DNA of 63,580 nucleotides, counting the filler, from Reclinomonas americana ATCC 50394 (taxonomy: Eukaryota), in the NCBI GenBank assembly GCA_048213135.1. It is 6 parts of 3 records of this genome, joined end to end, with 100 filler letters (N's around TTAATTAATTAA, not from the genome) between each part and the next. Parts side by side here need not be neighbours in the genome. Positions count along the whole stretch, not along the records: positions 1 to 13,375 come from PS015279.1; positions 13,476 to 23,162 come from PS015280.1; positions 23,263 to 46,639 come from PS015280.1; positions 46,740 to 51,652 come from PS015280.1; positions 51,753 to 60,712 come from PS015280.1; positions 60,813 to 63,580 come from PS015281.1. One strand, written 5' to 3'. Within the stretch, counting starts at the first letter, position 1. Every line of letters begins with the position of its first letter. Under the pieces are notes generated by a model, which was not told the DNA's origin, ran no database searches, and worked only from the letters and a program-made list of their open reading frames with translations. Shown piece after piece: positions 1 through 63,580 of the stretch. A program made the translations under genes and the position numbers.

Positions 1-34
1 GGGGGAAAACACACGAGTCACACAGGCGCAGTCA

Positions 35-2442
35 TCAACACACCATCTGCACCAGCTCACTGTCGACCGACGGATTCCACATGCCCGAATTTTGCCCGAG
101 ACGCGCCAATTCACCGCGCACCTGACGCAAGCGATCTTCGTGCCGCGGAGTGCCCCAGTATCGCGACATGTAGTTGGTGGCCGACAGTCCGCGTGGGATA
201 AGCTGGCGCACCGCGAGCGGCGCACCATCGCCACCACGCGACGATACCAAATCTGACGAGTGCGCAAACGGCGGTGAGGCAAGGAAACTCAGAGAGAGCG
301 AGACGAAACAAACACACAAGTGCACGCAACGGAACACGAGGAACTTGTAGGGAGCGGGTCGGAAGCGCAGACTCGATGTGCAGCCCACACCAGGAGGAGT
401 GATGATGCCCAGTGGAGTCAGGCCGGCCACGGTGACCTTCTCGTTGAGGACTTGCTGTGCAAATGCATCACGCGACATTTCTTGCAGCAAGCCCAAATCC
501 ACCTCGTCCCACTCCTCGGCTGCAACCAGAAGACCTCATGTCAACNNNNNNNNNNNNNNNNNNNNTAGCAGCAGCGGCAGCACACCGACGATTTGCAGCT
601 CCTGGCACGCCTCACTGATGGACTCGCGGTACGGACCGCCTGCAACGGCACATTGATGAACAAATGAGGACACTACGGGGGGGGCAGAACAGCTCCACAA
701 ACCAGCATCCTCGGAGCCCTCGCCCTCGAACTTGACCTCCCAGGCACGCTTGTCGGAGAGGAACAGTGCATTGGTGCGACTCGTTTCTCTGTACAGCTGA
801 CCAAACACGATCGCTTGCCAAACACGTCACGCGACGGATCTGCGACACACGCACACACACACACTTATTGGAATCAAACAAAACCCACCTCCACCAAAAA
901 GAATACACGCACCTTGCCGATGACGAGCGGCTCGTGCACGGTTGACCTTGATGGAGGGCGCAGCGGAGGGTTTCTCCGTCGCCGCCAACGCCTCCTTCCA
1001 CAACTCGCGCTTCTTCTCCAGCACAATGAGCGAGCGCACACGACCCAGCCAGAAGGCGAGCGTGTCGGGAGTGTTCAGTTTCTCCATGTCCACCATTGGG
1101 ATGGCGGGCAGCGCCAACAGATTCAGGTACTTGAGCACCGCCAGGCGACCACGGATGGCGTCCACCGGGAGGCCACGCAGTGCCGGGAAGGTGATTTCGT
1201 CCTCCTCCGTCATGAAGAACACAGCGGCGTCGATCTTGCTGACCTCCAAGTGCTCTTTCTCGCACTTGATTTGCAGCTACGAATGAAACGAGCAATCAAT
1301 TAGCGTGCNNNNNNNNNNNNNNNNNNNNAGTCGGAATCTGCACACACGCACACACAACACACAGAGTCAGCGGCCGACAATTACACCGACCACCACCCCC
1401 ACCAGCCGTTGCTCACCTTACTTCACCCCACTCAGCCTCGGTGGTTGGCGCGCGGCTGCGGCCCCAGACGAAACGCAAGAACCGTGACCGCTCCTCTGGC
1501 GAGAACGATTCGAGTGCCTGCCAAAAATACTTGACGGTCGGATGTTGCGAATCCAGTGCATTGCGATAGTCTGTTCTTCGCTTGAGGTCCTCGATGTTGA
1601 GAACCGGCCGACCACACACCAACACCTCCAGATCACGCCAGTCGAAGAGACCCAGGAACTGGATTGGCTGTGGTGCAAAATCACTCGATTCAGCAACGCA
1701 CACAGCGTTTGCAGCAGTGAGTGACTCGAACACGCGCACTCACCACCACACAGTTCAAGCCCTCCTTCATCTTCTGCACTTGCAACTTGCTCTCCTCCAG
1801 TCGCTTCTTCAGCAACAACTCCGCATACTCTACCAAATTCTCGGAACTGCACGCGGGAGAAGAACGAGCGTCAGCTACCCAGCTGTGAATGCAGACGTGG
1901 GCGGTGGCGTCCACGCAACGTGATTGGTATTTCACGACCGCCCTCCTTTAGCTCCACCTCCACACCACCCGGAAGTACACACGTGAACGTGGCACCGGTC
2001 ATGCCGGCCACAATGTCCGCGCGGACTTCCTCGTCGGCCTCCAATACCGACTGAATGAACCGTGCTGTTGTCGTGTCAACGGCACTCAGGTCAGAGAGCG
2101 TGAGCGGTTGGTCCACCTGCACCGAGAGAGCGCGCAGTTAGCCTGCAGCCTCCTGTGCATTGCCAACAACAAAACACACTCGCTGCGCACCAACTGCTTC
2201 CACACAGTGACGGCCAGATCGAGATTGAGCGTGTTCCGCGTGCGCAGCGCAATGCCCATCAACTTGCCCATGAATTTGTACATGCCGAGATGGACGGGCC
2301 GCGTCGACGCCGGATTCACAACAAATTTCTCGCTGTGACGCATGGAGCGGTTTCAGTAAAATACACAGAGCAGGAGTGGACAGCAAGTGACAGCAGCAAC
2401 TCACCGATTCTCTCCAATCTGATTCGTGTTGTTCGAACAGGG
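35..2442 (-). CDS. HERC-like HECT E3 ubiquitin ligase, partial, multi-exon, spread over three individually flipped contigs
   Basis: Spliced translation gives FGQLY..WEVKFEGEGSEDAGGPYRESISEACQELQ..LPLLLPCSNN..YKFMGKLMGIALRT..WRDLEVLVCG..FWQALESFSPEERSRFLRFVWGRSR, typical HECT motifs. Gene order is 545->1, 1308->566, 2442->1329. The catalytic Cys end is missing. Confidence 0.9.
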
Positions 2443-3161
2443 NNNNNNNNNNNNNNNNNNNNNNNNNNNNNNNNNNNNNNNNNNNNNNNNNNNNNNNNNN
2501 NNNNNNNNNNNNNNNNNNNNNNNNNNNNNNNNNNNNNNNNNNNNNNNNNNNNNNNNNNNNNNNNNNNNNNNNNNNNNNNNNNNNNNNNNNNNNNNNNNNN
2601 NNNNNNNNNNNNNNNNNNNNNNNNNNNNNNNNNNNNNNNNNNNNNNNNNNNNNNNNNNNNNNNNNNNNNNNNNNNNNNNNNNNNNNNNNNNNNNNNNNNN
2701 NNNNNNNNNNNNNNNNNNNNNNNNNNNNNNNNNNNNNNNNNNNNNNNNNNNNNNNNNNNNNNNNNNNNNNNNNNNNNNNNNNNNNNNNNNNNNNNNNNNN
2801 NNNNNNNNNNNNNNNNNNNNNNNNNNNNNNNNNNNNNNNNNNNNNNNNNNNNNNNNNNNNNNNNNNNNNNNNNNNNNNNNNNNNNNNNNNNNNNNNNNNN
2901 NNNNNNNNNNNNNNNNNNNNNNNNNNNNNNNNNNNNNNNNNNNNNNNNNNNNNNNNNNNNNNNNNNNNNNNNNNNNNNNNNNNNNNNNNNNNNNNNNNNN
3001 NNNNNNNNNNNNNNNNNNNNNNNNNNNNNNNNNNNNNNNNNNNNNNNNNNNNNNNNNNNNNNNNNNNNNNNNNNNNNNNNNNNNNNNNNNNNNNNNNNNN
3101 NNNNNNNNNNNNNNNNNNNNNNNNNNNNNNNNNNNNNNNNNNNNNNNNNNNNNNNNNNNNN

Positions 3162-4211
3162 TTCCGCGGCGGCGACGTATACATGCGCATGGGCGACGCA
3201 ACGCCACCGCTGGTCGACGACGACGCGGACGACAGCGGACTGAACATGACACCACCCAAGTTGTGCATCTCCATCTCCTGTTGCTGCTGCTGCTGCTGCT
3301 GCTGCAACGAAAGCGCCACCAGCCGCTCCTTTCTCCGCCGTCGCACCCAGTAAAACACACACATCACCACGATAATGGCGACAATCACAAACGCGCCGAG
3401 ACCAATGCCCATGTAGAGAATCGTCTGTGAGTTGTCGGTGGTGCTGGTCGAGTCCACAGTCGTGCCACTGGAGGTCACATCGGAGCCCGTGGATCCATCC
3501 GCACCCGCCAGCACGTACTGCCCACCGACAGTCACCGAGAAGGTGTTATCATTGTAGATGCCGAGACAGTAGATGCCGGCGGCGGGTATGCTCGAGGTGT
3601 TGTTGAGCCAGCGAGCGGGATTGACCGAGAGCGGAGTATTCGTGGTGGCGTCGAAGCTGTAGGCCACAACAAACTGGAAGCTGCGACCAGCCACCATGCT
3701 ATCATAGGCATCGGTGGTCATCAGATACACACTCCAGGCTGCACGCACAAAGGAGAGAGTCAGTGAGCAAGCACAAAAAAGAGTCATGAAATCAGACACG
3801 ACACAACTCGTCGCGCTGTTGGCGCTCGACGACGACAGCGACACACCCAAGTTGTAGCCAAAGTAACACGACGGGCATGTGACACTGCCAAACTGCGAAA
3901 AGGAGAGTGAGTGAGCGGAGTCAATGACTGTGACACACACACACACAAACAGACAAAGAGCGCGCAACTCGTTGACCGCGTCGCGCCGGTAGTGTAAAGC
4001 TCACAGAGACCGGGTTGAAGCCGACTCGCGGCACTTGCTCCTCTTGCTCGTCAAAGGCAGCACTCTCCCACTCGTGATCACTGTCACTCCGCACTTTGAT
4101 CGCCGAGGCCACACGCGCTCTCCGCCACTCCGCCCACACGAACAGCAACAGCAGTGTGGCCACTGTGCCCATGAGCAGAAGGCGCAGCACAGTGCGACGC
4201 TCACGAGTCAT
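3162..4211 (-). CDS. Predicted type I membrane protein, 3'-partial
   Basis: N-terminal hydrophobic segment, two GT-AG introns, extracellular region, TM segment ILYMGIGLGAFVIVAIIVVMCVFYWV followed by RRRRK and poly-Q. Runs into the N gap. Confidence 0.6.
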
Positions 4212-4266
4212 TGCCTGTGCGCATCTATCTATACAAAGGAGGACGTGAGAGAGGACACCTTCGTGA

Positions 4267-6295
4267 ATGACTGCGTTGGAGCAGCAACTGAGTGCGCTGC
4301 ATGTTGAGTGAGTGTCGGTACTCTTGTGTAAGCACATGCTCACCATGAGCACACACACACACAGGAGAGTGTGGAGCGACTGAAGGCGACGGATGCTGGC
4401 AATGAGGTGACTGCGTGCGAGTTGGATAACTTTGAGCGACTGGCTGCGCGTCACTTGCACGGTCAGTGAGAGCTTGCATACTGTCTCTGTGGCACGGAGT
4501 CTGAGTATGCGTACACAGAGCGAGCGCGTGGGCATCATGAGATTGCGTGGGAGAGCGTGCATGCACTGTTGCCGGGGGATCCGCGCATGCGTCTGTATGA
4601 GGAGCTGGAAGAGCCGGAGTCGCGTGAGGAGTGTCGTGCGCTGTTGCAGAAGCTGGTGGTGCTCAAGTTGAATGGAGGACTCGGCACCTCCATGGGTGAG
4701 CGTCGCTGTCGAGCGTGAGTCGCTGGAGACAAGTGGACTGAGCTGGTGCGCAGGCTGTGAGGGACCAAAGAACGCCATTGAGATCCGCCCGGGTGTGTCG
4801 TTCTACGATTGCTTTGTGGATCAGATCGAGGTGCGAGTGTGATTGGTGGTGCACAGATGCCCGCGTGATGTTCATTGGTGCTTTGTCGCGCTGCAGCACT
4901 TGAACGAGACGTACGATGTGGATGTGCCGCTGGTGCTGCTCAACTCGTTTGCCACGCAGTCGTTGACGGAGGAGATTCTGCGTCGCGAGTGCTACTCGCC
5001 GGAGCGCAGGCGGTGTCGCATTCTCACGGTGCAGCAGCAGCGGTTTCCGCGCATCGATGCGGAGACGTTGTTGCCGGTGCCGAGTACCGCGTGCGAGGAC
5101 TCGGTGTGGTCCATGTCTTGCTCTCTCTTTGTCATGTCCTCCTCCCGTTTCTCATCACGCGAATCGCCGCAGCCCGACTTCAATCTCAACGAGTGGTATC
5201 CACCCGGGCACGGCGACGTGTACGACACGCTGCTGTTGCATGCACCGCAGCTGCTCGAGAAGCTGCGTGCCGAGGGACGCGAGTTTCTCTTCACCTCCAA
5301 CGGCGACAATCTCGGCGGCTGTGTCGATCTTCATATCCTTTTTGTTGCTGCTGCTAGCTGGCGATCGTGGCTCTCATGTATTCCGCGTCCTTGACTCGTA
5401 TGTGTCGCGCACGCATGTTGAAGCATATTGCGGCCGGGCACGTCGACATGTTCAACGAGGTGGTCGAGAAGCTGCCGCGCGACAAGAAGGGCGGCACACC
5501 AATCCTGCACAAGGCGGGCCTGAAGATGTTGGAGACGGCCGAGGTGCCGGCGCAGCATGTTCGTGTGACTGACTGCAAGTTTAATACCGTGTTGGTGAAT
5601 GGATGGTTGCTGACTGTGGCGCACCCAGATGCATGAGTTTTGTGGTATTGACAAGTTCAAGGTCTTCAACACCAACAATCTGTGGTTCCGCATCGACGCC
5701 CTGCAAGCACACCTCGAGCTCGACATTATCGTCAACAAGAAGGTCTCCATTATCTCTCCCCTTGACTTCTGTGTGTGTCTCATCGTCGCGTCACGCAGCG
5801 CCTCGGCGACCGCGGTGTCATCCAGTTGGAGACCGCCATGGGATCGGCGCTGCAGTTCTTTGAGCGCTCCTGTGCCATTCGTGTGCCACGCATTCGCTAC
5901 GCCCCTGTCAAGACATGCACCGATCTGCTGCTCATCATGAGCGATCAGTACCACGTGGAGCACGGACGCCTGATGAAGCACGACCCGCAGTCGCCACCAC
6001 CCATTGTGGATCTACACGGTCGATACACCACGGTGTCCGAGTTCATGGCGCACTTCCCGCGCGGCTTCCCCAGCACCAAGCAACTGACGCACTTGCGTGT
6101 CGACGGCAATGTGGTGTTTGGGGCGGATGTTGTGCTGCGAGTTCCGTCTGCCACTGTTCTCTGCAAACCCCATTGTCTTCGACAACTCATTCATGCTTTC
6201 CCCCTCTGCAGGGCGACGTGACCATTGTTGCCTCGCACGACGATGCCGTCGTGCCCGACGGATCCGTGTTGGAGAACGAGACTGTACGAGTGTGA
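4267..6295 (+). CDS. UGP2: UDP-glucose pyrophosphorylase (UTP-glucose-1-phosphate uridylyltransferase)
   Basis: KLVVLKLNGGLGTSMGCEGPK, WYPPGHGD, SNGDNLG, DKKGG, FNTNNLW, QLETAMG, RYAPVKTCTDLL after removing about nine short introns. Confidence 0.95.
5333..5412 (+). other. U12-type (minor spliceosome) AT-AC intron in the UGPase gene
   Basis: 5' end ATATCCTTTT, branch motif TCCTTGAC at 5388-5395, ends CAC. Removal restores the frame VDL-R-MLKHI. Confidence 0.93.
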
Positions 6296-6405
6296 CGAGT
6301 GAAGCGCATTTTGTGCTCACAATGTTCTTTTTATGGTGTTGCGATTTTCATTGTTGTTCCTGCTGTTATTGCTCGGATCGACGTCGCCGTCGTCGTTGCC
6401 GCTTC

Positions 6406-7465
6406 TCAACGGAACCGATACTTGATGATTGGTACGTCGGCATCGGATTCGTCCCTTCCCGTGGCCATGGCCACCAGCTGCACGTACTTGATGTCCGGCC
6501 GCAGCTGGATGCCGCTGATCTTCTCAATGAGCTTTGACACACTGTGCGAGCACCGCGTTAGGGTCCAAGCAGCACGCAAGAGGGGGAGGAGGGAATTACT
6601 CACGGCATGCTCAGGTGCTCCTCTCGCTTCTTCGGTGCCATGAAGAACGTGTAGATCATGGCCTTGCCCGAGGTCAGCATCTGCAACTCGAGGTTGTGTC
6701 GCGTCTGCAGAATGTCGACAAACTCGCGCAGCGTAATGTCGCGGCCCTCGTCGATCACCAGCCAGTCCCAGATCGACCACTCGATTCCATTGTACTGCGA
6801 CTTGCCTGGCGCCACTGGCGTGGAGAAGTCGTAGTAGGAGATGGCGGTGTTGACAAAGGCGTTCTTGTAGGCGTCCAACTCCTTCTGCTGCAGGAGCTTG
6901 TACAGCTCGAGCCCGACCAGACCCGTGATCAGCGCCGTGGTGGTCACCATGGCCGGAATGATCTTGCCGGCAATCATCTTGGACCGTTGCTTGTCGGCCT
7001 GCCAACAGCGAGACACCAATGAGATGTGGGCTGACGAATAATCGTTGATTGATTGCAAACCTCGGGAATCTTGTAGTTGCGTGCACGCAGATTGGAGGCG
7101 GCGGTGATAAAGTCCATGTGGAAGTTTCTGTCGTCGTCCTTCTCAAACTGCTGCGGCGACAGCTCAAAGCCGGCCAACGTGTCGCGCGACGGCAGCTCGG
7201 CAATCTGTGTGCGCACCAGTGCATCGTCCGTGTCTTGTGCTGTGTTATAAACGCAATATTAGCCGCCGTAATCATTATTATCACACGGAGATTCATGCAC
7301 GCACCCTCACGCTCGTTCTCCGCCGTCTGAATCTTGACGCCGGCCTTGGGCTGGAACTGCGGAATGGTCGACTCGATGCGGGCGAGGATGCCGCGGATAA
7401 CGTCAGGCTCCGCAGTGCCATGCAGGCGGTACGTGGCCGCACGCAAGTTGGCCGCCGCCGTCACG
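6406..7465 (-). CDS. UBA1: Ubiquitin-activating enzyme E1, C-terminal part
   Basis: [51 protein letters not shown] and a UFD-like end [10 protein letters not shown]; three introns. Confidence 0.95.
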
Positions 7466-7891
7466 NNNNNNNNNNNNNNNNNNNNNNNNNNNNNNNNNNN
7501 NNNNNNNNNNNNNNNNNNNNNNNNNNNNNNNNNNNNNNNNNNNNNNNNNNNNNNNNNNNNNNNNNNNNNNNNNNNNNNNNNNNNNNNNNNNNNNNNNNNN
7601 NNNNNNNNNNNNNNNNNNNNNNNNNNNNNNNNNNNNNNNNNNNNNNNNNNNNNNNNNNNNNNNNNNNNNNNNNNNNNNNNNNNNNNNNNNNNNNNNNNNN
7701 NNNNNNNNNNNNNNNNNNNNNNNNNNNNNNNNNNNNNNNNNNNNNNNNNNNNNNNNNNNNNNNNNNNNNNNNNNNNNNNNNNNNNNNNNNNNNNNNNNNN
7801 NNNNNNNNNNNNNNNNNNNNNNNNNNNNNNNNNNNNNNNNNNNNNNNNNNNNNNNNNNNNNNNNNNNNNNNNNNNNNNNNNNNNNNNNNNN

Positions 7892-9440
7892 NGCAGAGCT
7901 GTCTGAGGAGAACGCCAAGCTGATCCGTCTGCTGGCACGCACGGCATGCGGCAACCTGTCGCCGATGTGCGCCTTTATCGGTGGCATTGCGTCGCAGGAG
8001 GTGTTGAAGGCCTGCTCCGGCAAGTACGAGCCCATCAACCAGTTCCTGTACTTTGACGCCGTGGAGACGCTGCCGGGCGACATTTCGGAGACCGTGTCGC
8101 AGGTGACGGTGGACACGCTGCAGACGCCACCGCTGAGTCCGTCGGACGCGTCACCACCGCGCGAGGGTGCCAGCCGCTACGACGGCCAGGAGGTGATTTT
8201 CGGCAGGGGGATTCAGGTGCGTGCATTTTGTGAAAGGCTGCTTGGTCTCTCTTTCACCTCACACTCGACGCAGGAGCGACTGGAGAACCTGCGCTACTTT
8301 GTGGTCGGCGCGGGCGCTCTCGGCTGCGAGTTCCTGAAGATGTTTGCGATGATGGGTCTGGGCACGGGTCCCGAGGGTCACGTCATTGTCACCGACATGG
8401 ACCAGATCGAGAAGAGCAACTTGAGCCGACAGTTCTTGTTCCGCGATGAGCACATTGGAGTTGCGTGTGTGCCGCGGCTTCTTCTACTTTTGTGGATTGA
8501 CGTATTGACGTAAATGTGCATGATCGCAGATGAGCAAGAGCTCGGTGGCTGCCATGGCCGCCCAGGAGATGAACCCATCCATGCGCATCACCGCGATGCA
8601 GGACAAGGTCGCCCCCGACACGGAGAGTTGCGTGCAACAGCCACACACGCACACACACACCACTTGCTTGCCAGTCTACTTACTCGTTGCGCAGGCCTGT
8701 TCAACGACGATTTTTGGTCCTCGCTCGACGGCGTCACCAATGCCCTCGACAATGTGGAGGCACGCCGATATGTCGACCAGAAGTTGCGTTCTCCTCCCTC
8801 CTTCCCTCCCTCCCTCTTTGCACATGCATTCTCAACGCCCGCTTCCACAGGTGCGTCGAGTACGGCCTGTCGCTGCTGGAGAGTGGCACCCTCGGCACCA
8901 AGGGCAACGTGCAGGTGGTCGTGCCGCATCTCACCGAGTCGTACTCGTCCTCGAACGACCCGGCCGAGAAGAGCATTCCAATTTGCACGCTCAAGAACTT
9001 CCCGAACGCCATCGAGCACACACTGCAGTGGGCGCGTGATCTGTTCGAGGGCTTCTTTGCGGCGCAGCCGAGCGACGTCAACAGCTACGTCAGCAAGGCC
9101 GACTTCCTGCGTTCGTTGGAGGCCAACTCCAGCAACCTGGCCACCACCGTCAGCAATCTGTACACGGGGCTGGTGTCGGAGCGTGCCGTCACCTTTGACG
9201 ACTGCGTGCGATGGGCGCGCGTGCGATTCCAGGAGCTGTTTGAGAACAATATTCGCCAGCTGCTCTTCACGTTCCCCGTCGACGCCAAGACCTCGACTGG
9301 CCGTTGCGTCACTCGTGAGAGACCTTGCTTCATCATGCTCACTCACTCTTGGTGCGCCGCGCAGAACCCTTCTGGGGTGGCACCAAGCGCCCGCCGACGG
9401 CGCTTGCGTTTGACCCGGAGGACCCGCTGCATCTCGGTTT
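7892..9440 (+). CDS. UBA1: Ubiquitin-activating enzyme E1, central part (contig flipped); N-terminus not in view
   Basis: [53 protein letters not shown] and catalytic [10 protein letters not shown]. Ends HLG-TT and continues with C-GTG at 7465 on the minus strand (HLGFVTAAAN). Confidence 0.95.
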
Positions 9441-9517
9441 NNNNNNNNNNNNNNNNNNNNTGTGAGCAGACTGGTTATCAGAGAACAAGCATCAGTGTGT
9501 GTGTGTGACCAACAAAC

Positions 9518-10252
9518 CTCCACGGGCTCCTCCTGCAGGAAGTACTGGCCAGAGGCCTCCTTCTGGCCCTCGAACTTGCCGTCCAGGCCGAGCTTCTGCA
9601 GCATGCGGCGACCGCACAGCAGGCCCACGCAGTAGGTGGAGGCGTAGTTGGTCAGACCGAGGTGCACACCGTCTGCAAAAATCGCATGAGACTCGCTGCG
9701 TGCACAGAAGCCTCGCCCACAACAAGAAGAAAAAACGCAACAGCGTGGCAGCTCGTGCGCGTAGGCGGCAGCGTGCACCATGTCGCCCTTGATGGTCGAG
9801 CTGACAATCTGGCACACCACGTCCTTGTTGGTGTGGCGCACCACAAAGCGGTACTTGGGTGTGTTGTACTTGGTCTTGTCCTGCGACACCATGCGGCGGC
9901 GAGAGTAGTAGTCGGTCTTGCCCTCGCGGCGGCGGCGGAACTGCACCTGGTACCTGCATGCATTGCACATGGAAGATGAAAAAAATCATCATCATCGCCA
10001 GTCAGTCATCCATGAGAGCGGAGAGTGGCCATAAAGAGGGAAGGGGAAAACGCACCGCTTGAAGTAGGCCTTGTTCTTCTGCACCTTGACGTAGGTCTGC
10101 AGAGGGCAAGCAGTGACAGTGAGTGTCATGTCGTCCCCACTCTGGTTTCCCACACACACAACCACACGAGCAACATGGACACTGAACGACGACGCTGAGT
10201 GGACGAGAGAGGATGGCGGCAATGCACACGAAGAGAGTGGAACGGGAGCCAT
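9518..10252 (-). CDS. RPL5: 60S ribosomal protein L5 (uL18), 5' exons (contig flipped)
   Basis: [60 protein letters not shown]. Confidence 0.96.
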
Positions 10253-10597
10253 GACTCTGCCATGGCAAAGTGCACCTCACGCTCTCTCTCTCACAACACA
10301 GGTGCACACATGCAAACAGCAGCAGCAGCAGCAAAAGGGAGACAGTACACACGGTGCTGAACAGCCAGCACGGCGTGCGAGTGGGGAGCGGAGCGAGAGA
10401 GAGGACATGACATGCGCATGTGCATGGCAACCACCAACACGCTCACACGCGCAGGAACACCACCAATACGCTCTCTCTCCCAGAGACACGCGTGCACCCA
10501 CACACACAACACACACGAATCCCATCCCAATCGATCAAGAGGGCCGCACCATTCCCGCNNNNNNNNNNNNNNNNNNNNCTGGCGTGCTGTCGTGCAG

Positions 10598-11098
10598 GGC
10601 CGCCGCCCGTTCAAGGCGTTCCTCGACGTGGGCCTGAAGCGCACCAGCACTGGTGCTCGCATGTTCGCCGCGTTGAAGGGTGCCGTCGATGCCGGCCTGC
10701 ACATCCCGTACTCAGAGACCCGCTTTGTCGGCTACAACGCCACGAGCAAGTCGCTGGACAAGGACACGCTGCGCAAGTACCTGCTGGGCGGCCACGTCGC
10801 CGAGTACATGGAGTCGCTCGAGGAGGAGGATGAGGAGGCTTACAACCGCCACTTCAGCCGCTTTGTGGAGAAGGGCATCTCTGGTGGCGATCTCGAGGAG
10901 ATCTACAAGAAGGCTCACGCTGCGATCCGCGCCGACCCGTCGCCAGCAGCGAAGAAGGCCGCCTCGGAGGCCAAGCCCAAGTCGTTCGCCACTCCCAAGC
11001 GCACCATCAAGGAGCGCAAGGACCGCGTGCGCCAGATTCTCGCCAAGCGTGCTGCTGCTGTGTCTTCCAGCGGTGCTGCCGACGACGATGACGAGTAA
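10598..11098 (+). CDS. RPL5: 60S ribosomal protein L5, last exon
   Basis: GRRPFKAFLDVGLKRTSTGARMFAALKGAVDAGLHIPYSETRF..GGHVAEYM. Confidence 0.96.
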   Translation, partial: GRRPFKAFLDVGLKRTSTGARMFAALKGAVDAGLHIPYSETRFVGYNATSKSLDKDTLRKYLLGGHVAEYMESLEEEDEEAYNRHFSRFVEKGISGGDLEEIYKKAHAAIRADPSPAAKKAASEAKPKSFATPKRTIKERKDRVRQILAKRAAAVSSSGAADDDDE

Positions 11099-11358
11099 GC
11101 ACTGTGCTTCTCTTATCGTATGTGTGTGTTTGCATCTGTCGGCTGCTGTTTTGCCCCTCGCTACTCCCGCCCCAGTTCCTCTTGTTCTCTGTTACGTGTT
11201 GAGAGTGGAATAACATCAGACGCCTGCTGCTGCTGCTGCTACAATTTGGGAGTGAGGAATGACTGTTTTCACTGAAGAGGATCGACCAGCCGCACGCTGT
11301 TGTTGNNNNNNNNNNNNNNNNNNNNCTGCTGCTGCTCCTTCCTTCATCTTCTTTTTCC

Positions 11359-12284
11359 CTATGTCGTGAGCTTCTCGGCCTCGCTTGCTGCCGCTCGCTT
11401 GTGCCGCGTCACCAGCACCAGCTTCTCTTCGACATTGTTGACGAGGTGGTGCGCGAGGCTGCCGGCAATGAGGCGCTGGAGACCCGACAAGTCCCTGGTG
11501 CCCACCACTGCCAGCGACCGTGAGCAACCGATCAGAAGGGCGCGGCGATTCTTTGTGCAACACGTACCAATGACATCCGCCTGACGACGGCGAGCCACGT
11601 CCTCGATGGTGAGGCGTGGATCCCCACTGCACACGGTGATGGCCACCTTGGAGTGCAACTTGCCTCGCGCCACCAGCATTGTCTGCCCGACCGACACATG
11701 AGGCACACAGAACCAATAAGACAAAGAAAGAGAGATCTCCTCTGCCTTCGGCGCACCAGCATGTCTGATTGAGCAGCGCGCAGCGATTCGATTGCTGCAT
11801 CGACTGGCGCCGGTCCCACATACGGATCTTCGCGGATGTCGGGGGCCAAAAACAAGTCATCCTCATCACCACCGGCCGCCACATAGTCACGGATTACCAT
11901 TGGCAGAGGTGCAGTGCCCTCGATGTTGTAGCCTGTGTGCACGTGACGGGAGGAAGAATCGAGATGGTCAGCGAATCTTTTTTCCCCACCCTCGTCATTG
12001 ATTTTTTGTCGGCTCGCCTGGTATCGAGTAGTCCGTCTCTATGCACCACGTGAGCTGTGCACGGCATTAGTGGATGAAAGCGGAACATTCAATCTGCGCA
12101 AGCACAGGCACACACACACAGACCAACACGAAATCGCCATCCTGAACGAGGTCGGCCACCTGGCGACAGGCCTCCTCGGCATCGGCCGTTCCGTCGTAGG
12201 CTGTGTGGGGCGGGCGCAATGTCAACGCTTCACTAAGAGCTCGGCTCCTGCTGTCTGCCTCTGCTCACCGACAACGAAGCGCAT
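11359..12284 (-). CDS. Universal stress protein (UspA-like) domain protein
   Basis: Spliced model begins MRFVVAYDGTADAEEAC and contains GDPRLTIED and VVGTRDLSGLQRLIAGSLAHHLV, matching USP motifs; five introns. Confidence 0.8.
11933..12017 (-). other. GC-AG intron in the USP gene
   Basis: CCAG|GCGAGC...CACAG|GC joins LTWCIETDYSIP-G-YNIEG in frame. Confidence 0.7.
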
Positions 12285-12436
12285 GCGCAGCACAAGGACG
12301 GAATAACAAAAGTCGGCGAATGGATGAACGAAAGGATACCCAATATCAATGCATGAATACACTTGGTTTTTCCTGTTGCTTCGTTGTTTTGAATGTGAAA
12401 AGAATAGTACGGAAAATGGACAGGTTGCAACAAAGA

Positions 12437-13375
12437 TCAGAACTGCTCCAAGAACCACTCAAACACCTCCTCGCTGTCTACATCGTCGGACATGCCGGTT
12501 TCGATGCTGTCGTCGCTTCCCAGAACCTGCCGCCCGACTCAGCGGTGAGATGCACACTCATCATGTACGGAGATGAGAGGATACAGGGGCGCGCACCTCA
12601 GTTGCCGAGTCGGACATATCGTTGAGTGAGTTCTCGTCGTTGTCTGCCAGTGCATCCTCTGCCACGTACAAGTCGTCGGCCGACAGTTTTGCAGAGTCGG
12701 CGTCCTTTGCTGGGTCGCGCTCCGAGAACACATTACGCAGGAACGGGTTGATGGCGGTTTTTCTTGACCGAGGCTGCATAGAGGCAACAACTGCACGTGA
12801 GAACGCCAGCGCAGACACGGGAGACAACTCGTTCGCCAGCAGAAACGCAACAGCAGCCCGCCGGCGATGAACGTAGTGCTTGGCCTTCTGCTCCACAACA
12901 GCGGTGAGTAGGGGAAGGGTTGATGGCAATACCACACACACACATATGTGTGCAACGCAACGGGGTTCTGCTGCATCGCGGCTTCCACTTCGGTATCGTC
13001 GACATCATCCTGCGTCTCGTTTACCTCCGGTGCCGATTCCTGCGNNNNNNNNNNNNNNNNNNNNCTTGCTGCTCGCGTATGCACCATGTGAGTGACTCGA
13101 GCAGACGAAGGAGAACACTCAGCATAACAGTTCGCAACTTGCGGTGCCGCTTGAGGTGCAGCCGGTGGTGCGCTCGCACCCGGTGCCTGCAGTCGCTGCG
13201 CCGAACGCACCAGCATGTCGCTCAACATGGACGCGTCGCGCTCGTCGTACGGATTCAAGCCGAGTGAGCGGGCGATGGAGACAAAGGCTTGCTCGGCGGC
13301 CGTCGGCGCTCCGGGAGCTCCTGGTGGCGGTGGTGCACCTGGGCCCTGCATGAACATGGCCTGCTGCTGCTGCTG
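12437..13375 (-). CDS. Hypothetical protein, 5'-partial, Pro/Ala/Gln-rich with acidic C-terminus
   Basis: Open exons with GT-AG introns, ending SEEVFEWFLEQF*. No family recognised; interrupted by a 20-N gap. Confidence 0.55.
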
Positions 13376-13419
13376 NNNNNNNNNNNNNNNNNNNNNNNNN
13401 NNNNNNNNNNNNNNNNNNN

Positions 13420-13431
13420 TTAATTAATTAA
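13420..13431. other. Artificial six-frame-stop linker TTAATTAATTAA (also 23207-23218, 46684-46695, 51697-51708, 60757-60768)
   Basis: Identical 12-mer embedded in N runs of uniform size. Confidence 0.97.
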
Positions 13432-13475
13432 NNNNNNNNNNNNNNNNNNNNNNNNNNNNNNNNNNNNNNNNNNNN

Positions 13476-13621
13476 TGTTTGAGCAGATGCTGGAGACGCT
13501 GGAGACCACCGTGGCCGAGGAGGAGAGAGCGGCGGCGGCATCGGCCGCAGCCAGTGCCGGCGATAGTGCGACGACTGTTGTTACTGACGCAGCAGCAGTT
13601 GTGGCGGCTGATGACAAGTGA
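13476..13621 (+). CDS. 3' end of an unidentified gene
   Basis: FEQMLETLETTVAEEERAAAASAAA..DDK* followed by AT-rich UTR-like sequence. Confidence 0.45.
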
Positions 13622-13671
13622 AACAGCTAGAAAAGAAAAAGTTGCTATTCTCTTGATTCTGTTCTTTTTAA

Positions 13672-14359
13672 CTAGGGTCCATTACTCTTTGCCAGCGATT
13701 CTGCGGGCATTGTCGTCGTCGCGGTTGTCGACGGCGCCATCAGCATGACGGTGCGGAACTCCTCGAAATCCACCTCGCCATCGCCATTGATATCGGCGGC
13801 AATCAGCATCTCCCGAAAGTCCTCTTCGCTCAATGCGACCTCCGCAGGCGCAGCACCGGGAGTAGCTGCTGCTGCATTCCCAGCAGGCGCATTCGCCGCC
13901 AACAGCATACGAATGGCCGAGGCCAGCTCGCGCTCATTGATCTTTCCGCTCCCATCCGAATCAAACATGCGAAACACCGCGCGCAGATCGGCCTCCGGAT
14001 CGCCCGCCTCCATCACCGCCACGATCAGCTCGCTCAACTCGCCAAACTCCACGAATCCATCGCTGTGCTGGCGCACCTCTTGAATGATCTCGTACACCTC
14101 AGGCGTCCACGATTTCAGCCCTGCGAAAGGAGGCCGTGAGCCAGCCTGTGTGTGAGGCAAAAGCGCGAGGCAGAGGACACACGCACCAAACTGCGTCAAC
14201 ACGTCGATCAACTGTGCACGAGAGCATGAGAGACACACAAAGAGAGAGTGGAAGGCGAGCACTGAGCGGCGTAACAGCGTGTATTGTGATGCGCCCTGTG
14301 CGATCGCGGTCGTATCTGTCAAAGATCACACGCAGCTTGCGTTGCAGTGCCTCGTCCAT
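13672..14359 (-). CDS. Calmodulin/centrin-like EF-hand protein
   Basis: EF loops DRDRTGRITIHA, HSDGFVEFGE, DSDGSGKINERE, DINGDGEVDFEE; two introns. Confidence 0.88.
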
Positions 14360-14449
14360 CTCCTTCGCTCTCTCACTGTCTGTCACTCGTCGCGCGCGAA
14401 CATGACAGCATTTTCGCTCACATTTTCGTTTTGCATTGCGTCACATACG

Positions 14450-16376
14450 ATGCGGAAGAACTCACTTCTCCTTCTCCTTCTCCTGCTGCTGCTGGCGCTT
14501 GTGCTCAGCAGCAGCGCACGTGCTGCTCGCGACGAGGAGGAAGACGATGAGGAATTTGAGCCGCCCTCACAGGAGGAGATGCAACAGCAGTTGCAGTTTG
14601 CCATGCACACTGATGCAGCCATGAGCACATCGTCGCAGCCGGTGGCACCCGTGGAGAACGATGAGCGAACAAGCGCCTACATTGATGTCAAAGTAGTGTG
14701 AGTGATGAGATTGATGATGACGCCTTATCCGCTCGCCTTATCCGCTCGCCTAGCGAGTGAGGCGTACATACACACACACACGCACATGTACTGAGCGCTT
14801 GTCTTGCTTCTCAACGCACGCAGTCCGAGTGACAAGGAACGCCACGTGGCGGCCATGGTGTTCGATGAGGAGGCGCGCGAGTTGGACATTGACTGCGCGT
14901 ACCTGTGCAAGCGGGCGTGCTGCAAGGCCAGTGCGGTGATTGAGGTGCCACCGGAGGGCGAGGAGGCGCTGCCGGAGCCGCCGCGTCTGCTGTGCTTTGC
15001 GGGCTGCTATCGGAATTGCACGGCTGGTGCGCCGCCAGAGCCCGAGCCGTCCGAGCCGGCGCCTGGAGTTGCGTGGCTGCTCCTGCAGGTGCTCTGGAGC
15101 GGAGATGGTGACTTGTGTGTCCGTGTGTGTGTGAGTACAGCAAGACAAGGACGCCAAGCCGCAGCGCAAGACACCAAACTCAGTCGGCAACTACCTCAAG
15201 TTCAATGGTCTGCGCCGTCGTCGTCACTCCTCTCTCACTCTCTGTGCACGCTATTGACTGCTCTGCCTCCTCCTCCGCTCTAGGTCTGAACAAGATCAGC
15301 TTTGTGACGTGGAACATTTGGGCGGTGGCCAAGTTCTATCAGGATGTGCTCGGCGGTGTCATTGTGGAGAATGCCAGCTACGACAAGTACTTTTCCGATG
15401 AGCTCTACGAGGGTCTCTTCCAGAAGGAGATCACCGACGCGCGCATGAACCGCCAGCACCGTGCCAAGCGTGCCGTGGCCGACTTGTCGGACTTTGGCAA
15501 GGATCGCATGGCCACGCGTCTCATTAGCTTTGGTGACACGTACTTGGAGCTGGTGCAGTTTATTGGCCGTCGTCCGGCCTCGCTCACCTACACGCCGTTC
15601 CGTGCCAACTTTACGTCGCCGGGCCTGATTGGCACGGCCTACATTGGCTTCGAGGTGAAGCCGGAGGTCGATCTCGGTCGCTTCATCAACGAGTTCGAGA
15701 ACGTCGCTCGCAAGCACAACTTCAACTCGGTGCGCTGCAACCGCGTGCAAGAGGTCGACGACGAGATCGACCGCATCTCCAGCGGCCGCCGCTACCCCAA
15801 GAACAACTTTTACCGCAACGCCGATGGCCCGTTCACCGGCTGGGAGGTGGCGTTCTGCAAGGGCCCCGAGGGCGAGCAGATCCAGTTCAACCAGTACAAT
15901 GGCGAGTCCGGTCGTCGTCTGGCTGCCGCGTTCCCTCGGTGCGCTCTATTCTTTTTTAATGTGTGTACTGGTAGAGGACTCACTGCCATGTGTGTGTTTG
16001 TGCGCGCGCCCGCGACAGCTACGTGCATCAGCGCATGAGCGAGTACGCTCCGTACGAGTTCAAGGGCAAGTACCCGCCGGAGGTGGCCGACTCTGCGACC
16101 ACGCTGGCCGCCGGTGCCTTTGAGGCGGAGGACGAAGCCGGTGTCAAGACGGAGCACGCTGTCAAGCCTCGCGGTGCGCGCCTGGTGTCGAAGGGTCGTG
16201 GCGGCGACGACGACGACGACGATGACGACGACGATGATGACGACGATGACGAGGACTACGGCCGCGACGGCGCTGGCGACGATGATGACGACGACGACAG
16301 CGACGACGACGAAGACGAGCCGTCGCTGGACGTCAAGCCGCGCAGCATGGCGTCGCGCAAGCGCGAGGAGCTGTGA
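14450..16376 (+). CDS. Secretory-pathway protein with glyoxalase/VOC-like fold, acidic tail and C-terminal REEL
   Basis: Signal peptide MRKNSLLLLLLLLLLALVLSSSARA, Cys-rich segment, then NKISFVTWNIWAVAKFYQDVLGG, YLELVQF, AFCKGPEGEQIQFNQ, poly-Asp and RKREEL*; four introns. Confidence 0.65.
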
Positions 16377-16447
16377 GGCTACTCGATAGAAGAAAACGGC
16401 ACTGATCGTGCGCGCAGTAAAAACAGCGTCACCTTGCCGCACTTTTA

Positions 16448-17167
16448 CTACTTTTCGTGGCGCTGCTGCTGCTGCTGCTGCCTCCTCTGGCGCTTCTCCA
16501 ATCGCTTCTCCAGTTGTTCCATGCGCGCCTCAATGATACTGCGCAGCACCGCTGTCGGCGTGCGCACTCCCTTCACCTGCCGGTACGACGCTCGTCGGCG
16601 CTTATAGTCTGGCTCTCCCGCACGACGCGACGCGCCTGCCTCCCCCCGCTCCTCTCCCTCCCAGTCATCATCGTCATCCTCATCGTCTTCTGGCGGAGGA
16701 GGAGGAGGAGGAGGTGGTGGCGGCGGAGGCAGTGGTTCCGCCCGACGAAGCACCCAACGCAAGTCCAACCGCGCCTCCATCGCCGCCACTCGCATCTCCA
16801 GTGGCTCTCCCACCACCTCCCAACACCGTTCCCACACATCCCGCAGCGCCTGTGCCACCTCCGTCACCTGCCCCACATACTCCGACAGACACCTCGCCCG
16901 CGCCTCCCCAAACGCAGCCGCCAACACGCGACAATGCTCCACTCGCACCGGCAATCGCTGCATCAGCGCACACACCTGCGCAGCGAGCGTCGAAACGTAC
17001 TTGTTGTCACTGCTCTCTCGCGCAGGCAGCATACGCAAGAGTGCGTGTCGTGCACGCGCCTCCGCGGCCTCCTTTGTGCGCAGTGCAGCCAGTGGAGGAG
17101 GCACCTCTGCGCCTTCACAGCCTGCCTCCAGACGCACCAGTGACTGCAGTGGCGCTCTCGATGACAT
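16448..17167 (-). CDS. SNRNP48: Candidate U11/U12 snRNP 48 kDa protein-like (intronless, 239 aa)
   Basis: DYKRRRASYRQVKGVRTPTAVLRSIIEARMEQL resembles the conserved C-terminal DYKRRRxSYR...TEVIRDVI motif of U11-48K. No CHHC zinc finger seen. Confidence 0.6.
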   Translation of the reverse strand: MSSRAPLQSLVRLEAGCEGAEVPPPLAALRTKEAAEARARHALLRMLPARESSDNKYVSTLAAQVCALMQRLPVRVEHCRVLAAAFGEARARCLSEYVGQVTEVAQALRDVWERCWEVVGEPLEMRVAAMEARLDLRWVLRRAEPLPPPPPPPPPPPPPEDDEDDDDDWEGEERGEAGASRRAGEPDYKRRRASYRQVKGVRTPTAVLRSIIEARMEQLEKRLEKRQRRQQQQQQRHEK

Positions 17168-17220
17168 TATGTCCTTCCGTCAGTGCCCTGCGTCCTGTCT
17201 CCGTCTCTTGTGGCACATGA

Positions 17221-20200
17221 ATGAGCGCGGAGGAATGGTGGCAGGCCAGTGGCGAGAGTGTGCTTCAGCGTGTGACAGAGGGCGTCAATGAGACAGCGAC
17301 ACGCATCGCTGCGTTTGAGGAGCACTCGTGGCGTGCATTGGTCATGCAGCGTGTGGAGAAGGTGCGGTGTCACCATGCGCGTGGAGGCATGCTGTGGGCA
17401 AGTGTGTCAACGCGTGCGACAGGTGCTGCAGGAGTGGCGGGAACCCGTCTTGTCTGTGGACCAGGTGTATGCGGAGATTGTGTGGGAGACTTGTCGCGAA
17501 TTGTTGCCGGCGCAGCTCGGCGTGTTGCGGGCGGAGCGTGAGGCCGAGCAGCGGGTACATGTTCTTTTGTGACTCTCATCTGTTGTGTATGCACTGGCTC
17601 TGATCGCGGGATCGTGGCGCAGGCTGTGGAGGTGCATCTGTGGCCTCGCCTGCGCCAATGGGTGCGAGAGACTGGCGTTGTTGAATCGTCGCCACTGGAC
17701 GACGTGAAGCAAGTGGTGATGGCGACGGTGGGCGATCCAGTGGCCGAGCTGCGGTGCGTGTGTGTGCTTGCGGATACAGGAGGAGTGACACTCAACAGAC
17801 AAGTAGAGCACGAGTGGATGCCGCTCGTCGGGCGCACTTCCAGAGCAGTTTTCCCGAGCGTGCGGCGCAGCAGGAGCAGCAGGCTCGTGCAGCGCGTCTT
17901 GCACGCTTTCAGCAGCTGACGAGTGCAGTCGACGAGCAGCACGAGGCGCGACAATCGGTGCTGGAGTATGTGCGGCGTTGGGATGCACTCAGCGAGGTGT
18001 GCTTTGCGCGCGGTGCTCGTCGTGTGCGACACCGCGTTCATCTGTGCTGCAGTGGGAGCGTGAGGAGCTGTCCGGAGAAGTCAGTGTGTGGCAGTCTGCA
18101 CGGCGCCAGCAGCTGTGGGCACAACTGGCGACAGAGGAGGCTGCATGGAGGGGCGGCTGGGACGCAGGTGGTGAGTGCCACGACGACGGCTGGGCGTGCG
18201 ATACAAGCTGACAGCATTCGACACAGTGCCGCACTTGTACAAGCTTGCGCTGGAGACTGCGCATGTTGCCTCGCGTGTGCTGGAAAGAATCGAAGCACCG
18301 CCACGATCGCCACTCGCTACACTCTCTGCCACGTGCAAGCCGTCGCCACCGTGGTTGCAGATGCTGGCGGGTGCGTGCATGTCGCTGACCATTCCCTCCT
18401 TCGTCGTCATGCATCTCTGCCTCTTGTTTGCTTGCTGACTTGCTGTGGTGGCAGATCTGCGTCGTCTGTGGCGCAGTCAGCAACCGCTCCCCCTCGGCGA
18501 GCCTGCCTCATCGGCTGTTCCGGCCGCCGAGGTGGCCGCCGAACTCGTGCTGCTCACCGATTTGAGTGGTTTCGTCGCATGCTGTGTTGCGATTGGTCTC
18601 TCCTGGGATGATGATACTCATTGCGGAAGCGATGCAGATCGACCATCCTCGCCCTTCCGTTCCTTGCTGGCACTTGCACTTGCTGCGCTGCCGTGGGATG
18701 CGAGCAGTGGCGTGACGGAGGCACTCGGCACCCTTCTCGCCCGCGACGCGCTTGCCTGTCACACCACGTTGCAGTGGGCCGAAGAGCAGCTGTCGCCCGC
18801 CATGGTTACCCACGCTGGATGTTGGTGCGTTACCGTGTTGAGCAGTCTGCACGCAGTGCGCGCTGATGGTCACACCCGCTGTTGCAGGCCGCTCGTACGC
18901 GTTCAGCTGCGCGCTGTGGATTTCACGCATCGGTGGCGTGCCAGTGTCGCCTCTCATCGTGTCGAGTCGATGCATGTGCGGCGGTTGCTGGCTGCCGGGA
19001 ATGTTGACTCCTCGATTCCGGCACGCCTCTGGCTGACCGGTCGCCGGCGCCTTTGTCGTGCCGCACTACAAGTGGAGGCCGCACGCCGGCGTGTGGCCGC
19101 CTCTGCTCTTCTCACTGGAGTGCGACCGGTGCGTGCCGAGCTGCAGCTGCACACCAGTGTGCTGGCGCACCGAGCGGCCGCCAAGACCTGTCGCTCCGCC
19201 CTCCGTCACCTGCAGCCGTTGTGTGCGTCACCGTCAATGTTCAGAGTGCGTCTCGTCCTCGCGACCAGCTGCTGTGCCCAGAATCCCCTCACCAACTTGT
19301 GCAGGGCTTGTTGCTGGCCGTTGCGTTGGTGTGTCGGCTAGTTGCACTGCGCAACTCTGTGATGGACACGAGTCGTGACGTGCTGCATGCTGTGACGCAG
19401 TCGGTGAGTACTTTGTCATGCGCGTTGCGCCACGAGTAGTGTGGCGTCTCACAAAATGTACACAGGGCGATTCGGTCGACGCCAGTGTACGGCAAGCACT
19501 TGAACTGGTGCTGGCCGATGACGAGGAGCGCTTTCACGTGCAGGTACAGGAAGCCGTCGAGTGCTCGCTTCCGTCACTGTTGGACCACACACTGCAGTGG
19601 TGCGTCCGTCCACAGCGGCGCCCACGCGCACACTCTTCCGCGTTTCTCAAAAGAATCGCACATGCAGTGTCGAGTCGCTGGCTCAGGTGGCACACACGCG
19701 TCGTGTGGCGTGGACGCTGGCCGTGTGTTTCCTGCAGGAACTGTTGGACTGGTGGAAAGAGGGCGGTCTGCGTGCACGACACGCAGTTCCTTGTGCGCAT
19801 CGCTTCAGTGTTGCACTGGCGGATGTGTTGAGCCATCGGCAGAGGCCTCGACTGCTGTCTGTTGAACTACGTATGCCTCTCTCTCTTGTCGACGACATGG
19901 CTCCGTGGACAGCCGTGGTCGACGAGTGCCTGCTCTTGTTGAAACAGTCGCGCATTGCTGGGTGAGTGTGTGTGGGGAGGCGACTTCCCTTCCTCGTTGT
20001 ATCGCCGACACAAAGTCGCTTGTGCAGTGATCGTCTGGACGTGCATCGATGTTTTCTGCCGGCTTCATCAGCGGTCGCATTGCGCCGCCTCTTTCGCGCA
20101 CTGATGGGTGTGGTGTCCACGTACTTTGTGGTGCGTGTTCCGGAACCAGAGGCGACAAGCGAGCAGCTGTTGGTGCACGGCCGCGAACGTTTCTTGCCCA

Positions 20201-20872
20201 CTGCCTTTTGGTTTGGGTGCGTCGCTGCTGTGCCTCTGGGGAGAGAGTGAAGAAGCAACAAGCTAACGTGCACTCTCATCATAGACATGCACCGGTGGTG
20301 CGGCAATGGCTGGAAGAACGAACGGAACGAAGTGTGGACGATGGAGGCGGCGACCGTGAGATGGACAGGCGTGCTCTTGCTGATGCGCGTCGCGTGTCGG
20401 TCACGGTACGCGATCACAGTGGTCGAATTTTGCATCGAGCGCACCGCGCTGTGGGTGACCGCCTCGCTGCATTCTGTCGGGATATCGTGCGTGCTCTCCA
20501 ATTCTTGTTGTGTTTCTTGGTTTGTGTGCTCCAACGACTCAAACCCACCACCACGGGCAGCTGACTCGCGGACGACGATTTGTCAACCGAGCCGAGTTTG
20601 AGCTGGCCGTGTATGCCGACGTGTGGCAACCGGCGGCCACCATGCTGACGGTGATCTGGAGGGAGGAGTGCCACCGGCTGGTGGGATCGCTGGTGCTTCA
20701 GGTGACGCCCACCGACAATCGCCTGTGGCCGAGTCCACACACGGTGAAGTGGAAGCAGGAGGGTGAAAATGCCGATACGGAGGGCGAAATGGCCAGCATG
20801 GTCACCGCCACGCCTCTGCCTGTGTCACTCGCGTCACGGATCATGGCGAGAACACTGTTGGCTAATCAATAA
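17221..20872 (+). CDS. Large multi-exon hypothetical protein
   Basis: Chain of coding-like exons with GT-AG introns from MSAEEWWQ to ARTLLANQ*. No family recognised. Confidence 0.6.
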
Positions 20873-20916
20873 TGATAATGCATAACAATAAGTTAATAAA
20901 GTGTCTGTTTTGCTGT

Positions 20917-22155
20917 TTACCACATCGATCCATCTTGCTCGACCCCGACAGTAAAGGCACGACTCCGCGCGTCCTCCAGAATGAAGCAACGCAACACAAT
21001 CTCAGGCAAGCAGCGCTCGACCTCTGCCTCCTCCACGTAGAACACGGGTAGCATATCCTGCACGGCTTCGCAGGCGAGCTGCGCAGTGGCCACCTCACGC
21101 CGCGAGGCGCCCACGACCGAGAACCACATGCGCACGCTACAATCGCTGCATCCAAACACAATCGCATGCCCGTCCGAGGTGACGGCGACAGACGACACCG
21201 TGCCCGCCCACATGAACTCGCGAACCTGCATGGCGGCAGCCACCGACCACACTCGCACGCTGCCGTCGTTGCCGGCGCTGACAAGAAGGTCGCTGTCGGC
21301 CGTGAATGCCAGCGATGTCACCTCAAACAGGTGTCCGATGAGAAGGCCTCGTACCGCTTCCGGGTCTCGCCTCGGTCTCGCATTCGCCGTGGTGAAGCCA
21401 GTAAACGCGCTATACTTGTCAACGCTACTCATCGATAGCAGCCTCACGTTCCCCTCGGCGTCACCCGTCGCAATGTGCCGCCCGTCGGGAGCCACAGCCA
21501 GACTCCACACGGGCGCAGTGCACTCCCGAAACTCATGCACACGCACTCCGCTCTCCAGCAACCACACACACACAGTGTTGTCTCCACTGGCGCTCACAAT
21601 ATGCTCCCCGTCGGGCGTCACCGCCACCGCATGCACCCAGTCCGCGTGTCCACGAAGACAGCGCACCTCTTCTCCCGATCTCGTCGACCACACCCGCACA
21701 GTTTCATCGACACCGCCGCTGACAATGTGGCGTCCATCGGGCGACACTGCCACCGACAACACCGGCAACCAGTGGCACTTGTGCGTCGACCACAGGTGCT
21801 GCCCGCTCGCCAAGTCCCACACATGCACTGCAGTGTCTGTGCCGCCGCCCACCACACACACTCCGTCGGGTGTCACTGCCAGTGCACGGATCATGCAGAT
21901 GGTCTCCATCTGCTGCACCTCGCATGCCGTGCGTGCACTCCACACGCGCACTGTGCTGTCGTGACCACTGCTGACAAGATGTTCATTGTCGGGGGTGATG
22001 ACCACTGACAAGACGGCGGCTTGGTGGCCACGCAGTGCGTGTGCATGCTGTGTGGGATGGAGGAGAGAGGGAGAGTGAGGCGCAGAGTGAAGGAATGCAC
22101 GATGTGGTGTGTGTGTGTGTGTTTGTGTGTGGTTTCGGCGTGCACCCACCAACAT
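20917..22155 (-). CDS. WD40-repeat protein, intact copy
   Basis: About seven GH...VAVTPDGxHIVSGxxDxTVRVW repeats; one intron after the ATG-TTG codons. Confidence 0.9.
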   Translation of the reverse strand: MLVGARRNHTQTHTHTPHRAFLHSAPHSPSLLHPTQHAHALRGHQAAVLSVVITPDNEHLVSSGHDSTVRVWSARTACEVQQMETICMIRALAVTPDGVCVVGGGTDTAVHVWDLASGQHLWSTHKCHWLPVLSVAVSPDGRHIVSGGVDETVRVWSTRSGEEVRCLRGHADWVHAVAVTPDGEHIVSASGDNTVCVWLLESGVRVHEFRECTAPVWSLAVAPDGRHIATGDAEGNVRLLSMSSVDKYSAFTGFTTANARPRRDPEAVRGLLIGHLFEVTSLAFTADSDLLVSAGNDGSVRVWSVAAAMQVREFMWAGTVSSVAVTSDGHAIVFGCSDCSVRMWFSVVGASRREVATAQLACEAVQDMLPVFYVEEAEVERCLPEIVLRCFILEDARSRAFTVGVEQDGSMW

Positions 22156-22721
22156 TTGAGGTGAGGCGGGACGTCGACGACTTGCCGCAATTTTTGGCGG
22201 TGGTGAATGGAGTGTTTTCAATTTCCACGTATGCATGCAGCGCGTGCGCAGCGACGAGCTCAGTCTTCGAGTTCGAGACATCGACGTGGATATCGATATG
22301 ATCGATCGGCCGGCGCCGGATCGCATGCACGCAATTGCGATTGATCCGAATTTGAACACGGTGCACGCGTTACGTGCACATATCAACTGCCTCTCCAGGG
22401 TGGTTCCTGTGAGGCGAAAGGAGGAGATGGAGCCATCGGAAGGTTTATTGGTGCCGAGAAAATGGAAAAATGAAGATATTTGGAACATATTGCAAATTTC
22501 AATGCATCATCTTCGGTCGGCAACCAACAGCTGGCGGTGCGTCTGTGGGCTGTGCCTTTTTTTTTTGTGAAATCTCTCCCTATCTCTGTCGTCTCGCATT
22601 CTCCTCTCCTCATCGGAGTGAGTGAGTGTGTGTGCGCGACATGGTCGTCCATGACCGACATCGCATAACTTGTGTCTCACTCGTCTGTGTGCGCTCGCGT
22701 GTTGCCCTCCGCAGCACCAAA

Positions 22722-23150
22722 ATGAGGACGCTCACCTTGCACGCCACGGTTGTCGTGGTGGCGCTTCTTGCTATCACTGTGTTCGCCGGCGCGGCGAATG
22801 GTGAGTGCTGCTGCGCACTCAACTGGACACGCATGGTTTTCCCGTCCTCACTTCTCCTGCGCGTGTGTTTGTGTGCGTGCACACTCAGCGGCCAGCGTGA
22901 GCTCTTTCTATCCTTTTCACGCGCGTGCGGGCATTTCCAGCAGCGAAGACGTTCTCACCATCACTGGTGCGCTGCTTGTCGATTATTGTCCGACTAAACT
23001 GTGCGCTGCAGGTGTCTCATGTCTCCTTGTTGCAGGCACTGGCCTCGCCACTTATGACCCGGTCTGTCTTAGTGTCGGTGGCTGTCCGACAGTCTGCTCC
23101 GGAAGCACAGCGATTCTGGCGAACGCGTCGACAGTGCTCAATGGTTTGCA
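22722..23150 (+). CDS. 5' start of a secreted protein (possibly the N-terminus of the gene continuing at 23527)
   Basis: Signal peptide MRTLTLHATVVVVALLAITVFAGAAN followed by short exons and GT-AG introns; cut off by the linker. Confidence 0.55.
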
Positions 23151-23275
23151 AGTTTGATTTCCNNNNNNNNNNNNNNNNNNNNNNNNNNNNNNNNNNNNNN
23201 NNNNNNTTAATTAATTAANNNNNNNNNNNNNNNNNNNNNNNNNNNNNNNNNNNNNNNNNNNNTCGTCTCGTCGTC

Positions 23276-23406
<131 letters not shown>

Positions 23407-23526
23407 CTTCCCTCCCTCTCGCTCTCTCGCTCTCTCTCTCGCTTTCTCTCGCTCTCTCTGCCTCTCTCCGCGTGTGTGTGCGTGTGTGTACCATGTGTGT
23501 GCGCGCGTATGGTCGCATCTGCACAG

Positions 23527-26500
23527 GCAAGTGGGCACCACGAAGCTGCGCCTGGTCAGCATCTCGGGCCTTCTGCCACCCGCTATCACCGGCTTGGATC
23601 CGATGGCGGCCGTGATTGTCATGGTTCGCGTGCCACGCCGAGCGTTGCTTAGCCCTTACTCCGCGCGGAACTCACCTCCCACGATGTTAACTCACAGGGC
23701 CTGTACCTCAACCCCACCGACGTGGTGCAATTCTCGACGTCATCTACGTGCGCAACTGTCGCTGCCAAAGCGACATACATTGTGAAAACGAACCCGCAGC
23801 GCACCGAGTTGACGGCATCCATCGGCGGTTCAGGACTGGATCCTGCCGGCTCGCCGTACTACGTGTGCCTGCAAATCAGCAGCGACCTGCCGTCGTTGGT
23901 CCTGTCGTCACCCTCACTGGCCGTCGTCAGTGCGTTTTCTCCCACATTGCTTCCATTCCAGCTAGGTCGACAACTGATTGTTCTGTGTGAGCAGGTGCTG
24001 CGGTGCTGACGGGCTTCGCCCCCACCAGCATTCCGACATTGGATATTGGCGCCGTGCTCACTCTGTTGCGTTGCACGAGTGCAGAGAGATGTCTGAGGTG
24101 CCTTGCTCGTCCTCACTTTTGCTCACCTCTCTGTCGTTGGCGATCAGCACTGGAACTGGCCTGCGCACGACAGACACGATCATGTTCACACAAAGTGCGT
24201 GCATTGTAATAATTGCTGCCGATATTGTCGATTGCTCTACTTACTGGTGTTTGTTTCCTCTGAGCAGACACGTGCAGTGACACAGCGAATGTGTACACAT
24301 CGACTGGCCCGCGGCAAGTGATCATGGACAGCTATGCATATGCATCGAACGATGGCGGACCGAATCGCCGCATGATCATCACTGTTGGTGGGATTGGTTT
24401 GCCTGTGGGCAGCTCCCTCACGTCGCAGACGTACAAGATCTGTTACACTGGCTTTGTGTCCACGGGTACTGCCTCAGCGACACTGCTCTCGTCCCCGACT
24501 CTTACATCCGGTGTGTTTCACACATCTTCTGCTCTAAACCTATGTGTATATGCATGTTGGCGTGCATCGGCAACTCACTGAGCNNNNNNNNNNNNNNNNN
24601 NNNNNNNNNNNNNNNNNNNNNNNNNNNNNNNNNNNNNNNNNNNNNNNNNNNNNNNNNNNNNNNNNNNNNNNNNNNNNNNNNNNNNNNNNNNNNNNNNNNN
24701 NNNNNNNNNNNNNNNNNNNNNNNNNNNNNNNNNNNNNNNNNNNNNNNNNNNNNNNNNNNNNNNNNNNNNNNNNNNNNNNNNNNNNNNNNNNNNNNNNNNN
24801 NNNNNNNNNNNNNNNNNNNNNNNNNNNNNNNNNNNNNNNNNNNNNNNNNNNNNNNNNNNNNNNNNNNNNNNNNNNNNNNNNNNNNNNNNNNNNNNNNNNN
24901 NNNNNNNNNNNNNNNNNNNNNNNNNNNNNNNNNNNNNNNNNNNNNNNNNNNNNNNNNNNNNNNNNNNNNNNNNNNNNNNNNNNNNNNNNNNNNNNNNNNN
25001 NNNNNNNNNNNNNNNNNNNNNNNNNNNNNNNNNNNNNNNNNNNNNNNNNNNNNNNNNNNNNNNNNNNNNNNNNNNNNNNNNCGATGTTGACTGTGCATGT
25101 ACCGGCGCCGCCACTCGTGGTCGCCGCCGCCGTCGTTGAGTAGCCGCTGCCGGCAGCAAGCACAGCCACTGCCTGCACCGCACCGCTGCTCACTGCCAAC
25201 ACGATGACCTGACCGCCCGATCCACCACCACCACTGACGGTGAGTACGTCGCCCACAACATAGCCGGTGCCACCAGCGGCCACTGTAGCGCTCAGAATGC
25301 CGCTGCTGGAAAAGGAGCTGTCAACTGTAAGCCCAGCACCGCTGCCGCCGGCTGTCGTCAAGCCGTTGCCGAGTGAGTATCCCCACCCAGGGTTCCACAG
25401 CTGCACGGTCTTCACTTGGCCCACCTGAGTTCCACCAATCAACACGCACACCGTGTACGCTCCTGCGGATGTGACACAATGGGATCTTGGATCAGAAAAC
25501 ATATGTGGTCGGCCACATGCACAGCTGATTGCCACGAGTCACTCACCGTTACCGGTCGCATTAAGCGCAGCTGTGAACGTCTTCGACGAGATACTCAACA
25601 TACTCCCACTGCTCACTCCGGAGTGAGGACAGTCGTATCCAGCCACAATGTACGCCTTGTCACTCGCTCCCACACCACCAGTGATGGTGACCGTCGCGGC
25701 AGCTGTGTGAGTGTCAACGGCCCATTTGTCGATCTGGTAGAATGCCACTGCGGTGGTGCACATCATCCGCNNNNNNNNNNNNNNNNNNNNTATCAGGTGC
25801 TCTTTCCACTGTGAGTACTGGCATTCTGAGCGCTACTGTTGCCGTCGGCGGCTCTGGCTACGCTGCCGGTGACAAGCTCACTGTCAGCGGTGGTTCGAGC
25901 GGCCAGCTTGTTGTGCTGACAGTGAGCAGCAGCGGCGGTGCAGTGCAAACGGTAGCCGTGTATGCTGCAGGCTCTGGATATTCAACGGCGGCCGCAGCTA
26001 CTACGAGCGTCTCAAGTGGCGGACCTGGAACCGGCTGCACTGTCAATGTCATCTCTGGCTCACTTGCCACTGCATACACTGGCCTCGTTAGCGCCGCGGT
26101 TGCCGCTGGCGGCTCCGGCTACGCCGTCGGCGACCAGCTCACCGTCACCGGTGGCGGTGGTAGTGGCGGCAAGGTCTACGTGCTAACGGTCAGCAGCGGT
26201 GCGGTCCAGACGGTGGCTGTTTTTACTGCCGGTTCTGGATACGCGACGACGGCGGCGGCGACGACCACTGGCGGTGCTGGAACCTGCACGATCAACATCG
26301 TTTCTGGCACTCTTGGCTCTGTTGGCTCTGGTATTGTGAGTGCCACAGTGACCGCTGGTGGCTCTGGCTACGCTGTCGGCAACACGCTCACTGTCACCGG
26401 TGGCGGTGGGTCTGGTGGCACCCTTTCCGTGCTGGCAGTGAACAGCAGTGGTGCGGTGCAAGCTGTCGCTCTGCTTACTGCTGGTACCACGTACACGACG

Positions 26501-29500
26501 ACGGGAGCAGCCGCTACGACCGGAAGCGGATCCGGCTGCACTCTGAGTATCGTCTCTGGCGCCATGTCCACGGTCAGCACTGGCATTGTGAGTGCCACGG
26601 TGGCCGCCGGCGGTGCGAGCTACGCTGTCGGTGACACGATCACCGTCAGTGGCGGATCGGGCGGACAGCTTGTGGTACTGAGAGTGAGCAGTGGTGCGGT
26701 CCAGGCAGTGGCTGTGTTTACAACAGGCTCTGGATATACTACGGCTGCGGCGGCGGGCACCACTGGTGGTTCAGGATCCGGTTGCACCGTCAACATTGTC
26801 TCCGGCACTCTGGCTACTGTCAGCACTACCCTTGTGAGCGCCGCCGTAGTTGCTGGTGGCTCCGGACACGCTGTCGGTGACAAGCTTACAGTTGGTGGCG
26901 GATCGAGCGGGCAGGTGTACGTCTTGTCGTTGGGCACCGGTGCTGTGCAGACGTTAGCCATGCTGTCTCCCGGCTCTGGGTATTCAACGGCCACGGCTGC
27001 CAGCATTGCTACCACAAGTGGTGCTGGAAGTGGCCTTGCGGTCAACACTCTTTCTGGCACCACCTCCACTGCAAGCACTGCCATCCTCAGCGCCACGGTG
27101 GCCGCTGGCGGCTCCGGCTACGTTGTCGGCGATCGGCTCACTGTTAGTGGCGGATCAAGTGGCCAGGTCATCGTGTTGGCAGTGAGTGGCGGCGCGGTGC
27201 AAGCAGTGGCTGTGTATACAGCTGGCTCTGGATATTCAACGGCCACAGGCGTCAGCACTAGTGGTGGCTCTGGATCCAGCTGCACAGTCAACGTCGTGTC
27301 TACGGCTCTTTCTGCGGTGGGCACTGGTATTCTCAGTGCCACGGTGGCCGCCGGCGGCTCTGGCTATGCCGTCGGCAGTAAGCTCACCGTCAGTGGCGGC
27401 TCTGGCGGTCAACTTGTGGTGTTGGCAGTGAACAGCAGCGGTGCGGTGCAGGTGGTCGCCGTGTTTACCGCTGGGTCTGGATATTCAACCGCCTCAGGGG
27501 CTGCTACTACGTCCTCCGGATCTGGATCCAGTTGCACTGTCAATGTCGTCACTGGCACTCTCGCCACTGTATACACTGGCATCACGAGCGCCGCAGTGGC
27601 TGTTGGCGGCTCCGGCTACGCCGTCGGCGACCAGCTCACCGTCACTGGCGGTGGCGGATCTGGCGGCAAGGTCTACGTGCTGACGGTCAGCAGCGGTGCG
27701 GTCCAGACGGTGGCTGTTTTTACTGCCGGCTCTGGATACGCGACGACGGCGGCGGCGACGACCAGTGGCGGCGCTGGAACCTGCACGATCAATATCGTTT
27801 CCGGTAAGCTTGGCTCCGCTGTGGGCACTGGCATCCTCAGCGCCACCGTGACCGCTGGTGGCTCGGGCTACGCTGTCGGCAACACGCTCACTGTCACCGG
27901 CGGCGGTGGGTCTGGTGGCACCCTTTATGTGTTGGCAGTGAACAGCAGTGGTGCGGTGCAAGCAGTCGCTCCATTGGCTGCAGGTTCTAGCTATACGACG
28001 ACGGCAGCAGCTGCAACGACCGGAAGCGGATCCGGCTGCACCGTAAGTATCGTTTCTGGTGCCATGTCCTCAGTCAGCACTGGCATTGTGAGTGCCACGG
28101 TGGCCAATGGCGGTGCGAGCTACGCTGTCGGTGACACGATCACCGTCAGTGGCGGATCGAGCGGACAGCTTGTGGTACTGAGAGTGAGCAGCGGCNNNNN
28201 NNNNNNNNNNNNNNNNNNNNNNNNNNNNNNNNNNNNNNNNNNNNNNNNNNNNNNNNNNNNNNNNNNNNNNNNNNNNNNNNNNNNNNNNNNNNNNNNNNNN
28301 NNNNNNNNNNNNNNNNNNNNNNNNNNNNNNNNNNNNNNNNNNNNNNNNNNNNNNNNNNNNNNNNNNNNNNNNNNNNNNNNNNNNNNNNNNNNNNNNNNNN
28401 NNNNNNNNNNNNNNNNNNNNNNNNNNNNNNNNNNNNNNNNNNNNNNNNNNNNNNNNNNNNNNNNNNNNNNNNNNNNNNNNNNNNNNNNNNNNNNNNNNNN
28501 NNNNNNNNNNNNNNNNNNNNNNNNNNNNNNNNNNNNNNNNNNNNNNNNNNNNNNNNNNNNNNNNNNNNNNNNNNNNNNNNNNNNNNNNNNNNNNNNNNNN
28601 NNNNNNNNNNNNNNNNNNNNNNNNNNNNNNNNNNNNNNNNNNNNNNNNNNTACCGCCAGCGGCCACCGTGGCTCTCACGATGCCAGTGCTTACCGTGGCG
28701 GTAGTGCCCGACACTGTGCTGACTGTGCAGTCGATTCCGGCGCCGGTTGTTGCCGTAATACTGGCCGCCGGCACAGTAGAGTACCCGGATCCAGCAGCAT
28801 ACAGAGCCGCAGTGCGCACCGAACCGGTGCTCAACGTCAACACAATTGCCTGACCACCCGATCCACCACTGACGGTCACTGTGTCGCCGACGGCGTACCC
28901 GGAGCCAGCGGTGGAAACGGCAACACTCACAATCGCAGTGCTAACATTGGCAAGGGTGCCGGTGACAATGTTGACGGTGCAACCGGATCCTGAACCGCTA
29001 GAGGTGGTGGTGGTGGCCGCCGCCGCCGTTGCATATCCAGAGCCGGCAGTAGACACAGCCACTGCCTGGACCACNNNNNNNNNNNNNNNNNNNNCTGGCT
29101 ACGCTGTCGGTGACAAGCTCACGGTCACTGGCGGTGGAGGATCTGGCGGTCAAGTTGTGGTGCTGACAGTGAACGGCAGTGTGGTGGAGTCGGTGGCTGT
29201 GTTCGCTGCGGGCACTGGATATACAACGACATCGGCGGCGACCACCACCAGTTCCGGCACCGGGTCCGGCTGTACAGTCAACATTTTCTCCGGCGCTGTC
29301 TCGGCATTCACCATCAGTGCCGGCGGATTCGGCTATCAGGTCGGCGATATTATTGATGTGGTACAGACGAATGGTGCGAGTGGCCAGTTGCTGGTGGTGG
29401 AGACGAGCACGGGAACCAACTGGCGCAAGATTGGTGACACTGGTCGGCCGCCGACTCCGATTGTGGAGAGTTGCGTCTCTGATCATCTCTCGAGTTCTTA

Positions 29501-32410
29501 CGCAACGCTTATCTTGTGATCCGTTGTAGAGTATGCGTTTGAGCCGCGGATGATTCCCGAGTCGACTGTTGGTGCCGTGCTGACGCTGACTGGCTGGTCG
29601 GCGCTGACGGGTGTAAGTGTCAAAGACTGCGCGTCATCGACTGTATTGTGCACGGTGGCAGCTGGCGCAGACTGGGGGCCGACTAACTTGGCCTATTATG
29701 CTCTGTGCACGACGACCTCCGTCGCAGCGGTACGTGATGCGGCACTACGCGGTTGCACTTTTTTAGTTGTTGCTGAGTGTGGTCCATCCGTTCAGGGCAT
29801 CTACAATGCATGCATTGGGTCGACTCAAATCAATCAAAGCGGCTGGCCGCTGATTGTTGGCAAGTGCGGCTGGTACAATATCAACTTCCGACCGTCGCAG
29901 TACACCAATACGGTTCCGAACATCACCACGCGCGCTCAGAGTGCGGGCGCCTGTGCTGGTGTGTGTGTGTACCTGTTCTGTTTGTTTATGCTTCTTGTAA
30001 GCATGCAGGGGTCGGGACTGATCATTCGTTGATGTTGCAGGTGACACCACAATGGGATGCAAGTGGTACGGTTGTTGCCGCCTTCTGTGTCATTCGTATC
30101 ACCCTTGGCTGACTGTGTGTCCTTGCAGGTGCAACCAGGCAGGTCAGATTCGTGCACTGGGCGACTGGTCCAAGTCCACGCAGTCGTCGACGCGCGGTTA
30201 CTGCGTCAACTCGCTCACATCTTGTACTAGTGGCACTGGCATGACGGGCGCTGTGGACATGCTTGTCAACCAGGATGCAGTTGTGGCGTATCCGGTGCAC
30301 GACAAGTGGAAGGAGAATGGCGATCAGGTGTTGGAGGAGGTGTTCCCGAACCGTTTTGCATACTACAAAATCGCGCCACCACACCGGTGATTGACGATGA
30401 ATTGCCTCATCTCTTTTCTGTATCTCTCTTGATCTGACTGCTCGTACATGTGCTGTGCGCAGCAACTTCAATCTGCGCGTGTTGGCGCTGACCATCGACT
30501 ATCTGCGACTCGGCGACAATCTGGACCTGTACATTCAACGCAATGCGATTCCGACGACATCGTCGTGGGCGTTCACGTCCGTGCGCGAGAACAATCCATG
30601 GGAGATTGATGTGTATCAGGAGGACCTGGCTGCGAATGGTGCGCGCTATAAGGTGTCGAGCACTGTGATTTGTTCGCGTCGCTCACGCAGCTGCGTGTGT
30701 GTTATGCAGGATTGTGCACGACATCTGGGTGCAATCCATATTACATTGGCGTGATGGGCGACAATCAGTTCCCGCAGAAGAGTGGAGCGTCGGAGTATCA
30801 GATGCAAGTGTGGCTTGGTGCGGCATGTTGTCGGGGGTGTTCTCCCCGATACTTGCAGTTGATGTGTTGGCTGACATACTGCCTTTTTTTGTTCACCACC
30901 TTGCAGAGATGAATTTCACCGATTTCACTTGCGCTGACGCCATGAGTAACAACTGTCTGAACCTCAAGATTCGAGATGGAACTCCGGTGTCACCTGGAGT
31001 GACTGCCATGCTCCTGTCTACGGCCGACAGCAGTAGTTACACAGATGCGGTGACGGTGTGTTTCCTCGGTTCTTGTTTCACTGGGTGCACACGTACATGT
31101 ATGTAACAAGTGACATTGATTGGCATGCAGTTTGTGGCGGACGACTTGACGCCTGCGAACAATGTGATGCGGCTGGTGAAACAGAAGGCTGGATCGATCC
31201 TGTCGCTGACCGATCGCCATCGCCGCTCGCACGTGTACTACGGCGATCGACTGTTTTTGAAGAACGGGTTTGAGGCACGCTTCCGCTTCCGCATCTCGTC
31301 GCTGGGTCTGTGCACGGAGCTCGACGGGTGCGTGTGTGTTCGAATATGAGCTCGAGAGAGTTCCCAGAAACATTACTCTCTATGATGGTGGTCTGATGAC
31401 GTTGGCGCACGCAGATTCTGCGGTGGTGGTGACGGTTTCGCTCTTGTATTCGCCAAAAGCTCGGCAACTGCCGATCGAATTCCGTCGACGTGGGCGTCGG
31501 CGAGCAAGTTCGCTGTGGGCAAGGGCCTTGGATACGAAGGACTGTCGGACGTGCTGGCGATCGAGTTCGACACGTGGTTCAACAAGGACTACTACGACCC
31601 GAAACAGGTTGCGTTCTTGAGAAGAGTCACACGCGCGCTGTGCACGGGTGATCTCATCCGTGCTGCAGGGTGTTGAGCACTGGTGGATCAACTCAACCGA
31701 GTTCGTGAGCTACTCCGACAACCATTTGGCTGGTGAGCGTGCGGAGTGATGGAGATGTGTTCTCGGCAGTCGTGTTCTCACATGATGATGTGCGCAGTGT
31801 TCTCGTCGCTTCCTGGACAGCCGGTGCAGGCCGACCACTCGACAGACTCGCTCATTGGTACGACGCCATCGATTCCCAATTTGAGTGATGGCCAGATTCA
31901 CGAAGTGCGCGTGTGGTGAGTGCGACGCGGTGTTCGTGAATGGGACGTGACAGGCGATGGGCCGTTCTGTGTCGAACCAACCAACAAACACACACACACT
32001 GTGTGTGCGTCGTCGTGTAGGTACCTGCCGCCCATGTTTGGTCATGCGGGATCACTGTCAATCTTCATCGACAACACGGTGCGGCCTGTACTCGTGGTGG
32101 ACGTGACGTTGGACAGCGCGTACAGCTACTTCCCGAATCACTACATGATGCAGCGGGTGAGCACGACTGTGTTTGTGCCTGTTGTCGCTGCTGCCTGCTG
32201 ACCTGTTGAGCAACTGGCGCGCAGGGAGTGTTGACTTCGGATGGCTACGGCTACATGGGTTTCACAGCGGGAGTTGGCGATGTGACACAGACCGTGGACA
32301 TTCTGTCGTGGGCGTTCTGCCACAAACCGTTGCGTTCACTGCGACGGCTGTTGATCGCACAATGATGCTTATCACTTTGTTTTGTACGCAGCGGCTGTGT
32401 GGCCTACTGA
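23527..32410 (+). CDS. Large extracellular protein: beta-rich N-terminal region, GSGY repeat array, PPC-like domain, C-terminal legume (L-type) lectin-like domain. Contigs 25082-25770 and 28651-29074 are flipped.
   Basis: Lectin motifs GGDGFALVF, LGYEGLSDVLAIEFDTWFN, GYMGFTAGVG..DILSW; PPC-like DLYIQRNAIPT..YYIGVMG. Seamless junctions TVNI-V-SGAL (25082/25791) and GG-T-GY (28651/29095). Stop at 32408-32410. Confidence 0.75.
25082..29370. repeat. Coding tandem repeat, about 83 aa (about 250 nt) unit, at least 13 copies
   Basis: Unit SATVAAGGSGYAVGDxLTVSGGSGGQLVVLxVSSGAVQxVAVFTAGSGYxTxAAATTxGxGxGCTVNIVSGxLxTVxTGI. Confidence 0.95.
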
Positions 32411-32474
32411 GAGAGGCAGTTGTTTTCCTGATTACAATGTGAGCAGGTTGACTTGCTGTATTTTATACTCCACA

Positions 32475-33370
32475 AATGAAGCAACGCAACACAATCCTCC
32501 GCCTCCTCCGCACACAAACACGGTAGCATGTCTTGCACAGCTTCGCAGGCGAGCTGCGCAGTGGCCACGACCGAGGGCCACATGCGAACGCAACAATCGC
32601 TGCATCCAAACACAATCGAGGTGACGGCGACAGACGACACCGTGCCGCCCACATGAACTCGCGAACCTGCATGGCGGCTGCCACCGACCACACTCGCACG
32701 CTGCCGTCGTTGCCGGCGCTGACAAGAAGGTCGCTGTCGGCCGTGAATGCAAGCGATGTCACCTCAAACAGGTGTCCGACGAGAAGGCCTCGTACCGCTT
32801 CCAGGTCTCGCCTCGGTCTCGCATTCGCCGTCCCGAAACTCATGCACACGCACTCCGCTCTCCAGCAACCACACACACACAGTGTTGTCTCCACTGGCGC
32901 TCACAATGTGCTCCCCGTCGGGCGTCACCGCCACCGCATGCACCCAGTCCGCGTGTCCACGAAGACAGCGCACCTCCTCTCCCGATCTCGTCGACCACAC
33001 CCGCACAGTTTCATCGACACTGCCGCTGACAATGTGGCGTCCATCGGGCGACACTGCCACCGACAACACCGGCAACCAGTGACACTTGTGTGTCGACCAC
33101 AGGTGCTGCCCGCTCGCCAAGTCCCACACATGCACTGCAGTGTCTGTGCCGCCGCCCACCACACACACTCCGTCGGGTGTCACTGCCAGTGCACGGATCA
33201 TCTGCTGCATCTCGCATGCTGTGCGTGCACTCTGTCGTGACCACTGCTGACAAGATGTTCATTGTCGGGGGTGATGACCACCGACAAGACGGCGGCTTGG
33301 TGGCCGCGCAGTGCGTGTGCGTGCTGTGTGGGAAGGGGGGAGGGAGAGGGAGGATGAGCGAATGCACGAT

Positions 33371-33405
<35 letters not shown>

Positions 33406-33426
33406 CGGCGTGCAACTCACCAGCAT
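32475..33426 (-). pseudogene. Decayed duplicate of the WD40 gene at 20917-22155
   Basis: Long near-identical nucleotide stretches and the same first-intron position, but several internal deletions, including 134 nt (equivalent to 21391-21524), that shift the frame. Confidence 0.85.
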
Positions 33427-33472
33427 TTTGAAGAGGTGAGTGAATTTGAACGGCCTTGAACGTTGCGAAATC

Positions 33473-34396
33473 ATGGACGAGGAGAGAAGACAACGGCGAA
33501 TGCGACTTGCTCAGTTCCGTCTCCCTTTCTCCCTCTCTTGCCCTCTCTCTCTCATGCTGATGAGTTCCCTCACACAGAACACACCTGGCGGTGAACGAGA
33601 TTCACATGGAGCTCTTGCGAGAACAAAAGGTAGCATCACACACACGCACACACGTTCATCCTCTCTCACACTCTCCTCACACTCGCTCACAGGAGGGCCT
33701 GCTCGTTCTCCAACACCTGACACTCTCGCCTTCGAGTCCAGCACCATCGTCAGTGTCGCCCTCCTCAGCACCGCAATATCGACCACATCAGCAGAGTGTG
33801 TCACCTGCAGCCGCATTCACCACTGCCGCAGCACGGCAGTCACCGTTTGTTGGTTTGTGTATGTTGTGTGTGTCGCTTACGGGCGCACACTCATGTCGCT
33901 GAAAATCGCGACAGAATCATCATCAGCGACGACGACAACAACACCAACAGCAACAGGAGATCGACCGTGGCATCGACTGCACATTGTTCCACCAGCCTAC
34001 GCCTCGCCACCACAGCCTCCCGTGCTATCGCCACTGCTCCTGGCCTCACTATCACCGCCACCGCCACTGCCACCACCGCCGCCGCCACCGCCACCAGCAG
34101 CACAGCCGCTCATGTCGTCGGCGTTTCGTGTGGTGCGACCAGTGGGACTTGCGCCTGCACCGGCGCTCGGTGGGGTGGCGTTCTCCGACCCACATCCAGT
34201 CACGCGACCTCCATCCACCACGTCGTGGCTCTCGTCGACATCGTCTTCGGGGTATGCATCGTCGGCGTCGTCTATGCTCGGTTCGTTGTCGTCGTCGGTG
34301 GCGACGCCAGTGGCGTACTCAACTGGCCCGCGCTCCGTGCCGTCCAACCTCACTCCCACAAGTCGATTCCTGTCCGCGGCCACCACGCCACCGTGA
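33473..34396 (+). CDS. Hypothetical Pro/Ser-rich protein
   Basis: MDEERRQRRMRLAQ start; three plausible introns give a continuous low-complexity frame. Confidence 0.45.
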   Translation: MDEERRQRRMRLAQFRLPFSLSCPLSLMLMSSLTQNTPGGERDSHGALARTKGSITHTHTRSSSLTLSSHSLTGGPARSPTPDTLAFESSTIVSVALLSTAISTTSAECVTCSRIHHCRSTAVTVCWFVYVVCVAYGRTLMSLKIATESSSATTTTTPTATGDRPWHRLHIVPPAYASPPQPPVLSPLLLASLSPPPPLPPPPPPPPPAAQPLMSSAFRVVRPVGLAPAPALGGVAFSDPHPVTRPPSTTSWLSSTSSSGYASSASSMLGSLSSSVATPVAYSTGPRSVPSNLTPTSRFLSAATTPP

Positions 34397-34467
34397 CACG
34401 CATGTCTTTGAATGCGGAACTAGCGTTTCGCTCTGTTGTAGTTCTCTGATTTATAAATAAGGAGTCA

Positions 34468-37003
34468 TTATCGGTGTTGTTCCTGCTGTTGGTGACCCAC
34501 GATGTCGACTGACGCCGGCAGCGGTAATGACGACGATGGTTTGAGAGGTTCCGCTGCAAGATCCTTGTCGGCATGCGTCGAGGCGCCCGTAGCCGCCAGA
34601 CGCCGTAATATGATCAGCAGATAGACCAGGAACGGGAAGGCGAAGAGCATAAAGATGGGGCACAGCAGCAGCAGACTGCAGCGAGAGTGACAATTGATGA
34701 GAAGTGAAGGCGATGAGGTTTATCGTTGCCGACGTGCAACGTACCATGTGGAGCTCACTCCCTGTGCGACGCACACAAAACACAACAAATTGGTGTGCGG
34801 AGCGACGAGGAAACGGCGAAAAGGAGAGCACCCAATTCGTTACCTTGCCTGTCATGGTGGAATAGGCGAACGACACGGCCGAGATGCCGAGGTAGGTGAC
34901 CATGGAGTAGAAACCCATCTGTGTGTGTTCGTTTGTGAGCGACAGCGGTGGCGTCGTCGCATGTGGACACCTGCAAGCACACGCACCAGCTCGCCCTTCT
35001 TGCCCACTGGCGCCAGCTTGCTCATCAGCCCGCGAGACACGCTGGCGTTCCACGAGTACAAAAAGCCGCAGAAGAGCGCGCACGATAGAACGAGTGGGTA
35101 CGGCCAGTGTTCGCGCATGCCAATGTACATCAGCACAAAGGTGAGGACAAAAAGCACGTTCTGCAGCAGCAGGATGATGACTTCGTTGGCCTGCGGAAGA
35201 TGCCTTGATGAGTGTGGCAACAACGAAGAAATTACGAATAGAGCACATCACCTTTTTGAAGAACTGCTCAAAAATGATGCCGACAAAGACGCCAGTGACT
35301 GCACGCGTGCATGTTAGTTCGTCACGTGTCGATTGTAGGAATCAAAAAACACCTGCTCGCTCACCCATGGCAATCTTGTAATACAGATTGAGGCGTACTT
35401 CGTCTTGCAGGCTCATCTGCATTGCAGGCGGTGGTGAATTCATCTGCAGATAAAGTGCACACAAAACATGGCATCGACTCACCATGTACACCTCGATGAA
35501 CAGCGGCGTGATGTAGATGGTGAAGACGGTGCCGCCAGAGGCGTAGAACAAGTACGACACCAGGAACACCATGGTTTCCATGTATCTGTGTGAGAGTGCG
35601 CGCATCGAAAGTGAAACTGGCTGCTTCATCAAGCAGGCAAAGGACATACGCACCCAGGAACTCTCTTGAACATGCTCTGCACACAATGTAAGCGCCCAAG
35701 GCCGGCCGACAAGGCATGCACGCATGTCGACGTACCTTGAGGGTGTCCCACAGCGACAGAAACGTGACCACAGCAGCGCGTCGAAGCGAGTAGACTTGCT
35801 GGAAGGCGACAAACCCACCCTGCAAAGTGGAGAGACGAGTGAGATAAGAAGCGCATCTACAAGCCAGCAGCGAGCCTCTTCGCACCCGTGGTCGCGACGT
35901 GCTGTCGCGCGGACTCAGGAAAGTCATGCCCGTGGCCAGCAGAGCAAAGGAGGAGAAGATGAACAGCCTGCAAACACCCATGCAAACAGGAATGAGAGAG
36001 CATATTCTCGAGCATGCATCACATGAGAAAACGCACCACCAGTACTCGCGCGAGATGCCGGCCGACGGCGAAGGGATAATGTCGGCGCCAAGATCGAGCA
36101 ACAGCAGGAAGCCCATGTTCAGCACAAAGCCAGTGAAGTTGCCGAGCAGTGAAATGGCCGTTCGACGACTGTGCACACGAGATCAGTTCAGGTGACCAGC
36201 GCGCTTGCGCAGACGGAGGCACGCAACTGCGTCTCGAAAAAGGCGATTTGTGCGTTGTTGAGCATCACTGCCCACCTCTGTGAATTCGACACGAGTGGAG
36301 GGTGGGATGAGTCAATCGGGAAGGAAGGAGTGAAAGAGCGGGGTATCATTCAGGCGGCGCACCAGGAAAAACATGGCCATGATATACAGAGCCTCGTCGA
36401 CATGCAACTGCGTGTGCACATCGCTCGCAGTGGCAGCGGCCATGAACGAAAAGGTGACACCGACACCGGTGAATGCGGTGATCATCTGCAACGGCACGAA
36501 ACACATGATGGTGTGAACCACACAGCAGCTGTCTGTCATTCCCTGCCCAGCCAACTCACCAGCGTCACATAGATTGTCTGCGACAGATCCGCCACACCGC
36601 CCAAGTACGGCAGTAGAATGGCGGAGATGAGCGTCGTAATGGTGTTCATGCGACTGAAGGAGGCCGAGTACTGCTCCTTGGGCACGAGACTCTCCAAAAT
36701 CTAAATGATCACACGCATGCACAACAAACAATCAATGACTGTGGTGCATTCTCGCGTGCTGGTATTCCTGTTCACCTTTGGAAAGAGCGCGCTAAAGACC
36801 ACCGTGTTGAGCACGTTGAAGCACACATTGAAGGAGACCCAGCCAATCACTGAGCGATCACACGCCCAACATCTCCGACTGCGACGCTGCTGCAGGCTTG
36901 GTGTCTCGCCCTCTGTCGACGATGCAGGCAACAGTGGCTGCTGTTCGCCAACAGAGACCACGGTGGAGGCCTCGTCGGCAGTGTTGATTGCGGCCTTGTG
37001 CAT
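34468..37003 (-). CDS. MFS transporter, ATG22/UMF1-like
   Basis: Many TM exons; IGWVSFNVCFNVLNTVVFSALFP, LPYLGGVAD, FLVSYLFYASG, SVSRGLMSKLAPVGKKGELMGFYS. Confidence 0.8.
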
Positions 37004-37325
37004 TGGATTGTGAGGAAGGCGAAGGAGCAGGACCGATGAATGAACGGCGGTGTTTTGTTGCAACAACAGCAGCAACAGCAACTATGATTGCTTGTAGCAC
37101 ACAAGCGTATAATGTCTTGGCGACCATGAAGGGCACTGCAGAGTTTGCGATCGACGTTTCGATCGCGACGTCGAGATCGGAGAAACGCGTGCGCCTTCTT
37201 ACTGTCACCTTGTGTTTCCCACGCCATGGCCTGCGTTACAGCCACCTTCTGTAGACCCTACAAGTGGAAAACGAGCAACAGCTGGCGTGTTGGCGTCGTT
37301 CACTCATGTCCTGCAAAATTCCAAT

Positions 37326-40300
37326 ATGGCGTCGGAGCAAGGAGGGTGCGGCGCCTCTTGCAAGTCTGGCATCGCCGGTCTCATCGTCCGCCTCGTCTCC
37401 TGTTGCTGCTGTCGCCAACCTGTCGCTGTTGCGTCGCAATCTCTGCTGTCATGTGCGCGACTCTCACTCACTCACTCACTCGTGGTCAAGTGCAGGATGG
37501 CGATTTCGTGGTCGACGGCCTCCGCAACGACGATGTGACGATCCTGTACGACGAGTGGGGCGTGCCGCACATTCGCGCTGCAAGTGTGCACGATGCAATT
37601 TTCGCGCAGGTGTGTCTCCGTGCATGCATCGCCCTCTCTCTCTCTCACAGTCTCTCTCTTTGTTCACACATCGTGAGCAGGGATGGTGTGTGGCCCGCGA
37701 TCGCCAGTGGCAGTTGATGCTGCTGCGTGCGGTTGCTCGAGGTGTGCTTGGCTTGGTGTACATCGCGGAGCATGCATCTCTTTGGTCTCATGCATTGCAG
37801 GTCGTGTGTGCGAGATCGCTGGTCCGAAAGCGCTTACGGCCGACAAGATCGCGCGCACCGTCGGCTTTGTGCGACTCGGGCAGTCGGATGTGGCGCACTG
37901 GAGCGCGGATTCGCTCGAGTACAGCACCGCGTACGTGGCGGGTGTGAATGCGTATGCCACGTCGGCGGCGTACAAGCGGCCGGTGGAGAGCACGCTGGCG
38001 CACATGGGCGACATGCGTGACGACTTGTACACGGTCGAGGATCTGGCGGCCCTCTCGCGGCTCTTCACGTTCCAGATGAATACTGGCTGGTACGAGCCCA
38101 TTCTGCGATCACTGATCGCGCAGCATGCGCCGAATGCATACATTCGGGACGAGGTCTCGGATATTCGGCGTCCAGATGGTGCCCGCATTCCGTACTCGTG
38201 TCCACCAGGTACAGTCGCGCACACACAACACAGTCGCGTGCACTACACCTTTCTTTTGTGCATGACCATCCGCTGTGTTGTTTCATGATGGCAGACTTCG
38301 ACATGAAGACTGTGGACCCTGACGACATTATGTGCATGATCAATGGACCCTTTATGGCGAGTGGCCAGGGCTCCAACTGGTGCGTTTTTTTGGCCTCCCA
38401 TTTCTCGCTTGCCGTGTGTGTCATATATGGACTGACTCGCCACACTCGTCCAGGTGGGTGGTGCACGGCAGCCTCACCAGTACAGGTGCGCCGTTGCTGG
38501 CTGGTGACCCGCACCTGGCCATCATGCTGCCTGGAATTTGGTACGAGTGCCACTTGCAGGCGGCCGAACCGCCGCTGAATGTCGCCGGTGTCAGCTTCCC
38601 CGGCACCGCCGGCATTGTGATTGGACACAATGAGAACTGCGCGTGGTCCATCACGCTGGCCTACCTCGACTGTGCCGATGTGGTGCGCTACGATATCAGC
38701 ACCGACGAGGGACGGAGCGCGGCCAATGTCCAAGAGTGGGACGAGGAGATTGTAGTCAAGGGCGCACCGAATGTGGTGCACGTTGCGTCCGCCACTCACT
38801 TTCCGCGCCGACGATGCTCCGCCCGTGACGAAAATTTCTCATGTGAGCGCGCACAGAAAGTACGCCGCACTCACGACGGCCCTGTCCTTGGCGACTTGTT
38901 TCTGCCGGAGAAGAAGGAGAACGAGCTGCTGGCGTTTCGTTCTCCCATGTTTTTCACTGTGGAAGAATGTTGCGTGACCGCTTGTGTTGCTTTACTACCT
39001 CCACTTTGAATGACGTGAGGTCTCTTTTCCCTCTGGCGGCATGCAGTGCGAAACCTACCGTATGCCACCGACGTGCCGCATGTCGATCACCGCGATGGCA
39101 CGACGGTGTTGAAAGTGGCCTCCGCCGACGAGGTGGCGATCACGGAGCCGAACTTGATTATGAACCTGAATTTCGCCAAGAACCTGGCGGAAGTCTACCG
39201 TGCGCTCCGCAGTGTGCCGGTGCCCATCAACCTCAATTTCGGGTGCATCGACCGTACGAGTATCGGCTACTTTGTGGTCGGCTGTGTGCCCATTCGTTGC
39301 GGTCCGTTTGCCGACATTCTGGACGGCACACGAGCGGACAGTCGGTGGAAAGGATTCATCCCGGTGGCCGAGATGCCGTACGCGATCAACCCAGCATGGT
39401 GTGGCGCAACACGACGACTCGTCCTCCCATCGCGATGATCTCTCATTCGTCGCTCACCCACACACACGCACAGCGGCTATTTGATCTCTGCAAACCACAA
39501 GATCGTGTCCCACGACTCGTACGCGTATGCCCCTGATCTGGGCAACGTCTTCCTGAATGGCCGTTACGTGTCCAGAGTTTCTTGCGACAGGCTGTTAACA
39601 CTCTACTGACATCGCTCGGCAACAGACCGCGCCAAGCGCATCCAGCAGCTATTGTGGGAGCTGACACACGACGGTCGCAAAATTACTCCGGGGGACATGC
39701 AGGCCATGCAGAGCGATGTCAAGGTCTTGCTTGTTTTGCCTCACCCTTTTCTTGAAGGAGTTCAACTCACGGCGCATGCGGTACTTTTGGTAGACCACGG
39801 CTGGTGCGCTGTTGCAAGACGCCATTGCGCCGCTGCGACAAGATATGGAAAGCGGCGACCTCAGTGCACTGGCGCGTGAGGCCCTTGCCCGCTTCCTTGC
39901 CTGGGATCACGTGCTCGATACCGAGTCGATCGGTGGCTGCATTTATGAGGTGTTCCGCGCTCGACTTGTGCGCAACCTCCTCGAGTCTGTGTTGACGGAG
40001 CACATTGCGGATCGCATGCTCGGCGATCCTGTGGTGCCGAAGTTCAAGCCAGCATGTTGCGTCACTTTCATCGATTCTCGCACTGCATTTTCCTCATGGC
40101 GAAATACACAGCCGGCTTCAACTCGAACGAGATCCACTTGCTGCTGGAACTGATTCGCGACGAGTCGAATGTGGTACAGACCGCCGGCGGACTGCACCAC
40201 GTACTCTGCAAGAGCATGGAGGACTCGGTGGAGTATCTGCGCCGTCGTCTCGGTCCAAACATCAACAAGTGGAAGTGGGGCGCCGTGCATCAGCTGACGT

Positions 40301-40917
40301 ACTCGCACGGCATGGGCGACGTTGTGCGCACGTTTAACCGCGGACCATATCCAGTTGGCGGAGTTGCGTTTTTTTCGGGCCTCTCTTCCCCGAGGCAGTG
40401 CGCTTTCTAAACAGCTGGCGGTGTGCGGCGGCAGGATGGCGATACTATCAACATGACCTTCATGTGTGCCCATCACGACTTTGCCGCTGGCATGTTTGCA
40501 CCTTCGTACCGCATCGTTGTCGACATAAGTCATGCGACGGCGCAGTCAGTGCTTCCCGCCGGGCAGGTGTGTCTCGCCACTTCAGTCTTGTTGTCTGCCT
40601 GTGTCTGTGCTCTGACTTGTCGTCATTCTGCGACAGTCTGGAGCGCGTGGAACCACGGTAAGTCAAACGGCGCCTGCCTCTGTTTTCATGCTTGCTAATA
40701 TAATCTCGTGTGTGCTTGTGTGTGTCGCGCAGCACTACGATGATCAAAGTTACGCGTGATGCAACTGCCCAGGCGCGCATCGCCCACTCACCTATTCTTG
40801 TTTTCAGTTCCGCTGTATCTTCGCGGAGACCTTCGCTCGGGACCACTTCGCAGCGGTGCTGAACTGGCCACCACCACTCAGCACGCCATGCGACTCCTCC
40901 ACAGCGAGCACAAATGA
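37326..40917 (+). CDS. Penicillin acylase / AHL-acylase family (peptidase S45) Ntn hydrolase
   Basis: VTILYDEWGVPHIRA, AQGWCVARDRQWQL, GQG-SNWWVVHGSLTSTGAPLLAGDPHL, PGIWYECHL, GIVIGHN, SANHK, WKWGAVH, PSYRIVVD, PAGQSG, HYDDQ; about 15 introns. Confidence 0.92.
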
Positions 40918-40987
40918 GAGGATTGTTTGTTGCTGCTGTACTGATGAAGTGTTCAAGTCTTGTTGCACGCACTCCGTTCCGTCGCTC

Positions 40988-41903
40988 TCAACCTGCGGCT
41001 GCTACCATCAGGTCCGAGTTCTCCACGATGGAGATATCGCCGACAGCGCCATTGTTGGCATGCAGAAGCCAATGGGCTGATGAGCAGGGTCTGTCTTCTT
41101 CTCATCGATATCACCGGTGCTGACCGTCGCGTGCATGCACGTGCGTGTGGCGGAGAAACTCGAGATACTCAAACACCTCGGCGGCGTTGCGCGTTCCCAC
41201 TCGCTGTGCGAGCGCCTCGAGATCAATCGGCTGCTCTCGGCGACTGTCGCTTCCGCGTCGTTGAGCGCAAAACACCATCATGAGCCGCTGATGCTCGTCG
41301 GCAGTCCACGGACGATCCGGTGGCGGCACCTGCAGGAACCACCCACACTGTGTAAAACATAGAGAAAAGCCCATTCTCTCGCGCACACAGCGATGCACGC
41401 AACCGCCGACTGCATGTGCGCCTGCAGTTGTCTGCCAGTCTGCTCCACTTTCTGCAGGCAAAGAGAGGTCACTCACAGGCGACAGAGAGTTAGTGAGTGC
41501 AGCTATCCTCCGCACCTGCATGTCGACGCCCAGCACCACAGGTGCATCACGCTGCGAGTCGGCCACCGCCACCAGCGGCAACAATCCGTCTTGGATCACT
41601 TGATGATAGCTGTGCATGCATGCATTCATCAGCAGTGCTCTACGACACACACACGCAGCAAGTGGCCGCACCGAAACGCCTCTGCCAAGTGGCCGCGCTG
41701 CAGCAGCGCCGCGAATGCATTCAACAACAAGTCGTTCTCCGCGAGGATCTGTGTCAGTGTGTGAGAGGTCGCATTCTCACACACTCGGCTTGTGTGTGTG
41801 CACACGCAACACTGTCAATGTCGCGCGGATCCTCTACGAACGGAGCAGCAGCTGAAGCAGACGAAGAAGAAGCAGAAGGGGGGTCCTTTCTTGGCTCACT
41901 CAT
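40988..41903 (-). CDS. SSXT/SNH-like domain plus Myb/SANT-like domain protein
   Basis: ILAENDLLLNAFAALLQRGHLAEAFRYHQVIQDGLLPLVAVADSQ resembles the SS18/GIF N-terminal domain; WTADEHQRL..LAQRVGTRNAAEV resembles a Myb/SANT domain. Confidence 0.6.
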
Positions 41904-41952
41904 GCAACCACTGAGAAGAAGGATGTCCTTTGCCCCGTCCGTGTGTCTTTAC

Positions 41953-42471
41953 TTACGTGTGATGATGATGATGATGGTGGTGGTGGTGCTGGTGGCATGG
42001 TAACCTCGGGCGCACGCGCATCGGATCCTCCTCTTCTCCGTCACCGGCACAGCCACACCCACTGCCGGTCGCAGTGACTTGTGGTGGCGCCTCGAGCACT
42101 CGGGCGAATGCACGCCACACGCACTCTTGCATGGCGTCCACGTGTGCGGCAGCGTGCTCCGGCGGCGCCTTGCCCCACAGCTTGCTCTCCACCAATCGTC
42201 GCTTCTTCTTGCTGAGAGTGAGTGTGGTGCCCGACGACTGCTGACAGCTGCGCACAAACAGCTGCGCCTGGGCCTCGCTCGCCACTCCCGGCACCTCCAG
42301 GGCCACGATCGACGCACAAGCCACCTCAAACATGTCGTCGGGAGGAAAGCAGCACGGACAGCCGGCCGGATGCGGCTCGTCGCGCTCACTACCCAGCATT
42401 ATGTAAGGAGGATCAGAGATTTGCAGGACATGCCCCTCAAAGGGACCTTCGTTGTCATCACTATACATCAT
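41953..42471 (-). CDS. 172-aa ORF; either a separate gene or the terminal exon of the adenylyl cyclase
   Basis: Coding-like ORF with HPAGCPCC and a poly-His end, in frame with the cyclase and starting one codon after its TAA. Confidence 0.45.
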   Translation of the reverse strand: MMYSDDNEGPFEGHVLQISDPPYIMLGSERDEPHPAGCPCCFPPDDMFEVACASIVALEVPGVASEAQAQLFVRSCQQSSGTTLTLSKKKRRLVESKLWGKAPPEHAAAHVDAMQECVWRAFARVLEAPPQVTATGSGCGCAGDGEEEDPMRVRPRLPCHQHHHHHHHHHHT

Positions 42472-42474
42472 ATT

Positions 42475-45400
42475 TTACGAGTGCGGTGGCGGCGATGATG
42501 CGACCAACTGCGATGGCAGTTGCGCCGCCGCTGCATGTGTCGGTGGTTGTCGATAGTGCACAAAACTGGACGAAGCCGACGCCGGCAGCGACGTGCGTCC
42601 AAACGATGCCGCGCCGGATCCGCCCGGCACTGGCGACTGACGCGAGGCGGCAGCCAGATCCGCCGTGGACGATTCGTACAAGCCAACGGCGACGCCGTTG
42701 CGAATGCGACCAGTGAGCAAGAAGCCCTTGACGGTACCGGTGCTGCTGCTCTTCGCCTCCACTGTTCGCTCGTCAAAGGCGTACTTGGAGTGCACGAGAT
42801 CGTACGTCGCCTGGCTCACTTGTATCTGCATCGGTTCTCCGCCAGACTCCATGTACGACGCCATGTTGACCGTGTCTGAGGGGAGGGGAGAGGGCGCCTC
42901 AGTTCTGCGTGCACATCTGACGAAGACGACAGTATACTTGCTGCATACCTCCCCACATATCCCACTGGAATCGCTTTCGGCCAATGACACCGGCCGTCAC
43001 CGGACCGGTATGGATACCCACTCGGATCTGCATGCGGGACCACACCACATTCCAGTCAGCACGCGATGCAGACAACGCCTGCTGTAATGCAGCTGACGCA
43101 CCGACAAGAAATTCTCGTATGCAATGGTAATATAGCCGAGCGCGGCCTCGATGAGATCGACGGCAGCATGCGCCGCGCCCACCGAGTCCAAGGCCTGCAG
43201 TCCGCAACATGCCATGTACGAGTCACCGATGGTTTTCACCTTGGTGACGTTGTACTGGCCCGAAATCTCGTCAAACATCGAGAACAACGTGTCCAGCATC
43301 TCCACCAGCTCAATCGACGAAATCGTGGACGACAGCTCCGTGAAACCTGCAGTTGCAGCGAGTTGAGTCAGCCGCACTACTCGTGCATGAGCTCTTCAGG
43401 ATCAGTGCTCTCACCGACAATGTCCAAGAACAGCACCGAGGCAAACTCGTGGATCTCGGCCAGAGGTCGATCATTGCTGTGCACTTGCAACTGTGCGGCC
43501 ACATGACTCGGCAGAATGTTCAGCAACAGCTCGTGCGACTTGTGCTTCTCCTCCTCCAGTTGCTTCTCCCGCTGCAGCTCTTTTGTGCGATCTCGGAAGA
43601 AGCACGTGAACACTGGAACTTGGCCGATGTAACCGAAGTGGAATGACACCTGAGAAAGAGAGTTGCGTTGGCGAGACTGAGAGATTTGGCCAATGCAACA
43701 ACGCAAGAAATAGAACAACTCACCCACGCCAGAAACGTGGAGTATTTGCTTGCTTGCACTTGGGTGTCGCCATCATCGTTCCATATCTCGCGGTCACCCA
43801 TCACGTCACGGTCACTGTCAGCAGCACCGTTGTCACTGTCCACCAGTGAGCGGAACGTGTCCCATCGGACGCATGTCATCTGCGCGTGAAACGCTCGGCA
43901 GGTCAGTAGACTTGGTCGAGACCGATCTCGCCCACGAAAAACAAGACGCAGCTTGTCGCTCAAATGCACGCGACCGTCGACGACTCTTCAGAAACTCTTG
44001 CACCTCCAAGCGTATTTCGTTGAGACTGCGCTCGTCAAACACTTGCTTCATCTGTTGGAGATGCGGAGGAGTCATGAGCAAAGTACGCGCACACGCTGTC
44101 AGCGAGGCCACGCACCCCATCTCCCAAGAGTCGTGCGGCGGGCAGACCAATCATGGTCTCTGCAGACTTGTTCAGCTGCCGCACGCAGCCGTGCTGATCG
44201 AATTCCATGAAGCCATCCGCGGCGGTACTGAGCACTGTCAACATTTTCTGCTGCTTCTCAGTGACCTTTCTGTCGAGTTCCTTGCGGAAAGCGCGAGAGT
44301 CGTCGGCCAGGAACGCATGTATCTCGGGCACTGAGTCTATCACCGGCAGCGGAAGCTCCAGCAACATGTGTGACACACGATGCACCTACGTAGGCACGTC
44401 AGTGTCAGAAACTGTGCAGGTAGCGGCAGTCGACGCACCTCTTCGCACAGCTCGGAGATAATATGTCGCCACAAGAACCAGTAGAGCGCGGGCAGCAAGC
44501 AGATGGAGATCACGAGGTGTACGATGCTGGCCGTGACAAACCAGAATGTTGCCGGCACATACATCTGTCGACGCGAAGGGCGCGGCGGTGAGAAGACTTG
44601 ACAAGCGGTGAGAGACGACTCGATGGAGCATCTCACACCTTGACGTAGACGGTGTAAGCCTTGTTGTAGATGGCCAGAAAAATTTGCAGCACGCCAACTG
44701 CGCGCACGAGTCAGTCGAAGCACTTCCCCACCACCAATTAGCCATGCACAACGTACCCAGGCCCTGCCACTCGGGAAGTAAAGACAGCTTTTTGCCTCGC
44801 AGCGGGTTCTGCGCGTTGAGAGTTGCTGCAAGTGACAGTGCAACACGCATTGTGGTGTCGAGATTGTTGGGCACGGTGCACGGCGACAAGGACGGATCCC
44901 AGCAGTCGCCAACGAGGATCTTGCATGCACCCAGTTGATGAGCATTACGATGCGACAACAGAAGGAGGAGGATACCACATGCAGCGCAACATTGTCCAAG
45001 TCGGCGCTTCGACGGAGAAGCCCAGTGCCACCACTCTGATACAAGTAGATGTTCCAAAAGTTGCGAACTGTTTCGATTGCTCTGACACTTGTTGCACTGC
45101 ATCGGAATTAGTTTCGAAGTGCAGCTGTGAAAGAACCACGGCGACGCAACGTGGCATCGGCTGCAGGGACCCGTTCATTGAAGGCCTGTTGGACGAACGA
45201 ATCTACCAAATCCGACATCGCCACACCGAGTGCCTGCACATGAAAGTCGTTGCGTCAAAAACAATTACCAATCCACAAACGAAACTGCCAGAGGCAGAGA
45301 GTCAGACTGACCGTCAAGTTCAGCGCGTCATCCGATAGAACGTCTTCCAGCTTCGTGTACGTCACCGCAATAATAACCCAGCACGCAAGGCAAATAGCCA

Positions 45401-46639
45401 CAAACGTCACAGTGATGAGCAGCGCTCGAATCAGCTTTCTGCGAATGCTGCTACTTCGGTCACCTGTGGTGTATTCGTGGTTAATGCGTCTATGTCGTGT
45501 ACAATGACGCTCGACAGCAGCCAGCCTCCTCACCCTCACGAACGGCGTCGGAGCACGGCAATCCAACAGTCTGCACGTGCGACGTGTATTTGGATCGAGT
45601 GCGGGTGCGGACACGACGCACGACGCTTTTCGGCAGTTTAGAGAACAGAAACAAGAAGCTGAATACCACACAGTCCAACTCGGTGAGGAATCGATAAAGA
45701 GACATTGAGAAAAGCGGCAGTGCGCTGGTAACTTTGTGCGCTCGCTAACAGCACGGTATAATGCTGGGATTGTGAATACCGCCAGCAGGAGCATCACAAA
45801 GACGCCGAGACACACAACCACCACCGTGAAACTGATGATTCGTGTTCTCAACGTCGCTTGCAACTCCTGCAACAAGAGTGCGAATCAGATGAAGACGAAT
45901 CACCATTAGGCGGCCACGCCTGTCAGCGTTATTACCTGTTGGAATTCCGAGCCGCGACCGAGCACTGTCGTATTGATCGTGTGCGTGTTGTCCATCACAT
46001 ATCGCAACGCCGTGTAACATGAAACAAATGGCACAGTGTTGCCGCCATAGATGCACTGCGCACAGCACACAACGGATGGTCACGATCCGTCTGGCCGCAA
46101 ACAACCAGACGAAACAAATAGAAACAACGCACCCCTTGAATTGTGGCGAACGCATCAGCGGCCTCGCCAATCACGTCCAATATGTTGCGATCGGCAGTGA
46201 ACGAGGCCTGGTCCTTTGGGCTGCCTGCCGAGTACCGCATGTTACACGTCGTTTGCAAGAGTAGATTTCTAACCGAATCCTCTTCGTACACCAGTGGTGT
46301 CCACATCTTGAGAATGGAAAACGCCTGCATTTGCAATGCCACCTTTGAAACTGCAGCTGATGCACACTCAAAGCCACAAATATGGACGCACCTGTGCTCC
46401 TGATTGCACAACCATGCCAGCTAGGGCTTGACTGGCGGGACTTGTGAAATCGAATCCTGAGGGCGTAGTGACGATTTCTGTCATTGTGTTCGTAGCCGCA
46501 CCTGCATCAGATATCAGGAAAGAATGAGCGTCAGCTCATGGCTTGTGCTACGCAGTTCGCTCAACAGACACTCACCGTACTGTGCCAACGTGGACCACAC
46601 AAGGATCCAGTGATATCTCGCCAAGCTTCTCACATTAAT
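42475..46639 (-). CDS. Multi-TM, PAS-domain class III adenylyl cyclase, 5'-partial
   Basis: TM exons; PAS segment VLSTAADGFMEFDQHGCVRQLNKSAETMIG; ELLLNILP, SVLFLDIVGFTELSS, KVKTIGDSYM, RVGIHTGPVTAGVIG, QWDMWGDTVNMAS. The K and D specificity residues point to ATP as substrate. Confidence 0.88.
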
Positions 46640-46829
46640 NNNNNNNNNNNNNNNNNNNNNNNNNNNNNNNNNNNNNNNNNNNNTTAATTAATTAANNNNN
46701 NNNNNNNNNNNNNNNNNNNNNNNNNNNNNNNNNNNNNNNACGTACGTACGTACGTACGTACGTACGTACGTACGTAGTACGTACGTAGTATACGTAGTAG
46801 TACGAGTACGAGTAGTAGAGGAGAGAGAT

Positions 46830-46870
<41 letters not shown>

Positions 46871-47298
46871 CAGCGGTGACAAGTCTTCCTTTCGAGCAGT
46901 GAGGGATCCACACACAATCAACGGAGAATGCTTGACAGACAACGATCCACCACAAACGCAACCAACTAGAGAGAGGAGGAGAGAGCAAGAAGAACACTGA
47001 GCAGAGTAGCGGCAAGTGCGCAGTGAAGAAGCGAGAGAAATGCACGACAGACAACGATCCAGAGAGAGTGGAGAGAGAACGCGACAAGTCTTGCAGTGGC
47101 GCATCAAAAGCGAGGTGGGATGCACGACAGACAGCGACCCGCCAATGAGAGAGACGCAGAGAAGCAACGAGAGAGAAAGCGTCACTGTAAGAAACAGTGA
47201 TGCAGCACAAGAATGCAGCCATTGCCCTGTGAGAGCGCAACGAAGAGCCTCCCTTCTCTGCTTCCCCCATCATCCCTTCCCCTCTCCCGCGCCACCAC

Positions 47299-47888
47299 CA
47301 AAATAACAAACCCATTGCGCTCCTTGCCCAGCCGCTGCACCACCAATCCCAACACCGTCGCATCATCCACCAGCTCACCAGCCTCCGACTTGGCGCGAAT
47401 CCGCTTACCCAACTGGTGCACCAACACGAAACATGAGAGAAAGAGAGAGAGGCGAGAAGAGACAGGATTCAGCTAATGCCCTTCACACACAGTCTGGCAA
47501 AACACGAGACAGAGACAGAGAGAGTGAAATGAGCATGAAATACAGACCTCTGTGCCAGCCTTGACTTCTGCACGAATCAAATCGCCCGCCGCAATGTGCG
47601 GCACCTGCAGCAGCTCACCAAGACGCGCGGCATACGTGCCCTTGCCCACGCCTAATGGTGGCATGCACATGTGAGAGACAAAGAGAGAGACAAGAGAGAG
47701 AGGAGCAGAAGAAACGCACCAGGTGGACCAAAGAAGATGATGCGTCGCAGATCCGCAAACACGCCTGCAGGCGCCTTTTGCGGATCGAACAGTGCCGCAG
47801 AGTGTTTCACTGATAAAAATTGCGAAAAAACGAAACGCACACACACACACACACAATGAGCACATACTACGCTCTCGCGTAAACACAC
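47299..47888 (-). CDS. Adenylate kinase family protein, 3'-partial (start uncertain)
   Basis: RIIFFGPPGVGKGTYA, HIAAGDLIRAEV, GELVDD. Confidence 0.88.
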
Positions 47889-47945
47889 ATATGCAGCTGA
47901 CCTCGAGTGAACAGCGTGCGGTGGAACATGACAACGAGAGTGTTA

Positions 47946-48561
47946 GTTGCTCGCGCGCGGCATTGTCTCGCGAACTGTCCCGGATCCATCTCGAAGAGCT
48001 TGCACTTGCTCAAGAGGCATCTGCAAGCTGGGCGGTGCTGCATGCAGTGGAAAGCACGATATAGCAATTGCAATTGCCTCTTGAATTCAAAGTGTTCGCG
48101 ATCTGGTCGAGATGCACATGTGTACAAACTGCAAATCGCACGACGGGTTGCGCTTGCTCGTTTTTGCACTCTAGATCTGGAGGCATCTACAAGCAGAGCG
48201 GTGCTGCAGTGGAAAGCTCCTCAATGCAATTGCAGTTGTCTCTTGAATTCGAATTGTTCGAATTGATCGAATTCCGAATCGATATCCTGCACGACAATCT
48301 GCAAATCATACAACGAGCTGCACATGCTTGTTCTCTTCCCTTTGCACTACAGGCATCCACCAAGCTGAGCGGTGGAGCACGTCACTGCAAATACAATTGT
48401 CCCTTGAATTGTTCCGAAAAGTTGCACACTGTGCGCATGCATCACTCAACGCGTTTGCTCATGCTCTTTCTCTCTCTGCTTCTCAGCGCATTACCGTGAG
48501 CGATGCAAAGCAGCGCGCGTTTGTTGCTCGCCCGCGCGTCATTGTCTCGCAAACTGTCCCG
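47946..48561. repeat. Three degenerate ~168-bp tandem units bracketed by a ~38-bp direct repeat
   Basis: AGGCATC..CAAGC..GCGGTG..CAATTG..CTTGAATT recurs at 48014, 48180 and 48350. GTTGCTCGC..CATTGTCTCGCRAACTGTCCCG occurs at 47946 and 48523. Confidence 0.8.
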
Positions 48562-48595
48562 CGGCGGATATCCGACCTCACTTTCTTTTGTGATC

Positions 48596-49052
48596 ATGGG
48601 AAGTAAGGATAGCAAGCCTGCTGCGGGGCTGGAGGCTGCCGACAAGAAGCCGAAGGAGGCCACGGAGAAGGCCAAGAGCAAGGACGACAAGGACAACGCG
48701 TGGGAGTGCTTCTGCTGCCGCGACTCGGCCGACAAGAAGTCCACTGGTGACTCACACGCGCACGTGCAAGAGAGTGTGTGCGCGAAGTGGAGTGACTCAC
48801 ACGCGCGCGTATGTGTGTGCAGTGACGTTGGAGCAGACTGCTGACAGCGGTGCGCGCGCGCGCGCGGGAAATCATGATCGTCATTGTGCACACAATCGGT
48901 CGACGTTCTCTCATGCGTTTGTTGCAGGAGACGCGGGCAAGTCGGCCTCGCTGAAGACCCTGCAGCCGACCGCCTCGCAGTCCTCTGTCCCGGCAGCTGC
49001 CACGGAGACTGCGACTGCGACTGCGGCGCCCCCGGCGACGGCCGCCAACTAA
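48596..49052 (+). CDS. Small, probably N-myristoylated protein
   Basis: MGSKDSK start, Lys/Asp-rich exon with WECFCC, GT-AG intron, Ala/Thr-rich end. Confidence 0.55.
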
Positions 49053-49131
49053 CACACAGGACATTCGCGTACAGACAGTCTTCGTTCTCATCTCGCTCTC
49101 TCTGTGCTGCGCTCATTACACTCTGCCGACC

Positions 49132-50905
49132 ATGTGTGGATGTGTGTCATCGGCCTCAGTGAGACAGGCTAGCAGCAGTAGCAGCAGTAGTAGTGCTCTT
49201 GTTACGCGTGTGCAGCATGAAAAGCGATGGGTGGTGTTGCCGAGAAAGCCGGCAGCATCGTCACCGCCAGTGGCCATTGTGCAGGTGGAGATGTCGTTGG
49301 CACTCGGGATTGGACCGGTACGCACACATGTACGCACACTCACACACAGGCATCGAATCTCAAGTGCATCGCAGACATTGCATCGATCTGTGCAAGTGGA
49401 TGCCGATGGATTGCCGGTTTGTGGCGACGATGTGCAGGAGGATGATGATGATGCAGAGGGAACGTGGATTGTTGGAGTCGACTCGGGCGATCCGTGTGCG
49501 GCACTTGTTCCGCTGCTCATGTGGCAGCGATTGACGCCGGCGATGCAGGCGTACAAGGTCGGCATTTGTCGCTGTGTTGCTTCTCGTCTCCCACTGGAGC
49601 TCACTCGTTTGTATGTGGCCGTGGTAGGCTGTGGTGCACCGTGGCCGACACGTGCCGTTCTTTCCGCTCAACTCGTGGCCGGTGCGGCGACCGCGGGAGC
49701 TCGCCGCCGAAGAACCCTTTCTGACCGTGTCGTGGAGTGAGATGCGGCGATCGATGCAAAGTGGGGGAGACGCACTACAGGCGTGCGCGCGTCGTGCGGT
49801 CGATGCGCTGCGTGCGCACGGCTGTCTGCGAGTGCGGTTAGACAGTGGCGACGGCGACGGTGACGACGAGGCGGAGCGGATTCGAGAGGCAGTGTGGGCA
49901 CCCATGGGACCGATTGCTGAGCAGTTCTTTGCATTGCCGCTCGAGGAGAAGATGGCGATCTGCAGCCGCTCGCGTGTCGACAATCGCAAGTTTGTGGGCT
50001 TTTCCAGCAGCGGTGGTGACCATGTGCGCCAGTTCTGCCAAGTTCGACGGTGCGTGCACGACATCCACCCTTCTACGATTGACACTTTTTCTCATTTTGT
50101 GTGCTCACAGAACGCGAGACATGCGTCCATTCGGCGCCGCTCACATGCACTCACTGGAGCAAGTGTTGTCGCGAGCATACAGCGCCCTGCGATACGTGGC
50201 CACCACCCTCCTGTGGGTGCTTTGCCACGATGCGCGTGTGGGATTGAGTGTCGAGCAGGCCATGCGTGTGGTGCGGTCGCGCAACGAGCTTTTCGGCGGT
50301 CCAGGCGATCCGCTGGACGACGCGTTTCCCGACGTGACTCGTGTGGCGGCAGCAGAGGGAGTGGAGGAGAAGGCGTGGGATATGGGACCGGATGTGATGC
50401 GTCTGTATCAAATCCTGCGCGACAGTGCGGCGCCGTTGCCGGGTACACGCAACGCCGCCACTGGTATTCACTCGGATATGGGCCTGCTGACAGTGTCGCC
50501 CGTCTCCACGGTGCCTGGACTGCGGACGATGAATCCCGCCTGTCGATACTGGGTTCGTGTGCTCCGTCTCATAGTGTGCCTTTGATGGTGACTCTCATCT
50601 TAGCTGCTCAGCTGGATGCCGAAGTAGATGGTGACTCGTTGCGCGAACTGACCGTCTTCACCGGCGAGACCTTGTCGGCGCTGACGCACGGCTTCTTGCG
50701 ACCGGTGTTGCACTACGTGGAGGAGAGGCACCTGGGCGTGCCGCGCTACTCGATGCCCTTTTTCCTGCGCGCATGGCCCGAGTCGTCGTTCGCGCAGCAG
50801 TCGGGCCACACCACCACGGTGGCCCAGTACATTGAGGAGACGGTGATGCGGCATCGCGTCTACAACGCCGGCAAGCAGCGCACGCCAGCCACCAGCGACT
50901 ATTAA
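49132..50905 (+). CDS. 2-oxoglutarate/Fe(II) oxygenase, IPNS-like (start uncertain)
   Basis: FFALPLEEK, HSDMGLLTV (HxD), FTGETLSALTHG..LHYV and RYSMPFF (RxS). Confidence 0.85.
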
Positions 50906-50953
50906 ACCCCAGCTGTTGCATTTTGTTGTACACTGTGCATGTCACTCTGTTCC

Positions 50954-51411
50954 TCACAACTCAGTCGCCGACGACGACCGCGACGCCTCGTAGACACGAC
51001 GCGGAACATGAATGGTACCATCGGGCGCCGCAAACGCCACGGGAATACGAGGCGCAGGCGATGGTGGCGACTGCGCACCGGCATCCGCACGCGCATACAT
51101 GGCCACAATCTCTGGCGACGACGACGCAGCGCCACTAGCAGCAGCCGCCGCCGGTGCCGCCTTGTCCGCCGGCGGCAACAATCGCGAGTGATACTCATAC
51201 TCGTAGTGATCGTCTTGCGTGGGCGGTGGTGCCTCCGGCACATTCTCGTACGAGTTGATCGAGGCCGCAAACTCGGCGCGCAACGCTGCCTCGCGTCTCC
51301 GTCGCCGTCGCACCTTGATCCACATGACAAAGGCCACCAGCAGCACAATCACCGCCGAGAGACCGGAGATGATGAGTGCGTAGCGAGGGAAGCCGAGAAT
51401 CCACCAGGCGT
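50954..51411 (-). CDS. Last exon of a single-pass membrane protein
   Basis: YALIISGLSAVIVLLVAFVMWI followed by KVRRRRR and a cytoplasmic tail. Confidence 0.55.
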
Positions 51412-51532
51412 CTGAGAAGGAGGAAACAAGTGAGAAGGGAGGGAGGAGAAGGGAGGGAGGGAGGTGTGTGTGGTTGTGTGTGTGTGATTGCAGTTGCCTT
51501 GTGGTGGATCAGACAACTTCCCTCTCTCTCTC

Positions 51533-51650
<118 letters not shown>

Positions 51651-51790
51651 GTNNNNNNNNNNNNNNNNNNNNNNNNNNNNNNNNNNNNNNNNNNNNTTAA
51701 TTAATTAANNNNNNNNNNNNNNNNNNNNNNNNNNNNNNNNNNNNNNNNNNNNCACATGATCTCTTTCTTCAACACAAGCGGACAACGCAC

Positions 51791-54700
51791 CTGAGCTCCG
51801 AACTTCTTGCGCTCAATGACCACACCGTGGAAGAAGCACAGCGCAAACACCATGGCCTTGAACTCGGACGCCTTCGGTGAGTTCTCCCAAATGTCGTCGG
51901 TGAAGTTGGCCAGCGCACGATGCATGTTGGCACGGAGGCCTTGTGGCGGCTCGTTGGTCAGCTTGATACACCGTTGCAGAATGCCAATCGGAATGTTGTC
52001 ATTCGGCTCGGCGGACAGGAAGATGCGGAAGCTGGGACTGCCGGCCTTGATGGCGTCGGGGCCCTCGAGCTTGGCCGGATCGTAGCCCTCAGACAAACGA
52101 TCCAGTTGCTTCTCAAGCTCAATCAGCCACTTGGACATCAGGTGAATGTTCTGCAGAATCACCCAGCCTCCGAGTTCGTACGCCGCATCGAGAGCCTGGC
52201 AGGGAGAGAAGCNNNNNNNNNNNNNNNNNNNNNNNNNNNNNNNNNNNNNNNNNNNNNNNNNNNNNNNNNNNNNNNNNNNNNNNNNNNNNNNNNNNNNNNN
52301 NNNNNNNNNNNNNNAGCAACAATGAGCACGAGCCGACAATCACCGTCTTCCCAAGAAATAAACACACACACCTTCTCGGCGACCACATCCTGACCCTGAC
52401 CGAGCGACACGTTGAAGAAGTTGCCCTTCTCGCGGCTAAAGCCGGCCTGCAAGCCAAGACGCTCGACCGACTTGACGGGATCCACACCAGGCGACAGAAT
52501 GAAGAAGATCGGAACTGTCGGCGCGGCATCCTCCAGCGCCAGACCCAGATCGGTACTGACATCTTCCACAAAGAATTGGCCCAGCTCGAGCGACACGAAT
52601 CGCGACAGAGCCATGGTGATACGATCGGGGCGCAGCACACGAATGACCAGCAGCTTCTCAAAGTACGACAGGTTCTTCCAGTCGCTCGGCAGCTTCTCGT
52701 CTTCCGGTGTCAGCATCTCCGACCATTCCTGTGCGTGTCTTGCGTGAGCATGCGGCACAAATACGGCGCACACACACAATCACTGACCTTGAAGCGACGC
52801 CATGAGACGCCCATGTCGGTCGGCAGCGTGGAGAACGCTGGGTCAGTGCCCTCCAGCTCGGAGAGCGCCAACACACCCTCCCACGCCGTCTGCGGCAGCC
52901 AGCTGGCGCACGACTCGGGAATCGCTTCGCCAGGGCGCTTCGGACCGCGCATGAGGAACTGCAGGAAGTTCTCGTTCAAGCGGCCATCCTGCAACAAACA
53001 AACAATCACACAGAAAGTTAGTGTCGTCGATTCGAATTGACTGACAGTTAACTGACTGACTGACTGACCTTGCGCATAATCAAGAACGCCAACATGGAGC
53101 TGAAAATCAGCTTGTGTCGCTCGAACAGACCGCGAGCCACAAAGCTGAAAATGGTCTCTNNNNNNNNNNNNNNNNNNNNNNNNNNNNNNNNNNNNNNNNN
53201 NNNNNNNNNNNNNNNNNNNNNNNNNNNNNNNNNNNNNNNNNNNNNNNNNNNNNNNNNNNNNNNNNNNNNNNNNNNNNNNNNNNNNNNNNNNNNNNNNNNN
53301 NNNNNNNNNNNNNNNNNNNNNNNNNNNNNNNNNNNNNNNNNNNNNNNNNNNNNNNNNNNNNNNNNNNNNNNNNNNNNNNNNNNNNNNNNNNNNNNNNNNN
53401 NNNNNNNNNNNNNNNNNNNNNNNNNNNNNNNNNNNNNNNNNNNNNNNNNNNNNNNNNNNNNNNNNNNNNNNNNNNNNNNNNNNNNNNNNNNNNNNNNNNN
53501 NNNNNNNNNNNNNNNNNNNNNNNNNNNNNNNNNNNNNNNNNNNNNNNNNNNNNNNNNNNNNNNNNNNNNNNNNNNNNNNNNNNNNNNNNNNNNNNNNNNN
53601 NNNNNNNNNNNNNNNNNNNNNNNNNNNNNNNNNNNNNNNNNNNNNNNNNNNNNNNNNNNNNNNNNNNNNNNNNNNNNNNNNNNNNNNNNNNNNNNNNNNN
53701 NNNNNNNNNNNNNNNNNNNNNNNNNNNNNNNNNNNNNNNNNNNNNNNNNNNNNNNNNNNNNNNNNNNNNNNNNNNNNNNNNNNNNNNNNNNNNNNNNNNN
53801 NNNNNNNNNNNNNNNNNNNNNNNNNNNNNNNNNNNNNNNNNNNNNNNNNNNNNNNNNNNNNNNNNNNNNNNNNNNNNNNNNNNNNNNNNNNNNNNNNNNN
53901 NNNNNNNNNNNNNNNNNNNNNNNNNNNNNNNNNNNNNNNNNNNNNNNNNNNNNNNNNNNNNNNNNNNNNNNNNNNNNNNNNNNNNNNNNGATCGTGTGGC
54001 GCTGCTCAAGCAGATGAACCAGGCCAAGATCGATCTGAAGGAGTGCGAGGACACGCTGCTGAACGAGCTCAACTCGGCGCAGGGCGATCTGTTGAAGAAC
54101 GTGGCGCTGGTCGAGAGTCTCGAGAACACCAAGAAGAAGGCTGTGGAAATCACGGCGGCCATGGTGAAGGCCGTGGAGACGAATCGCGAAATCAACATTC
54201 AGCGTAACAAGTACCGGTGCGTTTTTTCGAGTGGGATGCCTTCTCGCTGTTGTTGGTGCATAGTGCTCACTCTTTGTTTTCTTCTCCAGAGCGACGGCTG
54301 TCCGTGGCTCGCTGCTGTTCTTCCTGATTGATCAGCTGTCGCTGATTGACCACATGTACCAGTTCTCTCTGGAGGCCTTTATGACTGTGTTTGTCAAGGG
54401 TCTGCTGAAGAGTGCACCGGCCGAGTCGACCGAGGAGCGCGTCGTCAACATTCAGAAGACGGTCACNNNNNNNNNNNNNNNNNNNNNNNNNNNNNNNNNN
54501 NNNNNNNNNNNNNNNNNNNNNNNNNNNNNNNNNNNNNNNNNNNNNNNNNNNNNNNNNNNNNNNNNNNNNNNNNNNNNNNNNNNNNNNNNNNNNNNNNNNN
54601 NNNNNNNNNNNNNNNNNNNNNNNNNNNNNNNNNNNNNNNNNNNGCGCTCCAACTCCGGACGCTCGTTGTTGACGACGACGGCCAGCAGCTGGTCCTCGAG

Positions 54701-57700
54701 ACCGTCTTCCGTGACCATAAAGTTCACCAGCGTCGTCTGCGCGTGAATCTCGGGACGGTAGTGCGGATTCGACAGCTTGGTCTGCAAGTACAGCTTGAAC
54801 TTGGGGTGATACGAAATCTCCTCCTCGCCGAGCTTGATGTACTCGTTGCGGCCGCGCTTGATAATGGAACGCGACACAATCGGGTCCAGCACGGCGTCAA
54901 TCGTCTCACCCAGGTTCTCAATCAGCACCGGGTTGCCGTTTTGCAGCGCCATCTTCATGTCGCGCATGTAGTTGCCCTTGCTGAGCTGCAGCACCTTGAG
55001 CTCGTTGGCGGCCTCCATGTTCTTGACCCAGCGCACGCCTTGCAGCTGCGGGTCAATGAGCAGAGGCCAGCGCTTGCAGTTGGTGACAATGGCGCCGTTC
55101 TCTTGCGAGATGCGATCGGCCGGCAGCGCCTGATTGGTCCACTTGGCAATTGTGGCCTCGTCGGTGAGCACACCGAGCAGCGGATCCATTTCCGGTGTGG
55201 TGGGAATGCCGCGCTGGAAGATAGTCGGAATCCACTTTTCTTGCAGCAGTGACTGCGAATGGAAAGGGGAGAGCAAGCGAGTGAGTGAGTGAGTGAATGA
55301 CGACAAGAGTAGAGAGTGAGAGTACGTGAAAAGCACAAACCTCACGGAAACGGCGAGAGAAGGGTCCAATGTACGACAAGAACGCAGCCGCCAGCAGCAC
55401 GTCACCCGTCAGTGTCTCACGGCTGGCCTTGAACTCGTCAATGGCTGCGGCCCAGCGCACACGCTCACCCGACAGACCATTCACAAGACGCTCGGCCAGG
55501 TCGAGACTGTCGGCCGTCTCCTGCGCCTGTCGCTCAATGTTGAGCTTCTCCTGGCGCGCCTCCTCGTACTCGGCCAACAGCGTGTCGAGCTGCGCCTGCA
55601 GCGCATTCACGTGGTCGACGCACTTTTGCAGCGACGCCTGGGCCACAGCGAGCCTCTCCTGGGCCTCCGCCAACTTGGCCTTGAGCGGAGCGACCTCGAG
55701 GTTGATCTTGTGGTACTTGACAATGTTGATGACCCACGAGCAGAGACCGCCAGCAGCGCCGGACTTGGTGGCGACCACCTCCGGCTCGAACGTGTCGCGA
55801 ACAACGTACGTCTCCACGGCGTCCACGTTGGCTTGCGGAATGTGGTCAATGTCGAACTCCGACTGCAGCATCTGCAGGAATTGCACGGGGTTGCCCATCA
55901 TCTTACGCGCGTCGTTCCAGGTCGGATTCTTCGGCACCGGGCCCTGGCTTGACAGCAGCAACACAGCAATGGCGACATCCTGCACATCCTGCGGCGGCTT
56001 GCCCAGCGACTTGAGAATATCGATGCTCTTCTTGTTGAGTGTGTCGAGCGCAGCCAAAGCTTGCTGCACAATCGGCACCGTCTTCTCCAGATCCTCGCGG
56101 GCGCTCTCGGCAAAGTCCGTGGCCTCCTTCTCCAGCACCATGGTCTTCTGCTTCTCCACATCGGCAATGGCGGCCTCCTTCTCCACAATGTTGCGCTCGT
56201 GGCCGACACGCTCCAGCAGCTTGTCCGTGGCCACCTTCTTCTCCTCGACACGCACTTGAGTGCGACGGAGTTCCTCCTGCAGCACGGCGACTTGGTCGGA
56301 CGACGACAGCAGCTTCGAGAGACCGCTCTCCAGGCGGTAAATCTTCTTCTCCAAATCGGTACGCTTGCTCGTCAGCAGACTCATGTACAGCACAATGAGC
56401 TCCAGGAAGCTCTTTGGCGTGGTGTAGTTGAAGCGGCGCTGCACGGCGAGATACTCGCGACTGGCGTCCTCCACCGACGAGTGCACAAAGGCCATGTACT
56501 GTGAGGAAAAGGGAGAGGGGTTAGAATGACAATCACACACGACACTCGAGTAGAAACACAAACAAACAAACCTCGGCAATCTTCTCGCGCATCTCGGTGC
56601 TTCCCAGGTCGATCTTGCCGAGGAAACGGTTGGCGACCGACACCAAGGCTTGCGACGGCCACGCGTGGAACCAGTCAATGACGGTGCACGACGAAAGCGC
56701 CGGGAACTTGCGGCAACGGACGCGGAACTGCTCGCCGACAGGCGAGAAGGCCAGCACGACGTGGACGTTGTTGCGGACCTTGTTGATAAAGTACTCCCAC
56801 ACCACGTCCTTGTTGTTGAAATCGCCAGCCTGTTGCTGCTTGACCTCGTTGGCCATCGTGCCGAGAATCTCGTCGCGCTCCTCAGGCGTGAACAGGTCGG
56901 GAATGTTGCCGGAGGACAGCATGTCGTTGACGTAGACCAACATGCGCTCGTCGACAATCTGCGAGTCGTTCATGAGGAACACTCGAGGTGTGCCGGGCTT
57001 GAGCGCAGCCTGAGATACAAAACGAAAAAAAAAAACAAAGTGGTGAGCGGTGAGAGAGGGTGTGGCGCGCGCATGGGAAGGGGAAAACAAACAACAGACC
57101 TTGCGGTACAGCTGGTTAATGTCCAACTTGAAATCGTTGATGCCGTAGGCGGAGCGCACGACAATCGAGAACACGTCCATGCCCCAGATGGAGGCGGCGA
57201 GGCGCGCCAAGCTCTGCTTGCCGGAACCACCGACACCGACCAGCAGCGCGTTACCGCGAGGCTGGAACAGGATGCGGGAGATGCGGCACACGTGCTCCTG
57301 CGCCTGCTCGAAGATTTCGAGCTCCATGACGGCGCGGTTCTCGTTGTACTCGTTGAGCTTCAAGTCGAGCTCGGCACGCAGCGTGTCGTACGAGTCCACC
57401 GGCCACGTCACCGGCTCGTTGCCCTCGGTCTTCTTCAGGAACTGCGTGAACACGAGCGGTCGTGCCAGCACCTGGTCGACTGGGAACTCGGAGAAGCTGC
57501 CCTTGAGGGTGTCGGTGATGAGCGCCACAAAGCGATCCGAGTCGTTCTCGTTGATCAGGCGATCGCAGTAGACACGGAATGCCTCGTGTGCCCACAGGCG
57601 CACAAGCATCATCGGGTCGGTGTGTTGCTGCGCGCGAGTGGCGCACAGGCCCTGGAACACGTTCGAGATCTCGCGCAGCGTGAACACGTAGTGGAACTTG

Positions 57701-60700
57701 ATCGAGGTCGGGATAAAGTTCTTGACGACTTGCTGGTGCAGCGAGATGAGGCCATCGACCATGCGGTCGGCCAGATCGGCCACCGAGCGCTGGAACGGCT
57801 TCAAGTGGCCGCGCATGATTTGCGAGAAGATGGTCTGTATCAATAAAAAAAAAACAGTGAGGAGGGTGGTGACAAAAAAAGAATACAGACGAACAAAATT
57901 CGACGCACCCGCAAGTCACTGGCCTCTGGCGGGTTGACGGCCAGCACGGCAAAGTGGCGCTGCAGGCGCTCGTCAATGGTGAACGAGCCGGCCTTGGGGT
58001 TCATGCAGGCCACGTATTGCAGGTTCTTGACAATCTTCTGCTCCTGCTTCTGGCGATCGTACCAGAAGCTGTAGTCCATGTGCTGACGAATCAGCGCGAT
58101 GGACGACTGCGTGCCGTACTTGTCGGGCGTCGGCATGTTGATGTCGTCCAGGAAGAAGATGCACTTCTTGCGGCCAGGCGGGCCGTACGTGCGGCCCTGC
58201 TTCTCAATGTTCTGCTCGAGAATGACTTGCAGCGTGGCCGAGTCGGTCTGCGAATTGAAGTTGATCTGGCGGAAAATGTTGGTGTCCTCGTCGAAGCGGC
58301 TGAGAATGTCGCGCATAATGGCCGTCTTGCCTGTGCCGGCCGTGCCGACAAACATCACCGGGTGACCGAGGTCCTCACGGTTCAGCATCAGGTTGCTGAC
58401 AAAACCGAGGCGCACCGTCTCGGCCGTCTGCACAAAGATGCTCGAGTACGCAGCATCTGCATACACAACGCAAGGGGAGGAGATAAAGTGAGTGAGGATG
58501 AAAATGAAAAGTGGGGGTGAAACATGAAGACACGCCACTCACCAGCCGCATGCTCGTACTTGGGCACAATCTCCTGCCACGGGCGGAGCTTTTGCTGCTC
58601 CGGATCGACAAAGTAGTCGAACACAGTGCCGCCGTCGGGGAACTTGACAGGCGCCGAAGCACCCGAGTACTCCTTGCGCCAGTAGTTGCTGAAGAGGTTG
58701 CGTTGGTTCACGCCGCCCTCCTCCGCCAGGCCACCGCCGACAGCCCACACTGCCGCAAACACAAAGTAGTGCTCGAACAGCTCGTTGGACATGTTGGCGG
58801 GCGCAATGCGCAGCAGGCCCTCCAGGTAGTAGCAGAGCGTCTGCACCATCATGTAGTCCGACACCGGGATAATGTGCTTCAGGTTCTTCTGCACGTACTC
58901 CAGCGTGTCCGGCACGTACGTGTCGAACAGGCGAGTCAGCAGCGAGTGCTGCACGGGTGGGTGAGGGTAGTGAGCGAAAAAAGAGGTAAAAAACAACAAA
59001 CAAACAAACAACACACAAACCTGCTTCTCCGGCTGCTCGTCAATCCAGCTGTCCTTGAACGGACCCCAGCCCACATCAGTCTCGTTGATAAAGAGAATAC
59101 CGGCACGAGACACAGTGGCGGGAGAGGCGTTCTTGAGGTGGCTGATTTCAAACACCATGCGCATCGACGGCGTAAGCGGAATGCGTTCGTTCGAGGCCAG
59201 CGTCAACACCTTGTTGTCGTCCATGACAGTGTTCATCGACTCAATCCACTCGGTATCAATGTCACCGTCGAGCACAATCCACTTGGGATGCTTGTTGCGC
59301 TTCGAGTCGTCGGCAAAGTTACGCATCTGCACCGAGAGCAGACCGTCGCGCCACTCGCCAGTGGCCTTGTGCACGTAGCCGTACAGCTCATCTGAGCTCA
59401 CAGCCTTCGGGTTGATGATCGCAGTGGCCACACGGTGTCCGAGGCGAGTCATGGCCTGTTGTGGGGAGGAGGAGCAGGAGGAGAGAGAAACGTTAGTGCC
59501 AAGAGTACAAAACATGCACAAGACTTGAGAAACACAAGCAAACGCACCGTGGCAAGGGTGCGCCACATAGCGGACTTGGCGGCACCGGCCGGTCCGAGCA
59601 CGAACACCGAGTGACGCACGTCCAGCAGCTCCTTGTATTGCAGCACCTTGAGAATGAACATCTCCACAGCGCCAGCATCACGGCGCTCGCCAGGCTGCAG
59701 CCGCGACTCAGTCACGGCCTCGCGAATGGCATTCTCCAACTCCACGTCACGCTTCGGCGCCAGCTCCATCTCCGGGAACAGATCCGAAATGAGACCGCTG
59801 CATTGGGGGATGGTAAGTAGGCCGCACGCACACAATAAAAGAAGCACAGAACAACAAACCGGAAAATCTCCACATCATCGCGCGACAGCTTCGCCATGTT
59901 GGTGTCACGGAGGGCACGCATGAGAATCTTGTCCTCGCTAATCGACGGCTCGGCACGCTTCAAGCCACCGGCAATGACCAGCACGGACTTGACGGCACGG
60001 AGACCCCAATCGTAGTGAATCTGCTTGGACAACAGCTCGCGGTTGAGCATGTACAGCGTCACAAACTTCTTCGACAGCGGCTTGGCCTCCTCAAAGCCCT
60101 GAGTGTGCGTGTCAGCAATCAGCACACTTACAGTAACGGGAGAGAGAGAGAAAGAGAGATAGAGGGGGCTACAAGACTCNNNNNNNNNNNNNNNNNNNNN
60201 NNNNNNNNNNNNNNNNNNNNNNNNNNNNNNNNNNNNNNNNNNNNNNNNNNNNNNNNNNNNNNNNNNNNNNNNNNNNNNNNNNNNNNNNNNNNNNNNNNNN
60301 NNNNNNNNNNNNNNNNNNNNNNNNNNNNNAACTTCCGACGCAAGCATGATTTCGCAAATGTTGAGCAAGTCGGGGACGACCATAGCGCACGGGCGGAAGA
60401 GAGCCTTCAAGTTCTCAGGCAGCTCCGTACGACCCTTGTAGCCAGGGTTCATGGTGATGAAGGCGCCAATGGTGGAGACGAGCGGAATGTCGTCACCCTC
60501 GAACACGAAGCGGGTGGCCTTGGCGCGCAGTCCGTCGAGAATGGTCTTGTACTGCGTGGCGACGACAGACAACACCTCAATGGCGATGCGGTTGAACTCG
60601 TCGAAGCAGCCCCAGGCGCCCGTCATGCACAGGCCCTTGAAAATGTTACCGAGCGACGTCACACCCATCTGATCGGAGCAGTTGAAGACGTACACGGGCA

Positions 60701-60712
60701 TGCCCAGCGCAC
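51791..60712 (-). CDS. Axonemal outer-arm-type dynein heavy chain, motor region AAA1-AAA6, partial (53990-54466 flipped to +)
   Basis: [67 protein letters not shown], stalk, [29 protein letters not shown]. Confidence 0.96.
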
Positions 60713-61001
60713 NNNNNNNNNNNNNNNNNNNNNNNNNNNNNNNNNNNNNNNNNNNNTTAATTAATTAANNNNNNNNNNNNNNNNNNNNNNNNNNNNNNNN
60801 NNNNNNNNNNNNAGAGAGAGAGAGAGAGAGAGAGAGAGGACCAGAGAATTATGTGGTGAATAAGATGCGTTGCGTAGTTCAGAGAATACGAAAAGAACGT
60901 GTGTGAGAGAGAGAAAGAACATGGATAGAGCGAAGACAGAGTGCCAAGTACAGAGCGTCACGACACTGAAGGTGAACTAATTGTTTTGTCGACAAACACA
61001 C

Positions 61002-62409
61002 CTTGATTTGATTGGACCACATGACAACGGCGGATTCCAACACATGCACACGGTCGCGGTCGCGCTCACGATCGCGCTCGTGGCCGGGGCCCACCGAGTC
61101 CTCTGATGGCGGCAGTGGCAGCAATGTGCGACCCTGTTTGTTTGTTTTTTTGCAAGGGTGAGCAACAAGAAGAGACCAGCATTGTTGAAGAAAACAAAAA
61201 AAACGCAACAGCCGTCTGGCCAATGGTGACATAGGTGTTGGCGAGGAGCTGATGGAACGAGTCGAGCACGCTCTTGGTGACAATGTCGGGCAGTCCATCG
61301 TGTCCGGCCGGCGACGCCAACAGCGGCATAAACACCTCCGATCCAATCGTGGACAACTGCTCGAGCACCGCCGGTGACAAATCGCCGACAATGGCCGCGC
61401 CCGCCGCCAGCTTGTCCGCCGTCAGCTGCCCGAGTTCCTTTTTCAAAAAGTACAGAAACTTCTTCTTCGGCCCCGCCGGTGGTGCCGGCAGCGCCTGCAC
61501 GCCCGAGCCCGCCGGTACAATGAACAGCACTCGTGCGTCTTCTCCATCGCCGTCAAAGAAATGTGCAATTGATTCCCTGTGAAGGAGGAGGAGAAGGAAA
61601 GGGTGTAAGATTCAAGGGAGTTTTCGAGCCATCGTCGATCTGATCGTGTGACTTCAAGTGCGACAAAGGGAAGATGAGAGGGAAGGAATGGTGGAACGAG
61701 CTCACGGGGGAAAAATAGATCCTTCAAGAGTAGTTGGCACTCTCACGACAACACGGAAAACGACGATGAAGGAGAAGGAAGAGAGGAAAGGAAACAGAAG
61801 AAAGATGCAAGCATCGATCCATCGCCGATCTGATCGCGCGACTTCAAGTGTGCGCGACACTCTCATGACACGGAATACGACACAGAAGCGATAGTGAAGG
61901 ATAAGGAACAGAAGAAGAAAACAGAGAAAGACCAAGAGAAACAGCGATCAATCCACCTGCTGATCGCACGACTTCAAGCACTTGACACTCATGACAACAC
62001 GAAAAACGACACAGAGGCGATGAAGGAGAAGGAATAGATGAAGAAAGAGAAAGCAAGAATACAAGCAGAGACAAGGGAAAGATGCAAGCATCGATCCATT
62101 GCCGATCTGATCGCGCGACTTCAAGTGCGCCACGCTCAACGATCGCACAACAACAACAACAAAGCAAGAGCGCAGACAGACGAGAGACAGAGAGAGAGAG
62201 AGGCAGAGCGCGCGCGATTGCAAGGACATCTCCCACGCAACTTTCCCTCCTCTGTGGCGAGGAACTTTTTCCAGTCGGCCGGCTTGATCTTGAGCGAGGA
62301 GAGCACTCGATCCTCGAGCCATGCCAGACGCGGATCGCCCTATGAAGAAAAAATATGATGTCAATCGCACATCAGCAGTTTCTAAACAGCTCACTCGCGC
62401 GAGCAACAT
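61002..62409 (-). CDS. Outer-arm dynein heavy chain (beta-like) N-terminus, probably the same gene as 51791-60712
   Basis: DPRLAWLEDRVLSSLKIKPADWKKFL, KKFLYFLK, IGQTAGRTLLPLP, DRVHVLESAVVMWSNQIK. Start codon uncertain. Confidence 0.85.
61625..62130. repeat. Degenerate ~130-145 bp tandem repeat inside a 665-nt dynein intron (62241-61577)
   Basis: A core close to CTGATCGCGCGACTTCAAG recurs near 61630, 61820, 61955 and 62097. Confidence 0.8.
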
Positions 62410-62925
62410 CTCTCTGCGCTCTCTCAGTCGCTGCTCGTCTGCTCTTGCTAGCTCAGTGCGTGCGTGTGTGTGTGCGTGTTGCGCGATGCGTTCACGTGTG
62501 TGCGTGTGTCGCGAGAGAGAGAGATAGAGAGAGCAAGTGGCCATGTCGACTACGCGCGCGCGCACGTGTGACTCTCTCTGCCTCTCTGTGCGTGTGTGTG
62601 TGTGCGTGTGAGAGCACGCGCTCACCTCAGTCAGCTCAGTCGGCGGCATTTGAACAGCAACGCGCTGGTCTCACACTCTACACACACACAGCGCGCGCAA
62701 TGCAATCAGTAACACACACTCTCACACAATCACAGACACACACACACAGCTCACCCTTACACACACACAGACGTGCTCAACAAACAACAGAGTGTCTCTG
62801 CCAGTGCGCCCTGCCTCCTCTCTTTCTCTCTCACACACTGAGTAATCGAAAAGTAAACGATTTCGCGCGCAAATCGCTCAACGCACGGCCGCGTCGGTCC
62901 ATTGCATCGGACGAGTGGAATCTAA

Positions 62926-63304
62926 ATGGGGTGTGGCGCGCAATCGCGACTTCTCAAAGAGGAAGACCTGCGCGAGTCAGTGGAACGCGTGTCGACTTAT
63001 AGAGGTAAGACTCTGTGAGAGAGTGTGTGAGTGGAAAGTGTGACTCATTGTGTGTGTGTCAGAATGGAGTCGGCGAGATGATCGCGACTCTGTGCAGTCA
63101 CTGGAGCTGAGCAGGCAGTCGATGTTGCGACAGAGAGAGGATAAGAAGGTGAGCTGCGTGTCTGTCTGTGTTTGTGCGTTTGTTTGTGATTGACTTTTTG
63201 TGTTGTTAGAAACGCGCGTCGGAGCCGAAAACGCGGGAGGAAATGGAGGCGCGCGATGCCAAGATCCTCACGGAGCGGTGTGAGGAGGAGTGGAAGGCGC
63301 AGAA
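62926..63304 (+). CDS. 5' part of a protein with N-terminal MGCGA dual-acylation motif
   Basis: MGCGAQSRLLKEEDLRESVERVSTYR-E-WSRRDD..KK-KRASEPKTREEM across two GT-AG introns. Confidence 0.65.
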
Positions 63305-63345
63305 GTTGATTGAGTTGAGTGGCAGAGAGAGAGAAGGGGAGGAGA

Positions 63346-63484
<139 letters not shown>

Positions 63485-63580
63485 GTAGTAGGTAGGTAGG
63501 TAGGTAGGTACGGTAGGTAGGTACGGTACGGTAGGTACGGTAGGTAGGTACGGTAGGTACGGTACGGTACGGTACGGTAC

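What the first reader, a model, noticed from the sequence alone, without database searches (positions are those of the whole stretch)
1919..62241. A major class of one-base-shifted 5' splice sites (GTTGCGT), used almost only when the exon does not end in G
Seen: ordinary donors here are mostly G|GTGCGT, G|GTGAGT, G|GTTTGT or G|GTGTGT. At least 27 introns (manual count) instead carry an extra T at +3. GTTGCGT occurs at 1919(-), 8460, 8627, 8783, 9303, 9741(-), 12961(-), 15068, 29470, 31608, 32329, 37428, 38782, 38969, 40056, 40363, 41810(-), 61209(-), 62241(-); GTTGAGT at 4303; GTTACGY at 14275(-), 39563, 40749; GTTCCGT at 6141, 33514; GTTGTGT at 3807(-); GTTGCGC at 3968(-). Of these 27, 26 follow A, C or T; only 31608 follows G. 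The rule is one-way, since some non-G exons keep the normal register (e.g. A|GTGCGT near 23930 and 24195). Cleavage is before the GT: at 9741 only that gives the conserved RPL5 ELPRYG. Established: shifted-register U1 pairing (GUUAAGU-type sites, e.g. mammalian INPP4A and GTF2H1) exists but is rare. Inference: this lineage has made a shifted or bulged register a routine second donor class that compensates for loss of -1G, possibly through variant U1/U6 snRNAs.
Basis: partly seen in the sequence, partly recalled or inferred. Interest (0 to 1): 0.85.

Follow-up and report, generated by a model that had tools for sequence, protein, structure and literature searches.

The report
One-base-shifted intron start signal class
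In this stretch of an unidentified flagellated protist, about one intron in five starts with GTTGCGT, the usual start signal pushed one base further in, and these introns almost never follow an exon ending in G, which would be an unusually common use of a splice-site reading that is very rare in humans.

Summary
All 27 motifs are at the stated coordinates, and 26 of 27 follow A, C or T. GTTGCGT occurs 38 times against 15.7±4.2 in shuffles.

A gene finder blind to donor sequence placed 16 exact GTTGCGT donors among 109 predicted introns. An unsupervised mixture model separated this class on its own.

Ten junctions give gap-free alignments to homologues of UBA1, RPL5, a penicillin-acylase-like protein and UGPase. 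In RPL5, only cleavage before the GT yields the invariant Tyr.

Exon-final G occurs in 1/20 GTT donors against 32/42 ordinary donors (p=1.4e-7). Branch-like motif, CAG acceptor and length are the same in both classes.

Best reading: ordinary U2-type introns sharing a motif G-[G/T]-T-G-C-G-T, cut before its first GT. This resembles the human shifted register.

With a canonical U1 5' end the GTT sites pair very weakly (-1.45 against -6.53 kcal/mol). Their -1 base also behaves like an ordinary -2 base.

No RNA data, snRNA genes, whole genome or close relative could be obtained. I found no prior description, but the organism is unidentified.

The parts
   Evidence: chosen by the donor-blind gene finder; local coding support 11.1; no homology check
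1847..1919 (-). intron in HECT ligase gene, donor c|GTTGCGT
   Evidence: donor-blind finder; flanking exons match Pfam HECT profile positions 73-134 and 173-247, with the right number of residues between them to within one
3739..3807 (-). intron, donor a|GTTGTGT
   Evidence: donor-blind finder; support score 18.4
3893..3968 (-). intron, donor a|GTTGCGC
   Evidence: donor-blind finder; support score 20.8
4303..4364 (+). candidate first intron of UGPase gene, donor t|GTTGAGT
   Evidence: reading frame only; a GTGAGT lies 5 bases downstream but gives a stop; unverified
6141..6211 (+). intron in UGPase gene, donor a|GTTCCGT
   Evidence: tblastn of homologues ends at 6140 (...FGADVVLR), and the next exon continues GDV as in the homologues
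8460..8529 (+). intron in UBA1 gene, donor a|GTTGCGT
   Evidence: gap-free against 8 UBA1 homologues; donor-blind finder
8627..8694 (+). intron in UBA1 gene, donor a|GTTGCGT
   Evidence: gap-free against 8 homologues
8783..8850 (+). intron in UBA1 gene, donor a|GTTGCGT
   Evidence: gap-free against 8 homologues (YVDQK|CVEYG)
9303..9364 (+). intron in UBA1 gene, donor c|GTTGCGT
   Evidence: gap-free against 8 homologues
9673..9741 (-). intron in RPL5 gene, donor t|GTTGCGT
   Evidence: gap-free against 8 homologues; only the GT-AG placement gives the invariant Tyr of ELPRYG
   Evidence: donor-informed run only; weak local support 4.1
12888..12961 (-). intron, donor c|GTTGCGT
   Evidence: donor-blind finder; support 16.3
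14212..14275 (-). candidate intron in EF-hand gene, donor t|GTTACGC
   Evidence: reading only: keeps the EF-hand frame ...GRITIHA|LIDVLTQF
15068..15140 (+). intron, donor a|GTTGCGT
   Evidence: donor-blind finder; support 17.7
   Evidence: donor-informed run only; weak support 5.9
29470..29529 (+). intron, donor a|GTTGCGT
   Evidence: donor-blind finders; support 20.1
31608..31668 (+). intron in lectin-domain gene, donor g|GTTGCGT: the one GTT donor after G
   Evidence: donor-blind finders; support 20.5
32329..32391 (+). candidate last intron of lectin-domain gene, donor c|GTTGCGT
   Evidence: reading only; the last exon would be 6 codons
33514..33577 (+). candidate intron, donor a|GTTCCGT
   Evidence: reading only: an open frame continues after splicing
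   Evidence: donor-informed run; support 10.2
37428..37495 (+). candidate first intron of penicillin-acylase-like gene, donor t|GTTGCGT
   Evidence: frame closes to a full 840-codon reading; N-terminal region poorly conserved, so undecided
38782..38856 (+). intron in penicillin-acylase-like gene, donor c|GTTGCGT
   Evidence: alignment to 10 homologues continuous across the junction
38969..39046 (+). intron in penicillin-acylase-like gene, donor t|GTTGCGT
   Evidence: donor-informed run; lies in an insertion relative to homologues, so undecided
39563..39625 (+). intron in penicillin-acylase-like gene, donor c|GTTACGT
   Evidence: gap-free against 10 homologues (…G|HRAKRI)
40056..40111 (+). intron in penicillin-acylase-like gene, donor t|GTTGCGT
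   Evidence: donor-blind finders; variable protein region, so homology undecided
40363..40434 (+). intron in penicillin-acylase-like gene, donor a|GTTGCGT
   Evidence: gap-free against 10 homologues (RGPYPVGG|DGDT); my finder's 36-base acceptor was wrong and 40434 is right
40749..40807 (+). intron in penicillin-acylase-like gene, donor a|GTTACGC
   Evidence: gap-free against 10 homologues (HYDDQ|IPLYLRG)
41749..41810 (-). candidate intron, donor t|GTTGCGT
   Evidence: reading only: open frames on both sides, CTGACACAG 3' end; coding score low
61101..61209 (-). intron in dynein heavy chain tail, donor t|GTTGCGT (acceptor uncertain)
   Evidence: donor-blind finders; support 15.2
61988..62241 (-). 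intron in dynein heavy chain tail, donor a|GTTGCGT (acceptor uncertain)
   Evidence: donor-blind finder; weak support 4.2
23930..23994 (+). counter-example: ordinary register after a non-G exon end, a|GTGCGT
24195..24267 (+). counter-example: ordinary register after a non-G exon end, a|GTGCGT

Best explanation
These are genuine short (about 60-80 base) U2-type GT-AG introns.

The organism has two donor forms that are one motif read in one register: G-[G/T]-T-G-C-G-T. If the second letter is G, the first GT starts there and the leading G stays in the exon (G|GTGCGT). If it is T, the first GT starts one base earlier and the leading G becomes the first base of the intron (H|GTTGCGT).

The RNA that first recognises the 5' splice site (U1, by analogy) would bind both forms in the same place, tolerating one mismatch. 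The catalytic core would then cut before the only available GU. This is the 'shifted register' of Roca and Krainer, used here for roughly a fifth of introns.

What is shown: the motif, its excess over chance, the cleavage position, the link to the -1 base, and the identity of all other intron signals between the two classes.

What is inferred: which RNA reads the motif, and in which register. Because a canonical U1 5' end pairs poorly with GTTGCGT, I further infer that this lineage's U1 5' end differs (for example a G facing intron position +4) or is helped by proteins.
For: - Motif excess: 38 against 15.7±4.2.
- A donor-blind gene finder puts 16 exact GTTGCGT donors among 109 predicted introns.
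- An unsupervised two-component mixture is preferred by BIC (2961.6 against 3000.7). It separates a class with -1 G 0.04 and GTTGCGT from a class with -1 G 0.60 and GTG.GT.
- Ten junctions are gap-free against homologues.
- In RPL5, only cleavage before the GT gives the invariant Tyr.
- Exon-final G: 1/20 against 32/42, p=1.4e-7.
- The -1 base of GTT donors resembles the -2 base of ordinary donors (p=0.26), as a one-base shift predicts.
- The tail after the extra T is more rigid (G .91, C .79, G .90, T .79) than in ordinary donors (G .69; C/T/A mixed; G .78; T .57). This is expected if a mismatch must be offset.
- The two classes share a YTNAY motif about 20 bases from the 3' end (18/23 against 44/52), a CAG acceptor (21/23 against 49/52) and median length (70.5 against 73). 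Both classes occur in the same genes.
- The shifted register is established in human cells (passages of PMC4856993).
Against: - With the canonical U1 5' end, ViennaRNA duplexfold gives GTT donors a mean of -1.45 kcal/mol (ordinary donors -6.53). It puts +1G opposite U1 C9 in only 2 of 24. Deleting the extra T would strengthen pairing (-2.71).
- G at -1 is still somewhat rarer than at an ordinary -2 position (1/24 against 12/57, p=0.095), and T never occurs at -2 (0/24). The shift model does not explain either.
- There are no RNA reads, no snRNA genes in the window and no genome.
- Everything rests on one 63.6-kb window and on my own gene models. About a quarter of those models' introns ('other' class, 28/109) are doubtful.
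Confidence: 0.55

Rival explanations
1. Bulged register. U1 pairs with +1G and +2U as usual, the extra U at +3 (or +2) bulges out, and GCGU pairs as in ordinary sites.
For: Single-base bulge registers at +2/+3 are proven in human cells (68 and 51 predicted sites, Table 3 of PMC4856993). The extra base is specifically T (GTTGCGT 38, GTAGCGT 2, GTCGCGT 17, GTGGCGT 23 raw counts). A hypothetical U1 with GC at positions 5-6 would pair with GTT sites through a bulge (-7.2 kcal/mol).
Against: A bulge leaves -1 facing U1 C9, so an exon-final G should be as favoured as in ordinary donors. It is nearly absent (1/20 against 32/42). A bulge gives no advantage over GTGCGT in any context, so the abundance of the class would be unexplained.
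Confidence: 0.15
2. A dedicated recognition RNA. A second U1 variant (or a transformed minor-spliceosome U11-like RNA) with a 5' end complementary to GUUGCGU handles this class, while ordinary U1 handles the rest.
For: The motif is a near-invariant heptamer with no exon consensus, as in U12-type donors. It pairs very poorly with canonical U1. A hypothetical 5' end with an inserted A and GC at positions 5-6 would give -10.5 kcal/mol.
Against: None of the 24 GTT introns has an RTATCC donor, and 1 of 24 has a U12-like branch motif. Branch-like motif, acceptor, length and composition match the ordinary class. No snRNA could be inspected.
Confidence: 0.2
3. Not a biological class: a chance motif, gene-model bias, assembly homopolymer errors (T read as TT), or copies of a mobile 'introner'.
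For: The assembly is a rough pseudo-scaffold with flipped pieces and linkers. About 16 of the 38 motif copies are not donors.
Against: 0 of 100 shuffles reach 38. The donor-blind finder still selects the motif. Ten junctions are confirmed by homology. A sequencing error would not depend on the exon's last base. GTT introns share no sequence beyond the donor (mean local score 7.8, against 8.05 among ordinary introns).
Confidence: 0.03

Closest known systems
Shifted-register 5' splice sites of mammals (Roca & Krainer 2009; seen here only as reference 10 and in passages of Tan et al. 2016, PMC4856993)
   Same: The intron starts GU, followed by one extra base and then the conserved block displaced one base downstream. 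Cleavage is at the upstream GU. The intron's G takes the place of the exon's -1G.
   Different: In humans it is a rarity within the 1.5% of 201,541 sites that use any validated noncanonical register. Here it is 18-22% of predicted introns. The tail is GCGU rather than AAGU. Pairing with a canonical U1 is predicted to be very weak.
Bulge +2/+3 register of 5' splice site/U1 pairing (Roca et al. 2012, not held; Tan et al. 2016, passages)
   Same: GUU-type donors with one extra U before the conserved block.
   Different: 68 and 51 predicted human sites. A bulge predicts a normal preference for exon-final G, which is absent here.
[quoted passage not shown] 2022 and the LUC7 paper, search listing and abstract starts only)
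   Same: A see-saw: sites lacking the exon-side G have a stronger, more rigid intron side.
   Different: Those two classes share one register. Here the intron-side block is offset by one base and the split is almost all-or-none.
U12-type (minor spliceosome) introns (features recalled, not from a call)
   Same: A discrete second class with a rigid donor heptamer and no exon consensus.
   Different: The donor is not RTATCC (0/24) and there is no U12-type branch motif (1/24). The 3' signals equal those of the main class.

Membership tests
U2-type GT-AG spliceosomal introns | GT at the 5' end and AG at the 3' end, placed so that the reading frame and homology are restored | tested here: met
   Ten junctions gap-free against homologues. 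In RPL5, sliding by one base in either direction destroys the invariant Tyr.
U2-type GT-AG spliceosomal introns | Branch-point-like YTNAY motif upstream of a YAG acceptor | tested here: met
   18/23 GTT introns have YTNAY 8-45 bases from the 3' end (ordinary 44/52). CAG acceptor in 21/23 (ordinary 49/52).
Shifted-register 5' splice sites | Conserved block displaced by exactly one base, with cleavage at the upstream GU | tested here: met
   Mixture components; cleavage position.
Shifted-register 5' splice sites | U1 5' end pairs more stably in the shifted register than in the canonical one | tested here: inconclusive
   With the canonical U1 5' end (sequence as printed), only 2 of 24 minimum-energy duplexes put +1G opposite C9, and the mean is -1.45 kcal/mol. 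This organism's U1 is unknown.
Shifted-register 5' splice sites | Rescue by suppressor U1 in the shifted register only | not testable with these tools
   Needs minigene experiments.
Bulge +3 register 5' splice sites | -1 still faces U1 C9, so exon-final G is favoured as in ordinary sites | tested here: not met
   Exon-final G in 1/20 against 32/42.
U12-type introns | Donor RTATCCTT and a TCCTTRAY branch site close to the 3' end | tested here: not met
   0/24 donors and 1/24 branch-like matches.
Introner-like mobile introns | Sequence similarity along the whole intron | tested here: not met
   Pairwise local scores of GTT introns equal those of unrelated introns.

The most novel reading that the evidence does not exclude
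This lineage has rebuilt 5' splice site recognition. Its U1 (or a second U1-like RNA) would carry a changed 5' end, suited to GCGU tails and to a one-base-displaced site, so that two cleavage registers are routine and are chosen simply by whether the base after the conserved G is G or T. That would be the first organism in which register shifting is a main mode of splice-site definition rather than an exception.
Probability: 0.3. Interest if true: 0.85.

Novelty: new variant of a known kind. Interest (0 to 1): 0.7.

Why it matters
How the spliceosome fixes the exact cleavage point is still debated: by U1 pairing, by the later U5 and U6 contacts, or by proteins (review passages).

In humans, shifted and bulged registers are rare curiosities studied with minigenes. 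An organism in which roughly a fifth of introns use a displaced register, with an almost binary rule tied to one base, would be a natural large-scale experiment. It would offer hundreds to thousands of paired examples for asking which RNA sets the register and how the catalytic core finds the GU.

It also matters practically. Gene finders trained on a single donor profile will misplace these exon ends by a few bases or miss the introns altogether.

Tried and rejected
- Whole genome: none is held.
- Sequencing runs: none was listed, and no RNA holder was listed.
- snRNAs and tRNAs in the window: none at gathering scores. In E-value mode there were only three weak microRNA-family matches, none reaching its family's gathering score.
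- Earlier notes of this scan: nothing on this genome, on look-alike stretches or on the motif.
- Close relatives:
  - The best UBA1 and RPL5 proteins are about 65% identical.
  - A bird 'UBA1' with the top score is a duplicated-segment artefact, not a relative.
  - Heterolobosean UBA1 proteins score slightly best, but only by a narrow margin.
  - The metagenome scan kept 80 loci, the best 65% identical, so orthologous introns could not be compared.
  - The organism therefore stays unidentified.
- Motif density control: in those 80 unrelated loci (342 kb) GTTGCGT occurs 29 times, against 38 in the 63.6-kb window. This is a weak control.
- First gene-finder draft: discarded. The flat-signal run misplaced many boundaries.
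- Model errors found by homology: donor 8193; the acceptor of the 38380 intron and the 36-base version of the 40363 intron.
- Local open-frame test: it fails for short exons, for example the homology-proven 40749 site.
- Literature: searches for the motif itself gave only primer noise. Searches on shifted or bulged registers and on two-class splice sites found no lineage with a one-base-offset class.
- Papers not held: Roca & Krainer 2009 and Roca et al. 2012.


Full report
**What the window is.**
It is a GC-rich (54%) piece of a rough eukaryotic assembly with 26 runs of N. Five of these runs have the form N44-TTAATTAATTAA-N44, a six-frame-stop linker used to string contigs together. Neighbouring pieces are sometimes flipped: the two halves of UBA1 and of RPL5 lie on opposite strands.

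The genes I could recognise are:
- a HECT ligase
- a bacterial-type UDP-glucose pyrophosphorylase (UGPase)
- UBA1
- RPL5
- an EF-hand protein
- a lectin-domain protein
- a penicillin-acylase-like protein
- a PAS/HNOBA cyclase
- adenylate kinase
- a dynein heavy chain

. The organism is therefore a flagellated, intron-rich protist. The best protein identities are about 65%, so I cannot name the lineage.

All 27 motifs are at the stated positions with the stated preceding bases. GTTGCGT occurs 38 times against 15.7±4.2 in dinucleotide-preserving shuffles, and none of 100 shuffles reaches 38. The canonical G|GTGCGT heptamer is enriched to the same degree, 32 against 15.0±4.2.

To avoid circularity I wrote a small dynamic-programming gene finder, trained on the window itself. 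It required only GT and AG, coding potential, intron composition and a learned acceptor profile, and it gave donors no score. It predicted 109 introns:
- 16 start with exactly GTTGCGT, more than with GTGCGT (12).
- 20 fit a loose GTT pattern.

A mixture of position-weight matrices fitted blindly to the 109 donors prefers two components (BIC 2961.6 against 3000.7 for one):
- The first has -1 G 0.60 and GTG.GT.
- The second has -1 G 0.04 and GTTGCGT.

About 16 of the 38 motif copies are antisense or lack open frames, which is the number expected by chance.

**Are the junctions right?**
I fetched homologues and aligned my spliced translations inside the script box.
- The four UBA1 junctions (8460, 8627, 8783, 9303) are gap-free against eight homologues, with conserved residues on both sides.
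- The RPL5 junction (9741) is gap-free against eight homologues.
- In the penicillin-acylase-like gene, 38782, 39563, 40363 and 40749 are continuous against ten homologues. Sites 37428, 38969 and 40056 lie in variable regions and stay undecided.
- The UGPase junction at 6141 (GTTCCGT) is confirmed by tblastn.
- The HECT junction at 1919 fits the Pfam profile spacing to within one residue.

Homology fixes intron length and place. It does not always exclude a one-base slide of both ends. In RPL5 it does: only cleavage before the GT gives the invariant Tyr of ELPRYG, whereas a slide gives Cys or Asp. Only the GT-AG placement gives the same terminal dinucleotides at all sites.

The same checks exposed errors in my own models: donor 8193, the acceptor of the 38380 intron, and a 36-base version of the 40363 intron. 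The predicted set is therefore imperfect. About a quarter of it (28/109 'other' donors) is doubtful.

**The link to the last exon base.**

| Set | GTT donors after G | Ordinary GTNNGY donors after G | Fisher p |
|---|---|---|---|
| Donor-blind | 1 of 20 | 32 of 42 | 1.4e-7 |
| Donor-informed rerun (partly circular) | 1 of 24 | 50 of 57 | 4.5e-13 |

Seen the other way in the blind set:
- 19 of 29 donors after a non-G base are GTT-type.
- 1 of 33 donors after G is GTT-type.

Some non-G exons keep the ordinary register, for example 23930 and 24195.

**What distinguishes the classes, and what does not.**
They differ only at the 5' end. The following are the same in both, and both classes sit side by side in the same genes:

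| Feature | GTT class | Ordinary class |
|---|---|---|
| Branch-like YTNAY motif about 20 bases from the 3' end | 18/23 | 44/52 |
| CAG acceptor | 21/23 | 49/52 |
| Median length (bases) | 70.5 | 73 |

Base composition is also the same.

There is no U12-type donor (0/24) and almost no U12-type branch motif (1/24). There is no similarity among GTT introns beyond the donor, so they are not copies of a mobile intron. An assembly error turning T into TT would not depend on the exon's last base.

**Mechanism.**
Aligned on the GCGT block, the two forms differ by one letter: G-G-T-GCGT against G-T-T-GCGT. The simplest reading is one recognition register and one rule, 'cut before the first GU'. The leading G is then exonic in the first form and intronic in the second. 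This is the shifted register described for a few human sites (passages of PMC4856993).

It predicts that the base before a GTT donor behaves like an ordinary -2 base, and it does (chi-square p=0.26). It also fits the much more rigid tail of GTT donors (G .91, C .79, G .90, T .79, against G .69, mixed, G .78, T .57), as if a mismatch must be offset.

A pure bulge model predicts a normal preference for exon-final G, which is absent.

- With the canonical U1 5' end, GTT donors pair at a mean of -1.45 kcal/mol, against -6.53 for ordinary donors.
- Only 2 of 24 adopt the shifted register as the minimum-energy duplex.
- Removing the T would help, to -2.71.

In addition, ordinary donors here prefer C or T at +4, use A less and never use G. 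From general knowledge, not from a call, this is the reverse of what a canonical U1 favours. I therefore infer that the recognising RNA differs in this lineage. Hypothetical U1 ends with G or GC at positions 5-6 would pair well with both classes. That is a prediction, not a finding.

Two details remain unexplained:
- G at -1 is still rarer than at an ordinary -2 position (1/24 against 12/57, p=0.095).
- T never occurs at -2 (0/24, p=0.004 against ordinary -2).

**Comparison with what is known.**
Noncanonical U1 registers are established but rare. Validated ones cover 1.5% of 201,541 human sites. The +2/+3 and +3 bulges account for 68 and 51 predicted sites.

[quoted passage not shown] Those classes share one register.

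My searches found no lineage with a one-base-offset class as a main mode. Three limits apply to that statement:
- The two founding papers were not held.
- Subscription journals are mostly missing from the library.
- The organism is unidentified, so a description in its own genome paper cannot be excluded.

**Verdict.**

I rate it a new variant of a known kind, with interest 0.7. The rating is held back by the small sample, the lack of RNA and snRNA data, and the unknown taxon.

Noticed in passing
window 13376-13475, 23163-23262, 46640-46739, 51653-51752, 60713-60812: Five identical 100-base joiners, N44-TTAATTAATTAA-N44. This is a six-frame-stop linker, so the record is a pseudo-scaffold whose piece order and orientation are not established.
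   Followed up: partly
window 6409-7465(-) with 7893-9440(+); 9518-10194(-) with 10579-11095(+); 53990-54466(+) within the dynein gene on (-): Parts of single genes (UBA1, RPL5, dynein heavy chain) lie on opposite strands across gaps, so contigs are flipped relative to each other.
   Followed up: partly
ordinary donors throughout the window: At intron position +4, ordinary donors prefer C (.39) and T (.35) over A (.26) and never use G. This hints that the RNA facing +4 differs from the usual U1/U6.
   Followed up: partly
the 24 GTT donors: T never occurs at exon position -2 before a GTT donor (0/24, against 15/57 at -2 of ordinary donors, p=0.004). No model considered here explains this.
   Followed up: no
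window 4268-6292 (+) and 37326-40917 (+): The UGPase and the penicillin-acylase-like gene have their best matches among bacterial or metagenomic proteins, yet carry 8 and 15 spliceosomal introns. They are possibly old transfers that have since gained introns.
   Followed up: no
window 4303-4315 (+): The GTTGAGT donor candidate overlaps a canonical GTGAGT 5 bases downstream. Only the upstream site keeps the frame with the nearest CAG. This could be a tandem-donor situation.
   Followed up: partly
whole window: GT/CA microsatellites are very frequent: GTGTGT occurs 163 times on + and 117 on -. Many lie inside introns, and they may account for the weak microRNA-family matches reported by Rfam in E-value mode, though I did not check the sequence at those sites.
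   Followed up: no
window 8193-8273 and 38380-38471: My gene finder misplaced these boundaries. Homologues show eight residues missing at 8193 (a G|GTGCGT lies at 8216-8222). They also show that the 38380 intron ends at 38453, which restores the catalytic SNWW motif.
   Followed up: yes
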